A stretch of 64,000 nucleotides of DNA. Origin: Thiovulum sp. ES. GTDB lineage: Bacteria; Campylobacterota; Campylobacteria; Campylobacterales; Thiovulaceae. The notes beneath the pieces were generated by a model that was given only the letters and a program-made list of their open reading frames with translations, was not told where the DNA came from and searched no databases. Below, piece by piece: positions 1 through 64,000 of this stretch. The DNA lies in NCBI GenBank assembly GCA_000276965.1, contig AKKQ01000002.1:1537-65536 (forward strand). The letters are read 5' to 3'. A program made the position numbers and the translations under genes. Positions within the stretch are counted from its first letter, which is position 1; every line of letters begins with the position of its first letter.

Positions 1-912
1 GCTTCTATCGGAATGTCATTTGCACTCTCAATGATTTTTGGTTCGCTTTTAGGCGGATATTTTGGTGTGGATTTCCTGTTTTTAATAACAGCACTTTTAA
101 CAATTATTGCACTTTATATGGCGACAAAAATTCAAAACGGCGGAAAAATTGAAATTATCTATCCAAAACGAGGAACAGAAGTTTCAATTTTTAGTAGAAA
201 AGAGATTTTATATCTTTTTGCATCATCATTTTTACAAAAAGGTGTAATGGCAATTACTTTTGTGATTATTCCAATTTTATTAACTGGGGATTTTGGTTGG
301 GAAAAATCTGAACTTTGGAAACTTTACATTCCTGCGATGATAATTGGACTTGCGACAATGCCAATCTCTATCAAAGTTGGTGAAAAAGGCGGAAATCCAA
401 AACTCGTATTTCTAATTTCAGCTTTTATGTTTGTAATTGTTGCGGGAATTCTCTCTTTTGGAAACAGTGAAAATCTTATAATTACAGCACTTCTACTTTT
501 CTTTCCTGCATTTAATTTAATTGAACCTCTAATTCAATCAATGGCGACAAAATTTGTTCGGGCAGATGAAAAAGGAAAAGTTCTCGGCTACACAAATTCA
601 TTTGCATATTTTGGGACTTTTTTCGGTGGAGTTGGTGCAGGAATTTTCCTTTCGTTTGGTAGTGTAAATGAGTTGGGAATGATTCTGATTGTTCTTTCTG
701 CGATTTGGTTCGTTTGGACTTTAACAATTAAAAATCCAATTCCAAAAGGAAATCTCTATTTAAAACACTCTCACTTTTTACAGCAAAAATTAGAACGAGG
801 TGATTTTGAGTTTGTTGATGAGTGGTATTTAAATGTTTCTGAAAATCTGCTTGTTGTCAAATTTGACAAGAAAAAATGGAATGAAGAAGATTTACTTCAA
901 AAAATAAAATAG
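1..912 (+). CDS. Polytopic membrane transporter, MFS-like, 5'-truncated by the window edge, with a soluble charged C-terminal tail
   Basis: The frame is open from nt 1. The translation is a series of hydrophobic helices (GSLLGGYFGVDFLFLITALLTIIALY, FMFVIVAGILSF, GTFFGGVGAGIFLSFG) followed by a charged ~60-aa tail. Family assignment rests on general appearance only. Confidence 0.45.
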   Translation, partial: ASIGMSFALSMIFGSLLGGYFGVDFLFLITALLTIIALYMATKIQNGGKIEIIYPKRGTEVSIFSRKEILYLFASSFLQKGVMAITFVIIPILLTGDFGWEKSELWKLYIPAMIIGLATMPISIKVGEKGGNPKLVFLISAFMFVIVAGILSFGNSENLIITALLLFFPAFNLIEPLIQSMATKFVRADEKGKVLGYTNSFAYFGTFFGGVGAGIFLSFGSVNELGMILIVLSAIWFVWTLTIKNPIPKGNLYLKHSHFLQQKLERGDFEFVDEWYLNVSENLLVVKFDKKKWNEEDLLQKIK

Positions 913-914
913 TT

Positions 915-1799
915 TTGAGAAAGAGTTTTTTCTATTTTGAGAGAGTTCTTTTCTCTCCAAAAATTTATGATTTTCCAATTATATTTTTGCTTTTGCCATT
1001 TTCGATAATTTTTTTTGGTTTTACTTTTTTTAATGCATTGCGAAAACACCTCATCGCTAAAAAGTTTCCAATCAAAGTTATCGGAGTTGGAAATCTAGTT
1101 TTAGGTGGAACAGGAAAAACTCCAATAACAATCTCACTCGCAAAAAATGTCGATGAGGTCGCAATAGTTTTACGAGGATATGGGCGAAAAAGTCGCGGGA
1201 TAATTCATATTTCAGAATGGGGAAAAATTCTAGAAAATGTAGAAATAAGCGGAGATGAAGCTATGCTTTATGCAAAATCCCTCTCAAATGCTTCTGTAAT
1301 TGTTTCAGAAAATCGCGAAAATGGAATCAAAAAAGCGATTTCCATCGGTGCAAAAACTGTTTTTCTTGACGACTCGTATCGACAACACCAAATTTATAAA
1401 GATGTTGAATTTATTATAGAAAGTAATACGAAAAACTTTCTACCTTTTCCCGCAGGTGCATATCGAGAAAGATTGTGGTTCTTTAAAAAAAATATCCAAA
1501 TTCTAAAAGAGAATATAGATTTTGAACGAAAAGTCTCTTTTTCCCAAGACAAAAATCTAGTTTTAGTAACTGCAATTTCAAAACCAGAACGACTCTCCAA
1601 ATTTGTAGATGAAATTCCAAAATACTTTTTTCCCGATCATCACAATTTCACAAAAAATGAATTGGTACAAATTTTAGAAAAAAGTGGAAAAACAAAAATT
1701 CTTACAACTGAAAAAGATTTTGTAAAAATTGAGAAATTCGGTTTTGATGTGGAAATTTTGAAACTTGAAATTATTTGGAAAAGAGAAATAGAGATTTGA
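915..1799 (+). CDS. lpxK: Tetraacyldisaccharide 4'-kinase
   Basis: TTG start. The P-loop context VIGVGNLVLGGTGKTPITISLAK and the ~294 aa size are typical of LpxK. Confidence 0.85.
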   Translation: MRKSFFYFERVLFSPKIYDFPIIFLLLPFSIIFFGFTFFNALRKHLIAKKFPIKVIGVGNLVLGGTGKTPITISLAKNVDEVAIVLRGYGRKSRGIIHISEWGKILENVEISGDEAMLYAKSLSNASVIVSENRENGIKKAISIGAKTVFLDDSYRQHQIYKDVEFIIESNTKNFLPFPAGAYRERLWFFKKNIQILKENIDFERKVSFSQDKNLVLVTAISKPERLSKFVDEIPKYFFPDHHNFTKNELVQILEKSGKTKILTTEKDFVKIEKFGFDVEILKLEIIWKREIEI

Positions 1800-1801
1800 G
1801 T

Positions 1802-1821
1802 TTGTCGGAAAAACCCGACAA
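1802..1821. terminator. Hairpin between convergent lpxK and moeA (TTGTCGG-aaaaac-CCGACAA)
   Basis: A 7-bp G/C-containing stem in an AT-rich spacer, with A/T runs on both sides. It lies between two stop codons (1799 and 1825). Confidence 0.6.
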
Positions 1822-1824
1822 ATT

Positions 1825-3063
1825 TTAATAAGTGAGTAACTCTTTTTGGAATTCACTACTCCAGTCAAATTTTGTTGAAATAAAACGGACAAATGAACCG
1901 CTTTTGATTTCAGAAACTGATTTATCCAAAATAATAAAACCGTTTGCTTCGTGTAGAGGTTTCACCATTCCTGGAGATCGTTTTTTGAGTGGTTTAAAAA
2001 CAGAGCCATCAAAATATCCAAGAACAACTGTGTTTTTTCCACTTTTAACTTTTAGATTTTCAAGAATTTCGCATTCAACAATTCCGATATGTTTTGCACG
2101 AATACCAGAAATTTGTGAAATTGCAATTCGTCCAAAAATCTCAAAATTGATAAGTCCTGCACTAGGATTTCCTGGAAGATTTAAAACTGCGACATCGCCA
2201 ATTTTCCCAAAAGTTGTTGGTTTCCCCGGTTTAATATGGACTCCACTAAAAATAGTTTCCATTCCCATTTCCGAAAAACTTTCGTGGGTAAAATCAGCTT
2301 CTCCAACACTTACTCCGCCAGAAGTAACGATGAGGTCGTATGAGAGTGAATTTTTTATCGCTTTTTTGATTTCAACTTTTGAGTCGCCTGAAATTCTAAA
2401 AAGTGAAATTTCTGCACCAAATTCTCGACTTCGATCTAAAATCATCGGGGAATTTGTATTGTAAATTTGGTGCGGTTCAATATTTTCAAAGTGCATTTTC
2501 AACTCTTTTCCTGTTGCAAAAACAACAACTCGCGGTTTTCGGAAAACTTCAATAAATGAGATACCTTGAGATGCAAAAAGACCTAACGAATATGCTGAAA
2601 GTTTTTCACCTTTTTCAACAATTTTTTCACCAACAGAAATATCTTCGCCCATTTTCCGAATATGATTATTTGGTTTTACAGAGTTTGGAATTTGTATCCA
2701 ATCATCTCCGCTTTCCTCAACATCTTCAAATGGAATTATCGAATTTACTCCGTTTGGAACTTTTGCACCAGTCATAATTTTTATACAAGTTCCCATCGGC
2801 AAGACCTCATCGCCAACACTATCACCCGCAAGGACTCGTTTCCAAATTTTCACTTTTTTTCCAACATCAATTATTGAAACTCCGTAGCCGTCCATTGCGG
2901 AATTGTCAAAATTTGGTAATGGATATTTTGCATATAAATCTTTTGCAAGAATTCGACCAAGTGCATTTTCAAGTGGAACTAATTCTGTGCCAACCATTTT
3001 TAACGAAGAGATGACTTTCTCAATTCCCTTCGTAATTTCTACAACTCTATTTGTCATTTTCAT
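1825..3063 (-). CDS. moeA: Molybdopterin molybdenumtransferase
   Basis: Carries the MoeA/gephyrin-E motifs MDGYGV, SGGVSVGEADFT and LPGNPSAG. 412 aa. Confidence 0.9.
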   Translation of the reverse strand: MKMTNRVVEITKGIEKVISSLKMVGTELVPLENALGRILAKDLYAKYPLPNFDNSAMDGYGVSIIDVGKKVKIWKRVLAGDSVGDEVLPMGTCIKIMTGAKVPNGVNSIIPFEDVEESGDDWIQIPNSVKPNNHIRKMGEDISVGEKIVEKGEKLSAYSLGLFASQGISFIEVFRKPRVVVFATGKELKMHFENIEPHQIYNTNSPMILDRSREFGAEISLFRISGDSKVEIKKAIKNSLSYDLIVTSGGVSVGEADFTHESFSEMGMETIFSGVHIKPGKPTTFGKIGDVAVLNLPGNPSAGLINFEIFGRIAISQISGIRAKHIGIVECEILENLKVKSGKNTVVLGYFDGSVFKPLKKRSPGMVKPLHEANGFIILDKSVSEIKSGSFVRFISTKFDWSSEFQKELLTY

Positions 3064-3403
3064 GAATTAGTGAAACCGAATTTACACAAAATCGTGCATT
3101 TTTTTCCGTCATTCTTTCGCCTCTAAAAACATGTCCGAGGTGTCCGCTACAATTTTTACAAACAATCTCAACTCGGTGTCCGTCGGCATCAGGAATTTCA
3201 GCTACATTATTTTCAATTCCTTCGTCAAATGAGGGCCAACCTGTTCCAGAATCAAATTTGCTCTCACTTTTAAAAAGAGGAGTTTCACATTTTTTGCAAT
3301 AGAAAATTCCGTCTTCGTAATATTTATTATATTTTCCAGTAAATGGATATTCTGTGCCTTTGTGAAGAATAATCCGTTCTTCTTCAGCTGTTAATTCTCT
3401 CAT
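3047..3403 (-). CDS. msrB: Peptide-methionine (R)-S-oxide reductase
   Basis: Carries CKKC and CKNC zinc pairs, GWPSF and HLGHVF motifs. I moved the start to ATG 3403, which is preceded by GGAG; the ORF track starts at 3439. The gene overlaps the moeA start by 17 nt. Confidence 0.85.
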   Translation of the reverse strand: MRELTAEEERIILHKGTEYPFTGKYNKYYEDGIFYCKKCETPLFKSESKFDSGTGWPSFDEGIENNVAEIPDADGHRVEIVCKNCSGHLGHVFRGERMTEKNARFCVNSVSLIHENDK

Positions 3404-3486
3404 TTTTTCTCCGAAATTTCTTTTCAAACAATAATACACTTTTAAGAAGTGAAATCCCCTTTTAAAGTGGGGACTTTCAATATTTT

Positions 3487-4257
3487 TTAATTGAGAATAA
3501 CAACAAGGATAATAGAGCTAAGAAGATACCCGTCAGCTCTATCAAGAACTCCACCATGTCCAGGTAAGATATTTCCGCTATCTTTAATTCCACCAACTCT
3601 TTTGATATAACTTTCAAAAAGGTCTCCAAAAACTGAAGATATTGAAACAGCAAAAGCGATTAGGAATATTTGGGAATCTGAAAAATTTGGAAAAATCATT
3701 TCACCAACAAAAAATCCTCCAACTGTTCCGAAGAAAACTCCGCCAAAAACTCCCTCAAGTGTCTTTTTTGGTGAAGTGATTGAGAATTTTCGTTTTCCAA
3801 TTCCACGACCAACAAAATATGCCATTGTGTCGGTAAGAGCGACAGAGACAATTAAGAAAAGTAAAATATCATTTCCAAAACTTTTGTAAAGCTCAAAAAT
3901 GGCTAGAAATGGGAGAGTTGGATAAACAAGTAGATAAAAGTCCTCTTTATCAATCTGAGTAACAATAAATTTATCATTTTTAATTGTTGGTTTATATGCG
4001 AGAACTGAAAGAGAAACAACAAGCCCAACAAAGAAAATATCTGTTGGATTTTCTAAAAAAATAGAGAGAATTGAAAAGAGAACTCCAAAAGTATAGAAGT
4101 GAATATTTTTTCTGATTTTAAAAATTTCAATACTTTCAAAAATTGCGATGAGGTAAATAAGAGTTAAAAAAGTCCAAGTTAAAGGAAAAAAGTCTATCTC
4201 TCCAATAATAAAAATTAGAAGAACTAAAAATATTCCTGTGATAATTCTCTGTCTCAA
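3487..4257 (-). CDS. cdsA: Phosphatidate cytidylyltransferase (CDP-diglyceride synthase)
   Basis: Polytopic protein with the C-terminal signature SPKKTLEG...GDLFESYIKR...PGHGGVLDRADG. TTG start with AAGGA upstream. Confidence 0.85.
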   Translation of the reverse strand: MRQRIITGIFLVLLIFIIGEIDFFPLTWTFLTLIYLIAIFESIEIFKIRKNIHFYTFGVLFSILSIFLENPTDIFFVGLVVSLSVLAYKPTIKNDKFIVTQIDKEDFYLLVYPTLPFLAIFELYKSFGNDILLFLIVSVALTDTMAYFVGRGIGKRKFSITSPKKTLEGVFGGVFFGTVGGFFVGEMIFPNFSDSQIFLIAFAVSISSVFGDLFESYIKRVGGIKDSGNILPGHGGVLDRADGYLLSSIILVVILN

Positions 4258-4640
4258 GATATAAGAATCCTTTTTTGTAATTCTATTTAAATTGTTCCTA
4301 TGTTATGAATTTTGATAAAAAAGTTCATTTTTATTAAAAAACTTTAATAAAACTACAAAGTAGTTTTATGTGGCATAAACACAACACCTCTATCCCTTAG
4401 AAAATTTGCATCAGGGACTACTTTTCAATATGCTTTTTTAGTTTATAGCACTAATTTTTGCTTCATATTTCTATGACTTGTGTAAAAAACTGGCATACAA
4501 CTAAAGACATTTTACAAAATAGTAGATTTTCTACTTTAACTCTTCACCTGTCTTGACTGAATTATAGCAAAAAAACTTATTTGTAAATACTAAAAAACTT
4601 AATAAGTTTTAATAAAAATCAAAACTATATTCCGAATTTC

Positions 4641-4649
4641 TGATAGAAT
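4641..4649 (+). promoter_or_regulatory. Candidate extended -10 promoter of obg (TGaTAGAAT)
   Basis: TGnTAGAAT lies about 26 nt upstream of the obg TTG. AGGAG at 4664-4668 serves as the RBS. Confidence 0.4.
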
Positions 4650-4674
4650 AAAAAATTAGGTTTAGGAGTATGAT

Positions 4675-5667
4675 TTGTTTATAGATAAAGTCTCAATAAA
4701 GCTCTCTTCAGGAAAAGGCGGTGCGGGTGCTGTTAGTTGGAGGAGAGAGAAATTTGTTCCACTTGGAGGCCCAGATGGTGGAGCTGGAGGTAGAGGTGGC
4801 GATGTTATTTTAAAAGTTGATAATAACAGCCACACTCTTGCAAATTTCCGTGGGGTTAAACACCTAAAAGCGGAAAATGGTAAAAACGGAATGCCGAAAA
4901 ATGCGACAGGAAGAAGTGGTCAAAATCTCATTGTCTCTATTCCTCCAGGAACTCAGGTTTTTGATTTGGAAACAGATGAGCTTCTATATGATTTGGTTGA
5001 AAATGGCGATGAGGTTCTTTTTTTAAAAGGCGGGAAGGGTGGTTTAGGAAATTCATCTTTTAAGAGTTCAAGAAATCAACAACCAAAAAAGTCTCAACCT
5101 GGAATACCAAGTGAGTCAAAAGAGGTTCGTCTTGAAATGAAACTTATTTCGGATATTGCACTTGTTGGATTTCCAAATACTGGAAAATCAACTCTTATTT
5201 CAACAATTTCAAATGCTCGTCCAGAAATTGCAAATTATGAATTCACAACACTAACACCAAAACTTGGAACAGTTGTAATTGATTATGACAAAAGTTTTGT
5301 AATAGCAGATATTCCTGGATTGATTGAGGGTGCGAGTGATGGAAAAGGGCTAGGAATTGAGTTCTTGACTCATATTGAACGGAGTGAATTTTTGCTTTTT
5401 ATGCTTGATATTTCAAACTATCGAGAGACTAAAGAGCAGTATGATAAATTACGAATTGAAATAGAAAGATTTTCGGAAACCCTTTCAAAGCGGGATTTTG
5501 CCATAGCTTTAACTAAAATTGATACTATTTCAGATGAGACTTTTAATATCGATGAATTAGTGAATCAATTTACAGAACTTGGAGCAAAATTTGTTTTACC
5601 TATCTCTTCAGTTTCTGGTAAAAATATTGATCAACTCAAATTTAAGCTTTGGGAAGCGATAAATTAA
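4675..5667 (+). CDS. obg: GTPase Obg/CgtA
   Basis: Canonical N-terminus MFIDKVSIKLSSGKGGAGAVSWRREKFVPLGGPDGGAGGRGGDV. G1 motif GFPNTGKST and DIPGLIEGA are present. The TTG start is fixed by the conserved N-terminus and an AGGAG RBS. Confidence 0.95.
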   Translation: MFIDKVSIKLSSGKGGAGAVSWRREKFVPLGGPDGGAGGRGGDVILKVDNNSHTLANFRGVKHLKAENGKNGMPKNATGRSGQNLIVSIPPGTQVFDLETDELLYDLVENGDEVLFLKGGKGGLGNSSFKSSRNQQPKKSQPGIPSESKEVRLEMKLISDIALVGFPNTGKSTLISTISNARPEIANYEFTTLTPKLGTVVIDYDKSFVIADIPGLIEGASDGKGLGIEFLTHIERSEFLLFMLDISNYRETKEQYDKLRIEIERFSETLSKRDFAIALTKIDTISDETFNIDELVNQFTELGAKFVLPISSVSGKNIDQLKFKLWEAIN

Positions 5668-5693
5668 AGTCTTATAAAAATGGAGGTTTTTTA

Positions 5694-7994
5694 ATGGAAA
5701 AGTTAAAAAAGTATAGTTTTATTGCAATTATAATCGCGGTCTATTTTGTTTTGCAAATAGGAACTTTTAGTTATTTTGATAGCAAATACGATTCTGAAAT
5801 TGAAAATTTACTTGAAACTACTCAAAAAGCTAATTTAGATCAAATAGTAATTGGTGAAGAAAAAATTAAAAATATTGTCTCTCAAGAGATGATTGATATT
5901 CTTCATAAAGAGGAAGAGATTGGGAGAATTCTTTCAAAAGTTGATTTAGGAAATGAGAAAAGGTTTCAAAAACTTCGAGAAAATTTAGAAGATATTCTTG
6001 AAGAGCCTTTTCAAAAACTTCAAAAAAGTGGTTTTGCGAATTTACATATTCACTTAACAAACAAAGTATCTTTTTTAAGAATGCATGATTTTGATAAATT
6101 TGGAGATAATCTCGATTTTCGAGAATCTGTAAATATTATAAATTTGGAAAATAGTTCTATTCACGGTTTTGAAAGTGGTCGAACAGCGAATGTTTTTAGA
6201 TACATTGTTCCTCTTTTTTACAAAAGTGAGTTTGTTGGTAGTTTAGAAGTTGGCTATACAGAAGAGAAACTTTTTGAGATTCTAAAAGAGATTTATCCAA
6301 CAGATAATTACTATTTTTTGATCGATGAAGAGAGTGTAAAATTACTTGATAAATATAAGGAAGATTTTGAAAATCTTAGAAACACATCTTTTTTAACAAG
6401 AAAAGAGTCTTTAATTCCTGAGAATGTTGCAGAAGAGATTTTAAAAATTGAGAACCTAAGAGATTTTTCTAAAACATCAACTATTTTTGAAGAGAAACAA
6501 ATTTTAAATTTAATTCCTATTCAAAATTTTGCAAATAAAAATATCGCATACATTATAAGTGTTCAACAGAATGATCAAATTGCAAAAATTCAAAGTAACA
6601 ATTGGACAGATATTTTACTAGCATCTTTCCTTCTGATTTCTCTTTTAGCTCTTGCAATTTACAGAGAGATTCAAAGAAATTTTGTCTCTTTTGAAGAAAA
6701 ATATCTAAATTCAATTCTGAACTCTCAAAAAGATATTATTTTTGTTTCCGATGGCAAAAAAGTTTCAAATGCAAATAGTGCTTTCTTAAATTTCTTTTCT
6801 ATAACATCAATAAAAAATTTCAACAAAAATAGTAAATGTGTTTGCGACTTTTTTGAGAAAATTGAAAAACCTGACTATATTTATAAAGATAAATTTGATA
6901 GAAGTTGGATTAAAACAGTTCTGGATAATCCAGAAACTGACTTTAGAGTTGTTATTAAAAATAGCACTGGAAATCCTGTTACTTTCTCAATTTCTGCAAA
7001 ATATATGGATTTTGATACTAAAAAACAGAGTGTTATTACTCTCAAAAATATATCTACTTTTGTTGAGTATCACGACAAATTAGAAAAAGAAGTTTCTGAA
7101 CAGGCTCAAAGACTTGACGAAAATATCAGAATTATTGAAGAGAATGTAATTGTTACGGGAACTGATAAAAATGGTATTATTAATTATGTTTCTGAAGCAT
7201 TTTTACGAATGAGCGGATACAGTCGAGAAGCTATTATTGGAAAAAGACACTCTCTCTTTAAGCACCCTGATACTCCGAGAGAACTTTATAAAGACCTTTG
7301 GAATACAATTACAAACGGCGATGTTTGGGAGGGTGAAATTCAAAATTTAGACTCTTTTGGTCGGGATTATTGGATGAAAGTAAATATTCACCCACGACGA
7401 GATGCTAAAAATCGAATTGATGGTTATGTTGCAATTCGCCAAGATATTACTGATAAAAAGCAAGTTGAGTGGATGCAAAAAAGAGACCAACTTACTTCTC
7501 TTGGAAATCGAGAATACTTTAAACAAGTTTTTGAAGAGACGGTTAAAGAGAATATTTCAAATGACAAACCAGTTTCACTTGTTCTTATTTTTATGGACAA
7601 TTTACGAGAATACAATATTAATTATTCACTACAAAAAGGGGATTCTCTAATCCGAAGTATTGCTGTAATTTTACGAAAACATGCGACTTGCGGAAAAGAT
7701 GCGATATTTAGACTTGCGGGTGGTGAATTTACAGTTCTTTGTGGTTTTAAAGATGAGGGAGAATTAAAAGAGTTTTCTGAAAGAATTCGACAAGCAGTTG
7801 AAAATGCGGGATACCATCACAATGCAAACGGCGAACACAATGTTGCGACAATTTCAGTTGGTGCATTCTTCTCTGAAAACTTAAATCCAGAACACGATGG
7901 CGATCAAATTTATGCCGAAGTATCTTCATTGATTCAAGTTTCTCGACGAAAAGGTGGAAACACTGTTGAAATGCTTGTTGATAATCCAGATTAG
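5694..7994 (+). CDS. Membrane sensor: periplasmic Cache-like region, TM helix, two PAS-like regions, degenerate GGDEF domain
   Basis: N-terminal TM (YSFIAIIIAVYFVLQIG), a ~270-aa extracytoplasmic region and a second TM (ILLASFLLISLLALAIY). PAS-like segments follow (e.g. GIINYVSEAFLRMSGYSREAIIGKRHSLFKHPD). The C-terminal GGDEF fold reads RLAGGEF instead of RxGG(D/E)EF. I moved the start to ATG 5694 after GGAGG. Confidence 0.8.
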   Translation: MEKLKKYSFIAIIIAVYFVLQIGTFSYFDSKYDSEIENLLETTQKANLDQIVIGEEKIKNIVSQEMIDILHKEEEIGRILSKVDLGNEKRFQKLRENLEDILEEPFQKLQKSGFANLHIHLTNKVSFLRMHDFDKFGDNLDFRESVNIINLENSSIHGFESGRTANVFRYIVPLFYKSEFVGSLEVGYTEEKLFEILKEIYPTDNYYFLIDEESVKLLDKYKEDFENLRNTSFLTRKESLIPENVAEEILKIENLRDFSKTSTIFEEKQILNLIPIQNFANKNIAYIISVQQNDQIAKIQSNNWTDILLASFLLISLLALAIYREIQRNFVSFEEKYLNSILNSQKDIIFVSDGKKVSNANSAFLNFFSITSIKNFNKNSKCVCDFFEKIEKPDYIYKDKFDRSWIKTVLDNPETDFRVVIKNSTGNPVTFSISAKYMDFDTKKQSVITLKNISTFVEYHDKLEKEVSEQAQRLDENIRIIEENVIVTGTDKNGIINYVSEAFLRMSGYSREAIIGKRHSLFKHPDTPRELYKDLWNTITNGDVWEGEIQNLDSFGRDYWMKVNIHPRRDAKNRIDGYVAIRQDITDKKQVEWMQKRDQLTSLGNREYFKQVFEETVKENISNDKPVSLVLIFMDNLREYNINYSLQKGDSLIRSIAVILRKHATCGKDAIFRLAGGEFTVLCGFKDEGELKEFSERIRQAVENAGYHHNANGEHNVATISVGAFFSENLNPEHDGDQIYAEVSSLIQVSRRKGGNTVEMLVDNPD

Positions 7995-8003
7995 GAAAAG
8001 AGT

Positions 8004-8582
8004 TTGAATTACACAAAAGAGGAGATTTTAAATCTCCAAAACGATCCTGTTTTTCTTCACGAACTACAAAGAATTGAGAAAGAGGGTGTCGAAAAAAGCG
8101 ACCTCATCGCCCTTTACGATGTTCTTGATTCTGTTTTACTTTTTGAGCGAGAAGAGAGTGAAAGAGTAAATAAGATTTATGAAGAGATTTTAAAAATTGC
8201 GTTTCAAAAACTGCATGATAAATTACAAAACCGAGATATTTTTTCACTCGATGAGGTGAGCGAACATCTTTCTCTCCGTGCTTTATATGAATTTGGAATT
8301 GATAATTTTGGTAAAAAGAACTTTGAAGAAGCAAAAGAAGTTTTTTTAGCTCTCTCAATGCTTTCTGATAATCCAGAATTTCGTGGTGCAATGCAAATTC
8401 ACCTTGTTGGAGTTTTAAAAAAAATGGTTTTTGAAGAATTCGTTGATGAATACATCGATTTGGAAAGCAAAAATGACAGCTATTTTTTACTCTATTTTAA
8501 AGACAGTGCAAACGGATTTTTACACGAAAACAGAAATCTTATTTTAAATGCTGTGCGGGAAATTGAAAGTAGAAAAAGTTGA
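8004..8582 (+). CDS. Hypothetical helical protein (192 aa)
   Basis: The ORF is in an operon-like position, overlapping the murC start by 4 nt (TTGA). It carries two copies of the CGATGAGGT word. I recognise no family. Confidence 0.4.
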   Translation: MNYTKEEILNLQNDPVFLHELQRIEKEGVEKSDLIALYDVLDSVLLFEREESERVNKIYEEILKIAFQKLHDKLQNRDIFSLDEVSEHLSLRALYEFGIDNFGKKNFEEAKEVFLALSMLSDNPEFRGAMQIHLVGVLKKMVFEEFVDEYIDLESKNDSYFLLYFKDSANGFLHENRNLILNAVREIESRKS

Positions 8583-9871
8583 GAATACACTTTATCGGAA
8601 TTGGCGGAGTCGGAATCTCTGGTCTCGCCAAATACTTGCATTTTCTTGGACACAAAATTTCTGGTTCTGATGTAATTACAAGTAAAATGAGTCGAGATGT
8701 TGCAGGTTTGGGAATTCCTGTCTCTATTCCGCATTCTGGCGACCTCATCGATTCGGAAATAGAATTGATTGTTCATTCCGCTGTAATCAAACCATCAAAT
8801 CCTGAAATTATTCGAGGAAAAGAACTCCAAATCAAAATTCTCTCTCGTGCTGAAGCTTTAAAATTTATTTTAAAAGATAAAAAGGTTTTTTCTATTTGCG
8901 GTGCGCATGGAAAAAGCACAACTGGGGCGATGCTTTCAGTTTTGATTGAAGAGAACTCTATTATTGGTGCTTACAATAAAACTTATGGCTCAAATGTGAA
9001 ATATTGCGAGGGAGAAAATCTTGTTTTTGAAGCTGATGAAAGCGATGGTAGTTTTTTAAACTCAAATCCATTTTACAGCATCGTAACAAATTGCGAACCT
9101 GAACACATGGAATTTTACAACTACGATTATGGCACTTTCTATAAATCGTATCATCAATTTTTAGAGAAATCAAAAAAACGAGTTATAAATGCCGAAGACC
9201 CATTTATGAAAGATTTAGATTTAGAAGCAATTCGACTTTATCCGTCAAAAGATATAAAAATTTTGCGGTCTTTTCTTTTTGAAAATGAACCTTTTATAGA
9301 GTTTTCATTAAAAGAGTTCGGGACTTTTTCAGTTTTTGGTTTTGGCGAACATATTGCAATTGATGCTTCACTTTCGATTTTGACGGCACTCGATTTCGGT
9401 ATTTCTGTCGATGAGGTTCGGGAAAGATTAAAAAATTATCGGGGAATTGAAAAGCGATTTGATATTTTGCAAAACAGAGATAATTTTATTTTGATTGACG
9501 ATTATGGACATCATCCAACTGAAATTGAGGCAACTCTCGGTTCGGCAATTCAATTTGCAAAAATGCGGGGAATTGAAAATATCACAGCAATTTGGCAACC
9601 ACATAAATATAGCCGAACACTTGATAATATTGAGCATTTCCAAAGATGTTTTAACGGTGTTTCAAAGTTGATTATTTTGCCAGTTTGGAAAGCGGGAGAA
9701 GAGGAAGTTGAAATTGATTTTAAAACTCTTTTTAGCAGATACAATTTGGAATTTACGGAAAAATTGCAAACGGAAAAAGGCTGTGTTCGATTATCAAATG
9801 GAGATAAATTAGAAAGCGGTCTAATTATCGGATTTGGTGCTGGAGATATAACTTACCAGTTACGAAAATAG
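8579..9871 (+). CDS. murC: UDP-N-acetylmuramate--L-alanine ligase
   Basis: N-terminus MRIHFIGIGGVGISGLAKYL, GAHGKSTT P-loop, and the Mur ligase C-terminal region DDYGHHPTEI. Confidence 0.9.
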   Translation: MRIHFIGIGGVGISGLAKYLHFLGHKISGSDVITSKMSRDVAGLGIPVSIPHSGDLIDSEIELIVHSAVIKPSNPEIIRGKELQIKILSRAEALKFILKDKKVFSICGAHGKSTTGAMLSVLIEENSIIGAYNKTYGSNVKYCEGENLVFEADESDGSFLNSNPFYSIVTNCEPEHMEFYNYDYGTFYKSYHQFLEKSKKRVINAEDPFMKDLDLEAIRLYPSKDIKILRSFLFENEPFIEFSLKEFGTFSVFGFGEHIAIDASLSILTALDFGISVDEVRERLKNYRGIEKRFDILQNRDNFILIDDYGHHPTEIEATLGSAIQFAKMRGIENITAIWQPHKYSRTLDNIEHFQRCFNGVSKLIILPVWKAGEEEVEIDFKTLFSRYNLEFTEKLQTEKGCVRLSNGDKLESGLIIGFGAGDITYQLRK

Positions 9872-9875
9872 AGAG

Positions 9876-9893
9876 TTCCCGTAGAAACGGGAA
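9876..9893. terminator. Bidirectional hairpin between murC and the cyclase gene (TTCCCGT-agaa-ACGGGAA)
   Basis: Perfect 7-bp stem located between convergent stop codons (9871 and 9902). Confidence 0.6.
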
Positions 9894-9901
9894 TCTGGGT
9901 T

Positions 9902-12136
9902 TTAACCTTTTGTTGTATGTTTAAATACACCGTCAAAGTCTTCAGGTGGAACTTCAATGTAATGCTCACATCTTTCAATATACATGTTATAAACATTCAC
10001 ATTTGTTTTATCTTCCCAAGAATTTACATCTTTGAAAACTTCAAGAGCTTCAGAAAATTTTGCATTTTTGTAAAGATCGATTGCATGATGATATTGATCT
10101 AATTCTTCTTGTAATCTTTCTCGAGAAACACCAAACATATACTTACCTTTTCCATCTAAACCACCTTCAAAATCGTGAATTTGCCAAATTTCAATAGGTT
10201 CGCTTTTTCCTTTAACAGTAACTAAATCAAGGAAACGATAAATATATTTATTATCATCTAATCGTTCTTTTGTGAAGTTTGAAATATTACATTTTGAGTT
10301 ATAGTATTTACAAAGAGATTCAAGTCTTGCACCGAGGTTAATTGGGTCTCCAATTGCCGTATAGTCGCTTCGTCCAGATGAACCCATTTCACCTACAACA
10401 GCTTCACCAGTATTTAGACCAATACCAATTTCAATTGGATCTTTCCCCATTCCTGCTGCCATTTTACAAGTCGCTATAAATCGAGGGTCTTGTTTGATTT
10501 TTTCATTAATCCAATCACAAGCATGAAGTTGTTCTAATGTTGCAACAACGGCTTTATCAACATGATTTTCTACATCAACTGGAGCATTCCAATAAGCCAT
10601 GATTGCATCACCAATAAATTTATCAACAGTTCCTTCATATTTCATAATGATTTCAGTCATTGGATCCATGTATTCATTTAGGAACTCAATCAGTGTTTTT
10701 GCATCTGGCATTGACTCAGAAATATTTGTAAAGTTACGGACATCAGAGAACATAACCGTAATTTCTCTACTATGCCCAACCATAATATTTCCATCAGGAT
10801 TATTAATGAGGTCTTCCATAACAGCAGGTGAAACTTTTGCTGCAAATTTTCCCTTAATCAATTTCTTTTGATTCTGCTCAAGGAAAAGATTTATAATCAT
10901 CAATACAACAGTTGTTACACCAATTGCAATAAATGGGAACATTGCACTAATCATAATTCCTTCTTCAAACATTTGTCTATAAATCTCATAGGCTGTTCCA
11001 AGAACTATAAAAGGCAAAATAATAAGAACATAATTCGCAGGAACTAGAATAAATAGAGTGCTTAAAACTAGAATTAGTACAAACATTGCAATAACATCAA
11101 AACCTTCAACCCAACTTGGCTTATAAAGAAAATCACCTGCCATTAAGTTGTCAATTGCAGTTGCATGAGTCTCAACTCCAGGATAGACACTATCGAGAGG
11201 AGTGATCCGAATATCAAGAAGTCCCGCTGCTGAAGTACCAACTAAACAAATTGCACCTTGCATTTTTTCTTTGTCAAAATCTCCATTGTAAATATCTAAT
11301 ATTGAGATATATTCAAAAGTTCTTCCTGGACCTCGGAAGTTTAAAGTGAGTCTTCCATATCTATCTGTTGGAATAAACTTTTCACCAACTGTTAAACCAG
11401 CGATTCCGTTTACATTGTAATGAATTCCAACCTCTTCAGCTTGATTTACAAGTCTATACATCTCAAGAGCAAGAGATGAGAAAATTTCATCATCATACTT
11501 TATAACAAGTGGAACAGTTCGGATAACTCCAGATTGATCTGGTGTATTGTTGAAAAATCCACTTGTGTAAGAGTTCTCTTGAATTGTTGGAATATTTAAA
11601 ATAATATCTTGAGAAGTGATCATAAAATCATTACTTTCATCAACACCTTCCTCGATAAAAGTTGCAGGAATCATTGGAACATCTTTTAACTGAAACTCTT
11701 TCTCATTTAAATTAAATGTGTAGCCGAGAACAGTTGGAGTTTGTGCGACAACATTTCCAAAGACCTCATCGTAATTTGCAAAGTTTCCATCGATACCAAA
11801 CTTTTCGGCAAATTTATGCGGAGAAGTTCGGTCTTCTTCTGGAAACATAACATCGAGTCCGACAACAGCAATTCCTGCTTCAGTAAGTTTTTGAAGAACT
11901 TCGGCAAGAATAGTTCGTTCCCAAGGATATTGCCCAAAATGGTCTAAACTCTGCTCATCAATGTCAATAATGTAAATCGGGTTTTTTGGATCAACCGTTC
12001 CCCGATATGTGAAGAATAAATCTTTAACTTTGTTTTCAAATGGTGTGTGATATTGCGGAAAAAGGATGTAAGTCCCAATCACAAGAACACTAATCCCAAA
12101 TGTAAAAGCGATAATACGAAGAAGTTTTCCTAGCAT
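9902..12136 (-). CDS. CHASE2-domain membrane sensor fused to a class III adenylate/guanylate cyclase
   Basis: N-terminal TM, a ~330-aa extracytoplasmic region, then three TM helices. The cyclase core follows: VMFSDVRNFT, VDKFIGDAIMAYW, GLNTGEAVVGEMGS, DYTAIGDPINLGARLES. The Lys in DKFIGD suggests ATP specificity. There is a ~110-aa helical C-terminal tail. Confidence 0.85.
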   Translation of the reverse strand: MLGKLLRIIAFTFGISVLVIGTYILFPQYHTPFENKVKDLFFTYRGTVDPKNPIYIIDIDEQSLDHFGQYPWERTILAEVLQKLTEAGIAVVGLDVMFPEEDRTSPHKFAEKFGIDGNFANYDEVFGNVVAQTPTVLGYTFNLNEKEFQLKDVPMIPATFIEEGVDESNDFMITSQDIILNIPTIQENSYTSGFFNNTPDQSGVIRTVPLVIKYDDEIFSSLALEMYRLVNQAEEVGIHYNVNGIAGLTVGEKFIPTDRYGRLTLNFRGPGRTFEYISILDIYNGDFDKEKMQGAICLVGTSAAGLLDIRITPLDSVYPGVETHATAIDNLMAGDFLYKPSWVEGFDVIAMFVLILVLSTLFILVPANYVLIILPFIVLGTAYEIYRQMFEEGIMISAMFPFIAIGVTTVVLMIINLFLEQNQKKLIKGKFAAKVSPAVMEDLINNPDGNIMVGHSREITVMFSDVRNFTNISESMPDAKTLIEFLNEYMDPMTEIIMKYEGTVDKFIGDAIMAYWNAPVDVENHVDKAVVATLEQLHACDWINEKIKQDPRFIATCKMAAGMGKDPIEIGIGLNTGEAVVGEMGSSGRSDYTAIGDPINLGARLESLCKYYNSKCNISNFTKERLDDNKYIYRFLDLVTVKGKSEPIEIWQIHDFEGGLDGKGKYMFGVSRERLQEELDQYHHAIDLYKNAKFSEALEVFKDVNSWEDKTNVNVYNMYIERCEHYIEVPPEDFDGVFKHTTKG

Positions 12137-12206
12137 TTAAGCTTCCTATAATTAGTTTTGGAAATTCTAACAAATTAGAAAAACTTTTAAGATTGAAAGG
12201 ATTGAT

Positions 12207-12677
12207 TTGGGAAAAAGAGTTTTAGGCATTGACCCTGGAACAATAAAAAGTGGATTTGGAATTGTTGAGTTTCAAACTGGGAAATATATTCCAATTGACG
12301 GCGGGTTAATTCGTTTCTCATCAACTGACTTACAAATAATTTTAGTTGAAATGGCAAATGAACTTGACTCCATTTTAGAAAAAAACAGTATTGATGAGGT
12401 CGCAATTGAAACAGTTTTTTTTGCTAAAAATCCAAAATCTATTATTAAACTATCTCAATTTCGTGGTGCTTTACTCCTCTATTTTCTGCAAAAAGGTTTC
12501 AAAATTTGGGAATATTCTCCGCTTGAAATCAAGCAATCTGTAACAGGAAATGGAAAAGCAACAAAAGAGCAAGTAAATTTTATGGTAAAAAAACTTTTGG
12601 GAATTCATGGAGAAATGAAGCCCTTTGATATTAGTGATTCTTTTGCGGTCGCAATTACACAAATTCAGAGAGGTTGA
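12207..12677 (+). CDS. ruvC: Holliday junction resolvase RuvC
   Basis: N-terminus (M)GKRVLGIDPGTIKSGFGIVE and a C-terminal DISDSFAVAI acidic motif. TTG start with GAAAGGA RBS. Confidence 0.9.
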   Translation: MGKRVLGIDPGTIKSGFGIVEFQTGKYIPIDGGLIRFSSTDLQIILVEMANELDSILEKNSIDEVAIETVFFAKNPKSIIKLSQFRGALLLYFLQKGFKIWEYSPLEIKQSVTGNGKATKEQVNFMVKKLLGIHGEMKPFDISDSFAVAITQIQRG

Positions 12678-12682
12678 GTTTA

Positions 12683-12708
12683 TCGGGGAGATTTCCCCCG
12701 AATTTTTT
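12683..12708 (+). terminator. Rho-independent terminator after ruvC (TCGGGG-agatttc-CCCCGA + T-run)
   Basis: A G/C stem followed by ATTTTTT. It lies immediately after the ruvC stop and abuts the convergent transporter stop. Confidence 0.75.
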
Positions 12709-14059
12709 AGTGAGCAGGAGTTCCTGTTGCACCAGCGACAGCATGTGGCATATACAAGTGGAGAACTTCAAATTGAAGATACCAAACAGAAACACTAACG
12801 ATATAACCAATAGCGACTGTCCAAGCATATTTCATATGTGATCCAAAAGTATAAATTCCGTGCATTCTTCCCATTACACCAACACCCGCAGCAGAACCGA
12901 ATGAAATTAAACTTCCACCAACTCCAGCAGTAAGTGTAACAAGCATCCATTGATCAAGACCAATCTCAGGATTTGCTTTTAGAACAGCACTCATAACAGG
13001 AACATTATCAACAATTGCAGAAAGAACACCAACACCAATATTTACCGCAGTTGGCGAATACATGTCATAAAGTTGAACCGCCAAGTTTAGGAATCCAAGG
13101 AAGTGTAAAGCACCAACAGCACCAAGAATACCAACAAAGAAAATCAGTGTGTTGTGTTCAATTTTAGAGATTGCATGGAAAATATCTGGAGAGTTCGCCT
13201 CTTTTGAAACCTCTTTAAGTGAATAAGAGTAGAGTTTAAGAATTGAAAGACCAAATAGCATTCCCCACATTGGAGGTAAGTGGAAAAGTTGTTTTCCAAG
13301 AACAGCAGTAGCGATTGTGAATACACCTAAATAGATAATTTTCTTTCCACCAGGTAGGATTGTTGGAATTTCTTCATTACCAAGTGGTTTTGGTTTCTCT
13401 TGAGGAACAAATTTAGAGAGAATAAATGCAGTAGCTAACCAACCAAGAATTGAAGCAGGGAATAGGAACATGAAATCTACAAAAGCACCTTTTCCAGCAG
13501 TCCAAGCCATAAGAGTTGTAATATCACCAAATGGCGACCAAGCTCCACCAGCATTTGCAGCAACTACGATATTAATTGCACCTGGAACAAGGAAATCTTT
13601 TCTCTCTTTTTCAAGTGTAATAAGAACAGTTGAAAGAATTAGAGCAGTTGTTAAATTGTCTGCAACTGGAGATAGGAAGAAAGCGATAAAACCTGTTACC
13701 CAAAATAGTTGTCGATAAGTGTAACCTTTTGAGATAAGATTATGTTTTAAAACATCAAAAACTTTTCTATCAACAAGAGCTTCGATAAATGTCATTGCAA
13801 CATACAGGAAGAAGAAAATTTCCGCAATTTCTAAAATTAGATGATCGATTTCATGTTCAAGTGGTCCCATTGAATAACCGTTGAAATGGTAATAGAAACC
13901 GATAAAGATGAACATACTTGTTCCTAAAAATAGAGCGGGTTTGGCTTTGTCAATCTTAAATTGCTCTTCTGTTGCGATAAAGAAATATCCAACAACAAAA
14001 AAACCTAGCATTATAAAGCCAAAGGCAGTGGTTGATAAATCTACCCATTCTGAAGACAT
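12707..14059 (-). CDS. NhaD/ArsB-superfamily ion transporter (Na+/H+ antiporter NhaD-like)
   Basis: 450 aa with about 12 hydrophobic helices. Segments such as NIVVAANAGGAWSPFGDITTLMAW and VLSAIVDNVPVM resemble NhaD-type antiporters. Assignment is from memory of the family, not from a search. Confidence 0.65.
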   Translation of the reverse strand: MSSEWVDLSTTAFGFIMLGFFVVGYFFIATEEQFKIDKAKPALFLGTSMFIFIGFYYHFNGYSMGPLEHEIDHLILEIAEIFFFLYVAMTFIEALVDRKVFDVLKHNLISKGYTYRQLFWVTGFIAFFLSPVADNLTTALILSTVLITLEKERKDFLVPGAINIVVAANAGGAWSPFGDITTLMAWTAGKGAFVDFMFLFPASILGWLATAFILSKFVPQEKPKPLGNEEIPTILPGGKKIIYLGVFTIATAVLGKQLFHLPPMWGMLFGLSILKLYSYSLKEVSKEANSPDIFHAISKIEHNTLIFFVGILGAVGALHFLGFLNLAVQLYDMYSPTAVNIGVGVLSAIVDNVPVMSAVLKANPEIGLDQWMLVTLTAGVGGSLISFGSAAGVGVMGRMHGIYTFGSHMKYAWTVAIGYIVSVSVWYLQFEVLHLYMPHAVAGATGTPAH

Positions 14060-14177
14060 ACAGAACCTTTTTAAATGTTATTTACATTATTTTAACATTA
14101 AATATTTAAGAGTAGATTTTAAAACTGAAATTTATGAAAATGTTAAAATTATTAAAAATTAAAAAAAAGGAATATAT

Positions 14178-15797
14178 ATGATAAAAATACTTTTAATATT
14201 GTTAGTATTGACAAATTCAATTTTTGCGGTAACTTGTATGCAGCTAAAAAAACCAGAATTTGATAAAAGCAGAGCACTATATTCTGTCATAGAAAACACA
14301 CCCGCTTCTTTAGATTCAAATATTTCATCAGACGACAAAAACACCTATTTTTACTCTGATCATTTTCGAGTAATAATTGGGAACTCCTATGCAAGTTCTG
14401 TTTTAGAAAAAGAGAGAATAGAGAGAGTTTTAAGTTATGCGGAATCTTCTTGGGAAAAAGAGATTGAAAATATTGGATTTCAACAACCATACAATTCTGA
14501 AAAATATTTTTTAGATATTTATATGGGGAACAAGTCGGCATATAATTTTGCGGAGAGTAAATATGTCTCTATTTCATCAAGCTATGCGGGATTTGCAACA
14601 TATTATAGCGATGGAACACCCTATTTTATTTTAAATCCATCAATTGAAGATTCTGTAATTCAGGCAACAATTGCACACGAATTTTTTCACACAATTCAAT
14701 ACAGCTATTTTGACGGAGATGCAATGAGCGATGAGGTCTGGTATGCGAATATTTGGTTTCTCGAGGCAACTGCGGTTTTAATGGAAGATGAAGTTTTTCC
14801 TGACAACAACGACTACATCAGATTTGTGGATAATTACAAAAATTACATTTACAAAAGTCTTGAGTATTACAATGGTTCAGCAGAGTATGGAAAGGTTTTA
14901 CTTTTCAAATTTCTGAAAGAGAAATATGAGAACTTTGATGTGATTTTCACTGCTTTACAGGAAATTGATGAAGAGACAAAATTTTTAGAAGTTTTGGAAA
15001 ACAATATTTCAAATTTTCACACGGACTTGCTTGAATTTGGAAAGTGGATTTTAGATCCTGAAAATCATTTTGAAGATGGTGATTTATACGATTCTGCAAT
15101 TCCTTCGACCTCATCGCTTTCTGCAACTACTGTTGGTCATCTTGGGTTTCAATTTATTAAAGACAGCGGAGAATATTACAACTCGTCAAATCCGCAATAT
15201 TTACAAAGTTCATTTTCTGGTGAAAGCGAAAAAGTCGAAAATCTTGAAAACGGAATTATAATTTTAAATACTTCTGGCGAAAATCTTGACACTTCTGTTC
15301 TCTCAAAAAACAAGAAAACTTCTCTCGATTTAAAAACTGGTTGGAATATGATTGCAAATCCTTATAAAGAGACAATTTCTCTTTATGACGAATTCAATAA
15401 TTCACTCGTTTGGATTTTCAGAAATAATGAATATTTAGCATTTTCAGAAATCAAAGATTATAAAAGAGTTTTAGAAGCCCAAAATATTTTTATAGATGAA
15501 CTGCTTTCTGGTGAAGGTGCTTGGGTTTATATTGAAAATGATGAAAGTATAAATTTATTTGGTGAAAATATATTAAAATTTGATGAATTGGAAATTGACG
15601 AAAATTGGAAACTTACAAATATTTCAGGTTCAACCTTTAACACTAATTTCTTGCCGAAAGATGTAACTATCTTTTATTTTGATAACTCTTTAAACAATTA
15701 TCGAATTTTACAAAATGGAGCAAAGGTTGAAAATTTTGAAAAAGTAGATGAAATCTCTGTTGGCAGTGGCTATTTTATTAAGAAAACAGGAGAATAA
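14178..15797 (+). CDS. Secreted protein (possible lipoprotein) with an HExxH metallopeptidase-like motif
   Basis: Signal peptide MIKILLILLVLTNSIFAVTC. Carries IAHEFFHTIQ plus a downstream WFLEATA (candidate third ligand Glu). The ~250-aa C-terminal region is unassigned. Confidence 0.5.
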   Translation: MIKILLILLVLTNSIFAVTCMQLKKPEFDKSRALYSVIENTPASLDSNISSDDKNTYFYSDHFRVIIGNSYASSVLEKERIERVLSYAESSWEKEIENIGFQQPYNSEKYFLDIYMGNKSAYNFAESKYVSISSSYAGFATYYSDGTPYFILNPSIEDSVIQATIAHEFFHTIQYSYFDGDAMSDEVWYANIWFLEATAVLMEDEVFPDNNDYIRFVDNYKNYIYKSLEYYNGSAEYGKVLLFKFLKEKYENFDVIFTALQEIDEETKFLEVLENNISNFHTDLLEFGKWILDPENHFEDGDLYDSAIPSTSSLSATTVGHLGFQFIKDSGEYYNSSNPQYLQSSFSGESEKVENLENGIIILNTSGENLDTSVLSKNKKTSLDLKTGWNMIANPYKETISLYDEFNNSLVWIFRNNEYLAFSEIKDYKRVLEAQNIFIDELLSGEGAWVYIENDESINLFGENILKFDELEIDENWKLTNISGSTFNTNFLPKDVTIFYFDNSLNNYRILQNGAKVENFEKVDEISVGSGYFIKKTGE

Positions 15798-15804
15798 GAA
15801 AAAA

Positions 15805-17097
15805 TTGAACAATACAATTTATATTGCTGATGATGACAAAAATTTATTAAATTTATACTCATCAATCTTTGATTCTGAAGAGGATGAATTAGATTTTTTT
15901 TCAGATGAAGAATCGAGCGATGAAAAATTTTCTATCAAACTCTTTGAAGACGGATTTTTTCTCGTAGATGAGTTTAAAAAAATATATGAAAAAGGGGAAG
16001 AAATTCCTCTTGTTATTCTTGATATGCGAATGCCTCAAATGAATGGTTTTGAAACAGCAAAAAGAGTTCGAGAAATTGATAAAAATACAATCGTAATAAT
16101 TATTACAGCTTATCACGAACTCTCAATTTCAGAAATTCGTTCGGAACTAAAAACTGGAATCTATTATTTCAAAAAACCTTTCAATGAAGATGAACTCTAT
16201 TCTCTTGTTGATTCCGCTTTAAAGCAGTGGAATAATTTTAAAGAGTTAGCTGAATTAAAAAATAATTTAGAATTAAAAGTTGAGGAACGAACAAAAGAGC
16301 TTAAGAAATCGAAAAAGTTAATTGAAAAAGCCCATCAAAATATAAAAGATAGTATAAATTATGCTTCAATTATTCAGAAATTGATTCTTCCAAACAAAAC
16401 TATTTTAAGTGAGTATTTTTCTGAAAACTTTATTTTTTGGAAACCAAAAGATATTGTTGGCGGTGATATATATTTTATAGTTGAGTTGGATAGCAAAGAA
16501 GAAGTTATTGTTATGGTTTTGGATGGTGCTGGACACGGAGTTTCAGGAGCTTTTTTAACAATGCTTGTTAAGGCGATTGAAAATCAAATTGTTGCAGAGA
16601 TAAATAGTGGTTTTTTAGAACCGAGTCCTGCAAAAATTTTAGAAGAGTTTAATATAAGTTTAAAAACTATTCTGGAAGAGGGAAAATCTAAAATCGCCTC
16701 TATCGGTTTTGACGGTGCTGTTTTATACTACAATAAATCTACAAATAAGTGTCTCTTTGCAGGTGCTAAATCGGACCTCATCATTGTTGATAAAAATGGT
16801 ATGTGTGTGATAAATTCAGACCGAAAAAATGTCGGTTTTCCGCGAATTAAAATAGATCAAAAATATACAGATCAAGAAATTGAGGTTGAAAAAGGAATTA
16901 AGATGTATCTTTTCACGGATGGAATTGTTGATCAAATTGGAAAAAATGGTAAATTTGGCAAGAGCCAACTCTTCTCTATTCTCTCAAAAAAATGGAGTTT
17001 AGATGAGGTAGGAGAAAAAGTTGAGAGAGCTTTTTTTAAACATAAATCTGATTTTGAACAAAATGACGATGTAACTATTTTAGGAATTGAGTTTTAA
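15805..17097 (+). CDS. Response-regulator receiver fused to a PP2C/SpoIIE-type Ser/Thr phosphatase
   Basis: REC motifs: ADDDKN acidic pocket, VILDMRMP phospho-acceptor Asp, IIITAY, KKPF. A coiled-coil linker follows, then PP2C metal-binding motifs VGGDIYF, LDGAGHG, FTDGIVDQ and NDDVTILG. I moved the start to TTG 15805 by alignment with the paralogue at 17126; the ORF track starts at 15748. Confidence 0.8.
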   Translation: MNNTIYIADDDKNLLNLYSSIFDSEEDELDFFSDEESSDEKFSIKLFEDGFFLVDEFKKIYEKGEEIPLVILDMRMPQMNGFETAKRVREIDKNTIVIIITAYHELSISEIRSELKTGIYYFKKPFNEDELYSLVDSALKQWNNFKELAELKNNLELKVEERTKELKKSKKLIEKAHQNIKDSINYASIIQKLILPNKTILSEYFSENFIFWKPKDIVGGDIYFIVELDSKEEVIVMVLDGAGHGVSGAFLTMLVKAIENQIVAEINSGFLEPSPAKILEEFNISLKTILEEGKSKIASIGFDGAVLYYNKSTNKCLFAGAKSDLIIVDKNGMCVINSDRKNVGFPRIKIDQKYTDQEIEVEKGIKMYLFTDGIVDQIGKNGKFGKSQLFSILSKKWSLDEVGEKVERAFFKHKSDFEQNDDVTILGIEF

Positions 17098-17125
17098 ATC
17101 TATCAGAAAAAAATAAAGGAAAAAA

Positions 17126-18361
17126 ATGAACAATATAATCTATATTGCAGACGATGACAAAAATTTACTAAATCTCTACTCTTCTATTTTCAGTTCAGAA
17201 GAGAGCGATGAACTAGATTTTTTCTCAGATGAAACAGATAGTGAAGAGTTTTCTATCAAACTTTTTGAAGATGGATATTTTCTTGTAGAAGAGTTTGAAA
17301 AAGCCTATCAGCGAGGTGAAAAAATTCCAATTGTTATTCTTGATATGCGAATGCCTAAAATGAGTGGTTTTGAAACTGCTAAAAAAGTTCGTGATATTGA
17401 TGAAAATGTGATTGTTATTATCATTACTGCTTATTCGGATGTCTCAATGTCAGAAATCCGTTTTCAATTAAAAAATGGAATATACTATTTCAAAAAACCT
17501 TTTAATGAAGATGAGCTATATTCTCTTGTTGATTCAGCTCTAAAACAATGGAATCATTTGCAGGAAATTATTCAGTTAAAAGATGCACTTAACAAAAATA
17601 ATATATTTCTTGAAGATAGGGTAAAAGAGGAAGTTGAGAAGAGTCGAGACAAAGATAGAATTATTGCACGACAACAGAGACTCTCTTATATTGGTGAAGT
17701 TCTTTCAAGTGTTGCTCACCATTGGAGACAACCATTAAATCAGCTCACTCTCCTTATTGAAGATTTAAATGATGGCTATAAATATGGTGATTTAAATCAA
17801 GAATATTTTGAGAAAAACAGTGAAGATATGGTTAAAATTGTAAATTACATGTCAAAAACAATTGATAATTTTAGGGACTTTTTTGCACCAAATGAACAAG
17901 AGACAATATTTCCTGTTGCGGAAGCGATTGAAAATGCTTTAGAACTCTACGATTTATCAATCAAGCATGACTCAATAAATATTGAACTTGATGTTGATTC
18001 AAATTTAAAAATCAAGGGTTTTGTCAATGAATTTAGCAGGGTTGTTGTTTCACTTGTTGAAAATTCGCATGATGCAATTTTGAGAAACAATATTGAGTTA
18101 CCAAAAATCAAAATTTCTGTAACTCAAAAAAACGATCTTGTCAATGTGAAAATTATCGATAATGCTGGAGGTGTCTCCGAAGAATTTATTGAAAAAGTTT
18201 TTGATCCATATTCGACTATTAAAAATCAGACAAAAGGAACAGGTCTCGGTCTATTCTTTTGTAAAGTTGTTGTTGAGAGTCATATGAATGGAAATATTGG
18301 AATAGAAAATTTTGAAAACGGTATCGCGGTAGAAATGAGTTTTATGGAGCAGAAAGATTGA
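17126..18361 (+). CDS. Soluble hybrid histidine kinase: receiver + HisKA-like + HATPase
   Basis: The N-terminal ~145 aa are a close paralogue of the preceding gene's receiver. H-box SSVAHHWRQPLNQL; ATPase motifs NSHDA (N-box), DNAGG and GTGLGL. No TM segment. Confidence 0.8.
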   Translation: MNNIIYIADDDKNLLNLYSSIFSSEESDELDFFSDETDSEEFSIKLFEDGYFLVEEFEKAYQRGEKIPIVILDMRMPKMSGFETAKKVRDIDENVIVIIITAYSDVSMSEIRFQLKNGIYYFKKPFNEDELYSLVDSALKQWNHLQEIIQLKDALNKNNIFLEDRVKEEVEKSRDKDRIIARQQRLSYIGEVLSSVAHHWRQPLNQLTLLIEDLNDGYKYGDLNQEYFEKNSEDMVKIVNYMSKTIDNFRDFFAPNEQETIFPVAEAIENALELYDLSIKHDSINIELDVDSNLKIKGFVNEFSRVVVSLVENSHDAILRNNIELPKIKISVTQKNDLVNVKIIDNAGGVSEEFIEKVFDPYSTIKNQTKGTGLGLFFCKVVVESHMNGNIGIENFENGIAVEMSFMEQKD

Positions 18362-18714
18362 AAAAAAGTGAGCAAAAGATAAAAGTTGAAAGAACAGAGG
18401 CGATTCTTTTGGAACTAATTCCAGAAGCAATTTCAACTCTCTCAGATGACAGAATAAGCGGTTTGGCTGTTGTTGATGTTGTATGTTCTCGAGGTCGAGA
18501 CGATGCAAAAGTGTATTTAGACAGTGCATTTGTCGAAGAGAATGAAAAAGGGAGGATTGTTTCACAACTCTCAAAAGCTCGTGGAGTAATTGAGAGATAT
18601 TGTGCAAGTGAGCAAGGGTGGTTTAAATCACCAAAACTCTCTTTTGAGTTTGATACTCTTCTTCAAAAAGAGAGCAAAATAGAAGAACTATTTAAAAAAA
18701 TCCAAAAAGATTAA
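18358..18714 (+). CDS. rbfA: Ribosome-binding factor A
   Basis: 118 aa. [44 protein letters not shown] matches the RbfA pattern. The TTG start overlaps the kinase stop (TTGA). Confidence 0.75.
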
Positions 18715-18986
18715 ATATTATCTCTGATACCTAAATCAGCAACAAGTTTGTTATAACTCTCTCTGTTGCTCTTTTTAAGGTATCTCATAAGTCTTTTTCT
18801 TTTACCAACAAGTTTTAATAAACCAAGTCTTGAAGAGTGATCTTTATGATTATCTTTTAAGTGTTCTGTAAGTTGAGAAATTCTCTTTGAAAAAATTGCG
18901 ATTTGAACTTCTGGAGAACCCGTATCACCATTTTGTCTAGCAAATTCAGAGATAATTTGACTCTTTTGTTCCAATTCTAAAGCCAT
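18711..18986 (-). CDS. rpsO: 30S ribosomal protein S15
   Basis: The 91-aa sequence contains [52 protein letters not shown] lies upstream. Confidence 0.95.
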
Positions 18987-19093
18987 TGCTGACCTCCTTA
19001 ACGGTTTTTAATTTAAAGTTTGTTATTTTATCAAAAAAAACTGATATAAATATTATTCTTTTTTGATAGTATATTTACAAAAAAAGATAAGTT

Positions 19094-20233
19094 TTGAAAA
19101 TTATTCACACTTCAGATTGGCATTTGGGTCAAAATCTTATTCGTCACTCTCGAGAAAAAGAGCATAAAGAGTTTTTATCTTGGCTTCTTAAAACTCTACA
19201 AGAGAAAGAGATAGAGCTTCTTCTAATTTCTGGTGATATTTTTGACACCGTAACACCTCCAAACAGTGCTTTAACACTCTATTACGATTTCCTTTCTGAG
19301 ACTAAAAAAATAGAGAGTTTGAAAAAAGTTGTTGTTGTTGCGGGAAATCACGATTCAATTTACAACCTTTCCGCACCAAAACAGCTTTTAGAGAATTTAA
19401 ATATAAAAGTTGTGGCAAGTGGCGAAAACTTGGACGATGAAATTTTGCATATTCCAGATTTTGGGATAGTTTGTGCAGTTCCGTATCTTCGCGATGGAGT
19501 TTTAAAAAAGTTCAAAAGCGGTGAGACCTCATCGGAAAGAAGCACACAAATTCAAAATGGACTTCAGAAACATTATGAGGAACTTTATAAAAAAGCGAGA
19601 GAGATTTCGGAAGATTTGCCAGTTATTGCAACTGGACACTTAACAACTCTACGAGGTGAGATCGGGGACGGAGAGCGAAATATCTATATCGGAAATCTTG
19701 ATGGAGTCCCAAGTGAAATTTTTAAAGATTTTGATTATGTAGCACTTGGACATCTTCATAAATGTCAAAAGGTTTCTGAGAAAATATATTACAGCGGTTC
19801 GCCAATTCCACTCACTTTTAAAGAGGCAAAAAACAAGCAATTTGTTATGTTTTACAACAGTGGTGAGATTGAAAAAATTGAAGTTCCCCGTTTTCGTGAA
19901 ATTGTCTCAATCTCAACAAATTTACAAAATCTTGATGCTGAACTCTCAAAATTAGAACCTGAAAGTTTTGTAGAGGTATTTATTTTAGATGAGTTTGGTG
20001 AATATGCTAGAAACCAGATTTCTGATATTTCTAAAAATCATGATTTGCATATTTTGTCAGAAAGATTCGATTACAAAAAAGTCGAAGATGAAAATGTTGA
20101 AAAAGAGGAGAAAATTGTAAATCTAAATACGGTTAAACATGAAGATATTTTTTTAGAGCTGTTTGAAAAGAGTGAAAGAAAGGATTCTTTGTTACAAAAA
20201 TATAGAGAGATTGTCGAGGAGATAGAGATTTGA
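19094..20233 (+). CDS. sbcD: Exonuclease SbcCD, nuclease subunit
   Basis: Calcineurin-like phosphoesterase motifs MKIIHTSDWHLG, SGDIFD, GNHD and GHLH. TTG start. Confidence 0.9.
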   Translation: MKIIHTSDWHLGQNLIRHSREKEHKEFLSWLLKTLQEKEIELLLISGDIFDTVTPPNSALTLYYDFLSETKKIESLKKVVVVAGNHDSIYNLSAPKQLLENLNIKVVASGENLDDEILHIPDFGIVCAVPYLRDGVLKKFKSGETSSERSTQIQNGLQKHYEELYKKAREISEDLPVIATGHLTTLRGEIGDGERNIYIGNLDGVPSEIFKDFDYVALGHLHKCQKVSEKIYYSGSPIPLTFKEAKNKQFVMFYNSGEIEKIEVPRFREIVSISTNLQNLDAELSKLEPESFVEVFILDEFGEYARNQISDISKNHDLHILSERFDYKKVEDENVEKEEKIVNLNTVKHEDIFLELFEKSERKDSLLQKYREIVEEIEI

Positions 20234-22770
20234 AAATTCTAAAATTACACTTAAAAAATATAAATTCACTGTATGGAAATCACAAAATAGATTTTACTAA
20301 ATTTGAAGATGGAATTTTTCTAATCACTGGTGTAACGGGTAGCGGAAAAACAACAATTCTTGATGCAATTTCACTCGCACTTTATGGCGAAACTCCAAGA
20401 ATTGGAGGAAAACAAAGCAAAGATGTTTTGATGACAAAAGGAGCAGAGGAACTTTTTTCAGAATTGCATTTTGAGATTGCGGGTAAGATTTATGTTTCAA
20501 AATTTTCAATTACCAAAACAAAAACAGGAACAATTAAAAATCCACATATGGAGATTTCTTCAGACGGAGTAATTTTAGAGAGTGGTTTGACAAAAGTTAA
20601 AAACTATATTTTTGACCTCATCGGCTTACAATTCAATCAATTTATTCGCTCTGTTCTTCTTGCTCAAGGCTCTTTTGACTCTTTTTTAAAAACAAATGAG
20701 GCTGAAAAAGCTGAAGTTTTGGAAAAATTGACCGACTCACAAATTTACCGAGAAATTTCCCAAAAAGTTTATGAAAAGACGAAGGCGATGCAGAGAGAAA
20801 AAGAGCTTTTACAAAATATTATTGAAAACTACAAGCCAGTTTCTGAAACTGAAATTGCTGAAAAATTGCAACTCTTAGAAACTGAAATCTCAAACTTGGA
20901 TTTAGAAAATCTTTCGGAACAAATTTCTCAAATTCAAAAATTAGAGACTGAAAAAAATGCAAAATCTCAAAATTTGAAACAGATTCATGAACTTGGAACA
21001 AGCAAAAGAAAAAACTTAGAACAGACTGAAAACAGAATTGTAGAATTACAAAACTCGAATACAAATCTGAATTCTGAATTGGAAAAGTTGGAAAATTTCT
21101 TTCGTGAAAATTCTTTTCGTTCGGAATTGAAAGATGATTTTTCTGAAATTGTAAATCGGGTAAAAGATGTTGAAAAAGAGAAAAAGAGTTTCGCAAATCT
21201 TCAAATCTCAAAAAGTTTAAATGAAATTGAAAATCGACTCTCCCAAATTGAGAATATTTTGGAAATTGAGAATTTGTCGGTTTATCAAAAAGAGATTTCC
21301 GAATTGGAATCTTTTCAAAAATTTAGTTCTCAAAAAGAAAAAATAGATTCTGATTTGGGAGTTTTGAAGCCTCAAAATTTGGAATTAGAAAAAAGATTTT
21401 GTGAAACATCGGAGATTTTTGAGCAACTTTCTCAAAAACGGGAACAGGAAAAGTTGATTTTGAGTTATGAAGAGGAACGGGCAAATTTGGTTGATGGCGA
21501 ACCGTGTCCAGTTTGTGGAGCGACTGAACATCCGCTTTTTTCTGAAAAACCAAATATTGATGAGACTGAACGAGTTTGGAAAAGATATAAAAAAGATAAG
21601 TCAAATTTGGAAAAAGATTTAAATCAGATTTCTCAAAAAGTCGCTATTTTGGAGAATCAAAAAACTCAAGTTTCCGCAGAATTAGACTTAAACAGTTTTA
21701 AAAATCTGAATTCCGATGAGGTCGCAAAACTTCTTGTTGAAAAAAAATCTCGAATTCAATTTTTTGAAAATATTCAAAAAGAGGAAAAAAATCTTTTGAA
21801 AGAGAAAAAAGATGCTGAAAAATATTCCATTTTAAAAGAGCGATACGAGAATGGATTGAATTTTATAAATGCTAAATTTGAAAAATATCGAGTTTCTGGA
21901 ATTGCTGATTTGAAAAAAATCCGACAAGAAATTTCAGAAAATGAACAAACTCAAATTAAATTTAAAAATCAAATCTCTGTAAATTCTCAAACTCTTCAAA
22001 ATTTGGAAAGTCAAATCTCTCATTTAAATCATGATTTAAAAATCGAGAGAGAGAATTATAGAAATATGGAAAATGAGATTTCTGAACTTTCCAATCAAAT
22101 TTCTGCTTTTCCAAATTTGGAAAGTCTTCAGACCCAATTTTCTGAAAATAAGAAATTGCATAATGATTTTATTTTGCAAAAAGGCGAGTTACAAGGTATT
22201 TTGAAGCGAAATTCAGAAAACAGAAAAACTTATGAAACAAGCAAGAAGAAGCTAGAAAATATCAAAATTGAGTTACATGATTTAGAAATTTTAAATGGAG
22301 AGATTGGTTCTAGTGGCGGGGCGAAATATCAGAAAATTGCTCAAGAAAAGACTCTTCAAATGCTTGTTATTTTGGCAAACGATCATCTCTCAAAAATCAG
22401 TGATCGTTATAGACTAAAACGGACTGAAAAATTAAACTTGTCGATAATTGATAAGTTTTATGGAAATCACGAGCGGGAAATTTATACACTTTCGGGCGGT
22501 GAAACTTTTTTAGTTAGTCTCTCTCTGGCACTTGCACTCTCTGATTTTTCAAGTGAAAATATTGAGATAAATTCAATTTTTCTTGATGAAGGTTTTGGAA
22601 CTCTTGATGAAGATAGTCTTGAAATCGTTCTTTCTGCTCTCAACTCTTTGCAAAGTCGCGGAAAATCGATTGGAGTAATTTCGCATGTTCAACTTTTGAA
22701 AGAGCGAATATATTCTCAGGTTTTAGTTAAAAAAATTGGAGATGGCTTTTCAAAAATAGAGATTTTATAA
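20230..22770 (+). CDS. sbcC: Exonuclease SbcCD, ATPase subunit
   Basis: Walker A GVTGSGKTTILDAISLALYG, a long coiled coil with a CPVCG zinc hook, signature LSGGE, and Walker B IFLDEGFGTLD. The TTG start overlaps the sbcD stop. Confidence 0.9.
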   Translation: MKILKLHLKNINSLYGNHKIDFTKFEDGIFLITGVTGSGKTTILDAISLALYGETPRIGGKQSKDVLMTKGAEELFSELHFEIAGKIYVSKFSITKTKTGTIKNPHMEISSDGVILESGLTKVKNYIFDLIGLQFNQFIRSVLLAQGSFDSFLKTNEAEKAEVLEKLTDSQIYREISQKVYEKTKAMQREKELLQNIIENYKPVSETEIAEKLQLLETEISNLDLENLSEQISQIQKLETEKNAKSQNLKQIHELGTSKRKNLEQTENRIVELQNSNTNLNSELEKLENFFRENSFRSELKDDFSEIVNRVKDVEKEKKSFANLQISKSLNEIENRLSQIENILEIENLSVYQKEISELESFQKFSSQKEKIDSDLGVLKPQNLELEKRFCETSEIFEQLSQKREQEKLILSYEEERANLVDGEPCPVCGATEHPLFSEKPNIDETERVWKRYKKDKSNLEKDLNQISQKVAILENQKTQVSAELDLNSFKNLNSDEVAKLLVEKKSRIQFFENIQKEEKNLLKEKKDAEKYSILKERYENGLNFINAKFEKYRVSGIADLKKIRQEISENEQTQIKFKNQISVNSQTLQNLESQISHLNHDLKIERENYRNMENEISELSNQISAFPNLESLQTQFSENKKLHNDFILQKGELQGILKRNSENRKTYETSKKKLENIKIELHDLEILNGEIGSSGGAKYQKIAQEKTLQMLVILANDHLSKISDRYRLKRTEKLNLSIIDKFYGNHEREIYTLSGGETFLVSLSLALALSDFSSENIEINSIFLDEGFGTLDEDSLEIVLSALNSLQSRGKSIGVISHVQLLKERIYSQVLVKKIGDGFSKIEIL

Positions 22771-22796
22771 TTTTAAATTCTAATATTTCTATTTTT

Positions 22797-22805
22797 TGCT
22801 ATAAT
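22797..22805 (+). promoter_or_regulatory. Candidate extended -10 promoter of rpsB-tsf (TGcTATAAT)
   Basis: A perfect TGnTATAAT lies about 105 nt upstream of the rpsB start and is preceded by a T-rich tract. Confidence 0.5.
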
Positions 22806-22910
22806 CCCGCCCACAAAAGTTCATAGAGTAGTAATTCTTATCTAAAGGTTGCACAAATCTGTGTGAATGGCTACTCGGTAAAAAACCTTTTAAAATTTAA
22901 GGAGCTTATA

Positions 22911-23783
22911 TTGGTTACTATTAAAGACCTACTTGAGAGCGGGGTTCATTTCGGACACCAAACTAGACGATGGAATCCAAAGATGAAAAAATTCATCTTC
23001 GGTGTTAGAAAAAATATTTACATTATCGATCTTCAAAAAACTCTTCGATACTTCAGATACACTTATAATATTGTTAAAGATGCTTCTGCTGAGGGAAAAA
23101 CAATCCTTTTTGTTGGAACAAAAAAACAAGCAAGAACTTCTATTCAAGAGTGGGCTGAAAAAAGTGGAATGCCATATGTTAATAACAGATGGTTAGGTGG
23201 AATGCTTACAAACTTCTCAACAATCAAACAATCTATCAAAAAACTCGACATCATTGAAAACATGGAAGAGAGCGGACAAATCAATCTTCTTACTAAAAAA
23301 GAGGCTTTAACTCTAAGAAGAAAGAAAGATAAACTTCTTGCTTACCTTGGTGGAATTAAAGAGATGAGAGAACTTCCAGATATGCTTTTTGTTGTTGATG
23401 CTGTTCGAGAAAACATTGCAGTTGAAGAAGCAAGATCACTTGGAATTCCTGTTGTAGCTCCACTTGATACAAACTGTGATCCTGATGTTATCGACTACCC
23501 AATTCCTGGGAACGATGATGCTATTCGATCAATCAACCTTTTCTGTAAAGAGATGGCTGAGGCAATTAATGAAGGTAGAGCATCTGTCGAAAATACTGAA
23601 GAAGAAAATGTAGAAACTCCTGCAACAGCAGAATCAAGCGAAGAAGTTCCATCTGCTCCAAAAGAGGAAGAAGTTCCGTCTGCTCCAAAAGAGGAAGAAA
23701 TTCCATCTGCTCCAAAAGAGGAAGAAATTCCATCTGCTTCAAAAGAGGAAGAAGTTCCATCTGCTCCAAAAGAAGAGAAATAA
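22911..23783 (+). CDS. rpsB: 30S ribosomal protein S2 with a repeat-encoded acidic C-terminal extension
   Basis: (M)[30 protein letters not shown] is the canonical S2 N-terminus. TTG start 22911 follows AAGGAG; the ORF track starts at 22863. The C-terminus is five EEVPSAPKE units. Confidence 0.95.
23641..23775 (+). repeat. 27-bp x5 in-frame tandem repeat (GAAGAAGTTCCATCTGCTCCAAAAGAG and variants)
   Basis: Five head-to-tail units differing at a few positions. They encode EEVPSAPKE / EEIPSAPKE / EEIPSASKE at the 3' end of rpsB. Confidence 0.95.
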
Positions 23784-23866
23784 AAACCGAAACAATTCTG
23801 TTTCAAAACTAAATTACAATTAAAAAATCCAGAACACTCTGTTCTGGAAAAAATTCAGGAAAAAAA

Positions 23867-24916
23867 ATGAAAATTGATGCTAAATTAGTAAAAGAGTTAA
23901 GAACTGCTACAGACGCTCCAATGATGGATTGTAAAAAAGCACTTGTAGAAGCTGAGGGTGATTTTGAAAAAGCAAAAGAGATTCTTAGAGATAAAGGAAT
24001 GTCTAAAGCTGGTAAAAAAGCGGATAGAGTTGCAAGTGAAGGTTTAGTTGATGTTGTTGTTGCTGAAGATTTCAAAAGTGCAACAGTTGCGGAAATCAAT
24101 GCTGAAACAGACTTTGTTGCTAAAAATGACAGATTTAAAGCACTTGTAAAAGAGACTACGGAATTTTTCCACAACAGCTCTGCTACTGATGTTGAAACTG
24201 CAATTACTGCTGATTACAATGAAAAACCTTTCGCTGATTATTTTACAGAAGAGACTGCAAAAATTGGTGAAAAAATTGTAGCAAGAAGATTTGAAAAACT
24301 TTCAGGAAATCTTGTAAATGGATACGTTCATTCAAACGGTCGAGTTGGTGTTCTTATTGGAATTGATACAGATAAACCTGCTGAAATGGCAACAATTGCA
24401 AAAAATATCGCAATGCATGCTGCGGCAATGAAACCAAATACTCTCTCTTACAAAGATTTTGATGCAAACTTTGTTGAAGAAGAGACAAAAGGTAGAATTG
24501 AAGCTATTAAAACTGAAAACGAAGAATTAGCTAGACTTGGAAAACCACTTAAAAATGTTCCACAATTTATTTCAAGATGCCAATTAACTGATGAGGTTTT
24601 AGCAAATGCAAAAGCTGAAATTGAAAATCAGTTAAAAGCAGAAGGAAAACCAGAGAAAATTTGGGATCGAATTGTTCCGGGGAAACTTGAAAGATTTGTA
24701 GCTGATAATACAACTCTTGACAAAGAGATGGCACTTCTTGATCAAAACTTTGTAATGGATGATTCTATGACAGTTGCGGAAGCGATTGAAAAAGAGGCTA
24801 AAAAAGCTGGTGCAAAAGCTGAACTAACTGGATATATTAGATTTGAGCTTGGTGATGGAATTGAGAAAAAACAAGAACTATCATTTGCTGAAGAAGTAGC
24901 TGCACAAACAAAATAA
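23867..24916 (+). CDS. tsf: Translation elongation factor Ts
   Basis: The N-terminal UBA-like region VKELRTATDAPMMDCKKALVEAEGDFEKAKEILRDKG and its position after rpsB. Confidence 0.95.
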   Translation: MKIDAKLVKELRTATDAPMMDCKKALVEAEGDFEKAKEILRDKGMSKAGKKADRVASEGLVDVVVAEDFKSATVAEINAETDFVAKNDRFKALVKETTEFFHNSSATDVETAITADYNEKPFADYFTEETAKIGEKIVARRFEKLSGNLVNGYVHSNGRVGVLIGIDTDKPAEMATIAKNIAMHAAAMKPNTLSYKDFDANFVEEETKGRIEAIKTENEELARLGKPLKNVPQFISRCQLTDEVLANAKAEIENQLKAEGKPEKIWDRIVPGKLERFVADNTTLDKEMALLDQNFVMDDSMTVAEAIEKEAKKAGAKAELTGYIRFELGDGIEKKQELSFAEEVAAQTK

Positions 24917-24920
24917 TTTC

Positions 24921-24938
24921 TTCCCGCAATTGCGGGAA
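24921..24938 (+). terminator. Hairpin after tsf (TTCCCGC-aatt-GCGGGAA)
   Basis: A perfect 7-bp stem 5 nt after the tsf stop. The downstream T-run is weak (CCATTTTT). Confidence 0.6.
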
Positions 24939-25009
24939 ACCCTCCATTTTTAAATTACTCCTCCAAAATTTAATTCAATATAATTAAAAGCAAATTTAAA
25001 AGAGATGAC

Positions 25010-26353
25010 ATGGCAAAAAAAAAGAGTTCAAAATTTGAGTGTCAAAGTTGCGGGTATCAAAGTTTGCAAAATTTTGGTAAATGCCCTAGCTGTAAAGATT
25101 GGGATACTTTTGTAGAGATTGTTGAAGAGAAAAAGAGTTCAAAATCTCGACCAGTTTCAATAACTTCTAGCGATAAGGTCATTTCAATTGTTGATGTTGA
25201 GACAACTGAAGTTGAGCGAGAGACAACACTTAATTCAGAATTAGATTTAGTTCTAGGTGGCGGAATTGTTAAAGGTTCGCTTGTTCTTATTGGAGGTTCG
25301 CCAGGAGTTGGAAAATCGACACTGCTTTTAAAAGTTGCGGGAAATCTTTCAAAAAATGGTTCTGTCTTATATGTAAGTGGAGAGGAATCGCTTTCACAAA
25401 TCAAAATTCGTGCCGACCGCTTGGAAGTTTCTGAAAAAGATTTATATCTCTATTCTGAAATTGAGTTTGAAAAAATTCTGGAAAAAGTAGAAGAAAACGA
25501 ATACAAAACACTTGTGATAGATTCAATTCAGACACTCTACACCTCATCGATAACGAGTTCCCCTGGAAGTGTTACCCAAGTTCGAGCCGTAACATTTGAG
25601 TTGATGAGACTTGCAAAAAGTCGTGGAATTTCAATTTTTATAATTGGACACATCACAAAAGAGGGTTCGATTGCTGGTCCAAGAGTTTTAGAACATATGG
25701 TTGATGTTGTTCTCTATTTTGAGGGCGAAATGAGTTCGGAATTGCGAATTTTACGAGGATTTAAAAATCGTTTCGGAGATACAAGTGAAGTTGGAATTTT
25801 TGAAATGAGTCGCGACGGATTACAGAGTGCAAAAAATATCACATCAAAATTTCTTTCTCGCTCAAAACCGCAATCTGGATCAGCTCTTACAGTTGTGATG
25901 GAAGGTAGTCGCCCAATTATTTTAGAAGTTCAGGCTCTTGTTAGTGAAAGTTATTCACCAAATTCAAAACGAAGTGTAAATGGATTTGAGCAAAATCGAC
26001 TCAATATGCTACTTGCACTTCTTGAGAAAAAATTGGAATTACCCTTAAATCAGTATGATGTTTTTGTAAATATCACAGGCGGAATTCGGATTTCAGAAAC
26101 AGCTTCAGATTTGGCAATTGTTGCTTCAATAATTTCTTCTTTCCGAAATAGACCACTCTCAAAAGAGACAATTTTTATTGGTGAAGTTTCGCTTATCGGC
26201 GATGTTCGAGATGTCTTCTCTCTTGATACTCGAGTTCGTGAAGCTGTTTCACAAGGAATTAAACGAGCAATTGTTCCAAAAAAAGTCTCACCAGATATTT
26301 CCGTTGAAACTTTTATTGTTGATGAGGTTCAAAAAGTTGTTGAGTGGATGTAA
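25010..26353 (+). CDS. radA: DNA repair protein RadA/Sms
   Basis: Zinc ribbon CQSCGYQ...CPSCKDW, Walker A GGSPGVGKSTLLL, the KNRFG motif, and a Lon-like C-terminal domain. Confidence 0.95.
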   Translation: MAKKKSSKFECQSCGYQSLQNFGKCPSCKDWDTFVEIVEEKKSSKSRPVSITSSDKVISIVDVETTEVERETTLNSELDLVLGGGIVKGSLVLIGGSPGVGKSTLLLKVAGNLSKNGSVLYVSGEESLSQIKIRADRLEVSEKDLYLYSEIEFEKILEKVEENEYKTLVIDSIQTLYTSSITSSPGSVTQVRAVTFELMRLAKSRGISIFIIGHITKEGSIAGPRVLEHMVDVVLYFEGEMSSELRILRGFKNRFGDTSEVGIFEMSRDGLQSAKNITSKFLSRSKPQSGSALTVVMEGSRPIILEVQALVSESYSPNSKRSVNGFEQNRLNMLLALLEKKLELPLNQYDVFVNITGGIRISETASDLAIVASIISSFRNRPLSKETIFIGEVSLIGDVRDVFSLDTRVREAVSQGIKRAIVPKKVSPDISVETFIVDEVQKVVEWM

Positions 26354-26356
26354 AAT

Positions 26357-26878
26357 TTAATTTTCTACAATAAGATAATTTCGCAAATTTTTTGAAATTA
26401 TTTCTATTTTTTGTTGAAGTCCTTCGACCTCATCAGGCAATTTAGAGCCTTTATAGAAAAGAAATTTTCCGCGATTTTTTAACAAATGTGAAGATATTTT
26501 TAAGAGTGTTTTTGTATCTGTAACAGCTCGAGAAGTTATTAAATCTACCTTTTCGATTTGCAAATTTTCAACTCTCTCTGAAAAAATATCCATATTTTTT
26601 AAACCCAATTCACTTTTGACATAGTGCAAAAAAGAACTCTTCTTTTTTATCGGTTCAACAAGTATCGCCCGTTTTTCTCGATTCGCAATTGCAATTGGAA
26701 TCGCAGGAAATCCCGCTCCGCTACCAACATCAAGAAAAGATTCAAACTCTATTTCTGAAATTGGAAAAAGCGAATCTTCAACAGATTCTCGAATCTCTCT
26801 TTCACTCATTCTTGTCAAATTATGAACTCGATTCCACTTTTGCAAGAGTGAAATATATTTTTCAATATCATTTTCCAC
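26357..26878 (-). CDS. rsmG: 16S rRNA (guanine527-N7)-methyltransferase
   Basis: SAM motif LDVGSGAGFPAIPIAI, and the ~173 aa size and overall pattern of GidB/RsmG. Confidence 0.85.
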   Translation of the reverse strand: MENDIEKYISLLQKWNRVHNLTRMSEREIRESVEDSLFPISEIEFESFLDVGSGAGFPAIPIAIANREKRAILVEPIKKKSSFLHYVKSELGLKNMDIFSERVENLQIEKVDLITSRAVTDTKTLLKISSHLLKNRGKFLFYKGSKLPDEVEGLQQKIEIISKNLRNYLIVEN

Positions 26879-26910
26879 AAAGAGCCTTTTTACTCTATCT
26901 TATCAAAGTT

Positions 26911-28251
26911 TTAAAAATAGCCTATCTCTGTTCGCAGTTTTTCCAAAAAAACAAGATATTTAAATTTTTCTTGAAGAAGAGTTTTCTCAATTTGTAAAGT
27001 TTGGATCTCACGAGCATTTACAAAAAAGAGATTGCTTGTTCCAACTTCATATTTTAGGTTTTCAGCTTTTTCAAGCTCTCTAACAAGCTCTAACTCTTCT
27101 CTTCTATTCTCCAAATTCCCTTTTAAAGTTTCTAACGAAAAAAGAGTATTTTGCAGAGCTGTTGAAATCTCAGCAATTTTTTTCTCTCGCAATTTTCTAA
27201 TATTTCCTAAATTTTGTAGAGTTTCACCAAGTTTTCCCTCATACTGATTTTGCTCAATTGGGAAATTCATGTTCAGCGAAACTTTAAATCCATCACCATA
27301 TTTAAAATCATGCACTCCATAAAGTGATAAATCTAAATCAGGGTATTTGAGTAGTTTCGCATTTTTCAGCTCTTTTTGGAATTTCTCTTTCTGGTAATCT
27401 AGCATTTTTAAATCAGGACGATTCTCTTTTGCAATTTGTAAGATTTCATCAAAATTAAAATTTACAAATTCCACTTGAACGGAGTTTTTTAAATAGAATT
27501 TTTCCTCAAATTCATCAGTGGAAATATTTAGGAATTTCACAAACTCTCTTAAACTATTTTTTAAATCTCGTTTTGCAGACAGAACTCGATTTTCTCGATT
27601 TAAAATTGTTTGCCGAATTTCAAGAAGTGTAATTCTTGGTAGCGAACCATTTTTGACTCTTTTTTCAATAAACTCTTTTCGCTTGTTTGCTTTTTTATAG
27701 AGCTTCTCTTCTAAATTCAGAACTAAACTATTTTCCAAAAGCGAAAAATATGATTTTACTATTTGTAAATATAATTTCCTTAATTCATCTTTTGAACTGA
27801 ATTTGCTCCGCAAACTCTCTAAATTTGCAATTTCTAGGTCTGTTTTAGCTCTATTTGTTCCGCCGAAAAATTGAAATATTGGCATTTTTAAACCAAAAAG
27901 CATCTCGCCTTTTTCGCCTGTTTTAATATTGTTGTATTCTTGAGTTCCAATAGATTTTCTGTATCCAGTCAAAAATTCTAATCCATTTTCAAACTTCTTT
28001 TTTACAAAAATCTCATCATATTCCGCAACACTTTTAGGATACTCTTTATCCTCTATTTTTCCACTCAATCGTGTATCAAATGAACTCTGTTTCTGCTTGA
28101 TTTTCTCTTTTGCTACCTTTTCAGAATTAAAAAGAGTCTCAAAAAATGGATTGCTCTCATTTAAAAATTCTGATATTTTTTCTGGAGTAAAAAGCTCTTT
28201 TGAGTTTAAGCTTGAAAGCAAAACAAGAGATAGGAAAATTTTCTTATTCAT
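26911..28251 (-). CDS. TolC-family outer-membrane efflux/channel protein
   Basis: Signal peptide MNKKIFLSLVLLSSLNS. 446 aa, with a two-fold internal organisation of long helical segments typical of outer membrane efflux proteins. No adjacent periplasmic adaptor or pump gene. Confidence 0.6.
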   Translation of the reverse strand: MNKKIFLSLVLLSSLNSKELFTPEKISEFLNESNPFFETLFNSEKVAKEKIKQKQSSFDTRLSGKIEDKEYPKSVAEYDEIFVKKKFENGLEFLTGYRKSIGTQEYNNIKTGEKGEMLFGLKMPIFQFFGGTNRAKTDLEIANLESLRSKFSSKDELRKLYLQIVKSYFSLLENSLVLNLEEKLYKKANKRKEFIEKRVKNGSLPRITLLEIRQTILNRENRVLSAKRDLKNSLREFVKFLNISTDEFEEKFYLKNSVQVEFVNFNFDEILQIAKENRPDLKMLDYQKEKFQKELKNAKLLKYPDLDLSLYGVHDFKYGDGFKVSLNMNFPIEQNQYEGKLGETLQNLGNIRKLREKKIAEISTALQNTLFSLETLKGNLENRREELELVRELEKAENLKYEVGTSNLFFVNAREIQTLQIEKTLLQEKFKYLVFLEKLRTEIGYF

Positions 28252-28313
28252 AAATTTTATTTTCTGCCTTAAAAAACAGAAAACTCCTTTTTAAAAAATT
28301 CTATCAAACATTT

Positions 28314-29726
28314 TTAAAGGTCAAAAGCTTTTATAATATTCTCTTCGGTTGGTTCAACAAAGAAATTATTTTTATACCAATTTGAGATTTCTAAAACTCT
28401 TTCAGGATTCTCTTTTCGATATTTTTTCAATTTCTGGATTGCAATTTCTAACTCTTCACGATTTGAAGCAAATTCCCAGATTTCACCCTGTCCAAACTCA
28501 ACAAGCGGATTTGCCGTCAAATTATTTTGAGACTCAATAATGACAACTGAAACTCCAACAGCAACACCTTCAACTGCTGTTCCAGATTCATCGGTAATCA
28601 TAATTTCTGATGTTTTGAACAAATCATATAAGTTTCCTGAAACAAGTTTAAAACTTTCTGGAATTTGAAATTCTGAAGCTTTTTGAGTTGGGTGTAATTT
28701 TAATTGCAATTTAGTATTTTTACAAATTTCAAATAAATTTATTGTTCTGTCTTTAAAATATGGTGTTAATAAAAGTATTTCTGACCTGTCTAAATTATTT
28801 TTAAATGCAAATAGATCTTTATATCTTAATGAAACACCAAGTTCTAAAAAATTATTTTTTATGTAATATTTACCATTTACTAATATTCGATGAGGTGCAG
28901 ATAAAGTTTTAAAATCCTCTTCAAAAATATAAGTATTGAAATAAGTTGGATAATTTATATAGAGTTGAGAACCAATTATCTCGGCTTTTCCATTTGCAGT
29001 TTTATACCCAAAGTTAAAACTTCTCTCAATTACTTGAAATTCATTCCATGAAATAATCTTTTTAAAATTCATTTCTGAAATATTTTTTCCTACAAAATAG
29101 CGACTAAAAGCTTCAAAGCTCTGGTTTCTTATATCTTTAATAATATGATAATTGAATTGTCTATTTTTATCTAAAAGAGTCAAGGTTTGAAATGGATAAA
29201 TAAATATTTGAAAGAATATTTTTGGCAAATCTGAAAATTTAACAATTTGAAAATCAAAAAGATATTTTTCATTTTTTAAAATATTTAAAATTCTAAAAAA
29301 AGATATTGGATTTATTCCTAATTTAAATATTCTAAGCAAATAAGAGTATTCGATATTTTTTTTATCAAGAACTTCTGGTAACCCTTGAAAATATTTATCA
29401 TAGAATTCATTTTTTTCTAAAACTTGTTCAGAAATCAAAAAAGTATCTATTAGAATATTTTTGTCTTTAATTTGCTTATTGAAGATAATTGAGAAAATAA
29501 TTTTATGAACTACAAAAAGAGAAAGCTTGAAACTCATTTTCAAATAAAAAATAAAAATAGATTTGAAAAATTCTATAAAAATATTATTCTTGCCCTCTAT
29601 TTTTAGGAAATAATTTTTTGGAAAATCTGAAACATATGGATTTGCAGTTAAAGTTGTATTTATAATTGCAAAGAAGTTTTTAGACTTCTTTTTATTTATA
29701 AAGTCAAAAAACTCTTTTAAATTCAT
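28314..29726 (-). CDS. Hypothetical protein; C-terminal third resembles the GT-B / TagF / KpsS-type transferase nucleotide-binding half
   Basis: 470 aa. The segment LKLHPTQK...LYDLFKTSEIMITDESGTAVEGVAVGVSVVII resembles the HP...D(Y)SS...E pattern of CDP-glycerol glycerophosphotransferase-like and capsule transferases. The N-terminal region is unassigned and very AT-rich. Confidence 0.35.
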   Translation of the reverse strand: MNLKEFFDFINKKKSKNFFAIINTTLTANPYVSDFPKNYFLKIEGKNNIFIEFFKSIFIFYLKMSFKLSLFVVHKIIFSIIFNKQIKDKNILIDTFLISEQVLEKNEFYDKYFQGLPEVLDKKNIEYSYLLRIFKLGINPISFFRILNILKNEKYLFDFQIVKFSDLPKIFFQIFIYPFQTLTLLDKNRQFNYHIIKDIRNQSFEAFSRYFVGKNISEMNFKKIISWNEFQVIERSFNFGYKTANGKAEIIGSQLYINYPTYFNTYIFEEDFKTLSAPHRILVNGKYYIKNNFLELGVSLRYKDLFAFKNNLDRSEILLLTPYFKDRTINLFEICKNTKLQLKLHPTQKASEFQIPESFKLVSGNLYDLFKTSEIMITDESGTAVEGVAVGVSVVIIESQNNLTANPLVEFGQGEIWEFASNREELEIAIQKLKKYRKENPERVLEISNWYKNNFFVEPTEENIIKAFDL

Positions 29727-30658
29727 TTATTTGCGGTAATAATAAGAGTATCACCTCTTTTATTCTTTTTTAGAATGTCTAAAAAATCACTATTTACTTT
29801 TTCAAAAAGTGAATTCATTTCTAGCTCAAAACTATTACTTCCACTAAAAAGTTTAGTATTTGTAGTGGCATCAACAAATCTCTTTTGTGGTTCGCCTGTA
29901 AAATACCAATTCAAATAATTTACGATGGTATATTCATGTCTATTTGCAACTTTAATATTTTTAAAACCAATCTTGTCTAAAAGTTTATAAATTGTTTCTT
30001 CATAAAAATAGCTGTAATGTGCTTTATGCCAAAAAAACTTATTAAACTTTTTTCTGTTTTCTTCAGGTAAAAAGAAATTTAAAGCCTCATTCCTATTTGG
30101 TAGTTCAAGATAAATTCGACCATCTTCTTTTAAAGATTTGTAAATTTCTTCTAAAACAGTTGTTGGATTTGGCATATGGTCAATTGCATTAATAGAAATA
30201 ATTAAGTCATATTGCTTTGGAAAGGATAGTTTTTCAAAAAATCCGTAATAAGCATAAATATTTAAACTTTTCATATATTCAACATAAGACTTATTTAGTT
30301 CAGTTGCAGATAGAGTAGAAACATTATCTTTGATTGCATAAAGCAATGAACCAGCACCTGCACCAATATCTAAAACATCATCTCCATCTTTAAGATAAGG
30401 ATTCAAATGAGAAATAAGATTGTCTAAAGTTTTAAATCTTTCTTCAAAATGTTCTTGAACTTCTATATCTGTTTCTTGCAAACTATTTGTTGCGGTATAA
30501 ATATCATTGTAGTATTCTTCTAATTCATCAGAATTCAATTCAATAGCTTGAAAAAAATGACCACAATCTTCGCATTGAACAATTAAACCCTCGCCTTCTC
30601 TAATTTCAGTAGCGATAGTTTTGTAATTTTCACTTTCACATAAATTACATTTTATCAT
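29723..30658 (-). CDS. Class I SAM-dependent methyltransferase with N-terminal zinc ribbon
   Basis: CNLCES...CEDCGH zinc ribbon, then SAM motif I VLDIGAGAGSLL and a post-I acidic residue. This architecture is seen in sugar C-/O-methyltransferases. Confidence 0.75.
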   Translation of the reverse strand: MIKCNLCESENYKTIATEIREGEGLIVQCEDCGHFFQAIELNSDELEEYYNDIYTATNSLQETDIEVQEHFEERFKTLDNLISHLNPYLKDGDDVLDIGAGAGSLLYAIKDNVSTLSATELNKSYVEYMKSLNIYAYYGFFEKLSFPKQYDLIISINAIDHMPNPTTVLEEIYKSLKEDGRIYLELPNRNEALNFFLPEENRKKFNKFFWHKAHYSYFYEETIYKLLDKIGFKNIKVANRHEYTIVNYLNWYFTGEPQKRFVDATTNTKLFSGSNSFELEMNSLFEKVNSDFLDILKKNKRGDTLIITANK

Positions 30659-31716
30659 CTATTATTCTCCAATATATTTATAAAGTTTTGCATATTTTCT
30701 AAATCAGAAACACCAATTCTTCTGTAATCTTTTAAAAACTCTTGAGAAAAGTTCCGTCTAATTAAAATAGAATTTTCTTTCAATTCTGACATAAACTCTT
30801 CTTCATTCTTAATTTCAAGTTTTGCAACTAAAAAATTTGAAACACTGTTACTGTATTCAAGACCCAATCGATTGAGTTCAGTTTTAAGAAACTCTAAACT
30901 TTTTAAAGTCTCTTTAATGTTTTTTTCAACTAGATCAAAATTATCTAAAAGAACAATTGAAGAATTGATTGCAAATTGACTCAATTCATGCATTGGTTTT
31001 ACTTTAGAAAGATTTGATATATTTGTTTCATTACTAATAATATAACCAACTCTAGCAGATGCTAAACCTATTGCCTTTGAAAATGTTCTTACAACAATTA
31101 GGTTTTGAAAACTGTTAATATATTTGCTCATTGTTGTATTAATAAAATGAAAATAAGCTTCATCAACAACAGCAAGAATATTTTTTTTCTCACACTCTTT
31201 TATTAGTTTTAATAAATTTTCTTCTGTCTGTTCAACTCCAAGAAAACCATTTGGGTTTTCAATTACAACCATCTTGGTTTTTAAAGTAATTTGAGAAATC
31301 ATCTTGTCAAAGTCTAATGAGAAATCTTTTTCAAAATTTATACTTTTAACAGTTGCACCAAACATTTTTGCATAAACTGAATACATTGCATATGATGGTT
31401 CATGTAAAACAATTTCATCTCCATCTTCTATATAAGTTTCAAATATTGATTTAATTGATTGATCAGACCCAGAATTAAAAAGCAAATTACTTATTTTAAC
31501 TTTTTCAAATTCTGCCATTTTTTTATAAAGTGGTAATGGTTCTGGATAAATCATCAACATCTCATCAGTAATTTTTTCTTTAATTTGATTTAGAATATCT
31601 CTATTAAATTCTAGTGTTCTCTCATTTCTATCAAGCCGAATTTTACTGTATCTACTTTCCGAGAGATTATCCCTCATTCTATATAAATCTTCTATATTTT
31701 TTTTAGGTTTAACCAT
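30655..31716 (-). CDS. Class I/II PLP-dependent aminotransferase or decarboxylase (HisC/CobD-like)
   Basis: 353 aa. The PLP-lysine context RTFSKAIGLASARVGY, NPNGF, and DEAY motifs are typical of the histidinol-phosphate aminotransferase family. Confidence 0.8.
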   Translation of the reverse strand: MVKPKKNIEDLYRMRDNLSESRYSKIRLDRNERTLEFNRDILNQIKEKITDEMLMIYPEPLPLYKKMAEFEKVKISNLLFNSGSDQSIKSIFETYIEDGDEIVLHEPSYAMYSVYAKMFGATVKSINFEKDFSLDFDKMISQITLKTKMVVIENPNGFLGVEQTEENLLKLIKECEKKNILAVVDEAYFHFINTTMSKYINSFQNLIVVRTFSKAIGLASARVGYIISNETNISNLSKVKPMHELSQFAINSSIVLLDNFDLVEKNIKETLKSLEFLKTELNRLGLEYSNSVSNFLVAKLEIKNEEEFMSELKENSILIRRNFSQEFLKDYRRIGVSDLENMQNFINILENNR

Positions 31717-32524
31717 AAAACTCCTTTAAACTTTCTAATGCACTTTGAAGATATAATGGATAATTATCGCCAGATTTATTTAAAATTTCACCACTAACAA
31801 AATTACTATAATTCACATCTTCTAATAATTTTTTTATTTGCTTATGTTTTTCAGCAAACTCATTTCCTAAAATTTCAAAATTTGGATTACTTGCATGAAC
31901 ATGTTTTATATATTTTGAATACTTAAATATCTTTTTTATATCTTCATCACTTTCAAAAATACTTTTAATATCTAGTTGAATAAATATATTTAAGAAAGTT
32001 TCATTTTCCAAAAGAGAAACACCTTCAAGAAAACTATTTAAATAATTACAATATGTTTTTGGAAGTGGTTCGATATGCAAAAACACATTATTGTTTTGTA
32101 AATTCTCATCAAGTTCTTTTAAGAATTCAATAAAAATCAAGTCAGCCTTTGCCTTAGAAATATTTTTAATATTTCTTGATTGTGCCGAACCAAACACAAT
32201 GTTTTTTGTTCCTAGTTTATTTGCAACTTTAATATAGAATTTAATATATTCAATAAGTTCATTTCTTGTATTGTCAAAAATATTTAAATCTGGTCTGGTA
32301 TAAGTTAGTGAATGAATAGCTGAAACAGAAATAGTTTCTAACTGCTTTTCCAACCATTGAAAGTCTTTTGCCGTCATATTCAATGGTTCTTCAAATATAG
32401 AATTTAAAGACAACTCAATTGCAAAAATTCCGTTCTTTTTTACTTCTTCGATGAATTTTGCAAATTCATTTTTTCCTTTTTTCCATATAATATTTGAAAT
32501 TGATATTTTCATATTTTGTTCCAA
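31709..32524 (-). CDS. Xylose-isomerase-like TIM-barrel protein (sugar phosphate isomerase/epimerase family)
   Basis: 271 aa with an alternating pattern: IELSLN, AIHSLTY, NIVFGSA, LHIEPLP, HVHASN. This is consistent with the AP-endonuclease-2/IolE-type TIM barrel. Assignment is moderate. Confidence 0.55.
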   Translation of the reverse strand: MEQNMKISISNIIWKKGKNEFAKFIEEVKKNGIFAIELSLNSIFEEPLNMTAKDFQWLEKQLETISVSAIHSLTYTRPDLNIFDNTRNELIEYIKFYIKVANKLGTKNIVFGSAQSRNIKNISKAKADLIFIEFLKELDENLQNNNVFLHIEPLPKTYCNYLNSFLEGVSLLENETFLNIFIQLDIKSIFESDEDIKKIFKYSKYIKHVHASNPNFEILGNEFAEKHKQIKKLLEDVNYSNFVSGEILNKSGDNYPLYLQSALESLKEFYG

Positions 32525-33396
32525 GCTTTAAAACTCTCTTTTCCCATAACTGTTCCAAGAACATCACAAGTTTTGCAAGGTGTAAAATTTCGATTACTAT
32601 TTGATAGGTTTTTTCTCATAGTTTCTAATTTTTTTCCTCTCCAAATATCCAAAATATTTTCATTTTGTAAATTTCCAAAAATCACACTTTTTTTCCAATC
32701 ATGCGGACAAAGTAAAACATCTCCGTTTAAATCAACCAAAATCATATAAAATGGATAAAAACATTTCTCTTTGATTGGAAGTTCTAAGATTTTTTCTTCA
32801 TTTTTATCTCGGAATTCATTTGAATCTATTAAACCAGCTCTGTTTGAAATCGTAATGCCATAATTTCCATTTTCCCAATATCGGCGACGAAGAACGACAA
32901 AATCTTTTGGAACTTCTGACTCTTTTTGCATATTTTCAAAAATATCAATTTGATGTTTTCCATCATACATACTTATATTAATTGTGTCTAGTCCAGCATC
33001 ATATAATTTTTTTAATTTTTTTGCAGTAACTAAATCTCCGTTTGAGACAATTTCAATTCGACAATTTTGTAAATTTTTTCTTGCAGTTGAAATAAGTTTT
33101 TCGATCTCTTTATGTAAAAGTGGCTCAGAAAATGCTGAAAAAAGAATTTTTCCAGAGTAATTTATTTCTTTTAAATCAAGTGTAATTTTTTCAAAAAGTT
33201 CTGGTGAAATTGCATCGTTACTTCTTATATAAACTTCAGGATTTGAAACAGGGCAAAATGAACAATCACGATTACAATTTCCTGTAATATTAAATTCAAG
33301 AATGGAGAAAAGTGGAAAATCATTTATAAATTTTAAATTATTTTTTACTATCGTATTTTTGCGGTTTGTGCTTTGATCTATAAACCTATTATTCAT
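32509..33396 (-). CDS. Radical SAM enzyme with C-terminal SPASM/twitch-like Cys-rich domain
   Basis: CNRDCSFC (CxxxCxxC) near the N-terminus. C-terminal cysteines lie in CFYPF...LLCPHDW...PCKTCD. Confidence 0.85.
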   Translation of the reverse strand: MNNRFIDQSTNRKNTIVKNNLKFINDFPLFSILEFNITGNCNRDCSFCPVSNPEVYIRSNDAISPELFEKITLDLKEINYSGKILFSAFSEPLLHKEIEKLISTARKNLQNCRIEIVSNGDLVTAKKLKKLYDAGLDTINISMYDGKHQIDIFENMQKESEVPKDFVVLRRRYWENGNYGITISNRAGLIDSNEFRDKNEEKILELPIKEKCFYPFYMILVDLNGDVLLCPHDWKKSVIFGNLQNENILDIWRGKKLETMRKNLSNSNRNFTPCKTCDVLGTVMGKESFKAWNKI

Positions 33397-33444
33397 TATT
33401 TTTTATTCCGTGGGATTCCACCTGAAAATTCAAGTGGAATTTTT

Positions 33445-33993
33445 TTATATTTGAGATAAAAACTCTCTCTTCACTTCAGAAAGTTTAAAATCCCCTTTGT
33501 ATGATGAAGTCGTTGTTTGGCTTCCGCACTTTTCAACTCCCCTCATTTCCATACACATATGTCGAGCTGTTACCACAACTCCGACACCTTTTGGAGAGAT
33601 AGCATTTTGAATTGCATTGGCAATTTGTTCAGTCATATTTTCCTGAATTTGCAATCTTCGTGCAAAAACATCAACAACTCTAGGCAATTTTGAAAGACCT
33701 GTTACTTTACCGTTTGGAATATAGCCGATTGAAGCAGTTCCAATAATCGGAAGCATGTGGTGTTCGCACATAGAGTAGAATTCAATGTTTTTGACAACAA
33801 CCATTTCATCATTAGTTGTTTCAAAAAGAGCAGAATTCAAAATTTTTTCAGGGTCTTTAGTGTAACCGCCGAGAATATGACCAAAAGCTTTTGCTACTCG
33901 ATGAGGTGTCTTAACTAGTCCTTCCCGTGCAGGATTTTCGCCGATTGCATGGAGTATCTCTTTTACAGACTCCTCGATTTTACCACTCTCCAT
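33445..33993 (-). CDS. folE: GTP cyclohydrolase I
   Basis: Carries the motifs [23 protein letters not shown] and [13 protein letters not shown] moved the start to ATG 33993; the ORF-track extension to 34071 overlaps the upstream ankyrin gene. Confidence 0.9.
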
Positions 33994-34009
33994 AAAATTA
34001 TCTTTCTTC

Positions 34010-34471
34010 TTAAAGGAATGAGAAGAAATCTTGTCTCCCGAATTTCTGTGCAAGTGCTTGTGCTGATGCACCTCTCATGTTGATAAGACCTTTGTTACAA
34101 CCTTTTTCAACAAGAATTTTTCCAAATTCAGCTTTGTCATCAACAACAGATTCCATGAGTGGAGTCCAGCCAACTTTATCAACAAAGTCTAGATTAGCAC
34201 CTTTTTCGATGAGGTAAAGGAAAACTTCCATTTTGCCAAATCGGATAGCGATGTGAAGAAGTGAAGAACCAAAATCTCCTTGCTCACTGCTATTTACATC
34301 GATTCCGTTTTCAATACAAGTCGTTACAGATTCTAAATCACCTTTTTTGATGAAATATTCAACAACAGAAAAATTATCTACTGAACCATCAACAAAACCA
34401 GCATTTTTAATTTTTTCAGTTTGTTCGTCATTTAAGAATGTGAAATTCTCTAAAACTTCAGTTAAAGTCAT
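34010..34471 (-). CDS. Ankyrin-repeat protein
   Basis: Repeats of the type [42 protein letters not shown]. Confidence 0.85.
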
Positions 34472-34542
34472 AAAGTCTTCCTTTTAGAAATTGGAGTTGT
34501 CCAATTTTGGACTATGCGAATTCTATCAAATTTGAGAATTTT

Positions 34543-35001
34543 TTAAAATTGCATTCCCATAACAGTAATGTCATCAATTTGCTCTTTTGAGCCAATAATT
34601 TTTTCCAACTCTTTTTTAATTTCTCTCCGTTGAACAGGAAAATCTAAATCTTTAATTCGGATAATTAAATCCTGAAAATGCTTTTTTCCATAATTTTCGC
34701 CAAGTCTCTCATCAAATTGGTCAGGAAAACCATCAGTTGCAATATAAACTTTCGTATTTGGTAAAAGTTCTATTGTTTCTTCAGAGAATTTGTGTTCCAT
34801 TTTTGTTCTGAAAAATCCAACATTTACACGATCACTTTTTGTAACGACGACCTCATCGTTATTTACAATATAGAGAGAAGTTTTTGCACCAGAAAAAGAT
34901 ATTTTATGAGAACCTCGTTTGTGATAAATAACTCCACCATCAAAACCAGCATTTGCAATTGCATCTTTTCTTGAGCGGAATTGTTTATCTTGTCTTAGCA
35001 T
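34543..35001 (-). pseudogene. C-terminal half of a PP2C/SpoIIE phosphatase (truncated paralogue)
   Basis: Aligns with the last ~150 aa of the REC-PP2C and FIST-PP2C proteins (GFDGGVIY, SFSGAKTSL, ATDGFPDQ, IDDITVMGMQF). It lacks the N-terminal GGDxY and DxxGHG metal-binding motifs. The sequence upstream of Met75 in the track ORF looks non-coding. Confidence 0.5.
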
Positions 35002-35409
35002 TATCTTGAATGATTTATTGAAAAACTCTAAAATATAAAAAAATTTGGAGTTAAGTTTGAATTTAAAGCCTCTTTTTATTTGGGTAAAAGAAAACGGTGA
35101 AGGTAGAGCTTTTGATCGTGTTTTGATGAAATCAGTTATCGAGTTAATAAAATTTGATACAAAAGTTACAGTTGCTGAATTAGAAAATTCCGAATCGTAC
35201 ATTATTGATGAAAATCTTTTCAATATTTTAAAAAAGAGAGTTGAGCAAATTGTTGGCGAAAAATTTGAGAGTTAAGGAAGTAAAATGGGTCTATTTGATA
35301 TAAATTTGTATGAATTTGACAGAGAACATAACTATTTAGAGATTGGTGGAGAGGCAATGATTTTTCACTGCCATCACTACATTGCAAATATTTTAAGAAC
35401 TATTTTAGC

Positions 35410-36279
35410 TTAAAAAACTTTTATGTATCTAGAATTTATGATTTTTCCGTGTAAAATTTTTCCGTCAAAACTTCGTACTTGAATTTCATCACCAATTCCG
35501 CCATCTTCCAAAGCTGTAACTTCAACTTCAATATATATAGCTCCATCTTGAATAAATCCTTTAAGGATAGAGCCTCGCTGAACAACTTTCATCTTTTCAA
35601 CAAGCCTACTTGTTAATTCGCGATCTTTTGGAATATATGTTTTTGCTTGAATCATTCCAAGTTGGTCTTCTGTAACATATTCGCTACGGAATCTTTCAAA
35701 TTTCATATCTGTCAAATAGCTATTTCTAGAATCGATTATTTCGTCTTTTCGGATTCTTTCTGAAGATTTCAGAACACGAATAGTTGCATTGAGAGAGTAT
35801 TTAAAATAGATTCTGTCATGATTCTCTGTTTCTAAATAGAAGTAACCTTGAGAGTGATGCAAATCTCTGCGACTAAAAATTATAGAATAATCTTCAGGCA
35901 TATTTTCAATGTCATATTTTGGAGTAACAGAGAGATTCTCAATTTCCATAAATGGATAAAAATCACTAAACTCATCATAAACAAAATTTTCTAATCTGTC
36001 TAAATCCAAATTATCAGGAACACGAATAAAACGAATACGACGATTTCCACCATCATCTAACTGAACACCATATTTCTTAAAATTGTCGATGAGGTCGCGA
36101 CTGCTTATAAAAATTTTATCCCTATTTTCTGGAACTTTGTAAATAAAAATCTCTTTTTGTAAGTTTGGAAAAATATCTTTGCTTGTAATTAAATTTGAAC
36201 GAAATGGGTAATCGCTTAAAAGTGTGTAAGAGAATAGAGAATTTATAAAAAAGAGAGTGAAGAGAAAAATACGATTCAT
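35410..36279 (-). CDS. flgA: Flagellar basal-body P-ring formation chaperone FlgA-like
   Basis: Signal peptide. The C-terminal SAF/ChapFlgA-like segment is VVQRGSILKGFIQDGAIYIEVEVTALEDGGIGDEIQVRSFDGKILHGKI. Confidence 0.6.
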   Translation of the reverse strand: MNRIFLFTLFFINSLFSYTLLSDYPFRSNLITSKDIFPNLQKEIFIYKVPENRDKIFISSRDLIDNFKKYGVQLDDGGNRRIRFIRVPDNLDLDRLENFVYDEFSDFYPFMEIENLSVTPKYDIENMPEDYSIIFSRRDLHHSQGYFYLETENHDRIYFKYSLNATIRVLKSSERIRKDEIIDSRNSYLTDMKFERFRSEYVTEDQLGMIQAKTYIPKDRELTSRLVEKMKVVQRGSILKGFIQDGAIYIEVEVTALEDGGIGDEIQVRSFDGKILHGKIINSRYIKVF

Positions 36280-36349
36280 TAAAAATCCTTTTTTTCGATT
36301 CTATCAATTTGAAAAAAATAGTTAAAATTAAAAAAATCGAGGAGATATT

Positions 36350-37327
36350 TTGAATCAGATTGAGAGCAAAGAGCTTTTTGACAAAATTTTTAGCGGAAAA
36401 ATGAGCGAGAGTGAAATTCTGGAAATTTTAATTTCACTACATCAAAAAGGAGAGACGGCAGAAGAGATTGCGGGAGCTATGGAATCTATGAGTTCGCATT
36501 CAGTAAAAGTTCTAGTTGATCCTGAATTTAGAGATAAAATTGTTGATAATTGCGGAACTGGTGGAGATAAAAGCAATAGTTTTAATATTTCAACAACAAC
36601 ATCATTTGTTCTTTCTGGTGCGGGAATGAGTGTTGCAAAACATGGAAATCGAAGTATTACCAGTCGTTCAGGGAGTGCGGATGTTCTTGAAAAATTAGGA
36701 TTTAATTTCAATCTTTCACCGATGCAACATGCGGTTCTTTTACAAAACAGCGGATTTACATTTATGTTTGCACAAAATCACCACCCTGCGATGAAATGGG
36801 TGATGCCTGTTCGGAAATCGCTACCTCATCGAACAATTTTTAATATTCTTGGACCACTCACAAATCCTGCGGGAGTAGAAAAGCAACTTGTTGGAGTTTT
36901 CCAAAAAGAGCTTTTAGAACCAGTCGGAAAAGCCTTAAAACTCGCTGGGAAAAAAAGCGGAATCGTTGTTAGTGGAGATGATGGACTCGATGAGGTCTCG
37001 ATTTCAGCAAATTCACAATATTTTAGATTTGATAAGGGTGAGTTTGGCGAAATTGTTCCTGAAAACTATGGACTAAAACGGGCGGACATTTCTGAAATTC
37101 GTGGCGGAGATTCTGATGAAAATGCAAAAATCCTACTCGGAATTCTAAATGGTGAAATCTCTGGAGCAAAACGGGATATTGCTCTTCTCAATTCTGCGGT
37201 CGCACTTTGGAGTTACAGAGAAGCAAGAGATATAAAAGAGGGACTTGAGATGAGTCGTGAATCTATTGACTCAAAAAAAGCATTACATCATTTCAACTTA
37301 TCAAAAGAGCTTTCACACACGATTTAA
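36350..37327 (+). CDS. trpD: Anthranilate phosphoribosyltransferase
   Basis: Carries CGTGGDKSNSFNISTTTSFVLSGAGMSVAKHGNRSITSRSGSADVLE. TTG start after GGAG. Confidence 0.9.
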   Translation: MNQIESKELFDKIFSGKMSESEILEILISLHQKGETAEEIAGAMESMSSHSVKVLVDPEFRDKIVDNCGTGGDKSNSFNISTTTSFVLSGAGMSVAKHGNRSITSRSGSADVLEKLGFNFNLSPMQHAVLLQNSGFTFMFAQNHHPAMKWVMPVRKSLPHRTIFNILGPLTNPAGVEKQLVGVFQKELLEPVGKALKLAGKKSGIVVSGDDGLDEVSISANSQYFRFDKGEFGEIVPENYGLKRADISEIRGGDSDENAKILLGILNGEISGAKRDIALLNSAVALWSYREARDIKEGLEMSRESIDSKKALHHFNLSKELSHTI

Positions 37328-37405
37328 ATTAATTTTTAACACTCTATAAGGAAAATCTCTTAATATTTCTATATAATCGTTGTGAAACACTATAAGGAGC
37401 TAAAA

Positions 37406-38365
37406 ATGGGAAAAGGAAAACGAGTCGGAATCGTTGGTGCTGGTAATGTTGGTTCAACAGTCGCTTACAGCCTCGCCGTTCAAGGTGCATGTCATGAAAT
37501 TATTTTAAGAGATAACAAAGTTGATATTGCAAAGGGAAAAGCCCTAGATATGTCTCAAGCTGCTCAAAGTATTAGAAGCCACACAGTTGTTTCAGTTGCG
37601 GAAACTATGGCAGATATGAAAGATTGTGATATTGTTGTTGTTACGGCAGGTAGCCCAAGATTACCAGGAATGAGCCGAGATGATTTACTTCTTACAAATG
37701 CAAATATTATGAAAGAAGTTGCCCTCGGAATTAAAGAGTATTCACCAAATGCAATTATTGTTGTTGTCTCAAATCCACTTGATGCAATGGTTTATGTGGC
37801 ACAAAAAGTAACAGGTTTTGACAGAAGTCGAGTTATGGGAATGGCTGGAGTTTTAGATTCTGCAAGAATGGCACACTTTATTCATGAAAAACTTGGTTAT
37901 GGTAGCGGACAAATTCGTGCATCGGTGATGGGTGGTCATGGAGATGACATGGTTCCACTTCCAAGATATTCTACTGTTGCGGGTGTTCCACTTACTGATT
38001 TACTTACTGATGAAGAGATTTCGGATATTGTTGAGAGAACTCGAAAAGGTGGAGCGGAAATTGTTGCACTTTTAAAATCTGGTTCAGCATATTATGCACC
38101 TGGAAAAGCAACAGCAATTATGGTTGATGCAATTTTAAGAGATACAAAACAGATTCATCCAATCGCAGTTTCACTTGAGGGTGAGTATGGATACGATGAT
38201 GTTGTTTCTGGTGTTCCAACAATGATTGGTGTAAATGGTGCGGAAAAAGTTCTTGAAGTTTCACTAGATTTAAGAGAGAAAAGAGCATTTGAAAAATCTG
38301 TAAATTCAGTTCAAAGTCTAATTGATACATTAAATAAAAATAATTTTTTTGGAGAAAACGAGTGA
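37406..38365 (+). CDS. mdh: Malate dehydrogenase (LDH-like family)
   Basis: Carries VGIVGAGNVGSTVAYSLA, VVTAGSPRLPGMSRDDLL, and GGHGDDMVP. I chose the start at ATG 37406 after AAGGAG. Confidence 0.9.
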   Translation: MGKGKRVGIVGAGNVGSTVAYSLAVQGACHEIILRDNKVDIAKGKALDMSQAAQSIRSHTVVSVAETMADMKDCDIVVVTAGSPRLPGMSRDDLLLTNANIMKEVALGIKEYSPNAIIVVVSNPLDAMVYVAQKVTGFDRSRVMGMAGVLDSARMAHFIHEKLGYGSGQIRASVMGGHGDDMVPLPRYSTVAGVPLTDLLTDEEISDIVERTRKGGAEIVALLKSGSAYYAPGKATAIMVDAILRDTKQIHPIAVSLEGEYGYDDVVSGVPTMIGVNGAEKVLEVSLDLREKRAFEKSVNSVQSLIDTLNKNNFFGENE

Positions 38366-39216
38366 GAGAAATCCAATTCGATGAGGTCGTCAAAGCTGTT
38401 AAAAATCTTATTGCCGTTACAAGTGCAAATCTTCCTGAAGATGCTTTAAATGCACTAAAAGAGGCAATGGAGAAAGAGCAATCTCCAGTTTCAAAAGAAG
38501 TTCTACGACAAATTTTAGAAAATGCAGAAATTGCATCAACTGAAAGCCGACCACTTTGCCAAGATACTGGTTTAGCTGTTTTCTTTGTGAAAGTTGGTGA
38601 AGATTTACGAATTGTTGGCGGAGGAACACTCCGAGAAGCAATTAATAAAGGAACAGAAGAGGGATACATCGAAAGCTATCTTCGTGCTTCAACTTGCGAA
38701 CCTTTTAGTCGAGAAAATTTGAAAGAGAAAATCGGATACAACTTACCTGCGATTATTCACTTTGATTTAGTTGAGGGTGATAAACTCGATATTGAATATG
38801 CTGCAAAAGGTGGTGGTAGCGAAAATGTGAGTCGTGCAAAAGTTTTTCCTCCTGCTGCGGGTAAAAAAGGTGTTGTGCAATTTGTAAAAGAGGTGATTTC
38901 TGATGCTGGTGGAAATCCTTGTCCTCCGCTTACTGTTGGTGTTGGAATTGGTGGAACTTTTGAAAAAGCCGTCATTTCATCAAAACATGCACTTTTTAGA
39001 AATATTGGAAGCACAAATGAAGATTCTGAAATGGCAGAACTTGAAAAAGAGATTTTGACAGAACTCAATAAATTGGGTGTTGGCTCAATGGGAATGGGAG
39101 GAACGGAAACTGTTCTTGCTGTTCATATTGAAAGTAATCCATGCCACATCGCTTCACTTCCTGTTTCTGTAAATGTTCAGTGCCACTCTTCACGACACGG
39201 ACACATTACACTTTAA
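38362..39216 (+). CDS. Class I (Fe-S) fumarate hydratase / tartrate dehydratase, alpha subunit
   Basis: 284 aa. Carries CQDTGLAVFFVKVG and a C-terminal VNVQCHSSRH, typical of the N-terminal/alpha component of two-subunit Fe-S hydrolyases. The GTG start overlaps the mdh stop. Confidence 0.85.
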   Translation: MREIQFDEVVKAVKNLIAVTSANLPEDALNALKEAMEKEQSPVSKEVLRQILENAEIASTESRPLCQDTGLAVFFVKVGEDLRIVGGGTLREAINKGTEEGYIESYLRASTCEPFSRENLKEKIGYNLPAIIHFDLVEGDKLDIEYAAKGGGSENVSRAKVFPPAAGKKGVVQFVKEVISDAGGNPCPPLTVGVGIGGTFEKAVISSKHALFRNIGSTNEDSEMAELEKEILTELNKLGVGSMGMGGTETVLAVHIESNPCHIASLPVSVNVQCHSSRHGHITL

Positions 39217-39227
39217 AAAACTTTTCT

Positions 39228-39245
39228 TCGCCCATTTTCGGGCGG
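39228..39245 (+). terminator. Hairpin after the fumarase alpha gene (TCGCCC-attttc-GGGCGG)
   Basis: A G/C-rich stem 12 nt after the stop codon. No strong T-run follows. Confidence 0.5.
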
Positions 39246-39275
39246 AAACCTTCTTTAAAATATAATTTTACAAAT

Positions 39276-39303
39276 TGGTATAATTTTACTTATTTAAAAT
39301 AAG
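39276..39303 (+). promoter_or_regulatory. Candidate toxin-antitoxin promoter (TGgTATAAT) with adjacent palindromic operator CTTATTT-a-AAATAAG
   Basis: An extended -10 at 39276-39284 is followed by a perfect 7-1-7 palindrome at 39289-39303, just upstream of the RHH antitoxin start. RHH antitoxins commonly autoregulate at such palindromes. Confidence 0.5.
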
Positions 39304-39312
39304 GGTTAAATT

Positions 39313-39561
39313 GTGCAAACTACTTTAAGTTATGACAAAGTTACATTTACAATTCCAAGAATTTTAAATCAGCAACTAGAAAATATAAAAAAAGAGTTAA
39401 AAGTCTCAAAGTCTGAAGTTTTGAAAAATGCTGTCGAAGAGTATCTTCAAAAACAGGAAAAAGCCAAAATACAAAAAAGTGTAGAACTTATGATGAGCGA
39501 ATACAAAACTGATAAATCTCTAACAGAATTTACAACTCTTGACGGTGAAGATTTTAGATGA
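39313..39561 (+). CDS. Type II antitoxin, ribbon-helix-helix (CopG/MazE-like)
   Basis: 82 aa. An N-terminal beta-strand plus two helices (VTFTIPRILNQQLENIKKELKVSKSEVLKNAVEEYL). A 4-nt ATGA overlap with the MazF-like gene. GTG start. Confidence 0.7.
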   Translation: MQTTLSYDKVTFTIPRILNQQLENIKKELKVSKSEVLKNAVEEYLQKQEKAKIQKSVELMMSEYKTDKSLTEFTTLDGEDFR

Positions 39562-39896
39562 GACAAAAAGAAATTTGGATTGTAAATCTTGATCCAACAG
39601 TTGGAAGTGAAATCAAGAAAAAGAGACCTGCCGTAATTGTCAATGGAGATGAAATTGGGAAACTTCCACTAAAAATAATTGCTCCAATTACAGATTTTAA
39701 ACCTCACTATATTGCTGTTCCTTGGTTTGTAAAAATAGAACCTCATCGGCAAAATGGACTTAAAAAGATTTCAGTAATTGATACTTTTCAAGTTCGGAGT
39801 GTTGATGAACAGAGACTTACTGAAAAGATTGGTGAAGTTTCAGAGAGTGAAATGGAAAAAGTAAAAGAGGCTTTGAAAAAAGTTTTTGAGATGTAA
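39558..39896 (+). CDS. mazF: Type II toxin, MazF/PemK-family endoribonuclease
   Basis: IWIVNLDPTVGSEIKKKRPAVIVNGDEIG...IIAPITD is the PemK/MazF signature. 112 aa. Confidence 0.85.
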   Translation: MRQKEIWIVNLDPTVGSEIKKKRPAVIVNGDEIGKLPLKIIAPITDFKPHYIAVPWFVKIEPHRQNGLKKISVIDTFQVRSVDEQRLTEKIGEVSESEMEKVKEALKKVFEM

Positions 39897-39905
39897 GGAG
39901 AAAAG

Positions 39906-40760
39906 ATGAAAGATTATTACAAAATTTTAGAAGTTGATAAAAATTCCTCGATTACAGATATTAAATTGTCGTATCGGAATTTGGCAAAAAAGTATCACCC
40001 AGACAGTAACGGAGGAGTTGATAATTTCACTGAAATTATGCAAGACATCAACGAGGCTTACGGAGTTTTAAGCAAAGAAGATTTTCGACGAAAATACAAT
40101 ATTGAGTGGGACAAAATTTACGGCAAACCGAAAGAAGAGCCGAAACGGAAAAGTTCTCAAAAAAGAGAAGAGCCAAAAAGAAAACGGAATTTGAGTGAAT
40201 ATTTTTGGGACGGAAGCAATCCACAAAAATATGAAACATCTACATATGAGAGTTTTGAGAAATTCAAAAAACGAATTCTTTCAAATACAGAAAAGGGTGA
40301 GTTTGAAAAAAGTGTTGATTACAAAAACCGTTTAGCAGTTGTTGAGAGTGAATTACTGAATAATTTTCTTGGCGAACAAAAAGTTGAGATGACTTATGAA
40401 GCTGATAGCGAAAGATTTTTTATCTCAATAAATGAGACTCTCAAATTTCAAATTGATATTTCAATTGAATTGGCACAAGATTTCAAAAACAGTGTGAAAA
40501 ACTTTGACATTCGTTTCTCAAAAGATTTAGAAATTTTAGAGATTTCAACAAAATTTCGAGGTCAAAAGTTTTTGGGAAAGGGATTTGATAGAAATTGGAA
40601 TATAGAAAGTAGAAGAACTCACAAGAAATATACTTATAAGGAAAGCGAAAAACAAAGTAATTATTCCAAGGAGAACGAACCCCTAGATAAACAGAACAAA
40701 ATTGTTCTTTTTGCACTTCTTTTATTTTTTCTTATATCTGTTTTGATGAACCAAAGATAA
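39906..40760 (+). CDS. Tail-anchored J-domain protein
   Basis: N-terminal J-domain DYYKILEVDKNSSITDIKLSYRNLAKKYHPD (HPD present). A basic KR-rich linker, an unassigned middle region, and a C-terminal TM IVLFALLLFFLISVLM. Confidence 0.8.
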   Translation: MKDYYKILEVDKNSSITDIKLSYRNLAKKYHPDSNGGVDNFTEIMQDINEAYGVLSKEDFRRKYNIEWDKIYGKPKEEPKRKSSQKREEPKRKRNLSEYFWDGSNPQKYETSTYESFEKFKKRILSNTEKGEFEKSVDYKNRLAVVESELLNNFLGEQKVEMTYEADSERFFISINETLKFQIDISIELAQDFKNSVKNFDIRFSKDLEILEISTKFRGQKFLGKGFDRNWNIESRRTHKKYTYKESEKQSNYSKENEPLDKQNKIVLFALLLFFLISVLMNQR

Positions 40761-40763
40761 GAA

Positions 40764-40913
40764 TCTAAAAACTGCCTTTTGGATATAATTTTTTTGTAAC
40801 AAAAAACAAACAAAAGGCATTCGGAATTTTACCATGAATACAGATCAACAAATGACAATCAAAATTGGCAACTTTGGAACTCTCCAAATTGGACATCTTT
40901 CAAAAATGGGAAA
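40764..40913 (+). repeat. Direct repeat copy 1 (promoter region + first 27 codons of the KilA-N-like gene)
   Basis: About 150 bp, near-identical to 41607-41753 apart from a 4-nt indel in an A-rich spacer and a handful of substitutions. It contains the TGCCTTTTG...CAAAAGGCA inverted repeat bracketing GGATATAAT. Confidence 0.9.
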
Positions 40914-41601
40914 AGTTTCTCAAGTTGTTGAAATGGGAAACGAAACTCGAAAAGAGCAAGGCTTAGAAGAAATTTCAATAGATAGCATATTGAAGAAACA
41001 AGCAATTTGGGAATTCATTATTGCAAGAAACACCCAGATTTCAGCCTTTTCAAAATACTCGGATTCCGAGGAATTAAATAAACGAGTAAAATCAGACTAC
41101 TCTATTTTGAAAGAGTTTAAAACTGAAAAAGGTGAAATTCAATACTCAAAATTGATGAAACAGTTTCCAAACTTAATTAAATCTAAAAGAGGTAGAAATG
41201 GAGGAACTTGGGCAGAACTCTATATTTTGCTGAAAATTGCTTCAATGCTTGACAAGGATTTGGAAGTTGAAATTTACCGAGTTTTTATCGAAGATAAAAT
41301 TTTGCTTTGGAGAGATTTGGGTGGAGGCTTTTTTAAAGAACTAAACAAATTGATTGACACTCTTCCTGATTGTCAAAATGACAATAACACAAAACTCTAT
41401 ATCGATATTTCTTTGCAAATTCGTAGAAAACTCTCAATTCTTTCAACTCGAGGCTACAACAAAAAAGAGCATGATTCACTTGTTCAGGAAAATCGTGCCG
41501 AATGGTTAAAAACTTTGAGTTTTGCAATTTCTGTTGGCTGGATAAAATCTTTTGATGAATTGACAAGTTCTCTTGAAAAATTAGAAGTGATTGGAAAATA
41601 A
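40834..41601 (+). CDS. KilA-N-like DNA-binding domain protein
   Basis: 255 aa. The segment RGRNGGTWAELYILLKIASMLDKDLEVEIYRVF resembles the C-terminal part of KilA-N domains (GTW...hydrophobic...). Assignment is tentative. Confidence 0.45.
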   Translation: MNTDQQMTIKIGNFGTLQIGHLSKMGKVSQVVEMGNETRKEQGLEEISIDSILKKQAIWEFIIARNTQISAFSKYSDSEELNKRVKSDYSILKEFKTEKGEIQYSKLMKQFPNLIKSKRGRNGGTWAELYILLKIASMLDKDLEVEIYRVFIEDKILLWRDLGGGFFKELNKLIDTLPDCQNDNNTKLYIDISLQIRRKLSILSTRGYNKKEHDSLVQENRAEWLKTLSFAISVGWIKSFDELTSSLEKLEVIGK

Positions 41602-41606
41602 TAATT

Positions 41607-41753
41607 TCTGAAAAGTGCCTTTTGGATATAATTTTTTTGCGAAAAATAACAAAAGGCATTCGGAATTTTACCATGAATACAGATCAACAGATGACAATCA
41701 AAATTGGCAACTTTGGAACTCTCCAAATTGGACACCTTTCAAAAATGGGAAAC
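41607..41753 (+). repeat. Direct repeat copy 2
   Basis: See copy 1. It has the same inverted repeat, the same -10-like box and the same first 27 codons. Confidence 0.9.
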
Positions 41754-41948
41754 AAACATCGTGAAAGAAAAGGTTTAAACTCTCTTTCATTTGACACTCT
41801 TTTTAAACGACAAGATTTTTGGGAGTTTGTAGTTTCAAGAAATGCTCAAATGCTTTCAAAAATAAATTCCGCTGATTCAGCGGATTTAAAATCAGAACCA
41901 ATTCAATCCGACTACTCCATGATTTTGTGCCTTACATCACCGCCATAA
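41673..41948 (+). pseudogene. Truncated, diverged paralogue of the KilA-N-like gene (91 codons)
   Basis: The first 27 aa are identical or near-identical to 40834. The next ~60 aa are clearly related but diverged (FWEFVVSRNAQ vs IWEFIIARNTQ). It ends before the GTW segment. Confidence 0.45.
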
Positions 41949-42110
41949 ATGGCGATGGTTTTCAGCACGTGTGCTAAATATTCAGAAAAAACAGTTTTTC
42001 ACACAGTTTGGAAAAAAGAGATTTTGAACGAAATTTTCTGATTTTTAAAAATGTAATTCGGAAACTAGCTTTGTTAAAATTCCGAACTAATATTTACAAG
42101 GTTTGAGAAT

Positions 42111-44324
42111 TTGAAAAAAATTTTAACTCTGCTACTTTTTGCAATTTCTCTGAAAGCTTATATCGTAAAAGATATAGAGTTTCGGGGACTTGTGCATCTT
42201 TCACAAAACAGTGCCTACGAATTGCTAGGTTTTGAAAAAAACAGTTACATTTCACCAGAACAGATAAATAAATCGATAAAAAATCTTTATGACCGAGGAT
42301 ATTTTCGGGATATTTCGGTTGATTACGATGATTCTAGCGAAAAGCTCACTTACACTTTTGAGGAGAAACGGCGGATTTCTCGAGTTGCATTAAAAGGATT
42401 TTTGGATTCTGATGAAGAAAAGCAGACTGAATTTTTAGAAATTAAAAAGGGTTCGCTCTACGATGAGGTTCGAGTAAAGCAGATTGAGAATAGGATTTTA
42501 GAAGCCCTAAATTACAAAGGAAATGTTGATAATCGGGTTGAAGTTACAGAAACAAAATTAGATAATGGGACGACACAACTTGAGTTTATTGCACGAGAGG
42601 GAGAGGAAATTATAATTGAAGATTTGCACCTCATCGGAGCGGAATCTCTTTCTCACAATGATATTCAAAAAAGCATGGCAAATCGAGAAAAAGAGGGTTT
42701 TGGTTGGTTACTTGGTAGAAATAGTGGTGAGATGAAAATCAAAGAATTAGAAATCGACTCGGCAAGAATCAAAGAGTATTACATGACGAAAGGATTTCTT
42801 GATGTTGTTGTTTCAAAACCATTTGCTGATATTGAATTCAATCGATACACGGCAAAAGTAACTTATAAAATTGATGAAGGCGATGTTTATCATGTAAGCG
42901 GAACAGAAGTTGAAATTGACACCGACGGAATTATAAATATCGATGAGGTCATGGAGGATTTTTGGATTGAAAGAGGCGACCGTTTTAATATTAAATGGTT
43001 TCGTAAAGATATTGATATTTTAAAAACTGCTGTTGCTGATAAAGGCTTCGCTTTTGTAAATGTAATTCCCGATTTAGAGCGAGACGAAAAAAACAATCTT
43101 GTCAAAATCAAATACAAAATCTTCGTAAATCAGAAAGTGAAAATCCGTGATGTTATTGTTGCTGATAATCGTTTGACACTTGATAAAGTTGTTCGTCGTG
43201 AAGTTTTTCTTGCTCCTGGAGATTGGTATAACTTAACAGATATTCGAGACTCAAAAATGGCACTTGGGCGACTTGGATATTTTGAAAAAGTTGAATTGGT
43301 CGAAAAAAAAGTTTCAGAGACAGAGCTTGACCTCATCGTTATTGTCAAAGAGGCACGAACAGGAAGTATTCAAATCGGTGGTGGATATTCCACATATTTA
43401 GGTTTCACTTTTGATGCTGGTGTTTCAGATCGGAATGTTTTTGGTAGCGGAATTGATCTAGGTTTCAATTTACAATATTCACAACTATCAACAAATTACA
43501 CAATTTCAGTCTCAAATCCACGACTGTTTGATTCTCTTTACAGCGGTAGTTTGTCGCTAAGCCACTCGAAATTTGATTATGGAATTTATGAAGTTGAAAA
43601 CAACGGTTTTGCTGTCTCAATTGGTCGAAGAATTACTCGACACATCACTGCAAATTTAGGATATTCATACTATAAGTATTTATACAACGATGTTGATGAA
43701 GAGTATTTAGATGATTTAGAATCTTATACAAAACACTCAATTCCAATGTCGCTCACTTTTAACAATACTGATGATTACTTTCTACCGCGACGGGGATTTA
43801 TTATTTCCGACTCTGTTGAATATGCGGGAATTGCAGGAGATGCAAAATTTATTGAAAACCAATTATCTTTTAATGCCTATAAAGGTGTGGAGGATTATAT
43901 CGATTACGACATTATTTTTCGATACAAATCAAAATTACGGAGAATGTGGGACACAGGATTTATTCCGCTTAACGAATCTCTACACATGGGTGGAATTGGT
44001 TCAGTTCGGGGATATAACCCATACTCTTTTCCAAATCGAGATTTTGAAGAGTATCAAGATATGAAAGCAAACATGAGTTTTACACACTCGTTTGAAGTGA
44101 GTTTGCCAATTTCGAGCGAGGCAAAATTGAGATGGACACCATTTATTGATTACGGCTGGTTAGGTGAAGATAAGTTTGATGATTTTCACCGAGGCGGATA
44201 TGGAATTGCACTTGAGTGGATTTCACCAATGGCACCAATTATGTTTGTATTTTCGAGACCATTTAATGACCGAGCAGGAGATGAAATTTCTAAATTTGAA
44301 TTTACAATGGGGAGAAGATTTTGA
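42111..44324 (+). CDS. bamA: Outer membrane protein assembly factor BamA
   Basis: Signal peptide, repeated POTRA-like modules (I..I.F.G......), and a C-terminal beta-barrel ending in FEFTMGRRF. 737 aa. TTG start. Confidence 0.9.
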   Translation: MKKILTLLLFAISLKAYIVKDIEFRGLVHLSQNSAYELLGFEKNSYISPEQINKSIKNLYDRGYFRDISVDYDDSSEKLTYTFEEKRRISRVALKGFLDSDEEKQTEFLEIKKGSLYDEVRVKQIENRILEALNYKGNVDNRVEVTETKLDNGTTQLEFIAREGEEIIIEDLHLIGAESLSHNDIQKSMANREKEGFGWLLGRNSGEMKIKELEIDSARIKEYYMTKGFLDVVVSKPFADIEFNRYTAKVTYKIDEGDVYHVSGTEVEIDTDGIINIDEVMEDFWIERGDRFNIKWFRKDIDILKTAVADKGFAFVNVIPDLERDEKNNLVKIKYKIFVNQKVKIRDVIVADNRLTLDKVVRREVFLAPGDWYNLTDIRDSKMALGRLGYFEKVELVEKKVSETELDLIVIVKEARTGSIQIGGGYSTYLGFTFDAGVSDRNVFGSGIDLGFNLQYSQLSTNYTISVSNPRLFDSLYSGSLSLSHSKFDYGIYEVENNGFAVSIGRRITRHITANLGYSYYKYLYNDVDEEYLDDLESYTKHSIPMSLTFNNTDDYFLPRRGFIISDSVEYAGIAGDAKFIENQLSFNAYKGVEDYIDYDIIFRYKSKLRRMWDTGFIPLNESLHMGGIGSVRGYNPYSFPNRDFEEYQDMKANMSFTHSFEVSLPISSEAKLRWTPFIDYGWLGEDKFDDFHRGGYGIALEWISPMAPIMFVFSRPFNDRAGDEISKFEFTMGRRF

Positions 44325-45244
44325 GAAAATATTTAGTAACAGGAATTGCAGGATTTATCGGTTCGCACATTGCAGAAGAACTTTTAAAACGGGGTGAAAA
44401 TGTCGTCGGAATTGATAATTTCTATTCTGGAAAAAGAGAAAATATCGAATATTTGGAAAGTTTGGGTGAATTTTCGTTTTGGGAAAATGATTTACGAGAT
44501 TTACGAAATTTAGAAAGGCTTTTCCGATTTGAGAAACCGACCCATGTTTTTCATCTCGGGGCAATAGCCTCGGTTCAAAAATCGATAGAAGATCCAATTT
44601 TTACAAATGCGGTTAATGTGGAGGGAACTCTAAATATTTTAGAATTGTCGCGGGAACACCGAATTAAGCGAATTGTATTTTCAAGCAGTGCTGCGGTTTA
44701 TGGAGATGAGCCAACTTTACCAAAAGATGAAAATTCAGTTGTAAAACCAATTTCACCTTACGGATATGAGAAATTGATGGGCGAACAATACATGAAACTT
44801 TATAACGAACTTTACGGAGTTGAAACGGTCTCTTTGCGATATTTTAATGTGTATGGAGAACGGCAAGACCCAACTAGCGAATATTCTGGAGTGATTTCAA
44901 TTTTTGAAAACCGAATTAAGAGTGGCGATGAGGTCAAGATTTTTGGCGACGGCGAACAATTCCGCGATTTTATTTATGTCAAAGATATTGTGAAACTGAA
45001 TATTTTAGCGATGGAAACAGAAAAAGCTCGGGGTGAAACTTTTGTTTGCGGAACTGGAATTAAAACAAGTATCAATTCTGTTTTTACTGAAATTACAGAA
45101 AAACACCAAAAAGATATTTCTCCAAAATATGAAAATGCACGAAGCGGAGATATTCGAGAATCTTTAGCAAATAATTCCAAAATTAGAGAATATTTTGCAA
45201 TTGATAATTTTATAAAATTCAAAAAAGGAATTCAAAAACTTTAA
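44321..45244 (+). CDS. NAD-dependent epimerase/dehydratase (UDP-sugar 4-epimerase-like SDR)
   Basis: Rossmann motif VTGIAGFIGSHIAEEL and catalytic SPYGYEK (YxxxK). The TTG start overlaps the bamA stop. Confidence 0.85.
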   Translation: MRKYLVTGIAGFIGSHIAEELLKRGENVVGIDNFYSGKRENIEYLESLGEFSFWENDLRDLRNLERLFRFEKPTHVFHLGAIASVQKSIEDPIFTNAVNVEGTLNILELSREHRIKRIVFSSSAAVYGDEPTLPKDENSVVKPISPYGYEKLMGEQYMKLYNELYGVETVSLRYFNVYGERQDPTSEYSGVISIFENRIKSGDEVKIFGDGEQFRDFIYVKDIVKLNILAMETEKARGETFVCGTGIKTSINSVFTEITEKHQKDISPKYENARSGDIRESLANNSKIREYFAIDNFIKFKKGIQKL

Positions 45245-45254
45245 GTTGAGTTGT

Positions 45255-45273
45255 CCCATCTCAAATAGATGGG
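45255..45273. terminator. Bidirectional hairpin between the epimerase and mobA genes (CCCATCT-caaat-AGATGGG)
   Basis: A perfect 7-bp stem between convergent stops (45244 and 45301). Confidence 0.6.
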
Positions 45274-45300
45274 GATTTCAGCAATATTTTTTGATAAAAT

Positions 45301-45867
45301 CTAAACTATATTTCTTTTGTAATCTTCGGGAAAATTCATATTTGTAAATAGTTTTTTGTCATCGAATTCAACAAGATTTGCATTTTTAAAGAGTTTATTC
45401 ATTTTATATTCCCCATTTTTCAACATCTCTAAAACTCTACTTTGCAAATCTGTCTTGTAAATTGAGAGCAGTGGCTCACTTTTTCCGCCAAAAGTTGGTG
45501 AAGTAATTTCACTATTTTCACTCTTTTTAAAAAGTTCTCGAATTGCATTTTCGCTAAAAAATGGAGTATCCACACTGAGAACAAATAATTTTTCATTCTC
45601 AATTTTTTTCATAACGGAGTAGAGAGCAACAGTTGGTGCTGAAATTTCTGAAAATTGCGGTTCATCAAAAATTGAGAACTTTTCAAGATGAGGAATTTTT
45701 GGATTTTTCCATGAAATATAGACTTCTGAAAAAATTTTTTGCATTCTCTTAAACTGAAATTCCACGAGAGTTTCGCTATTTCCAAAAGGTAGAAGCGATT
45801 TATCTCTACCCATTCGGCGACTTTTTCCACCTGCAAAAATTACAGCAGGAAAATCGATCTTTTTCAA
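45301..45867 (-). CDS. mobA: Molybdenum cofactor guanylyltransferase
   Basis: AVIFAGGKSRRMGRDKSLLPF N-terminal motif. 188 aa. Confidence 0.8.
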   Translation of the reverse strand: MKKIDFPAVIFAGGKSRRMGRDKSLLPFGNSETLVEFQFKRMQKIFSEVYISWKNPKIPHLEKFSIFDEPQFSEISAPTVALYSVMKKIENEKLFVLSVDTPFFSENAIRELFKKSENSEITSPTFGGKSEPLLSIYKTDLQSRVLEMLKNGEYKMNKLFKNANLVEFDDKKLFTNMNFPEDYKRNIV

Positions 45868-46943
45868 AACACAATCTCTTTAACAAGAAAATTTTCCGCT
45901 TCAAGAATTTTTCGTAACTGAAAACTCTTTGGCAATTCCGAAGTCTCATAACAGATAATAATCTGCTCGTAACTCATATCGATAATATTGTAGAGAAAAT
46001 TATCTATCTCTTCAAAATAGTTGTCTTTGAAAGATATTTTATTCTCAATGACTCCATCAATATTTATAGGACTTCTTGTTGTTGCTTGAAAATAGACATC
46101 AATTCCTTTTTCTGAAAGATATTTTGAGAGCAGATATGGAACAAACATAAATTCAGAAGTTCCAACAATAAGAATTGTTTGCCCATGAAACTCTTTGTAA
46201 TCTATAAATTCGGAAAAGTCAATATCTAGCTTTCCACGAACTCCGTAACGACCAAAATTTGTATTCAGAATCGAATCAAGATTTTTTGGTTCATTTCTTT
46301 CTGAAACTAATTTTTTTTGAACAGAATATTCACCTTTTTGGAAAGAGAATTTTCCAGAATAGAGAGAGGAAAATTTGACCTCATCGCCCTCAATTCCACT
46401 CCAGTCAAGCATTGAAACTGAAAAGTATTTGCTGTTTGGAAAGAGGGTTTTTAGCTCTTTAACAATATTTAGAGTTGTTTTTCCCGTGCTGATCTCATCA
46501 TCAATTAGAACAATATTCTCAATTTTGTGGAGTGGAAAATCTGGTTTATAAAGAATATGAGAGGGAGCATGAGAGTGTTCCTCTTTAAACTCTAAAAGTT
46601 TCTCTTTTGAAGTGTGATACCGAGTTGTGTGAAGATAGAGAGAGTTTGATAAATCTAACTCTTCAAAAACACCTTGTCCAAGTGCTGTTGCAGTCTCTGC
46701 AAAACCGATAAAGAGTGTCGGTTTCTCTAAATCGACATTTTTAACGATGAGGTCGGAGAGATTTTTAAAATTCTCTCTCATAGCAACTGGAGAAGTTGGA
46801 AGATGTTTTCCCAGAACTTTGCTTACAAAAAGAAATCCCCTTTTTTGATTCATTCGCGAACCAAAATCGATAAGGGAATCTAACTCATTTGTAAAATTTT
46901 CAATTTGAAGAACTCCAGTTTTTAGTTCGACACTCTTTTTCAA
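45864..46943 (-). CDS. Phosphoribosyltransferase-domain protein of the Ter-associated type (PRTase_2 + TRSP-like C-terminal domain)
   Basis: [36 protein letters not shown] and the PRPP-loop [13 protein letters not shown], followed by a ~150-aa C-terminal domain. I recall this pattern for the PRTase family found in tellurite-resistance (Ter) neighbourhoods. No search was run. Confidence 0.55.
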
Positions 46944-48565
46944 AGCCGTTTTTTCTCTAAACTATTTTTAACAAAAGCGAGAATTGATGGATTCGGTTTT
47001 TCAAGTCTCGATTTAAATTCTGGGTGAAATTGCACACCTAAGAACCAAGGATGATTTGGAATTTCAACAGCTTCAATAAGTCCGTTACTCTCACCTGTGA
47101 TACTCATTCCTGCTTTTTCAAGAGCTTCTCTGTATTCAGGATTCGCTTCATACCGATGTCGGTGTCTCTCTGAAATAATTTCTGAACTGTAAGCTTCTCT
47201 TAAATTTGAACCCTCTTTTGTTTTACACTCATAAGCACCGAGTCTCATAGTTCCTCCAAGTGGAGTCGAGTGAGTTCTAATTTCCGTCTCACCATTTTGG
47301 TTTAAGAAACTATCTATTAAATATACAACTGGATTTTCTGTTTCTGGATTGAATTCCAAGGAGTTTGCATCTTCTAATTTAAGAACATTTCTTGCAAATT
47401 CCACCATCGCCATTTGCATTCCAAGGCAAATTCCTAAAAATGGAATTTCATTTTCTCTTGCAAACTTAATAGCAGAAATCTTTCCTTCAATTCCACGATT
47501 TCCAAAACCACCCGCAACAAGAATTCCATCTACTTCAGAGAAGACCTCATCGATTGGAGTCTCATTTTTCTCAAGTTCCTCTGAATCAATCCACTCAATT
47601 TGAACTTCTGTATTCAGATTTGCCCCAGCATGAATAAAAGATTCAATTAGAGATTTGTAACTCTCTTTGAGTTTCATATATTTTCCAACAAAACCAATCT
47701 TTACTGATGCAGTTGGTGCAACAATTCTTTTGACAAGAGAATCCCAATGATCTAATTGCGGTTTTAATTCTGGAATTTCAAGATGTTTTGCGATTGGTTT
47801 TAAGATGTTGTTATTGTAAAGTCTCAATGGAACATCGTAAATTGTGTTTGAATCAAGAGCCTCAATTACACTAGTTTCAGCAACATCGCAAGAGAGAGCA
47901 AGTTTTGAACGAATCGCTTTTGTTAAGTGTCTTTCTGAACGAGCAATCAAAATTTTTGGAGAAATTCCAATTCGTCGCAATTCCTGAACAGAGTGTTGAG
48001 TAGGTTTTGTTTTTAACTCACCTGCGACTTTGATATAAGGGATAAGTGTTACATGAATAAAAAGTGTATCTTCTGGAGGTAGAGAAAATTTCATCTCTCG
48101 AATCGCTTCCAAAAATGGCAGTCCCTCAATATCTCCAACTGTTCCGCCAAGTTCAATAATTAAGATGTCATAATTTTCACCAGCTGAAACAATTCTCTCT
48201 TTGATTTCATCAACAATATGCGGAATAACTTGGATTGTTTTTCCAAGATATTCACCTTTTCGCTCTTTCTCAATTACTGCACTATAAACTTGTCCAGTTG
48301 TAAAATTGCTCTTTTTTGAGTATGACTCATTTAAAAATCTCTCATAATTCCCAATATCTAAGTCTGTTTCAGCCCCATCATCTGTAACAAAAACTTCACC
48401 ATGTTCAAAAGGCGACATTGTCCCAGGATCGATATTGATATATGGATCGATTTTCAAAACTCCAACTTTATAGCCAGAGCTTTTTAAAAGCATTCCAACA
48501 CTAGAAGCTGTAACACCTTTTCCAAGAGAAGATAAAACTCCACCTGTAATAAAAATATACTTCAT
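46940..48565 (-). CDS. pyrG: CTP synthase
   Basis: [23 protein letters not shown]-terminus, and a glutamine amidotransferase domain with GICLGMQ and HRHRYE. Confidence 0.95.
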
Positions 48566-48573
48566 TCTTTTCC

Positions 48574-49878
48574 CTATTTAAAACTATCTATGATGTCATC
48601 TAACATTTTTATAATAGTCTCGTCTCTTAAATCTTTGTCGAAATGATCAGTTCTCTCTTTTAATGCTTTGTACCAATCTGAGAATTTTTTATTCACTTTT
48701 GAAACTGCAATAACAAAATTTTCATCATGATCTCGAACAATTTTTTCATTGAAAAGAACTTGATCAGAAAACTCTTTTAATCTTTTTGAAATATCTTTAC
48801 TACCGTTATAAAGCATAAACAGTTGTGAAAGTTTCAAGTAAGAATCGATAATTGAGAAGAGTTCTTCTGAAGAAAAATGAGACCCCTCACTGCTTTTAAC
48901 AGTATCATGGAGACTTGAAAGAATTTCGTCAAAAGTTATTAAATCATCACTGCTCATAAAAGAGTAGTGAAGATTTGCTTTATTTGTTTTTCGTCCAAGA
49001 TATTTTCGTACAGTTTTTGAAGTTACCTCATCGGCATTTAATTCAACTTCCAGCTCTTTAAAAATCTCTTCGTGTTCTAATTCATCATCGTGTGCAAAAA
49101 TAAAAGTATCCAGAATGTGAGTTTGGTTGTAATCTAAATAATCAATTGCAAAATCTTCATAATCTCGAACAAGAAGATCAAACTCATAATCAATAAAAAA
49201 GACTCTAAAAACCAGCCTATCATCTTCACTTATTTTAAAAGCTATGTGTCTTTTTATTTTATTTAAATATCGTAAAAAATCTCCACTCAATCCAGTATTA
49301 AAGACAAATGTCATGTCTTTATCAGTCTCAATAATATTGAGAGAAGTTGAACGACCATTGTCAATTTCATAAATTGCTAAATTATAAATAAGTTGAATTA
49401 CTTCGTTTAAGCTTGTTCTTGTTGAAAAATGATTTTGCCAAAAAAGATGAAGATTTGAATGTAATGCAAAATCATAAGTTGCTATCTTTTTGTATGCACT
49501 GATTCCGCTTTTTTTAAAAAATAAAATATCTAAATAACTTCTTAAATTCGCTTCAAATGTATCATTTTTAAAAGGTTTTTGAAAATTACCAACATACCAA
49601 TTTTTCAATCTCTCTTCGTATCCACCACCAATTGAGACAATAATAGTTTTTTTGTCTTTTTTATAAGTTTCAAAAGCTATTTCATCCATATCATGAGAAA
49701 CATAACAAATATCTATTTTATTTTTGGATAACTCTTCTCTTGCATTTTCAATGTTGTGTGCTTCTATAATATTTATTACATAATCAAATTCTGGATGTTT
49801 TGCTTTGAAATCTTCAATTAAAAAAAGTATCTGATTTAAATCATCTTCAAAACTATCTGCTACTAATATGTTAAACAT
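48574..49878 (-). CDS. Hypothetical protein with a receiver-like N-terminal fold lacking the canonical acidic pocket
   Basis: 434 aa. The N-terminal ~120 aa have a beta-alpha pattern (MFNILVADS...[12 protein letters not shown]...IIVSIGG...KPF) reminiscent of REC. The rest is unassigned and helical at the C-terminus. Confidence 0.35.
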
Positions 49879-50007
49879 ATAATATCCTAAGTGTTAGTTG
49901 TCGAAATTTTACCAAAAAGAGATTTTCCTATTTTTTGTTTTTTTGCTATGGAAAGATTGCTTTGGTAAAATCCAATTTTAAAAATTTACAAAGATGGAGA
50001 TTTCTAT

Positions 50008-51387
50008 TTGCATAAATTACTATTTTTTATAATTTTAATACCTTTTGGGCTTTTTGGAAAAGTAACAGCAACAATTGAAAAACCTGTTGTTGTTCGTGGT
50101 AGTAGCACAACTTTACTTGTTCAAATTGATGGAAAAGATGTTGAAACACCGAATATTTCAAAATTGGGAAAAAGCAGAGTTTCAGGAATTTCAAAAGAGA
50201 ATTTCTTCAGATCGATTAACGGTATAACATCTCAAGGAATTAAAGTTAGATACAACTTTTCTCCCGACGAAAATATGACAATTCCTCCACTAAGATTTGT
50301 TGCTGATGGAGTTGAGTTTTTTACAAAACCGATAGATGTTGTTGTCATTGAACCCTCAAGAAATAGCGAAGACCCATTTCAACTCCAGATAGTTGTTGAC
50401 AAGAAGAAACTATTTGTTGGTCAAACTTTTAAATTAGATGTTATTTATCGTGAAGATTTATCTCAAGATGTTGTTGAGAGGAGATATGAAGAACCGCAAG
50501 GAAATTGGATTTGGAATAAGGGAGATACTCCAATTGCTGAAGAGCGACGAGGAAGATACAACTATTTAAAAGTCTCATATTTATATACACCTCAACAGAG
50601 TGGAAAAATTGAAATCAGCAGTGCAAAAATGAGAGTTGGAACTCGTGCAAAAAAACGAGATGCTTGGGGATTTCTTTTTGAAAATGTTAATTGGCACGAA
50701 ATCATTTCAAACAGATTATCGCTTGATGTTCTTCCAGCACCACAAAAAATTGTCGGAGATTTTGAAATCTCAACAAAAGTTGATAAAGATGTTTTAAACC
50801 GTGGCGAGGCTGTAAATTTTGAGATAAAAATAGAGGGAAATGGAAATATTGAAGATATTGAGCCATTCACATTTAATATTCAAAACGGTGTTGTTTATGA
50901 TGAAAAACCAGAAATCACACACAAAATAGTAAATGGTGAATATGTCGGAACTTTCACACAGAAATTTGCAATTATTTTAGATGAAAATGGTGTAATTCCA
51001 TCTTTTGACATCACATATTTTGATCCAAATATTGAAAAAATTATTACAAAAAAGAGTGATAAAATCCTAGTTCAGATTCTTCAAAATGTCTCAAATTTGC
51101 CAAAAATTGACGATGAGGTCAAAATTGAAAGAAAAAGTGATACAACAAAAGAGGAAAATTCTAATTTCCAATTTCAAAATTTTAAACTTGAAACACCTGT
51201 TTTAATTGCATCTTTTTTAAGCGGAACTATTTTTGCAATTCTCGTCTATTTTATTCCGTTTAGAAAAATTTTTAAAAATTTAAATTTCCTAAGTAAAAGA
51301 GAGAAGTTAAAAAAATTGTTGCCAACAATTCACAAAAGTTCAGATGACTACAAACAAGCTATTAAATTAGAGAAAAAAATCTACTAA
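50008..51387 (+). CDS. BatD-like secreted/membrane-anchored protein
   Basis: Signal peptide, repeated beta-rich modules (VTATIEKPVVVRGSSTTLLVQIDG, FQLQIVVDKKKLFVGQTFKLDV), a C-terminal TM (VLIASFLSGTIFAILVYFI) and a short tail, as in BatD oxygen-tolerance proteins. Tentative. TTG start. Confidence 0.45.
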   Translation: MHKLLFFIILIPFGLFGKVTATIEKPVVVRGSSTTLLVQIDGKDVETPNISKLGKSRVSGISKENFFRSINGITSQGIKVRYNFSPDENMTIPPLRFVADGVEFFTKPIDVVVIEPSRNSEDPFQLQIVVDKKKLFVGQTFKLDVIYREDLSQDVVERRYEEPQGNWIWNKGDTPIAEERRGRYNYLKVSYLYTPQQSGKIEISSAKMRVGTRAKKRDAWGFLFENVNWHEIISNRLSLDVLPAPQKIVGDFEISTKVDKDVLNRGEAVNFEIKIEGNGNIEDIEPFTFNIQNGVVYDEKPEITHKIVNGEYVGTFTQKFAIILDENGVIPSFDITYFDPNIEKIITKKSDKILVQILQNVSNLPKIDDEVKIERKSDTTKEENSNFQFQNFKLETPVLIASFLSGTIFAILVYFIPFRKIFKNLNFLSKREKLKKLLPTIHKSSDDYKQAIKLEKKIY

Positions 51388-51398
51388 TTTTAAATTTA

Positions 51399-51414
51399 GT
51401 CGGATCTCTCCGAC
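51399..51414. terminator. Hairpin between convergent genes (GTCGGA-tctc-TCCGAC, followed by AACTC)
   Basis: A perfect 6-bp stem between the stops at 51387 and 51418. The arms and tail are shared with the hairpin at 59351. Confidence 0.55.
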
Positions 51415-51417
51415 AAC

Positions 51418-51978
51418 TCAAATTTCATTATCAATAATTTGACAAATTGTGTGTCCAAAAAGAATATGCATCTCCTGAATTCTTGGTGTATTTTCTGATG
51501 GAACGATGAGGTTCAAATCACAAAAAGAGTTCATTTTTCCGCCACCTTTTCCAGAGAATCCAAGAGTTTTACACCCAATTTCTCTACCAATTTTCAAGGC
51601 ATTTATCACATTTCCAGAATTTCCACTTGTGCTAATTCCAAGAAGCAAATCACCTTTTAGTGCCAAAGCTTCAACTTGCCGAGAAAAAACTTTTTCATAT
51701 CCGTAATCATTTCCAATTGCAGTCAATGCACTTGTGTCGGTTGTTAAAGCAATTGCGGGAAGTCCTCGCCTCTCTTTTTTGTAGCGACCAGTCAATTCTG
51801 CGGAAATATGTTGAGCATCTCCTGCACTACCGCCATTTCCAAAAAGAACTATTTTACCGCCATTTTGTAGAGTTTCTAAAACCATTTGAGAAGCTTTTGT
51901 AATCTCTGAACTCATTTCTAAAACTCTCTTCATTGTTTCTAAATGTGAATTTAATTCACTTTTTACAGTTTCCAACAT
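51418..51978 (-). CDS. gmhA: D-sedoheptulose-7-phosphate isomerase (SIS domain)
   Basis: Carries [20 protein letters not shown] and [15 protein letters not shown]. The start is placed at an internal ATG (51978), but 52038 is also possible. Confidence 0.8.
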
Positions 51979-52060
51979 TTTTACACTCTGTTTTAAGATT
52001 CTTGCAAATCCTATCAAATTTGCTAAACTTAAAATCAAAAATTAGACACAAGGTTATTTT

Positions 52061-52567
52061 ATGAGACTTTTATTTTTATTGCTTTTTCCTTTTTTTCTCT
52101 CTGCTCATCCACATCTTTTTATCGATGTCAAAATTCAAAATTCCAAAGATATTTTAAAAGTTGATTGGATTTTTGATGAAATGAATTCAGAAATTCTTAT
52201 TCTTGATTATGACATGGATTTTGATAGAAGTTTTTCACAAACTGAAAAAGATAAGTTTTTTGAGGAAGTCATTTCCGATTTAATTCAGGAATACAATTTC
52301 TACACTTTTTTAAAAGTTGATGAGAAAGAAGTTGAAGAACTACTATTTTTAAAAGATTTTGATGTTTCAATTGTTGAAAACAATTTTTTAATCTCTTTCT
52401 TTTTTGATTTGTCCAGTTTTAAAAATAGAGATAAAAAACTCATTTTCTACGACGAAAGTTTTATGAGTGCATTTCAAGTCAAAAAATCGGATTTGAGTGG
52501 TTTTCAAAATTTGACAATTTCAGAACATGATGAATTTTATGGCTATCTAATTCACTGGAGAAATTAA
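52061..52567 (+). CDS. DUF1007-type periplasmic protein paired with a nickel/cobalt transporter
   Basis: A signal peptide followed by AHPHLFIDVKI, the hallmark N-terminus of DUF1007. It is directly abutted to the NicO-type gene. Confidence 0.6.
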   Translation: MRLLFLLLFPFFLSAHPHLFIDVKIQNSKDILKVDWIFDEMNSEILILDYDMDFDRSFSQTEKDKFFEEVISDLIQEYNFYTFLKVDEKEVEELLFLKDFDVSIVENNFLISFFFDLSSFKNRDKKLIFYDESFMSAFQVKKSDLSGFQNLTISEHDEFYGYLIHWRN

Positions 52568-53298
52568 TGGAAATTTTCAACTCACTTTTTTTAGAACTCA
52601 CTCAAATTTTAAGTATGTTCAATTCGGAAATTGCTTCTCTTTTCCGCGAATTAAAAAACGAGGAATCGATAGGAACAATTCTAATGATTTTTGGATTTGC
52701 CACTTTTTATGGAGTTGTTCATGCACTTGGACCTGGACACGGGAAATTACTTGTTGCTTCTTATCTTATGACTCGAGAAAATAGTTACAAAAAAGCTTTC
52801 AAATTGGGATACATGATTTCAGGAATTCATGCAATTTCTGCTCTCTCAATCACTCTTGTAATCTATTTTATTTTGGAAGCGACAATCTCAAAAAGTTTTG
52901 CTGAAGCAAGTTCCGTAACAACACAGATTTCTGGATATTTGATTTTGGCAGTCGGAATTTATATGATTTATGAAAAGTTTTTTGTAAAAGAGGAGAGTGG
53001 AGTCGAACTGCTAAAAACTGACAAAAAGGATTTTGGAATCGCTTTTGCGGTTGGAATTGTTCCTTGCCCTGGAGTTATGACAATTACTCTTTTTTCAATA
53101 ATTGTCTCAAAAGTCTACATTGGAATTATTAGTGCAATTCTTATGAGTTTAGGAATGGGCTTGACAATTTCACTCGCTGGAATTCTTGCTACAAAAATGA
53201 AAAAAAGCTCTTCAAACTCCCGTTTTAATTTTTCTGAAATTCTCTCAAATCTAGCTATTTTTGGAATTTTCATACTCGGAATTATATTGGTCTCTTAA
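52567..53298 (+). CDS. NicO/RcnA-family nickel/cobalt transporter
   Basis: Six hydrophobic helices and the HALGPGHGK signature. Confidence 0.75.
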   Translation: MEIFNSLFLELTQILSMFNSEIASLFRELKNEESIGTILMIFGFATFYGVVHALGPGHGKLLVASYLMTRENSYKKAFKLGYMISGIHAISALSITLVIYFILEATISKSFAEASSVTTQISGYLILAVGIYMIYEKFFVKEESGVELLKTDKKDFGIAFAVGIVPCPGVMTITLFSIIVSKVYIGIISAILMSLGMGLTISLAGILATKMKKSSSNSRFNFSEILSNLAIFGIFILGIILVS

Positions 53299-53391
53299 TT
53301 AAAAAGTTGCTATAATTCGCGGACTATCACTATTAAAAACAAATAGTTTGCGATAGAATTAAATAAAATTTTAAAATTGGAGAGTCCCGAA

Positions 53392-53622
53392 ATGGCACTT
53401 TTTGAAGATGTTGCAGAAGTAGTTGCAGAGCAATTAAGTATTGAAGTTTCTGAAATTAAACCAGAGTCTAAATTTACAGAAGATTTAGGTGCGGATAGCC
53501 TTGATGTTGTTGAATTAGTTATGGCTCTTGAAGAGAAATTTGATCTTGAAATTCCTGATGAACAAGCAGAAGGAATTAAAACAGTTGCTAATGCAATTAA
53601 ATTTATTGAAGAAAATAAATAG
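53392..53622 (+). CDS. acpP: Acyl carrier protein
   Basis: [27 protein letters not shown] carries the phosphopantetheine Ser. I chose the start at ATG 53392 (MALFEDV). Confidence 0.95.
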
Positions 53623-53713
53623 AAATTATCCAAACATTCAAATTGTAATTTGGGGAGCAATCCCCGCAAAAATCAAAATTAATAAATATTAAATTAATAG
53701 GTAGGGAGCTTTT

Positions 53714-54943
53714 ATGAGAAGAGTTGTTGTTACAGGTATTGGAATGATTAATGCCCTTGGACACGATAAGGAAACATCTTTTTCTGAAATTGTTGCGGGA
53801 AAAACAGGAATTGCAAAAATCACACTTTTTAATACAGATGAACATTCGGTAAAAATTGCGGGTGAAGTTAAAGATTTTGATCCAAAAGAGGTTATGAATC
53901 CGAGAGATGTTAAAAAAGCAGATAGATTTATTCAACTCGGTTTTAAGTCGGCAAAAGAGGCGATGGCTGATGCAAATTTAGGTGAAGGTATTGATTACAC
54001 AAGATTTGGAATTTCATCAGCATCGGGAATTGGTGGATTGGGACATATTGAAAAAAATTCTATTATCGGTGAAACAAAAGCACCTCGAAAAATCTCTCCA
54101 TTTTTTATTCCATCTGCACTTGTAAATATGCTTGGCGGATTCATCTCAATTGAATATGGATTAAAAGGTCCAAACCTATCTTCTGTTACAGCTTGTGCTG
54201 CGGGAACTCATGGAATCAGCGAAGCTGTAAAAACAATTATGCTTGGTGGTGCTGACCGAATGCTTGTCGTAACAGCAGAATCTGCTATCTGTTCAGTTGG
54301 AATTGGTGGTTTTGCTTCAATGAAAGCTCTTTCAACTAGAAACGACGAACCTGAAAAAGCTTCTCGACCATTTGATGCGGAACGAGATGGTTTTGTAATG
54401 GGAGAAGGTTCGGCTTCGCTTGTTCTTGAAGATTATGAAAGTGCGGTAGCTCGAGGTGCAAAAATCTATGGTGAAATTATCGGATTTGGTGAAAGTGGAG
54501 ATGCAAATCATATCACTTCACCAGTTGTTGATGGTCCATATCGAGCAATTAAGTCGGCGATGGAAATGGCAGAACGAGTTACAGGCGAAAGACCAAATGT
54601 TGATTACATCAATGCACACGGGACTTCAACTCCAGCAAATGATAAAAATGAGACTTCAGCAATCAAGATGATTTTCGGCGATAATATTCCACCTGTGAGT
54701 TCTACAAAAGGTCAAACAGGACATTGTCTCGGTGCTGCTGGTGGAATTGAAGCAGTCGTTTCATTAATGGCAATGGAACAAGGTGTAATTCCTCCAACAA
54801 TCAACTACGAAAATCCTGATGCAGATTGCGATCTTGATTATGTTCCAAACGAAAAACGAGAAGCCGAATTAAATACAGTCATGAGTAATTCATTTGGTTT
54901 TGGTGGAACAAACGGGGTTCTTATTTTCAAAAAGGTGAAATAA
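53714..54943 (+). CDS. fabF: 3-oxoacyl-ACP synthase II
   Basis: RRVVVTGIGMINALG, active-site SVTACAAG, HGTSTPANDKNE and GHCLGAAG motifs. Confidence 0.95.
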   Translation: MRRVVVTGIGMINALGHDKETSFSEIVAGKTGIAKITLFNTDEHSVKIAGEVKDFDPKEVMNPRDVKKADRFIQLGFKSAKEAMADANLGEGIDYTRFGISSASGIGGLGHIEKNSIIGETKAPRKISPFFIPSALVNMLGGFISIEYGLKGPNLSSVTACAAGTHGISEAVKTIMLGGADRMLVVTAESAICSVGIGGFASMKALSTRNDEPEKASRPFDAERDGFVMGEGSASLVLEDYESAVARGAKIYGEIIGFGESGDANHITSPVVDGPYRAIKSAMEMAERVTGERPNVDYINAHGTSTPANDKNETSAIKMIFGDNIPPVSSTKGQTGHCLGAAGGIEAVVSLMAMEQGVIPPTINYENPDADCDLDYVPNEKREAELNTVMSNSFGFGGTNGVLIFKKVK

Positions 54944-54949
54944 AAACCT

Positions 54950-55966
54950 ATGGCTATATATTTAGATTTTGAGGAAAAACTCAAAAAAATTCAAGATTCT
55001 GTTCTTTCGGCAAAACTCAAAAACGACGAACATGCCGTTCAAATTTTAGAAGAAGAGCAGAATGAAATGGTGGAAAAAGTTTTTTCCTCTCTTTCGCCAT
55101 ATCAGAAACTACAACTTGCAAGACATCCAAATCGTCCATATTCACTTGATTACATTCGTTTGATTATGACAAACGAGTATGAAATTCACGGCGACCGACA
55201 TTTTGCAGATGACAAGTCAATTGTCGCATTTATGGGATATATTGGCGAACAGAAATTTATGGTGATTGGTGAGCAAAAAGGTCGTGGGACAAAAAATAAG
55301 ATTTTCCGAAATTTTGGAATGCCACAACCTGAAGGCTATCGAAAAGCTTTAAGAGTTGCAAAACTTGCTGAAAAATTCAACATTCCAATTCTCTTTCTTG
55401 TGGATACTCCAGGGGCTTACCCAGGTTTAGGAGCTGAAGAGAGAAATCAGAGCGAAGCAATTGCACGAAATCTACTTGAATTTAGCAAATTGAAAGTGCC
55501 GACAATTTCCGTAGTTATTGGTGAAGGTGGAAGTGGTGGAGCATTGGCAATTGGTGTTGCCGACACTCTTGCGATGATGAGATATTCCGTATTTTCGGTG
55601 ATTTCACCAGAGGGTTGTGCTGCGATATTATGGAAAGATCCTGCAATGGTTGAAACAGCTACGGAAGCTCTCAAAATCACAGCAGAAGACCTCATCGAAC
55701 TTAAACTTGTTGATAAGATTGTTGAAGAACCACTTATCGGTGCACACCGAGAACGAGAAAAAACAGCTGAAATTTTAAAAGATTTTGTGATTTCTGAACA
55801 CAAACGACTTTCTGCATTTTCTCTTGATGAACTTTTGGAAAATCGATACAACAGAATTGCATCACTTGGTGCTTTTGAAGAGAGAGAAATCGAACGAGTT
55901 TCAGAAATTGCTGAAACAGAAAAGGAGAATGATGAACAAAACGGAACTAGCTCAGAGACGGAGTGA
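54950..55966 (+). CDS. accA: Acetyl-CoA carboxylase carboxyltransferase alpha subunit
   Basis: Carries [33 protein letters not shown], and [12 protein letters not shown]. There is a short acidic C-terminal extension. Confidence 0.9.
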
Positions 55967-56540
55967 TTTATATTCGCTTTTTTCTCGACTTCTCCTACAA
56001 GAAGTTGATTTAGAGACTCTAAAATATCTTAAAAATTCGGATTCTATTTCTGATATTTTTCCAAATATTGCGGAGTGGAAACCTTGGTTTGAAGAGAGTG
56101 ATTTAAATCTTTTAAATCAATATTTAAATGTTGATTTTACAGATATTTCGCTACTTCACCTTGTGCCATATGAAACTTTTTATACTCGAGATGATCAAAT
56201 GGTGGAAACTGGCGGGGCAAATCCCGTTACAGATTTTTATCACCGTTTTGGATTTAAAGTTGAGTTTGATGAAGCTCGGGTTGTCTCTTCGGATCACATC
56301 GGAGTCGAACTTGAATTTATGTCAAAACTTGTAGCTTCGGAATTAGAAGCACTGAAAAATGGCGATGAGGTCGCACTAAATTCAATTGTGGAAGCACAAA
56401 AAGAGTTTTTCAAAAAACATCTTGTAAATTGGGTTAGCTTATATTTGATAAATGTGAAATATGAAGCTCGAACTCCTTTTTATTACGATTTGGCGGAAAG
56501 CACACTCGCTTTTATTCTTGAAGATGGAGAGAATTTATGA
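55929..56540 (+). CDS. TorD/DmsD-family redox-enzyme maturation chaperone
   Basis: About 200 aa, helical. [14 protein letters not shown] and a pattern like FF.KHL..W resemble the TorD family. The ATG follows AGGAG and overlaps the accA 3' end. Confidence 0.6.
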
Positions 56541-57019
56541 TAGCTTCGGCATTTTTCGCAGCGGGTTGTTTTTGGGGAGTTGAATTCCTATTTCAAGGTG
56601 TTTCTGGTGTCAAAAGTGCGGAAAGCGGATACATGGGCGGAACTCAAATCGCCCCAAGCTACGAAGATGTAATTTACAGAAACACTGGACATTTGGAAAC
56701 TGTAAAAGTTGATTACAATCCTGAAGAGGTTTCATACGAGGAATTGGTGAAATTTTTCTTTGAAATTCATGATTTCACTCAAACAAACGGGCAAGGTCCA
56801 GACATCGGGTTTCAGTATCTTTCGGGAATTTTCTATCAAAATGACGAAGAGAAAAAAATCACGGAAAATGTGATTTCAACTTTAGAAAATCGTGGCTTTA
56901 AAGTTGCGACTAAATTGATTGACGGAAAAATTTTCTATCGAGCTGAAGATTATCACCAAAATTACTACAACAAAACTGGAAAAACCCCATATTGCCATAG
57001 CCATCGTAAAATTTTTTAA
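56537..57019 (+). CDS. msrA: Peptide-methionine (S)-S-oxide reductase
   Basis: FAAGCFWGVEFLFQ active-site motif and a ~160 aa MsrA core. ATGA overlap with the upstream gene. Confidence 0.9.
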   Translation: MIASAFFAAGCFWGVEFLFQGVSGVKSAESGYMGGTQIAPSYEDVIYRNTGHLETVKVDYNPEEVSYEELVKFFFEIHDFTQTNGQGPDIGFQYLSGIFYQNDEEKKITENVISTLENRGFKVATKLIDGKIFYRAEDYHQNYYNKTGKTPYCHSHRKIF

Positions 57020-59349
57020 TGCAAATTTTTACAAACAAAAGAGCCATTCGGAATTACACGAAACGGCTCGGCGATGGTGAAATCGGCGAACTTATCACAA
57101 TTCAAGATTTTATTTCAAAAGTTATTTATCGCGAAGATTATTCAAAAATCAATAGTTTGGAACGGGAAATTATTTTCAATTCCGTTGTTAAAAAAACAAA
57201 AAAAGATATTTTCAATATTGATACAAATATTTTCAATTTCCTGAGTTACTCCCGACATTTTTTCTCATTTTTTGAAGAGTTGGCACTTGAAAAAGTTGAA
57301 ATTGAGAGTCTCCAAAAAGCAGATTATTATGAAGATTATAAGAAACATATTGAGATTTTAAAAGAGATTTACACAAAATTTGAAAGGGAATTAGACCAAA
57401 AAAAGTATTTGGATTCAATTTTTTTGCCAAAAAATTACAAGATAAATTTTGAATATTTGGAAAGAGTTTCAAAAATAAAATTTCATTTTGAGGGACGACT
57501 CTCAAAATTTTATGTTGAAATTTTTAATAAAATTTCTGAAAAAATACCTTTTGAAATTGAATTTACAAAAAGTCGTTTCAACTCAAAAATCTCGGAACAG
57601 CTAGAAACAGATTTTGAAAATGAGTTTTTATACAGATTTGATTTGAGCAAAAAAGAGATTTTGTCAAAAGAAAAAGTTGGAATGAGTCGAGATATTTCGC
57701 TTTATAAATTTAAAAACAGACTTTCGCAAATTGGATTTGTCAAAGAGAAAATTTGGTTTGCCGTTGAGAAATTGGGAATTGAGCCTGAAAAAATCGGAGT
57801 GATTTTGCTTGATGAAAGATTTGCCCCTACTTTAAAAGCTTTTGACAAAATTGGAAATCTGAATTTCTCAATGGGAATTTCAATAAAAGAATCGGAAATT
57901 TATAAAAAACTTTTTGCAATTTATAAGTTTTTGGAAAGTAAATATTCTGAAGAGAATAGAAAGCGAATTTCTAAATTTTTCCAGAGTGAAGAAGAGATTT
58001 CATTTTTTTCTGAAAATTGGAATCGACAAATAGAAATTGGAAGTTTCACCGAAAAAATCACAGAAATTATTCTTTCTGACAAAACTACACCAAAAGCTAT
58101 TTTGCCGAGAATTGCGAAAATTCTAGCTATGTTTCAAACGGAAATTTTCCAGAAAGTTGAATTGAGAATACTTTTTAGGCTCTTTTTTGAAGAGTTTGAG
58201 ACTTTGACAATTGATGATGTACGAGGCGGAAAAATCACAGTTCAAGGACTTCTTGAAACTCGGGGTGCGGAATATGATTTTTTGATTGTTCTAGATTTTA
58301 ACGATGAGGTCTTTCCAAAACGAGAGGAAAAAGACTTTTTTATAAATTCTGAAATTCGGAAAAGTGTCGGTTTGCCACTAATTGAAGATCGTGAGGGTTT
58401 GCAAAAAATATATTTTGAACGAATTTTGCAAAAAGCAAAGCATATTTCGATTTCCTATTTGCAATCTGAAACAACAAAAATATCCCGATTTTCTCACGAT
58501 TTCCAATTTAAAGAGATTCCACAAAATGAGAGATATGAGAAGCACCTCATCGCACAAATTTTAGAAACTCAAAATGAGAAATTTCATTGGAATAGTGAGA
58601 GTGTGCAAATCTTAAAAGATTTCTCTTTTGCAAAAAAACCGCTTTCAAACTATTCTATGCGGACTTTTTTAGAGTGCCGACGACGATATTATTTTAAATA
58701 TCTGCTTTCAATAAATGGTGAAAATGAGAAAAATATCAATTTTGAAATCGGAAATCTTCTCCACAATGTTTTGAAAAAACTCTATTCACAAAATCAGACT
58801 TTCCAAAATTTAGAAAATCTACGGAATGAATTCCAAAAAATTATCGCAAACGAGAATTTTGAACAGACTTATAAAATATTTTGGACTCAAAAACTAGAGA
58901 ATTTTTTTAGAAATGAGATAAGTCGTTTTCAAAATGGCATAAAAGTTTTAGAAGTTGAAAAATCACTTTCTGCAACTTATCGCGGTTTGGAGTTTCGCGG
59001 AATTATTGACCGAATTGATATTTCTGAAAACGGTGAATTACAAATTATTGATTACAAAACAACCGACCCATCAAAATTTAGAAATAGTGAAACTGGGAAA
59101 AGTGAAAATGATTTTCAGCTCGTCATTTATTATATTTTGTTAAAAGAGAATGGCTACAAAATTGATTTTGAGAATTTGTATTATTACAATTTGACAAGCG
59201 GAAAAATGATACAAAACAGTAGAACACTGGAAGATTTTCACAAAGAATTAGACAAATTTATTGAATTAGAAAAAGAGAAAATAGATTTTTTTGAGAGTGA
59301 AAAGTGTAATGTTTTTTGTGAATATAAGACGATTTGCAACAGAGATTAG
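57019..59349 (+). CDS. AddB-like PD-(D/E)XK nuclease subunit with Fe-S cysteine staple
   Basis: C-terminal RecB-type nuclease motif GIIDRIDISENGELQIIDYKT. It is flanked by CRRRYYFKY upstream and CNVFCEYKTIC at the C-terminus (the 1+3 Cys arrangement of AddB). There is no helicase Walker A. No addA gene is adjacent. Confidence 0.7.
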   Translation: MQIFTNKRAIRNYTKRLGDGEIGELITIQDFISKVIYREDYSKINSLEREIIFNSVVKKTKKDIFNIDTNIFNFLSYSRHFFSFFEELALEKVEIESLQKADYYEDYKKHIEILKEIYTKFERELDQKKYLDSIFLPKNYKINFEYLERVSKIKFHFEGRLSKFYVEIFNKISEKIPFEIEFTKSRFNSKISEQLETDFENEFLYRFDLSKKEILSKEKVGMSRDISLYKFKNRLSQIGFVKEKIWFAVEKLGIEPEKIGVILLDERFAPTLKAFDKIGNLNFSMGISIKESEIYKKLFAIYKFLESKYSEENRKRISKFFQSEEEISFFSENWNRQIEIGSFTEKITEIILSDKTTPKAILPRIAKILAMFQTEIFQKVELRILFRLFFEEFETLTIDDVRGGKITVQGLLETRGAEYDFLIVLDFNDEVFPKREEKDFFINSEIRKSVGLPLIEDREGLQKIYFERILQKAKHISISYLQSETTKISRFSHDFQFKEIPQNERYEKHLIAQILETQNEKFHWNSESVQILKDFSFAKKPLSNYSMRTFLECRRRYYFKYLLSINGENEKNINFEIGNLLHNVLKKLYSQNQTFQNLENLRNEFQKIIANENFEQTYKIFWTQKLENFFRNEISRFQNGIKVLEVEKSLSATYRGLEFRGIIDRIDISENGELQIIDYKTTDPSKFRNSETGKSENDFQLVIYYILLKENGYKIDFENLYYYNLTSGKMIQNSRTLEDFHKELDKFIELEKEKIDFFESEKCNVFCEYKTICNRD

Positions 59350-59350
59350 T

Positions 59351-59367
59351 GTCGGAACTTGTCCGAC
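59351..59367. terminator. Hairpin between convergent genes (GTCGGA-acttg-TCCGAC, followed by AACTC)
   Basis: A perfect 6-bp stem between the stops at 59349 and 59374. Confidence 0.55.
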
Positions 59368-59373
59368 AACTCT

Positions 59374-60732
59374 CTATTGAGAAATAAGGTCTTTTCGCGG
59401 ATATACGAAAATTGCTTCTCGAGTAACTTTAATCTCTTCAGGTTTATCAAGAGCATAAGCATTGATTTTTACATGAATTGTTACATCTTTTCGTGGGTCT
59501 TCAGCGAGAACCTCATCGGTATAAAGAACAACAACTTTTTTAGTTTTATCACCAGCTCTGATTTTAAAATCTTTTTTTGGTCGGAAAATCTTGATTTTCG
59601 GATTATCAACTGTAAAGTAGTATTTATGGTCTTCACTGTCAGTATTTTGGAATAGGAAAACATAACCGTTTGTAACTCTTTTTCCACCATCTGGAGCATC
59701 TTTAATCGAATAGAGCCGAGTCTCTTTATTGATATTAAGTAGCATGTGTTCTTTTTCACTTCCCATTTTCAGGAGGGCAAAAAGCATAATTCCGATAATT
59801 ACTAAATATCCGATTGTTTTTGGTCTGAAATATTTTGTTTTTCCATCTTTTTGATCAATTTCTCGAACACTTGACCAATTTACAAGAGTAGGTTTCCCAA
59901 GTTTTCCCATAACAGTTGTACAAGCATCAACACACTCAAGACAGTTAATACACTCAAGTTGAAGACCTTTTCGGATATCGATGTGAGTTGGACAAACTGT
60001 TACACATTTTTCACAAGTTGTACATTCTGAACCCTCTGGTAAATCTTTTGCTTTTTCAATGACTTTTTCTTTCTCATCGTTATAAATATCTCCACCTCGG
60101 CTTGTATCATAAATAGCCATAATTGTGTCGTCATCATAAAGAACAGATTGAACTCGGCTGTAAGGGCAGATATATGCACAAAAATTCTCTTTTAACCAAA
60201 TCACATCATAAATTAGGAAAAGTGCAATTGAAGCCCAAAAAATCATTAAAGTTGTGTGTTCAAGAGGATTTTGAATATATTGGAAGAAAGTTTCAGGTGG
60301 AACAAAATACCAAAGGAAATCTGCACCTGCAAGAATTGCGAGAGCCGACCAAAGAAGAATTGCAATAAATTTCTTAAAGGCATTTCCTTCTGGTTCTTTC
60401 TGCTTGTTTGAAATCTTTTTGCGAATTCCTAAAATTTTTGTTTCGATGAGGTCTCGATAAACAACACGGAAAATTGTTTGCGGACAAGCCCAACCACAAA
60501 AAACTCGACCACCCATAACTGTCATCAAGAAAATTCCAAGGAAGAGCATAATAAGTAGGAATGGCATAAGATAGAGTTCTTGCATATCAAACTTTGTGAA
60601 AAGAAGATGTAATTGCTTGTTATCAAAATTGAAAAGAAAGAAGTGGTTTCCATCAACTGTAATAAAAGGCAGACTTACTGAAATTGCAGTTATAACGATA
60701 TAAAACAGATACCGTTTTGAGGCATAACTCAT
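59374..60732 (-). CDS. ccoG: cbb3 oxidase accessory protein CcoG/FixG (4Fe-4S ferredoxin, membrane)
   Basis: CGWACPQT, CAYICPY, CTTCEKCVTVCP and CINCLECVDAC clusters with N-terminal TM helices. Confidence 0.9.
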   Translation of the reverse strand: MSYASKRYLFYIVITAISVSLPFITVDGNHFFLFNFDNKQLHLLFTKFDMQELYLMPFLLIMLFLGIFLMTVMGGRVFCGWACPQTIFRVVYRDLIETKILGIRKKISNKQKEPEGNAFKKFIAILLWSALAILAGADFLWYFVPPETFFQYIQNPLEHTTLMIFWASIALFLIYDVIWLKENFCAYICPYSRVQSVLYDDDTIMAIYDTSRGGDIYNDEKEKVIEKAKDLPEGSECTTCEKCVTVCPTHIDIRKGLQLECINCLECVDACTTVMGKLGKPTLVNWSSVREIDQKDGKTKYFRPKTIGYLVIIGIMLFALLKMGSEKEHMLLNINKETRLYSIKDAPDGGKRVTNGYVFLFQNTDSEDHKYYFTVDNPKIKIFRPKKDFKIRAGDKTKKVVVLYTDEVLAEDPRKDVTIHVKINAYALDKPEEIKVTREAIFVYPRKDLISQ

Positions 60733-60906
60733 ATTTTTACCTTATGTATTAGTATTTAAGTTTATTTCGGATTATATTGTTTTTCTCTTTAGACATACCT
60801 AAAGATTATCTTTTTAATAAAATTACCTAATTTAGAGCTAAGGTTTGATTTTTTTTATTTTTAATATTATTGTAAAATATTTGAAATTTTCTGACGAGGG
60901 TAAATA

Positions 60907-61617
60907 GTGAATAAAGGCGAATTAATTTACGAGGGAAAAGCAAAAAGAATTTTCTCTGTTGAAAACGATTCTACACATCTTGTTGCTGAATTTAAAGATG
61001 ATTTGACTGCATTTAATGCACAAAAAAAATCTTCAGAAGAGGGAAAGGGTGCTTTAAATCTCAAAATTTCTACTCAACTTTTTAATCTTTTAACAGAAAA
61101 AGGGATTAAAACTCACTTTGTAGAAAATATTTCTGACCGAGATATGCTTGTTAAAAAAGTGGATATTATCCTTATCGAAGTTGTTGTCCGAAATATTGCG
61201 ACTGGTTCGCTAACTCGACGACTTGGAATTGAAGATGGAAAAAAACTCCCTTTTACACTTATTGAGTTTTACTACAAAAATGATGACATGAACGACCCAA
61301 TTATTACGGATGAACATGCGATTATTATGGAACTTGCAAAGAGTCAAGAAGAGTTAGCGATTTTAAAAAGTGAAGCTAAAAAAGTGAATGACATTCTTAT
61401 TCCATTTTTTGCAGAGCGAAACTTAAATCTTGTTGATTTTAAACTTGAGTTTGGGCGACTACCAAATGGTGAAATTATTCTTGCCGATGAACTTTCTCCT
61501 GATAATTGTCGTTTCTGGGATATGGAAACTGGTGAGAAACTTGATAAAGATCGTTTCCGAGAGGGAATTGGCGGAATTAAGGTTGCTTACGAAGAAGTTC
61601 TTAAAAGAATTATGTAG
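60907..61617 (+). CDS. purC: Phosphoribosylaminoimidazole-succinocarboxamide (SAICAR) synthase
   Basis: [22 protein letters not shown] and [14 protein letters not shown] motifs. GTG start. Confidence 0.9.
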
Positions 61618-62113
61618 TGAATTTACAAAATTTCAACAAAAGTCTCCTCTCTGAGGAGCTTATAAAAGAGATTGAGAACTCAAACCTTTTAAACTTAAGA
61701 AGTTCCGCGATTGAAAATCTGGATTTAAAAAGTAATTTTTTAAGCAGAATAGATTTGAAAAAGACAAAATCACTAAAGACAATTTCGTTAAATTGTCCTG
61801 AACTTGAAGTCTTCTTGATTTAAATATTCGAGGTGCAAAAGATTTAAAAGTTTTAAATTTAAAGACAAAGAGATTAGAACATATTGAGTTAGAAACAGAG
61901 CAAATACCGCTTTTTTTACAAAAAATTGAGAAATTGGAAAATTTAAAAGGAATAAATCATATTTATAACGATAAAAATTTGCCACTTTCTGAATTTATTT
62001 CAAGTTTTGAAAAAGAGCAAATTAATAGACACAAAGATAATTGCTCTTGCTCAAGTTGTAAAAGTGAAAAGAAAGTTTTCATCGAAGGTTTGGAATTTAA
62101 ACTAAAAATCTAA
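61617..62113 (+). pseudogene. Leucine-rich-repeat-like protein gene interrupted by a -1 frameshift near 61815
   Basis: Frame 1 (61617-61823) ends ...SLNCPELEVFLI*. The overlapping frame is open from 61808 and continues LDLNIRGAKDLKVLNLKTKRLEHIELE... to the stop at 62111-62113. LxxLxL periodicity continues across the junction. Confidence 0.45.
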
Positions 62114-64000
62114 ATTTCAAAACCAACAAATGTAATATCATCAGTTTGAAAATTTTCACCTTTCCAATCATTAAAAACTTCTAAAAGTCTATCTTTTTGA
62201 TTAGAGAAATCTTTTTTATAAATTTTTACAACTTCATTTGCACACCGTTTTTTTCCAAAAGGAAAATCATTTTCGCCACCAATTTGATCTTTGAATCCAT
62301 CACTTGAAATATAAAATTTTCGACCTTTGTGAGCTTTTATACAATGCTCTTTAAAATTTTTCTCTCTTTCAACTCGATTTCTATTTTCAATTGAGATTCT
62401 ATCTCCAGATATTTTATTAAAAAATCCATCTTCATCGACATAGCAAAGACCAATATTTGCACCAGAAAAGAGAACTCGACCATGTCTCTTATTGATAACA
62501 ACAACTGCACCATCAAAGCCGATGAGGTTCTGCTGAGTTCCCTGAACAAGATTTCTGAAGTTTTCTCGGAACATATGAAGAACGATTGAGGGGCTGATAC
62601 TAACAACTCTCTCAAATCTTTTGATAAGTGCATTTTCAGTTGCTTTTATTGACATTGTGATTAAAGCTCCTGGAATTCCATGTCCAATCGCATCAACGAG
62701 GATAAAAACAGCTTCATCACGAAACTCCTGAAAAAAGTATATATCACCACCAACTCTATCTCGAGGTTGCCAAATAACAAAATAGTCTTTAAAGAAACTT
62801 TTTAATTTTTTCTCTTTTGGAAGAAGAGATTCTTGCAGAAAAAGTGCATGTTGGAGAGAATCATCAATAATTTTGTTTTTCTCAATAATTTTATCTTGAG
62901 CATCATTTAGTTCATCAACAACAACATTGAAAAAATTTATCAAAGATTTCATAGTTTTTAATGAAAAGGAGGTTTCTTCAAAAGATGGTTGTTTGTGAGA
63001 AGTCTTTTTATTAATATTTTCTGAAAGTGCGACATAAGTCATTGTTTGATTCAAAAGAGAGTTTCTATTTTTAACATGATAAAACTCGCCGTATGTGAAA
63101 AAACCTGAAGTTGGAGCAATATTTTTAAACGGTGAAATTTCAAACTCAATCTGTTTTGACAATAAACGGAAACGAGCAATACATGAATATATAAAGACAG
63201 CTTCAATATTTTGGTTCTCTAATTTTGAGGAACTTAATTTTGAATCTTCTAAAATCAGCCCGATGTTTCCGACACCAAAACGAACTTTTTCGCCAACTTT
63301 AAAATTTCCGCCATAGAAAAGAGATTCGTCATCATTGATTTTCAGCATTGCTCTTGCGATAAGAGTTCCCCGTTTTTTACGAATAAGTGGAAAAGCGAGA
63401 CCTGTGTCAAGAAGAGACTCTTCACCAAAATATTTTTTATATACATCAATTGCTTTAACTCTATTTAATTCTAAAAGAGTGTTGCCTTTTGCTTTTGTAA
63501 CCGTGAATTCTTTTCCGATTGGTTGCCAATTAAAATTGTAATCATTTCGGATTTCTAAAACATCACTTTCAAATGCAATAGCAACAATACCACGAAGAGT
63601 AAAAATAGAACCAAAAGAGACCGCTATTCCAGTTGATTTTCCATTATTTCCACCAATTCCACCAGCAATAACAACATTCCGATTTGCCGAAGTAACTCCA
63701 TCGAGAAAATCCTCAACATTAAAAACAGGTGATGAATCTGTAAAAATTATCACAAGTTTTGTTTTTGGGGTAAAGAGGGTTTCGGCGACTTTTTGTCCGC
63801 ATGAGAAACTATCAAGAGTTCCTATAAAAAGCTCACCTTTTAGAGTTGTTGCAACAAAAGAGGAGATTGAGACAACAATTTTAGAAGTCGAAACTTCAGT
63901 ATCTGAAATTTCTCCAGCTGTTGTTGTTCCAATAATTTTTGCATTTGGCAACTCTTCTTCAATAATTGCTGAACTTTTCATAAGTCCAACTGTTCCTTGC
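62110..64000 (-). CDS. FIST-domain sensor fused to a PP2C/SpoIIE phosphatase (5' end beyond the window)
   Basis: The frame stays open to nt 64000. The N-terminal two thirds have the FIST N/C pattern (IIGTTTAGEIS, VVIAGGIGG, FYGGNF, GFFTYGEF). The C-terminal PP2C motifs are VGGDIYF, VDAIGHG, SSDGFKDQ and TDDITFVG. Confidence 0.8.
   Translation of the reverse strand, partial: QGTVGLMKSSAIIEEELPNAKIIGTTTAGEISDTEVSTSKIVVSISSFVATTLKGELFIGTLDSFSCGQKVAETLFTPKTKLVIIFTDSSPVFNVEDFLDGVTSANRNVVIAGGIGGNNGKSTGIAVSFGSIFTLRGIVAIAFESDVLEIRNDYNFNWQPIGKEFTVTKAKGNTLLELNRVKAIDVYKKYFGEESLLDTGLAFPLIRKKRGTLIARAMLKINDDESLFYGGNFKVGEKVRFGVGNIGLILEDSKLSSSKLENQNIEAVFIYSCIARFRLLSKQIEFEISPFKNIAPTSGFFTYGEFYHVKNRNSLLNQTMTYVALSENINKKTSHKQPSFEETSFSLKTMKSLINFFNVVVDELNDAQDKIIEKNKIIDDSLQHALFLQESLLPKEKKLKSFFKDYFVIWQPRDRVGGDIYFFQEFRDEAVFILVDAIGHGIPGALITMSIKATENALIKRFERVVSISPSIVLHMFRENFRNLVQGTQQNLIGFDGAVVVINKRHGRVLFSGANIGLCYVDEDGFFNKISGDRISIENRNRVEREKNFKEHCIKAHKGRKFYISSDGFKDQIGGENDFPFGKKRCANEVVKIYKKDFSNQKDRLLEVFNDWKGENFQTDDITFVGFEI

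Follow-up and report, generated by a model that had tools for sequence, protein, structure and literature searches.

To our knowledge, the dense occurrence of a single word in both orientations across unrelated genes is known so far only from the uptake tags of the relatives of Neisseria and Haemophilus. About half of the known DUS of Neisseriaceae and USS of Pasteurellaceae are located in terminators, and copies of the H. influenzae USS with a single mismatch are common. Creation of these elements both by synonymous choice and by amino-acid replacement has been described (PMC2817400), and C. jejuni distinguishes DNA by its methylation, not by means of a rare word (PMC8468864). We analyzed a word, GATGAGGT, in a 64-kb stretch of DNA, henceforth the window, which belongs to Thiovulum sp. 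ES, its PyrG being 100% identical to EJF07788.1, together with about 130 kb of relatives, i.e. a sample of loci.

The window contains 50 copies of GATGAGGT, 28 on the + strand and 22 on the - strand (0.78 per kb, or about one per 1.3 kb), as against 1.14 +/- 1.03 (maximum 4) in dinucleotide-preserving shuffles. With a preceding C the resulting 9-mer occurs 44 times versus 0.18 expected (about 240-fold), the 10-mer CGATGAGGTC occurs 26 times versus 0.03-0.04 expected, and for every k from 7 to 12 the top over-represented k-mer of the window is this same word. Shuffling of synonymous codons with the proteins kept yields 7.5 +/- 2.3 copies (maximum 16) and shuffling of codon order 1.75. The hyper-abundance is thus confirmed as a real observation: the counts, strand split, coordinates and flanking-base tallies of the preliminary description all reproduce on recount, and the tens-fold excess that it had estimated by hand stands under Markov-free, dinucleotide and codon-aware nulls.

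An exact search followed by ORF and frame assignment across the window places all 50 copies within ORFs of functionally unrelated genes, with 26 in the sense and 24 in the antisense direction. The sense copies read GAT-GAG-GTN, i.e. Asp-Glu-Val (DEV). Those of the form c-GATGAGGT-c lie in lpxK (1152..1159, +), moeA (2804..2811, -), a CHASE2 cyclase gene (11763..11770, -), a DUF6055 gene (14730..14737, +), sbcC (21715..21722, +), a SpoIIE-like gene (34850..34857, -), trpD (36989..36996, +), the fumarase gene (38380..38387, +), bamA (42942..42949, +), an epimerase gene (44927..44934, +), a PRTase_2/TRSP gene (46378..46385, -), pyrG (47544..47551, -), a BatD-like gene (51112..51119, +), a TorD-like chaperone gene (56364..56371, +) and an addB-like PD-(D/E)XK nuclease gene (58303..58310, +). 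The form c-GATGAGGT-t is found in obg (5008..5015, +), murC (9410..9417, +), bamA (42462..42469, +) and ccoG (59510..59517, -); c-GATGAGGT-g in a gene for an unknown 192-aa protein (8250..8257, +); c-GATGAGGT-a in one for an unknown 434-aa protein (49025..49032, -); t-GATGAGGT-c in ruvC (12393..12400, +) and rsmG (26427..26434, -); t-GATGAGGT-t in tsf (24590..24597, +) and radA (26321..26328, +); and a-GATGAGGT-a in an RR-SpoIIE phosphatase gene (17002..17009, +).

Antisense copies use three frames, of which xAC-CTC-ATC (x-Leu-Ile) accounts for 17. Here c-GATGAGGT-c occurs in moeA (DLIV; 2329..2336, +), the 192-aa gene (DLIA; 8101..8108, -), murC (DLID; 8742..8749, -), sbcC (DLIG; 20615..20622, -), flgA (DLID; 36088..36095, +), bamA (DLIV; 43330..43337, -), the PRTase_2/TRSP gene (DLIV; 46746..46753, +), accA (DLIE; 55689..55696, -) and ccoG (DLIE; 60445..60452, +); t-GATGAGGT-c in the RR-SpoIIE phosphatase gene (DLII; 16775..16782, -); c-GATGAGGT-g in lpxK (HLIA; 1048..1055, -), bamA (HLIG; 42628..42635, -) and the addB-like gene (HLIA; 58544..58551, -); c-GATGAGGT-a in cdsA (YLIA; 4147..4154, +) and an ankyrin-repeat gene (YLIE; 34208..34215, +); and c-GATGAGGT-t in a SIS_2 gene (NLIV; 51505..51512, +) and a FIST-SpoIIE gene (NLIG; 62521..62528, +). 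Three copies read ACC-TCA-TCG (TSS), namely c-GATGAGGT-c in the DUF6055 gene (15108..15115, -) and sbcD (19526..19533, -) and c-GATGAGGT-g in radA (25541..25548, -). The last four read CCT-CAT-CG (PHR): c-GATGAGGT-g in a gene for an unknown 470-aa protein (APHR; 28889..28896, +) and folE (TPHR; 33900..33907, +), c-GATGAGGT-a in trpD (LPHR; 36823..36830, -) and c-GATGAGGT-t in a PemK/MazF toxin gene (EPHR; 39740..39747, -). These frame tallies are identical to those given earlier. None of the 50 copies lies in the sense frame in which the word would introduce a TGA stop.

The window encodes 27 DEV tripeptides against 5.9 expected and four PHR against 0.3 expected, and 26 of the 27 DEV are spelled by GATGAGGT through the rare codons GAG and GTC, with GATGAAGTT at 14787 as the sole exception, just as had been reported. 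The 26 DEV-encoding copies, and GAT being the preferred Asp codon, could suggest an artefact of composition, codon usage or the peptide itself, or else the relic of a small mobile element. This is, however, the least probable explanation by a wide margin, and we regard it as refuted: 24 copies are antisense, both codon-aware shuffles fall far short of 50, the word sits in frame within conserved housekeeping genes, and AT-rich outgroups lack the excess. Its flanks, moreover, hold no further information, so that it is not a mobile element. Selection is thus shown to act on the DNA word and not on the protein.

The motif has a sharp 8-bp core with one flanking base on each side: C precedes 44 copies, follows 29 and does both in 26, and across the 50 copies no conservation was found beyond these single bases. 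The perfect CGATGAGGTC copies, about half of which had been said to continue with G, do so in 11 of 26 cases. One-mismatch variants of GATGAGGT are not enriched (22 observed versus about 32 expected), in contrast to the singly mismatched USS copies of H. influenzae; this speaks against an uptake signal, which would here need an unusually all-or-none receptor. Near-misses lie at 10805, 33503 and 45687; the first two of these had been placed at 10805 and 33513, the latter erroneously, and the third at about 45686. That every copy lies inside a CDS holds for the ORFs of the window, but the lack of intergenic copies, where about 2.5 would be expected, is not significant, given that non-coding DNA amounts to just about 5% of the window; it nevertheless differs from the frequent terminator location of DUS and USS.

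The copies are spaced much as under random placement (CV 0.86 versus 0.98), and a largest gap of at least 5.0 kb arises in 62% of random placements, so that the word-free stretches previously taken as suggestive of recent import are without statistical support as islands. Both gene sets of the window have a weakly positive GC skew at third positions. Strand neutrality, already proposed from the 28:22 strand and 26:24 gene-relative ratios, recurs in five other loci, all from relatives (31:32). A replichore skew of at least 0.75 is disfavored about 10^5-fold (log10 likelihood ratio -5.2) and one of at least 0.70 about 10^3-fold. The word is thereby shown to be without replication polarity, a result that had been named as separating an uptake-type signal from a Chi- or KOPS-type one. 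A Chi-like recombination hotspot read by the AddAB helicase-nuclease would fit an 8-mer in Campylobacterota, which use AddAB and for which we know of no Chi, and the window itself encodes an AddB-like PD-(D/E)XK protein (57019-59349). Against this stand the balanced strands, the inverted hairpin pairs described below, which make no sense for Chi, and the few-fold excess of known Chi sites as opposed to one that ranges here from 44-fold to about 880-fold with the word length counted; we accordingly consider a Chi role very improbable.

All seven loci analyzed from the monophyletic Thiovulum clade are hyper-abundant in GATGAGGT, at 0.4-0.9 per kb in the relatives, e.g. with 13 copies versus 0.25 expected in 21.6 kb of Ca. 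T. stygium, whose genome is closed (CP091137.1). The word is absent from the sister campylobacterotal lineages L091 and L001 and likewise from other AT-rich Campylobacterota. It is hence shown to be a conserved trait of this clade, within which the flanking bases vary by lineage as 'dialects'. In pyrG orthologues the word has arisen in more than one frame and orientation: at the conserved YLI and TMR by synonymous choice and in variable loops by amino-acid replacement, with one loop showing two frames and orientations, a pattern matching that described for USS and DUS (PMC2817400). The pyrG copy of the window recurs at the same position in L081-84 and Ca. T. stygium. Two relatives, L086 and L090, carry inverted pairs as hairpins between convergent genes, comparable to the inverted DUS and USS pairs in terminators. 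Orthologues thus show the DNA word taking precedence over the protein in several frames. Two results count against the uptake reading: site retention exceeds expectation only marginally (P = 0.05 and 0.015), and the slower synonymous drift that had been expected within the word is not significant, third-codon-position divergence being 4/36 inside versus 15.9% outside (P = 0.3, in one relative at 93% identity, i.e. a single level of divergence).

Sites turn over between close relatives, and gains involve 2-4 clustered substitutions. Such clusters, like the sharpness that an exact enzyme recognition site would give without a mismatch halo, are compatible with GATGAGGT being the target of a sequence-specific modification or repair/conversion system, by which near-cognates would be converted to the word or the modified word would mark self DNA. 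Word excess has precedents in the cyanobacterial HIP1 (GCGATCGC) and its methyltransferases and in CCWGG of E. coli, where VSP repair drives it. HIP1 has also been linked to transformation (bioRxiv 2024.09.10.611283), and the methylation-based discrimination of C. jejuni, from the same phylum, points the same way (PMC8468864). The word, however, is non-palindromic and at 8-10 bp exceeds typical methyltransferase sites, and the window holds no methyltransferase linked to it. Neither do we know of any repair system that enriches an asymmetric 8-mer. We therefore view this as unlikely, though the foremost among the alternatives; its variant in which modified GATGAGGT might tag DNA for uptake, like CtsM/RAATTY of C. 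jejuni, is a sub-case of an uptake signal rather than a true rival.

Neutral orientation, roughly Poisson spacing and the clade-wide exact core would equally suit the site of an abundant Thiovulum-specific chromosome-organizing or nucleoid-associated protein, e.g. one handling the many genome copies of a giant cell. Yet parS, matS, Noc and SlmA sites number in the tens, as against a projected at least thousand of GATGAGGT, and abundant nucleoid proteins typically have degenerate motifs; selection at each of more than 1000 sites would need to prevail over amino-acid replacements in unrelated proteins, and the turnover fits drive better than per-site function. This appears less probable still than modification or repair.

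We favor, with moderate confidence, the interpretation that GATGAGGT, in strain ES preferentially CGATGAGGTC, is a candidate signal for DNA uptake in the Thiovulum clade, spread by molecular drive, with biased uptake as the presumed selective agent. Each previously proposed computational check that was run favors an uptake-type reading over Chi, and the earlier interpretation is thereby supported. Thiovulum is an uncultured giant sulfur bacterium, and its published genome annotations list the competence machinery whose presence had been proposed as a check, namely type IV pilus genes, ctsD/pilQ, comEA, comEC, dprA and ctsW. A sequence-specific receptor on a surface apparatus, possibly a type IV pilus or a Cts pseudopilus of the Campylobacter type that includes the secretin CtsD, would bind double-stranded fragments bearing the word, which would then pass into the periplasm (ComEA), be translocated as single strands (ComEC) and recombine (DprA/RecA). 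Alleles with GATGAGGT would be imported more often and hence displace word-less alleles in the population, and this drive would raise the density of the word to about one per kb, without regard to orientation, wherever the encoded proteins leave room for it.

We found no earlier report of the word in the literature. The proposed functional analogues of GATGAGGT are the DUS and USS, with which it shares the magnitude of its excess; as such a pattern is otherwise known only from those tags, the word is probably a third, independent signal for uptake of own-kind DNA, in a different phylum.

The 64-kb window contains 50 copies of the octamer GATGAGGT, 28 on the forward strand and 22 on the reverse strand (the latter seen as ACCTCATC in the forward reading), against 1.14 +/- 1.03 copies (maximum 4) in dinucleotide-preserving shuffles, and the preferred 10-mer CGATGAGGTC is found 26 times against an expected 0.04. 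The excess is 44-fold for the 8-mer and, relative to base composition, about 240-fold for the 9-mer and about 880-fold for the 10-mer; a scan of the window returned the word as the top over-represented k-mer for all k from 7 to 12. Such an abundance, about one copy per kb and far above both compositional and codon-aware nulls, is that of the uptake class of elements. The preliminary description, which had proposed a DNA uptake signal or alternatively a Chi-like site, was reproduced exactly in its coordinates and count for all 50 copies, as in its sub-counts: C precedes the core in 44 of 50 copies and follows it in 29, both hold in 26, and 11 of these go on with G. In an oriented alignment of the 50 copies the information is confined to this C at -1, the eight invariant core positions and the C at +9, with no flank conservation beyond them; thus, the word stands alone and does not belong to a larger repeat or a mobile element. 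A REP/MITE-type repeat was likewise rejected, given the unconserved outer flanks, the intragenic location of all copies and the zero matches in an Rfam search of the window.

The motif has a marked all-or-none character. Its 8-mer form has 24 one-mismatch variants, which together occur 22 times vs about 32 expected from composition; for CGATGAGGT, with 44 perfect copies, the 27 such variants add up to 8, 6 of them altered at the flanking C. This absence of a one-mismatch excess may mean that a receptor would need all eight positions, or may point to an exact-site enzyme. An explanation of the word as the target of a modification or repair enzyme with such exact specificity draws on the latter possibility; we know of no modification of the Thiovulum word and give this explanation a rather small chance, although its version as a 'methyl-tag for uptake' overlaps the main uptake hypothesis.

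All 50 copies lie inside ORFs (26 sense, 24 antisense), and their host genes are functionally unrelated by Pfam: lpxK, moeA, obg, murC, ruvC, sbcCD, tsf, radA, trpD, bamA, pyrG, accA, ccoG, an addB-like nuclease gene, genes for signaling proteins and others. The all-intragenic placement described earlier stands as an observation, but the absence of intergenic copies is not significant because only about 5% of the window is non-coding. Every sense copy (26/26) reads GAT-GAG-GTN, and the +1 sense frame, which would hold a TGA stop, is used by none; antisense copies are read as x-L-I (17), P-H-R (4) and T-S-S (3). Shuffling synonymous codons within genes, with the proteins fixed, yields 7.5 +/- 2.3 copies (maximum 16) and shuffling codon order yields 1.75, vs 50 observed, so that the excess survives in the window the codon-shuffled null named as a check in the preliminary description. 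The word is built from minority codons (GAG 31% of Glu, GTC 11% of Val, CTC 10% of Leu, ATC 16% of Ile), despite which 26 of 27 DEV tripeptides are spelled with it, and the proteome is itself distorted, with 27 DEV vs 5.9 expected and 4 PHR vs 0.3 expected. Thus, the codon nulls, the antisense copies, the minority-codon spelling and the DEV and PHR excess together establish that the target of selection or drive is the double-stranded DNA word, not a peptide or mRNA signal; this drive overrides protein sequence, with restricted frames and altered peptides at variable positions. A codon or peptide artefact and a mobile-element relic are both excluded, and a Shine-Dalgarno-like role for the GAGGT within the word was dropped, half of the copies being antisense. 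Separately, a 4-6-fold window-wide enrichment is seen for several tripeptides that have no relation to the word, namely LQN (18 times), QNG, QNL, VMG and ENR, which may stem from repeated motifs in the many signaling proteins (SpoIIE, PAS, GGDEF, FIST).

The orientation of the copies is neutral: in addition to the 28:22 balance between strands, they are divided 26:24 relative to genes, and the combined ratio in five more distant loci is 31:32. Third-position GC skew in the window is weakly positive for genes of both strands, which suggests that the window lies on a single replichore; a 75% skew would then be rejected by the strand ratio of 28:22 (P = 0.003). Likelihoods computed with each locus treated as one replichore of unknown direction, and hence referring to loci rather than to a whole replichore map, disfavour a replichore skew of 75% by 10^5.2, of 70% by 10^3 and of 65% by 10^1.5. 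The neutrality claimed in the preliminary description is therefore borne out on the loci tested, where both orientations are used equally without polarity relative to replication or transcription, as in the uptake class, and the strong co-orientation with replication of the Chi/KOPS class is not seen. Chi sites (RecBCD/AddAB) and KOPS/SRS motifs are strongly co-oriented with replication and modestly over-represented. The Thiovulum word resembles them (5-8 nt) as a short over-represented chromosomal word, but is unpolarised and far more in excess. Its neutral orientation counts against Chi, KOPS and any replication-polar signal; a Chi site, faced with an orientation-neutral word in 44-fold (8-mer) to about 880-fold (10-mer) excess, is highly improbable. 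A binding site that organises the chromosome is also among the less likely explanations, and we regard it as quite improbable.

The window's own PyrG matches EJF07788.1 of Thiovulum sp. ES at 100% identity; exact look-ups of this PyrG and of S15 gave no record, and the assignment was made through cluster membership. To trace the word among relatives, contigs were fetched for a graded series of PyrG homologues. Four JGI contigs with 93% identity to the window (L081-84) carry the core at a density of 0.69-0.99 per kb. For the other loci the densities per kb are 0.39 in L085 (PyrG 86% identical), 0.74 in L088 (79%), 0.92 in L089 (74%), 0.60 in L090 (74%) and 0.60 in L086, which is the closed Ca. 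Thiovulum stygium genome (CP091137.1; 13 copies vs 0.25 expected). In the monophyletic Thiovulum clade as a whole, 7/7 loci have it, at 0.4-0.9 per kb. The word is absent from L091, a lineage with PyrG at 70-71%, and from the Sulfuricurvum, Sulfurovum, Helicobacter and Campylobacter loci examined, AT-rich ones included; it is also absent from 74 of 80 other loci, an outgroup panel drawn from a PyrG search of genome contigs (best among the matches listed, 69%). A PyrG neighbour-joining tree groups the word-bearing loci as monophyletic, with a sister group that does not have the word. The flanks are lineage-specific: the C at -1 is pronounced in ES and L089 yet weak in T. stygium, and position +9 has C in ES as opposed to T or G in other lineages. 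Hence, the word is shared by related species in variants of their own and missing from neighbouring lineages, and its variable flanks resemble the 'dialects' of the Neisseria DUS (PMC3630211).

Within the clade individual sites turn over, each gain or loss amounting to 2-4 clustered substitutions; one gain, ACTTAATTG -> ACCTCATCG, separates two contigs that are 97.9% identical. Over 16.5 kb, the 93%-identity relatives keep the word at 12-13 of 15 window sites, where about 57% would be expected from position-specific divergence, an excess of borderline significance (P = 0.05 and 0.015). Third-codon-position divergence inside the word is not significantly slower in a relative at 93% identity (4/36 vs 15.9%), and the raw divergence of 3.3% vs 7.1% was discarded as evidence of conservation, since it mostly reflects codon-position make-up. 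The most telling evolutionary result comes from aligning the pyrG codons of the clade members. A variable loop of this gene carries ACC-TCA-TC (T-S-S) in L081 and L085 and, one codon over and on the opposite strand, GAT-GAG-GT (D-E-V) in L086, L089 and L090; the outgroups have unrelated residues at this loop. A second variable position holds D-E-V in ES, L081 and T. stygium, and at the conserved Y-L-I and T-M-R the word is formed in some lineages by synonymous choice alone (TAC-CTC-ATC; ACG-ATG-AGG-T). This pattern matches the behaviour reported for uptake sequences and proteomes (PMC2817400).

Spacing of the copies in the window is near Poisson (CV 0.86 vs 0.98 for random placement), and a largest gap of at least 5.0 kb arises in 62% of random placements. 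The suggestion that motif-free islands in the window reflect recent import therefore has no evidential weight, a 5-kb gap being unremarkable, and we rejected the island argument for an uptake signal; as to depletion in acquired DNA, the window gaps are no larger than random and the accessory sample is too small. Three stretches are of interest in their own right. Window 39313-41948 is a small accessory stretch encoding an RHH antitoxin with a PemK/MazF toxin, a DnaJ-domain protein and two ORFs without a Pfam match; synteny breaks at about 42069, the 93%-identical L081 and L082 hold different genes at this position, and the toxin gene still bears one word copy (39740). Window 28314-33396 is a low-GC (25-28%) minus-strand cluster adjoining folE, with genes for an unknown 470-aa protein, a SAM methyltransferase, an aminotransferase, a xylose-isomerase-like TIM barrel and a radical-SAM/SPASM enzyme; it resembles a sugar or metabolite modification cluster and has only one word copy, a depletion that is not significant. 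Finally, directly upstream of pyrG in T. stygium (L086 7426-9783) are genes for an iceA-like endonuclease, an HTH protein and a D12-class adenine methyltransferase, an arrangement repeated on L087, a short Logan contig; the word does not occur in this restriction-modification stretch of 2.4 kb in L086.

Inverted pairs or hairpins of the word are absent from the ES window. Two such pairs are found between convergent genes in relatives: GATGAGGT-9 nt-ACCTCATC at 20160-20184 in T. stygium (L086) and ACCTCATC-aaa-GATGAGGT followed by ATTTTATT at 15207-15225 in L090, in agreement with the DUS/USS pairs in terminators. Hairpin pairs in T. stygium and other Thiovulum-like contigs sit in AT-rich spacers between convergent genes, and the one in L090 has a T-rich run after it, in the manner of a terminator. 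A metagenome scan for GATGAGGT-N3-20-ACCTCATC gave matches dominated, among those listed, by chance occurrences in unrelated and mostly GC-rich contigs; only L141 (1206-1233) and L168 (2892-2913) among them are Thiovulum-like.

No uptake genes are present in the window, which contains radA, ruvC, sbcCD and an addB-like gene. All Thiovulum strains are reported to have type IV pilus genes, and many of their surface filaments have been argued to be pili; the annotation tables for Thiovulum list ctsD/pilQ, two COG1555/ComEA proteins, dprA, comEC and ctsW/comFC, and a part of these entries refers to ES itself (PMC9938260). Campylobacter jejuni employs a Cts T2SS/T4P-like system with ComEA and ComEC, and tells self DNA apart via methylated RAATTY (PMC8468864, PMC10046745), and thus offers by analogy a precedent within the phylum, of a different kind, for sequence-based discrimination at uptake. 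Adjoining pyrG in L089 (8315-9266) are a 140-aa pseudopilin (N_methyl/T2SSG) and a neighbouring 162-aa ORF, which are possible parts of an uptake pseudopilus and so candidate receptors.

Taken together, these features lead us to lean toward the proposal, made by analogy with known systems, that the word is the uptake signal of the Thiovulum clade: biased uptake of word-bearing DNA, followed by recombination, would have spread it through the clade. This proposal, which presumes an uptake bias, a receptor and competence, follows from the property set of an exact asymmetric 8-10-mer at about one per kb, orientation-neutral, imposed in tolerated frames, with clade dialects and occasional inverted pairs; to our knowledge, the DNA uptake sequence is the only established element class that matches the whole set. 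Uptake sequences have for decades been known in two proteobacterial families only. They were still treated as a two-family feature in a 2025 preprint (bioRxiv 2025.10.24.684340), and the full-text literature searched, whose scope did not extend to the 2012 ES genome paper (PMC3502928), held no prior report of the word or of uptake sequences in Campylobacterota/Epsilonproteobacteria or Thiovulum. If the function holds, this would be a known kind of element in a new phylum, and such a third case, unrelated to the others and from a separate phylum, would both show the repeated evolution of word-based self-recognition in transformation and supply an independent system for tests of molecular drive vs selection. 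An uptake signal would further point to exchange of genes by an uncultured sulfur bacterium that is very large and covered in pili, and donor DNA supplied with the word could open Thiovulum and its relatives to genetic work. At little cost, the word can also serve to assign metagenomic contigs to the clade and to recognise foreign DNA.

Sharp, non-palindromic octamers were also observed at other Campylobacterota loci: GCGAATCT 15 times in 11.4 kb vs 0.8 expected in a Helicobacteraceae MAG (L014, 1852-11183), GCGCGATT 14 times in 17.3 kb vs 2.1 expected in another (L015, 930-16070) and GCGGAATC(T) 10 times in 21.6 kb vs 0.4 expected in Helicobacter sp. 16-1353 (L019, 1908-15914). Nine same-strand copies occur in a run in L014, and some such octamers could be polar (Chi-like) and not uptake-like. 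These hyper-abundant, lineage-own octamers suggest that the phenomenon may be wider in Campylobacterota. We raise only tentatively, as a somewhat doubtful extension, that the Thiovulum word is the first sequence-specific uptake signal outside Neisseriaceae/Pasteurellaceae, read by a Campylobacter-type Cts/type IV pilus apparatus via a receptor unrelated to ComP, and one case of a wider Campylobacterota habit in which lineages have octamers of their own (GCGAATCT, GCGCGATT, GCGGAATC); were this true, word-based kin recognition in transformation would have evolved repeatedly in Campylobacterota.

Among known systems, HIP1 of cyanobacteria (GCGATCGC) is palindromic, a known methyltransferase target and linked to transformation. 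Like it, the Thiovulum word is a hyper-abundant exact octamer inside genes, conserved at high taxonomic rank, but it is asymmetric, GATGAGGT differing from its reverse complement ACCTCATC. With CtsM/RAATTY of C. jejuni the proposed signal would share phylum, type of uptake machinery and self-DNA recognition at the first uptake step (PMC8468864, PMC10046745). The C. jejuni tag, however, carries methylation and is a short, degenerate palindrome whose frequency follows from composition, unlike a rare 8-10-mer that has become hyper-abundant through drive. From the established uptake-sequence families the word departs in three respects: it is purely intragenic in ES, has no AT-rich flanks and shows no one-mismatch excess. 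The USS of Pasteurellaceae exists as a Hin-type (AAGTGCGGT) and an Apl-type (ACAAGCGGT). The word is like it in having a 9-mer-class core at about one per 1.2 kb, mostly within genes and in few reading frames, and in that peptides are reshaped at poorly conserved positions and synonymous freedom is used at conserved ones (PMC2817400). It differs in the absence of AT-rich flanking tracts and of one-mismatch enrichment, and is unrelated in sequence and lineage. The DUS of Neisseriaceae has the core GCCGTCTGAA, a 12-mer AT-DUS and the minor pilin ComP as its receptor. The Thiovulum word is unrelated to it in sequence and belongs to a different phylum, Campylobacterota, and its ES copies are 50/50 intragenic, in contrast to the DUS, of which about half are located in terminators (bioRxiv 2025.10.24.684340). 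It is like the DUS in being a short exact word at about one per kb, in hundreds-fold excess and in both orientations, in its family-level clade conservation with flank or dialect variation (PMC3630211), in the intergenic hairpin pairs of some relatives and in its occurrence in bacteria annotated with type IV pilus genes.

Follow-up and report, generated by a model that had tools for sequence, protein, structure and literature searches.

In Shewanella, Kdo8N arises through oxidation of Kdo by KdnB and transamination by KdnA, and the sugar is then activated with CMP and incorporated into LPS. A different oxidation chemistry is represented by BtrN, a twitch-domain radical SAM dehydrogenase involved in butirosin 2-deoxystreptamine formation (PMC10337720). 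In the Campylobacter jejuni HS:2 capsule, an amino-alcohol decoration is made by three enzymes: Cj1437 forms serinol phosphate by transamination of dihydroxyacetone phosphate, Cj1436 is a serine phosphate decarboxylase, and Cj1435 is a HAD phosphatase (PMC11800397). In CMP-sugar-dependent GT-B transferases, the CMP donor is bound by the HP motif (PMC2169525), which Kdo transferases have in common (PMC10148158). The five-gene cluster of Thiovulum sp. ES considered here lies in a contig stretch of 64,000 nucleotides (the window), and probably constitutes a compact tailoring-and-transfer module for a cell-surface glycan, i.e., a Wzx-dependent LPS O-antigen, a capsule or a similar polymer.

Organization of the gene cluster

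The ORF listing contains five intact, overlapping ORFs on the minus strand between positions 28314 and 33396 (Table 1), and it confirmed the gene coordinates and the start/stop overlaps at all four junctions as given in a preliminary description of this DNA. The ATG at 32512 is the more likely start of gene 2 (267–271 aa); it creates an ATGA overlap with the stop codon of gene 1 and agrees with the 267-aa NCBI product. Co-orientation alone is weak evidence of a unit, because all genes in this 10-kb stretch lie on the same strand; the five genes are probably co-transcribed. ORFs and profile searches also bore out the earlier view of a single tightly packed module as well as its domain assignments. 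An OEP/TolC gene follows gene 5 (termed X) after a gap of 62 nt, with rsmG next. The idea that the cluster feeds into TolC is not supported, as a TolC gene lies beside the cluster in none of the related loci.

Table 1. Genes of the cluster, in order of transcription (window numbering)
Gene	Assignment	Coordinates	Strand	Basis
Gene 1	Radical SAM	32509-33396	-	Pfam Radical_SAM + SPASM
Gene 2	TIM barrel	31709-32524	-	PF01261 / AP_endonuc_2
Gene 3	HisC-like PLP enzyme	30655-31716	-	PF00155 / Aminotran_1_2
Gene 4	Class I SAM methyltransferase	29723-30658	-	PF13489 / Methyltransf_23
Gene 5 (X)	GT-B fold protein	28314-29726	-	Predicted structure

Predicted functions of the gene products

The product of gene 1 matches the structure of BtrN (4m7t) over its full length (E=1.6e-25), with a phmmer score of only 93 bits. 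Its CX3CX2C motif is formed by C41, C45 and C48, and C212, C230, C274 and C277 in the C-terminal part align with the auxiliary-cluster cysteines of BtrN; every cluster cysteine and the SNR-G arginine are kept. Judging from this alignment, the protein is a BtrN homologue, presumably a twitch-type radical SAM alcohol dehydrogenase with one auxiliary cluster, predicted to convert a secondary alcohol to a ketone. Dehydrogenases of this type are rare, and relatives of BtrN are sometimes epimerases instead, as exemplified by HygY. Of the SPASM/twitch-like C-terminus proposed before, the radical SAM and twitch assignments stand, whereas a two-cluster SPASM domain does not, since the protein is of the one-cluster BtrN type. 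A role as two-cluster SPASM peptide maturase was rejected on account of the single auxiliary cluster (four cysteines) and the full-length alignment to BtrN. Orthologues with 61–73% identity occur in glycan loci of Campylobacterota.

Gene 2 scored 59.5 bits against PF01261 in the Pfam search and retains the columns of the E-D-H-E tetrad of D-tagatose 3-epimerase and ketose 3-epimerases. Its best NCBIfam match is the inositol-pathway epimerase IolO, at 68 bits versus a cut-off of 300. We predict a metal-dependent keto-sugar epimerase or isomerase. Orthologues (45–49% identity) immediately follow the radical SAM orthologue in loci L054 and L055, and at least 13 TIM-barrel matches have a longest contig equal in size to that of a radical SAM match, which suggests that they share contigs.

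The gene 3 product (353 aa) matches PF00155 at 145 bits and shows the lysine motif TFSKAIGLASARVGY; the hisC model TIGR01141 is its top family, although the score of 231 bits falls below the cut-off of 276.55. It is a HisC/CobD-like PLP enzyme of class I/II, predicted to act as transaminase on the keto intermediate. Because characterized HisC/CobD-like enzymes such as Cj1437 and Cj1436 use small phosphorylated substrates (PMC11800397), the true substrate may not be a nucleotide sugar but a phosphorylated polyol or ketose. The gene 4 product (311 aa; PF13489, 66.9 bits) has an N-terminal CxxC...CxxC ribbon with a weak match to CPxCG_zf. It had been likened to sugar C-methyltransferases; the methyltransferase and the ribbon are retained, but the Pfam search yielded no match to sugar C-methyltransferase families.

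No match of X (470 aa) was found in Pfam or NCBIfam, and 52 members of its family gave none to the Pfam families of HP-motif/TagF-type transferases, even at E≤1. Its AlphaFold model (pLDDT 93.5) retrieved CalG3, UDP-GlcNAc 2-epimerases, TagF, TarL and MurG in Foldseek searches, with TM-scores of about 0.4–0.45 and about 10% identity to generic GT-B folds. According to the model, the complete protein has a GT-B fold and belongs to a large family named by no database. The GT-B part of the former "GT-B/TagF/KpsS-type" assignment therefore stands, but not its restriction to the C-terminal third, since AlphaFold and Foldseek assign the whole 470-aa protein to this fold. Homologues comprise 1632 family representatives (E≤1e-3), with hundreds of full-length proteins in Campylobacterota; K343-x-H345-P346 and S381-G382..E386 are invariant in the family, and one protein fuses HAD to X. 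For X, a glycosyl- or phospho-transferase activity with a cytidine nucleotide as donor is predicted.

Related glycan loci

Across 44 non-redundant glycan loci, X is the gene that stays constant; these loci have the order Wzx, HpaI-type aldolase, KdsB-like cytidylyltransferase, variable slot, 2-hydroxyacid dehydrogenase, SDR, cyclase, HAD, X, and CDP-glucose genes. Counted over the 31 loci having at least 6 kb upstream of X, the cytidylyltransferase and HAD genes are each present in 26 and the aldolase gene in 22; the CDP-glucose genes rfbF and rfbG occur downstream in 29 of 37 loci. The cytidylyltransferase scored 324 bits (KdsB subfamily cut-off, 255), and the gene downstream of X was identified as RfbF with 418 bits. 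No published description of this core of HpaI-type aldolase and KdsB-like enzyme was found, and profile and literature searches revealed no matching pathway, in line with the initial statement that the cluster does not map onto a characterized one. Such Wzx/cytidylyltransferase/CDP-glucose/GT2 polysaccharide loci also house the orthologues of genes 1, 2, 4 and 5, a setting that supports the surface-modification role suggested at the outset.

The L054 slot, flanked by the KdsB-like and 2-hydroxyacid dehydrogenase genes, holds radical SAM (70% identity), TIM-barrel (49%), SDR and methyltransferase (63%) genes, the SDR replacing the aminotransferase, with X downstream. L037 carries radical SAM (68%), HisC-like and GNAT genes in the same slot, and HisC-like genes likewise follow radical SAM genes in L027, L029 and L007. 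In cassettes of the ES type, the radical SAM gene is succeeded, directly or past the TIM-barrel gene, by a ketone-consuming SDR or aminotransferase, often with a methyltransferase or GNAT as capping enzyme. Genes 1–4 of Thiovulum are one filling of the variable slot, others being rSAM-TIM-SDR-MT and rSAM-HisC-GNAT. By gene content, the ES module appears to be a reduced form of a locus common in Campylobacterota. X is retained in ES and in the Thiovulum loci L007 and L015, with RfbF/G, aldolase and cytidylyltransferase genes not nearby. It speaks against the tailoring-and-transfer reading that the ES window contains no aldolase, KdsB-like, 2-hydroxyacid dehydrogenase, cyclase, HAD or RfbF/G genes; the genes for the base sugar and its activation would need to lie elsewhere, or both would need to be different.

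Proposed pathway and alternative explanations

Folds, families, catalytic residues and conserved neighbourhoods are observed, and from these we infer step order, substrate, donor nucleotide and acceptor. The BtrN-type enzyme would, independently of NAD, form a ketone from a secondary alcohol in a sugar or 3-deoxy-ulosonic acid precursor; the metal-dependent TIM barrel may then epimerize or isomerize the adjacent carbon, and the HisC-like PLP enzyme would convert the ketone to an amine. The methyltransferase would add a methyl group, probably at a site other than the amine just formed, given that the orthologue with 63% identity acts in a cassette that carries a ketoreductase in place of the aminotransferase. 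Finally, X would attach this product, most likely activated as a CMP or CDP derivative, to the nascent glycan. The slot fillings of the related loci support this order, in which a sugar or ulosonic acid is oxidized, epimerized, aminated and methylated before X transfers it.

Because X matches only generic GT-B folds, with UDP-GlcNAc 2-epimerases among the top structural matches, its role in the same glycan pathway might instead resemble that of PseG, NeuC or LegG, namely hydrolysis or 2-epimerization of a nucleotide sugar. In this case, X would free a 6-deoxyhexose from the RfbF/RfbG-derived CDP-sugar, which the HpaI-type aldolase would join with pyruvate to a new ulosonic acid for activation by the KdsB-like enzyme. 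The frequent position of rfbF and rfbG behind X, with aldolase and KdsB-like genes upstream in most loci, fits this option, and the enzyme types succeed one another in a way that recalls nonulosonic acid pathways. We nevertheless consider it rather unlikely: in ES, L007 and L015 a stand-alone hydrolase would lack both substrate and purpose; a GT2 is the only other transferase in most mapped loci, so that a second one is needed; and the HAD-X fusion recalls how GT-B sugar-phosphate synthases pair a transferase with a phosphatase.

Synthesis of an aminocyclitol (aminoglycoside-like) small molecule, in which the BtrN-like dehydrogenase and the aminotransferase would give an aminated, methylated cyclitol that is glycosylated and exported via TolC, appears improbable. 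Among solved structures, BtrN is closest to gene 1, IolO is the top NCBIfam match of the TIM barrel, albeit far below its cut-off, and the TolC gene is near. However, the orthologues of genes 1, 2, 4 and 5 reside in polysaccharide loci that lack an adjoining TolC gene, aminocyclitols use aminotransferases of the DegT class rather than HisC-like ones, and the cluster and its annotated neighbours include neither a 2-deoxy-scyllo-inosose synthase nor an inositol-phosphate synthase. Chance proximity, within an AT-rich region, of a housekeeping hisC, a methyltransferase and other genes that are unrelated could account for the HisC family assignment and the uniform strand, but is very improbable given the sub-threshold equivalog score, the overlaps at all junctions, and the recurrence of rSAM-TIM-(SDR)-MT, in unchanged order and with X further downstream, in L054 and of rSAM-HisC in L037. 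Maturation of a RiPP with an unrecognized precursor is scarcely credible. The Pfam SPASM call and weak NCBIfam peptide-maturase matches, far under their cut-offs, are opposed by the single auxiliary cluster, the full-length BtrN alignment and the sugar enzymes as conserved neighbours; moreover, a spacing of only 48 nt to folE on the upstream side and the overlapping gene on the downstream side leave no room for a precursor ORF.

Base composition

The cluster has a G+C content of 25.6%, against 32.2% on average for the window (sd 2.1%, 5-kb segments), and marks its G+C minimum (0.3% of 5-kb segments are equally low or lower). GC3 is 15–17% in its five genes versus 20–31% in flanking genes, and no 1-kb segment of the window rises above 39.1% G+C, compared with the more than 40% quoted earlier for the mdh/fumarase region; windowed G+C and GC3 thus agree with the claim that the block is more AT-rich than its flanks. 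X, with 24.1% G+C and a GC3 of 16.6%, is as AT-rich as the cassette of genes 1–4; it is found in every Thiovulum genome sampled and looks resident. Low G+C is therefore no marker of recent import, and by itself gives no import date. The cassette varies among Thiovulum genomes, indicating gene turnover; it is this turnover, and not the low G+C, that upholds part of the suggested horizontal acquisition. The word CGATGAGGT occurs in 44 copies in the window (0.14 expected), with only one copy inside the cluster, at 28888, where about 3.5 are expected (P(≤1) about 0.14). The longest of the 43 gaps between copies is 5.0 kb, and about 1.3 such gaps are expected at a mean gap of 1430 nt. The depletion is real, yet not significant, and does not serve as a sign of import.

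Comparison with known systems

As in BtrN/BtrS (4M7T, 4M7S), where a ring CH-OH is oxidized to C=O and a PLP aminotransferase then yields CH-NH2, the proposed route couples oxidation and amination, and gene 1 aligns with BtrN in full, including both cluster-binding motifs. In contrast, the ES-type context is a surface-polysaccharide locus and not an antibiotic cluster, the aminotransferase is HisC-like instead of DegT/BtrS class, and the cassette inserts a TIM-barrel epimerase and a methyltransferase. Cj1436 and Cj1437, which we take to be HisC/CobD-like, share with the ES cluster the Campylobacterota surface-glycan setting of PLP enzymes, as compared by described function; ES lacks an amide ligase, a HAD like Cj1435 is absent from its cluster, and its ketone is proposed to stem from radical SAM oxidation rather than central metabolism. 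The Kdo8N route likewise oxidizes and then transaminates an ulosonic acid, but KdnB is a metal-dependent alcohol oxidoreductase and not a radical SAM enzyme.

X resembles the CMP-sugar GT-B transferases (GT38/52/80; beta-Kdo GT99/GT107) in its two Rossmann-like domains, the S-G-T..E nucleotide loop, the invariant His-Pro that follows strand two of the C-terminal domain and the nearby gene of a KdsB-like CMP-sugar synthetase; Foldseek also matched it to the CDP-alditol phosphotransferases TagF and TarL. It differs from sialyltransferases in lacking the D/E-D/E-G motif, and from both groups in about 85 additional N-terminal residues that form a helical region and in the low TM-scores of about 0.35–0.45. 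The core of the X loci, an HpaI/GarL-type pyruvate aldolase (or HMGL-like protein) and a KdsB-like synthetase, is unlike the NeuB-type PEP-dependent synthase of nonulosonic acid (pseudaminic/legionaminic) loci. With these and with O-antigen loci, however, the X loci share a conserved core with a hypervariable methyl-, acetyl- or aminotransferase slot, a G+C content under the genome level, and gene content that differs between close relatives.

Organization and base composition of the cluster

The preliminary description had reported five minus-strand ORFs, and these were recovered with the same coordinates; its domain assignments also agreed with the domain searches for the five genes (see the table of features). 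The 470-aa product of gene 5 (X) is 100% identical to ThvES_00001040, and the remaining products likewise match the corresponding NCBI entries. An exact-sequence lookup of X gave no result, even though the homologue database contains the identical sequence under that name. The last three junctions are overlaps of 8, 4 and 4 nt. At the junction of genes 1 and 2, a TTG start of gene 2 gives an overlap of 16 nt; a start at the ATG at 32512, with an overlap of the form ATGA, is more plausible. Because scans of this AT-rich DNA were uninformative for promoters (52 promoter-like sites versus 49 expected) and revealed no terminator, the operon boundaries were drawn from the overlaps only. Other annotated genes of the window are housekeeping genes, coding for BamA, an epimerase, CTP synthase and others.

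Features of the cluster and of related loci in other genomes
Feature	Sequence	Position	Strand	Assignment or remark
Genes 1 to 5	Thiovulum sp. ES window	33396-28314	minus	five ORFs
Gene 1	window		minus	Radical_SAM plus SPASM
Gene 2	window		minus	xylose-isomerase-like TIM barrel
Gene 3	window		minus	class I/II aminotransferase
Gene 4	window		minus	Methyltransf_23
Gene 5 (X)	window		minus	no family match
Downstream of X	window	after 62 nt		TolC-family gene, then rsmG
Upstream of gene 1	window	33445-34071		longest folE ORF (GTG start)
Ankyrin-repeat gene	window	34010-34471
CGATGAGGT copy within X	window	28888-28896
X homologue, split	L040 (Ca. Thiovulum stygium, CP091137.1)	10001-11451		two overlapping pieces
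Residues 4-147	L040	10001-10453
Residues 143-470	L040	10438-11451
HMGL-like enzyme	L002/L025	6338-8644
HMGL-like enzyme	L012	11632-14010
ATPase insertion	L004/L014 (Ca. T. imperiosus)	12381-14590		AAA_15/AAA_21 ATPase gene, two small ORFs
Solitary X	L015 (Ca. T. karukerense)	5901-8076

The longest folE ORF shares 62 nt with the end of the ankyrin-repeat gene. Since its Pfam match begins at residue 32, the true start is probably the internal ATG (MESGKIE...). The folE-ankyrin pair is also kept in the Thiovulum relative L007.

The AT-richness noticed earlier is real and unusual: the G+C content of the cluster is 25.6%, compared to a mean of 32.2% (sd 2.1%) for 5-kb windows, and represents the minimum of the window. 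GC3 amounts to 15–17% in all five genes, versus 20–31% in their neighbors. The 9-mer CGATGAGGT occurs 44 times in the 64 kb (24 copies on the plus and 20 on the minus strand, at positions such as 1048, 1151, 2328 ... 62520), as compared to 0.14 expected copies, and is followed by C in 26 of the 44 cases. It is present at 0.2–0.6 copies per kb in other Thiovulum contigs (L004, L006, L007, L013, L015) and scarce or lacking in the remaining Campylobacterota loci compared; it behaves like a genus-specific, uptake-signal-like word. Its depletion in the cluster had been taken as a sign of import. The cluster holds one copy versus 3.5 expected (P(≤1) ~0.14), which is not significant; the word-free gap of 5.0 kb is the longest of 43, but chance alone would give about 1.3 gaps this long. 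Its absence from the 3.7-kb cassette proper (genes 1–4; zero versus 2.5 expected, P ~0.08) is suggestive only. The sole copy in the cluster lies within X, on the codons for its conserved (S/A)-Pro-His-Arg motif (gcA CCT CAT CGa), and two further Thiovulum-like X genes carry the word at these codons (codon 285 in both L006 and L013).

Enzymes encoded by genes 1–4

Gene 1 aligns over its full length with BtrN, the radical SAM alcohol dehydrogenase of butirosin biosynthesis (4m7t; E=1.6e-25, query residues 28–280 to chain residues 23–258). The CX3CX2C SAM-cluster motif CNRDCSFC (C41, C45, C48) aligns with CNRTCWYC of BtrN, and each of exactly four C-terminal cysteines (C212, C230, C274, C277) is aligned to a BtrN cysteine. 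BtrN contains a Cys4 auxiliary cluster (PMC10337720). By alignment, gene 1 likewise has the ligands for the single Cys4 auxiliary [4Fe-4S] cluster of a shortened SPASM (twitch) domain. Both proteins also share the arginine of an SNR-G segment, a candidate catalytic base in BtrN. In view of the full-length alignment, the shared SAM-cluster and C-terminal cysteines, and this arginine, gene 1 codes for a BtrN-type enzyme rather than a two-cluster SPASM peptide maturase. In ES-type cassettes mapped in other genomes, the radical SAM gene is followed, directly or past the TIM-barrel gene, by a ketoreductase or aminotransferase gene, and the gene context indirectly supports the predicted oxidation of a secondary alcohol to a ketone. 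To our knowledge, BtrN-type radical SAM enzymes have not been described previously in surface-glycan biosynthesis.

The product of gene 2 passes the PF01261 gathering score (59.5 versus 31.1 bits), and the columns of the E-D-H-E metal/catalytic tetrad are conserved in an alignment with D-tagatose 3-epimerase (8xiv). It fits none of the specific equivalogs IolO (68 bits, the best; cut-off 300), psicose epimerase (30 bits) and hydroxypyruvate isomerase (29 bits), the cut-offs of which range from 300 to 353 bits. Gene 3 belongs to the HisC/CobD-like fold class (PF00155, 145 bits), but at 231 bits it remains below the cut-off of the HisC equivalog TIGR01141 (276.55 bits), and its scores against all other named equivalogs fall far below the respective cut-offs; it is not a HisC orthologue. 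It carries the PLP-lysine motif TFSKAIGLASARVGY and two C-terminal arginine positions (ILIRR, YRRIGV); in E. coli HisC, these positions bind the phosphate group of the substrate. Cj1436 and Cj1437 of a Campylobacter capsule locus are characterized HisC/CobD-like enzymes. The substrate is dihydroxyacetone phosphate for Cj1437 and serine phosphate for Cj1436, and the HAD phosphatase of the locus is Cj1435 (PMC11800397). As such capsule enzymes use small phosphorylated molecules, a phospho-ketose or polyol-phosphate is, by analogy, a possible substrate.

Gene 4 was correctly recognized earlier as a SAM methyltransferase with a CxxC...CxxC ribbon; the suggested likeness to sugar C-methyltransferases did not hold, as there was no match to the models of such enzymes with an N-terminal zinc domain (Pfam Methyltransf_13/14). 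Matches were limited to generic class I methyltransferase models, the best being Methyltransf_23 (66.9 bits), and to CPxCG_zf at a sub-threshold score. Since a 63% identical orthologue is part of a non-aminating, SDR-containing cassette (L054), the enzyme probably does not methylate the new amine.

The GT-B protein X

The AlphaFold model of X, based on 52 homologues (pLDDT 93.5, pTM 0.91), shows a complete GT-B fold after about 85 helical residues, with two Rossmann-like β/α/β domains, the C-terminal one being the nucleotide-binding domain. Foldseek returned 102 PDB matches at E≤0.001, and the best 50 of the 102 were all GT-B enzymes; matches include CalG3, UDP-GlcNAc 2-epimerases, TagF, TarL, MurG and OleD, at TM scores of 0.35–0.45 and about 10% identity. 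A profile search against PDB sequences gave noise only. When the 52 family members were searched against Pfam at E≤1, no match to TagF/Glyphos_transf, KpsS/KpsC Capsule_synth or bacterial sialyltransferases was obtained, and all signals were weak (DUF6716 in 33 of 52, best 1e-4; Glyco_tran_28_C; Epimerase_2). Searching a library with 50% identity clustering at E≤1e-3 yielded 1632 representatives of this large family.

Invariant residues in the C-terminal domain include K343-x-H345-P346 and S381-G382..E386; further motifs are the nearly invariant SPH279 and SWSEFQ..ER. Bacterial sialyltransferases are characterized by an HP motif, to which the CMP donor binds, and by a D/E-D/E-G motif in the acceptor domain (PMC2169525); the HP motif is also present in β-Kdo transferases (PMC10148158). 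In X, H345-P346 is situated in the C-terminal domain, and a D/E-D/E-G motif is not evident among the invariant columns. The cytidine-nucleotide-dependent GT-B enzymes, namely sialyl- and Kdo-transferases and TagF/TarL, are closest to X in architecture; by sequence, X belongs to none of these families.

Gene context of X in other genomes

Homologues of X with 36–61% identity occur throughout the Campylobacterota, in Thiovulum, Sulfurimonas, Sulfurovum, Arcobacteraceae, Campylobacter iguaniorum and Campylobacter sp. M4, and in scattered cases outside this phylum (Colwellia hornerae, an Ozemobacteraceae MAG, and Bacteroidota and gammaproteobacterial MAGs). Mapping of reference proteins onto 44 non-redundant X loci revealed a canonical order of genes coding for a Wzx flippase, an HpaI/GarL-type aldolase, a KdsB-like cytidylyltransferase, a variable slot of one to four genes, a PGDH-like 2-hydroxyacid dehydrogenase, an SDR epimerase/dehydratase, a PF04199 cyclase, a HAD phosphatase, and X, followed downstream by RfbF, a CDP-glucose 4,6-dehydratase, a cupin, a reductase and a GT2 protein. 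Among the 31 loci whose sequence extends 6 kb or more upstream of X, this region contains the cytidylyltransferase in 26, the aldolase in 22, the HAD phosphatase in 26, the dehydrogenase in 23 and the cyclase in 22; RfbF is found downstream of X in 29 of 37 loci. The cytidylyltransferase clears the KdsB subfamily cut-off (324 versus 255 bits), and RfbF its equivalog cut-off. Wzx was detected inside the locus in 13 of 44 by tblastn, in addition to Pfam calls, these being the more completely sampled examples. A literature search, thin on subscription-journal papers, retrieved no publication on the X locus or the enzyme combination.

In some loci (L002/L025, L012), an HMGL-like enzyme, fused to or adjoining the KdsB-like cytidylyltransferase, takes the place of the HpaI-type aldolase, which looks like a non-homologous replacement; the HMGL-like superfamily also includes pyruvate aldolases. 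In the otherwise complete canonical locus of Ca. Thiovulum stygium, the division of the X homologue into two overlapping pieces points to a frameshift, a pseudogene or an error in the assembly. In a metagenomic protein of 723 aa, P0260, a HAD phosphatase domain (1–185) is naturally fused to an X-family domain (220–723), in agreement with the adjacency of the HAD and X genes in 26 of 31 loci.

By sequence comparison, genes 1–4 of strain ES represent one filling of the variable slot.

Slot fillings in loci related to the cluster (identities relative to the ES proteins)
Locus	Slot genes
Thiovulum sp. ES	radical SAM, TIM barrel, HisC-like, methyltransferase
L054	radical SAM (70%), TIM barrel (49%), SDR, methyltransferase (63%)
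L055	radical SAM (62%), TIM barrel (45%), SDR, different methyltransferase
L037	radical SAM (68%), HisC-like (39%), GNAT acetyltransferase
L009, L010, L021, L035, L040 (Ca. T. stygium)	radical SAM (64–71%), SDR
L027, L029, L007	distantly related radical SAM/SPASM, HisC-like, methyltransferase

The recurrent pattern consists of a BtrN-type enzyme, an optional TIM barrel, a ketone-consuming enzyme (ketoreductase or aminotransferase) and often a capping enzyme (methyl- or acetyltransferase), as expected if the radical SAM enzyme generates a keto intermediate. For at least 13 TIM-barrel homologues, the longest contig is equal in size to that of a radical SAM homologue, which suggests that these pairs reside on shared contigs.

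Differences among Thiovulum genomes

In strain ES, the slot genes are joined directly to X, and tblastn searches of the 64-kb window detected no aldolase, KdsB-like, dehydrogenase, cyclase, HAD or RfbF/G gene. L007/L008 contain a non-orthologous HisC-radical SAM-methyltransferase cassette (31%, 27% and 24% identity) beside a 56% identical X, with FolE (77%) and the ankyrin gene (75%) nearby in an arrangement different from that of ES. In Ca. T. imperiosus, genes of a sulfotransferase, a cupin, an SDR and a cytidylyltransferase precede X; an ATPase gene and two small ORFs separate the 2-hydroxyacid dehydrogenase and SDR genes of its glycan locus, an insertion that may be of a defense type. In Ca. 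T. karukerense, X occurs alone, without surrounding glycan genes, flanked by tsaE and an ABC-ATPase gene (ABC_tran with BCA_ABC_TP_C tail; LptB-like, judging from the domain pair) and by a DHHA1-domain gene. X is thus kept across the genus while its partner genes turn over, which supports cassette exchange. To this extent the proposed horizontal acquisition stands, but recent import does not follow from the low G+C content: since X is as AT-rich as the cassette, this is a property of such loci.

Proposed function

For the cluster, protein folds and catalytic residues are established, as is the conservation of the gene neighborhoods, and the gene context in other genomes is the decisive evidence. 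We consider it fairly probable that the cluster serves as a tailoring-and-transfer module in the synthesis of a Wzx-dependent surface glycan. The recurrent slot pattern argues for an order in which a sugar, an ulosonic acid or a phosphorylated precursor would be oxidized by the radical SAM enzyme, epimerized by the TIM-barrel protein, transaminated by the HisC-like enzyme and methylated by the methyltransferase; X would act as a transferase with a CMP- or CDP-linked donor. Only tentatively do we extend this to the locus as a whole, which might code for an undescribed class of CMP-activated 3-deoxy-ulosonic acids, formed by a pyruvate-dependent HpaI/GarL-type (or HMGL-type) aldolase instead of a PEP-dependent NeuB/KdsA-type synthase, installed by the new GT-B family X (>1600 sequence clusters, without a Pfam model) and diversified via the hypervariable slot and BtrN-type, NAD-independent alcohol oxidation; the ES cluster would then be a fragment.

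In the main rival within this framework, X would feed the aldolase as a nucleotide-sugar hydrolase or epimerase resembling PseG and NeuC; this seems rather doubtful, as X persists in three Thiovulum genomes without RfbF/G or an aldolase nearby. Involvement in flagellin glycosylation is less likely because, where sampling is more complete, the locus includes a Wzx flippase. An aminocyclitol-export pathway is quite unlikely; the TolC gene, to which the cluster had been linked, has no adjacent counterpart in any related locus. Chance juxtaposition of the genes is very unlikely, and maturation of a RiPP peptide extremely so: gene 1 has four C-terminal cysteines, versus seven to eight for the two auxiliary clusters of SPASM maturases, and the 48 nt to folE leave no space for a precursor ORF, in keeping with the earlier failure to find one beside the radical SAM gene.

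Significance and comparison with known systems

Surface glycans affect how Campylobacterota interact with phages, with hosts and with the environment, and their chemistry is in large part uncharted. X stands for a large, unannotated GT-B family that forms the fixed point of a locus occurring across the phylum and, scattered, in other phyla. Alternative fillings of the modular slot (oxidize; epimerize, reduce or aminate; cap) predict a family of related sugar variants, and a radical SAM dehydrogenase of the BtrN type, which is known from the biosynthesis of aminoglycosides, would have been recruited to envelope-glycan tailoring in microaerophiles and anaerobes. For Thiovulum, the gain is modest, with a predicted strain-specific glycan decoration, and its copy, being reduced and atypical, is not the best model system. 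The locus overturns nothing, but is a good lead for glycobiologists or radical SAM enzymologists.

What is unusual is the predicted radical SAM oxidation step, along with the unannotated transferase family, in an otherwise known type of surface-glycan biosynthesis and tailoring cluster. In its chemistry, the ES cassette is closest to the BtrN/BtrS pair of 2-deoxystreptamine biosynthesis and also to the oxidation-transamination by which Shewanella converts Kdo to Kdo8N.
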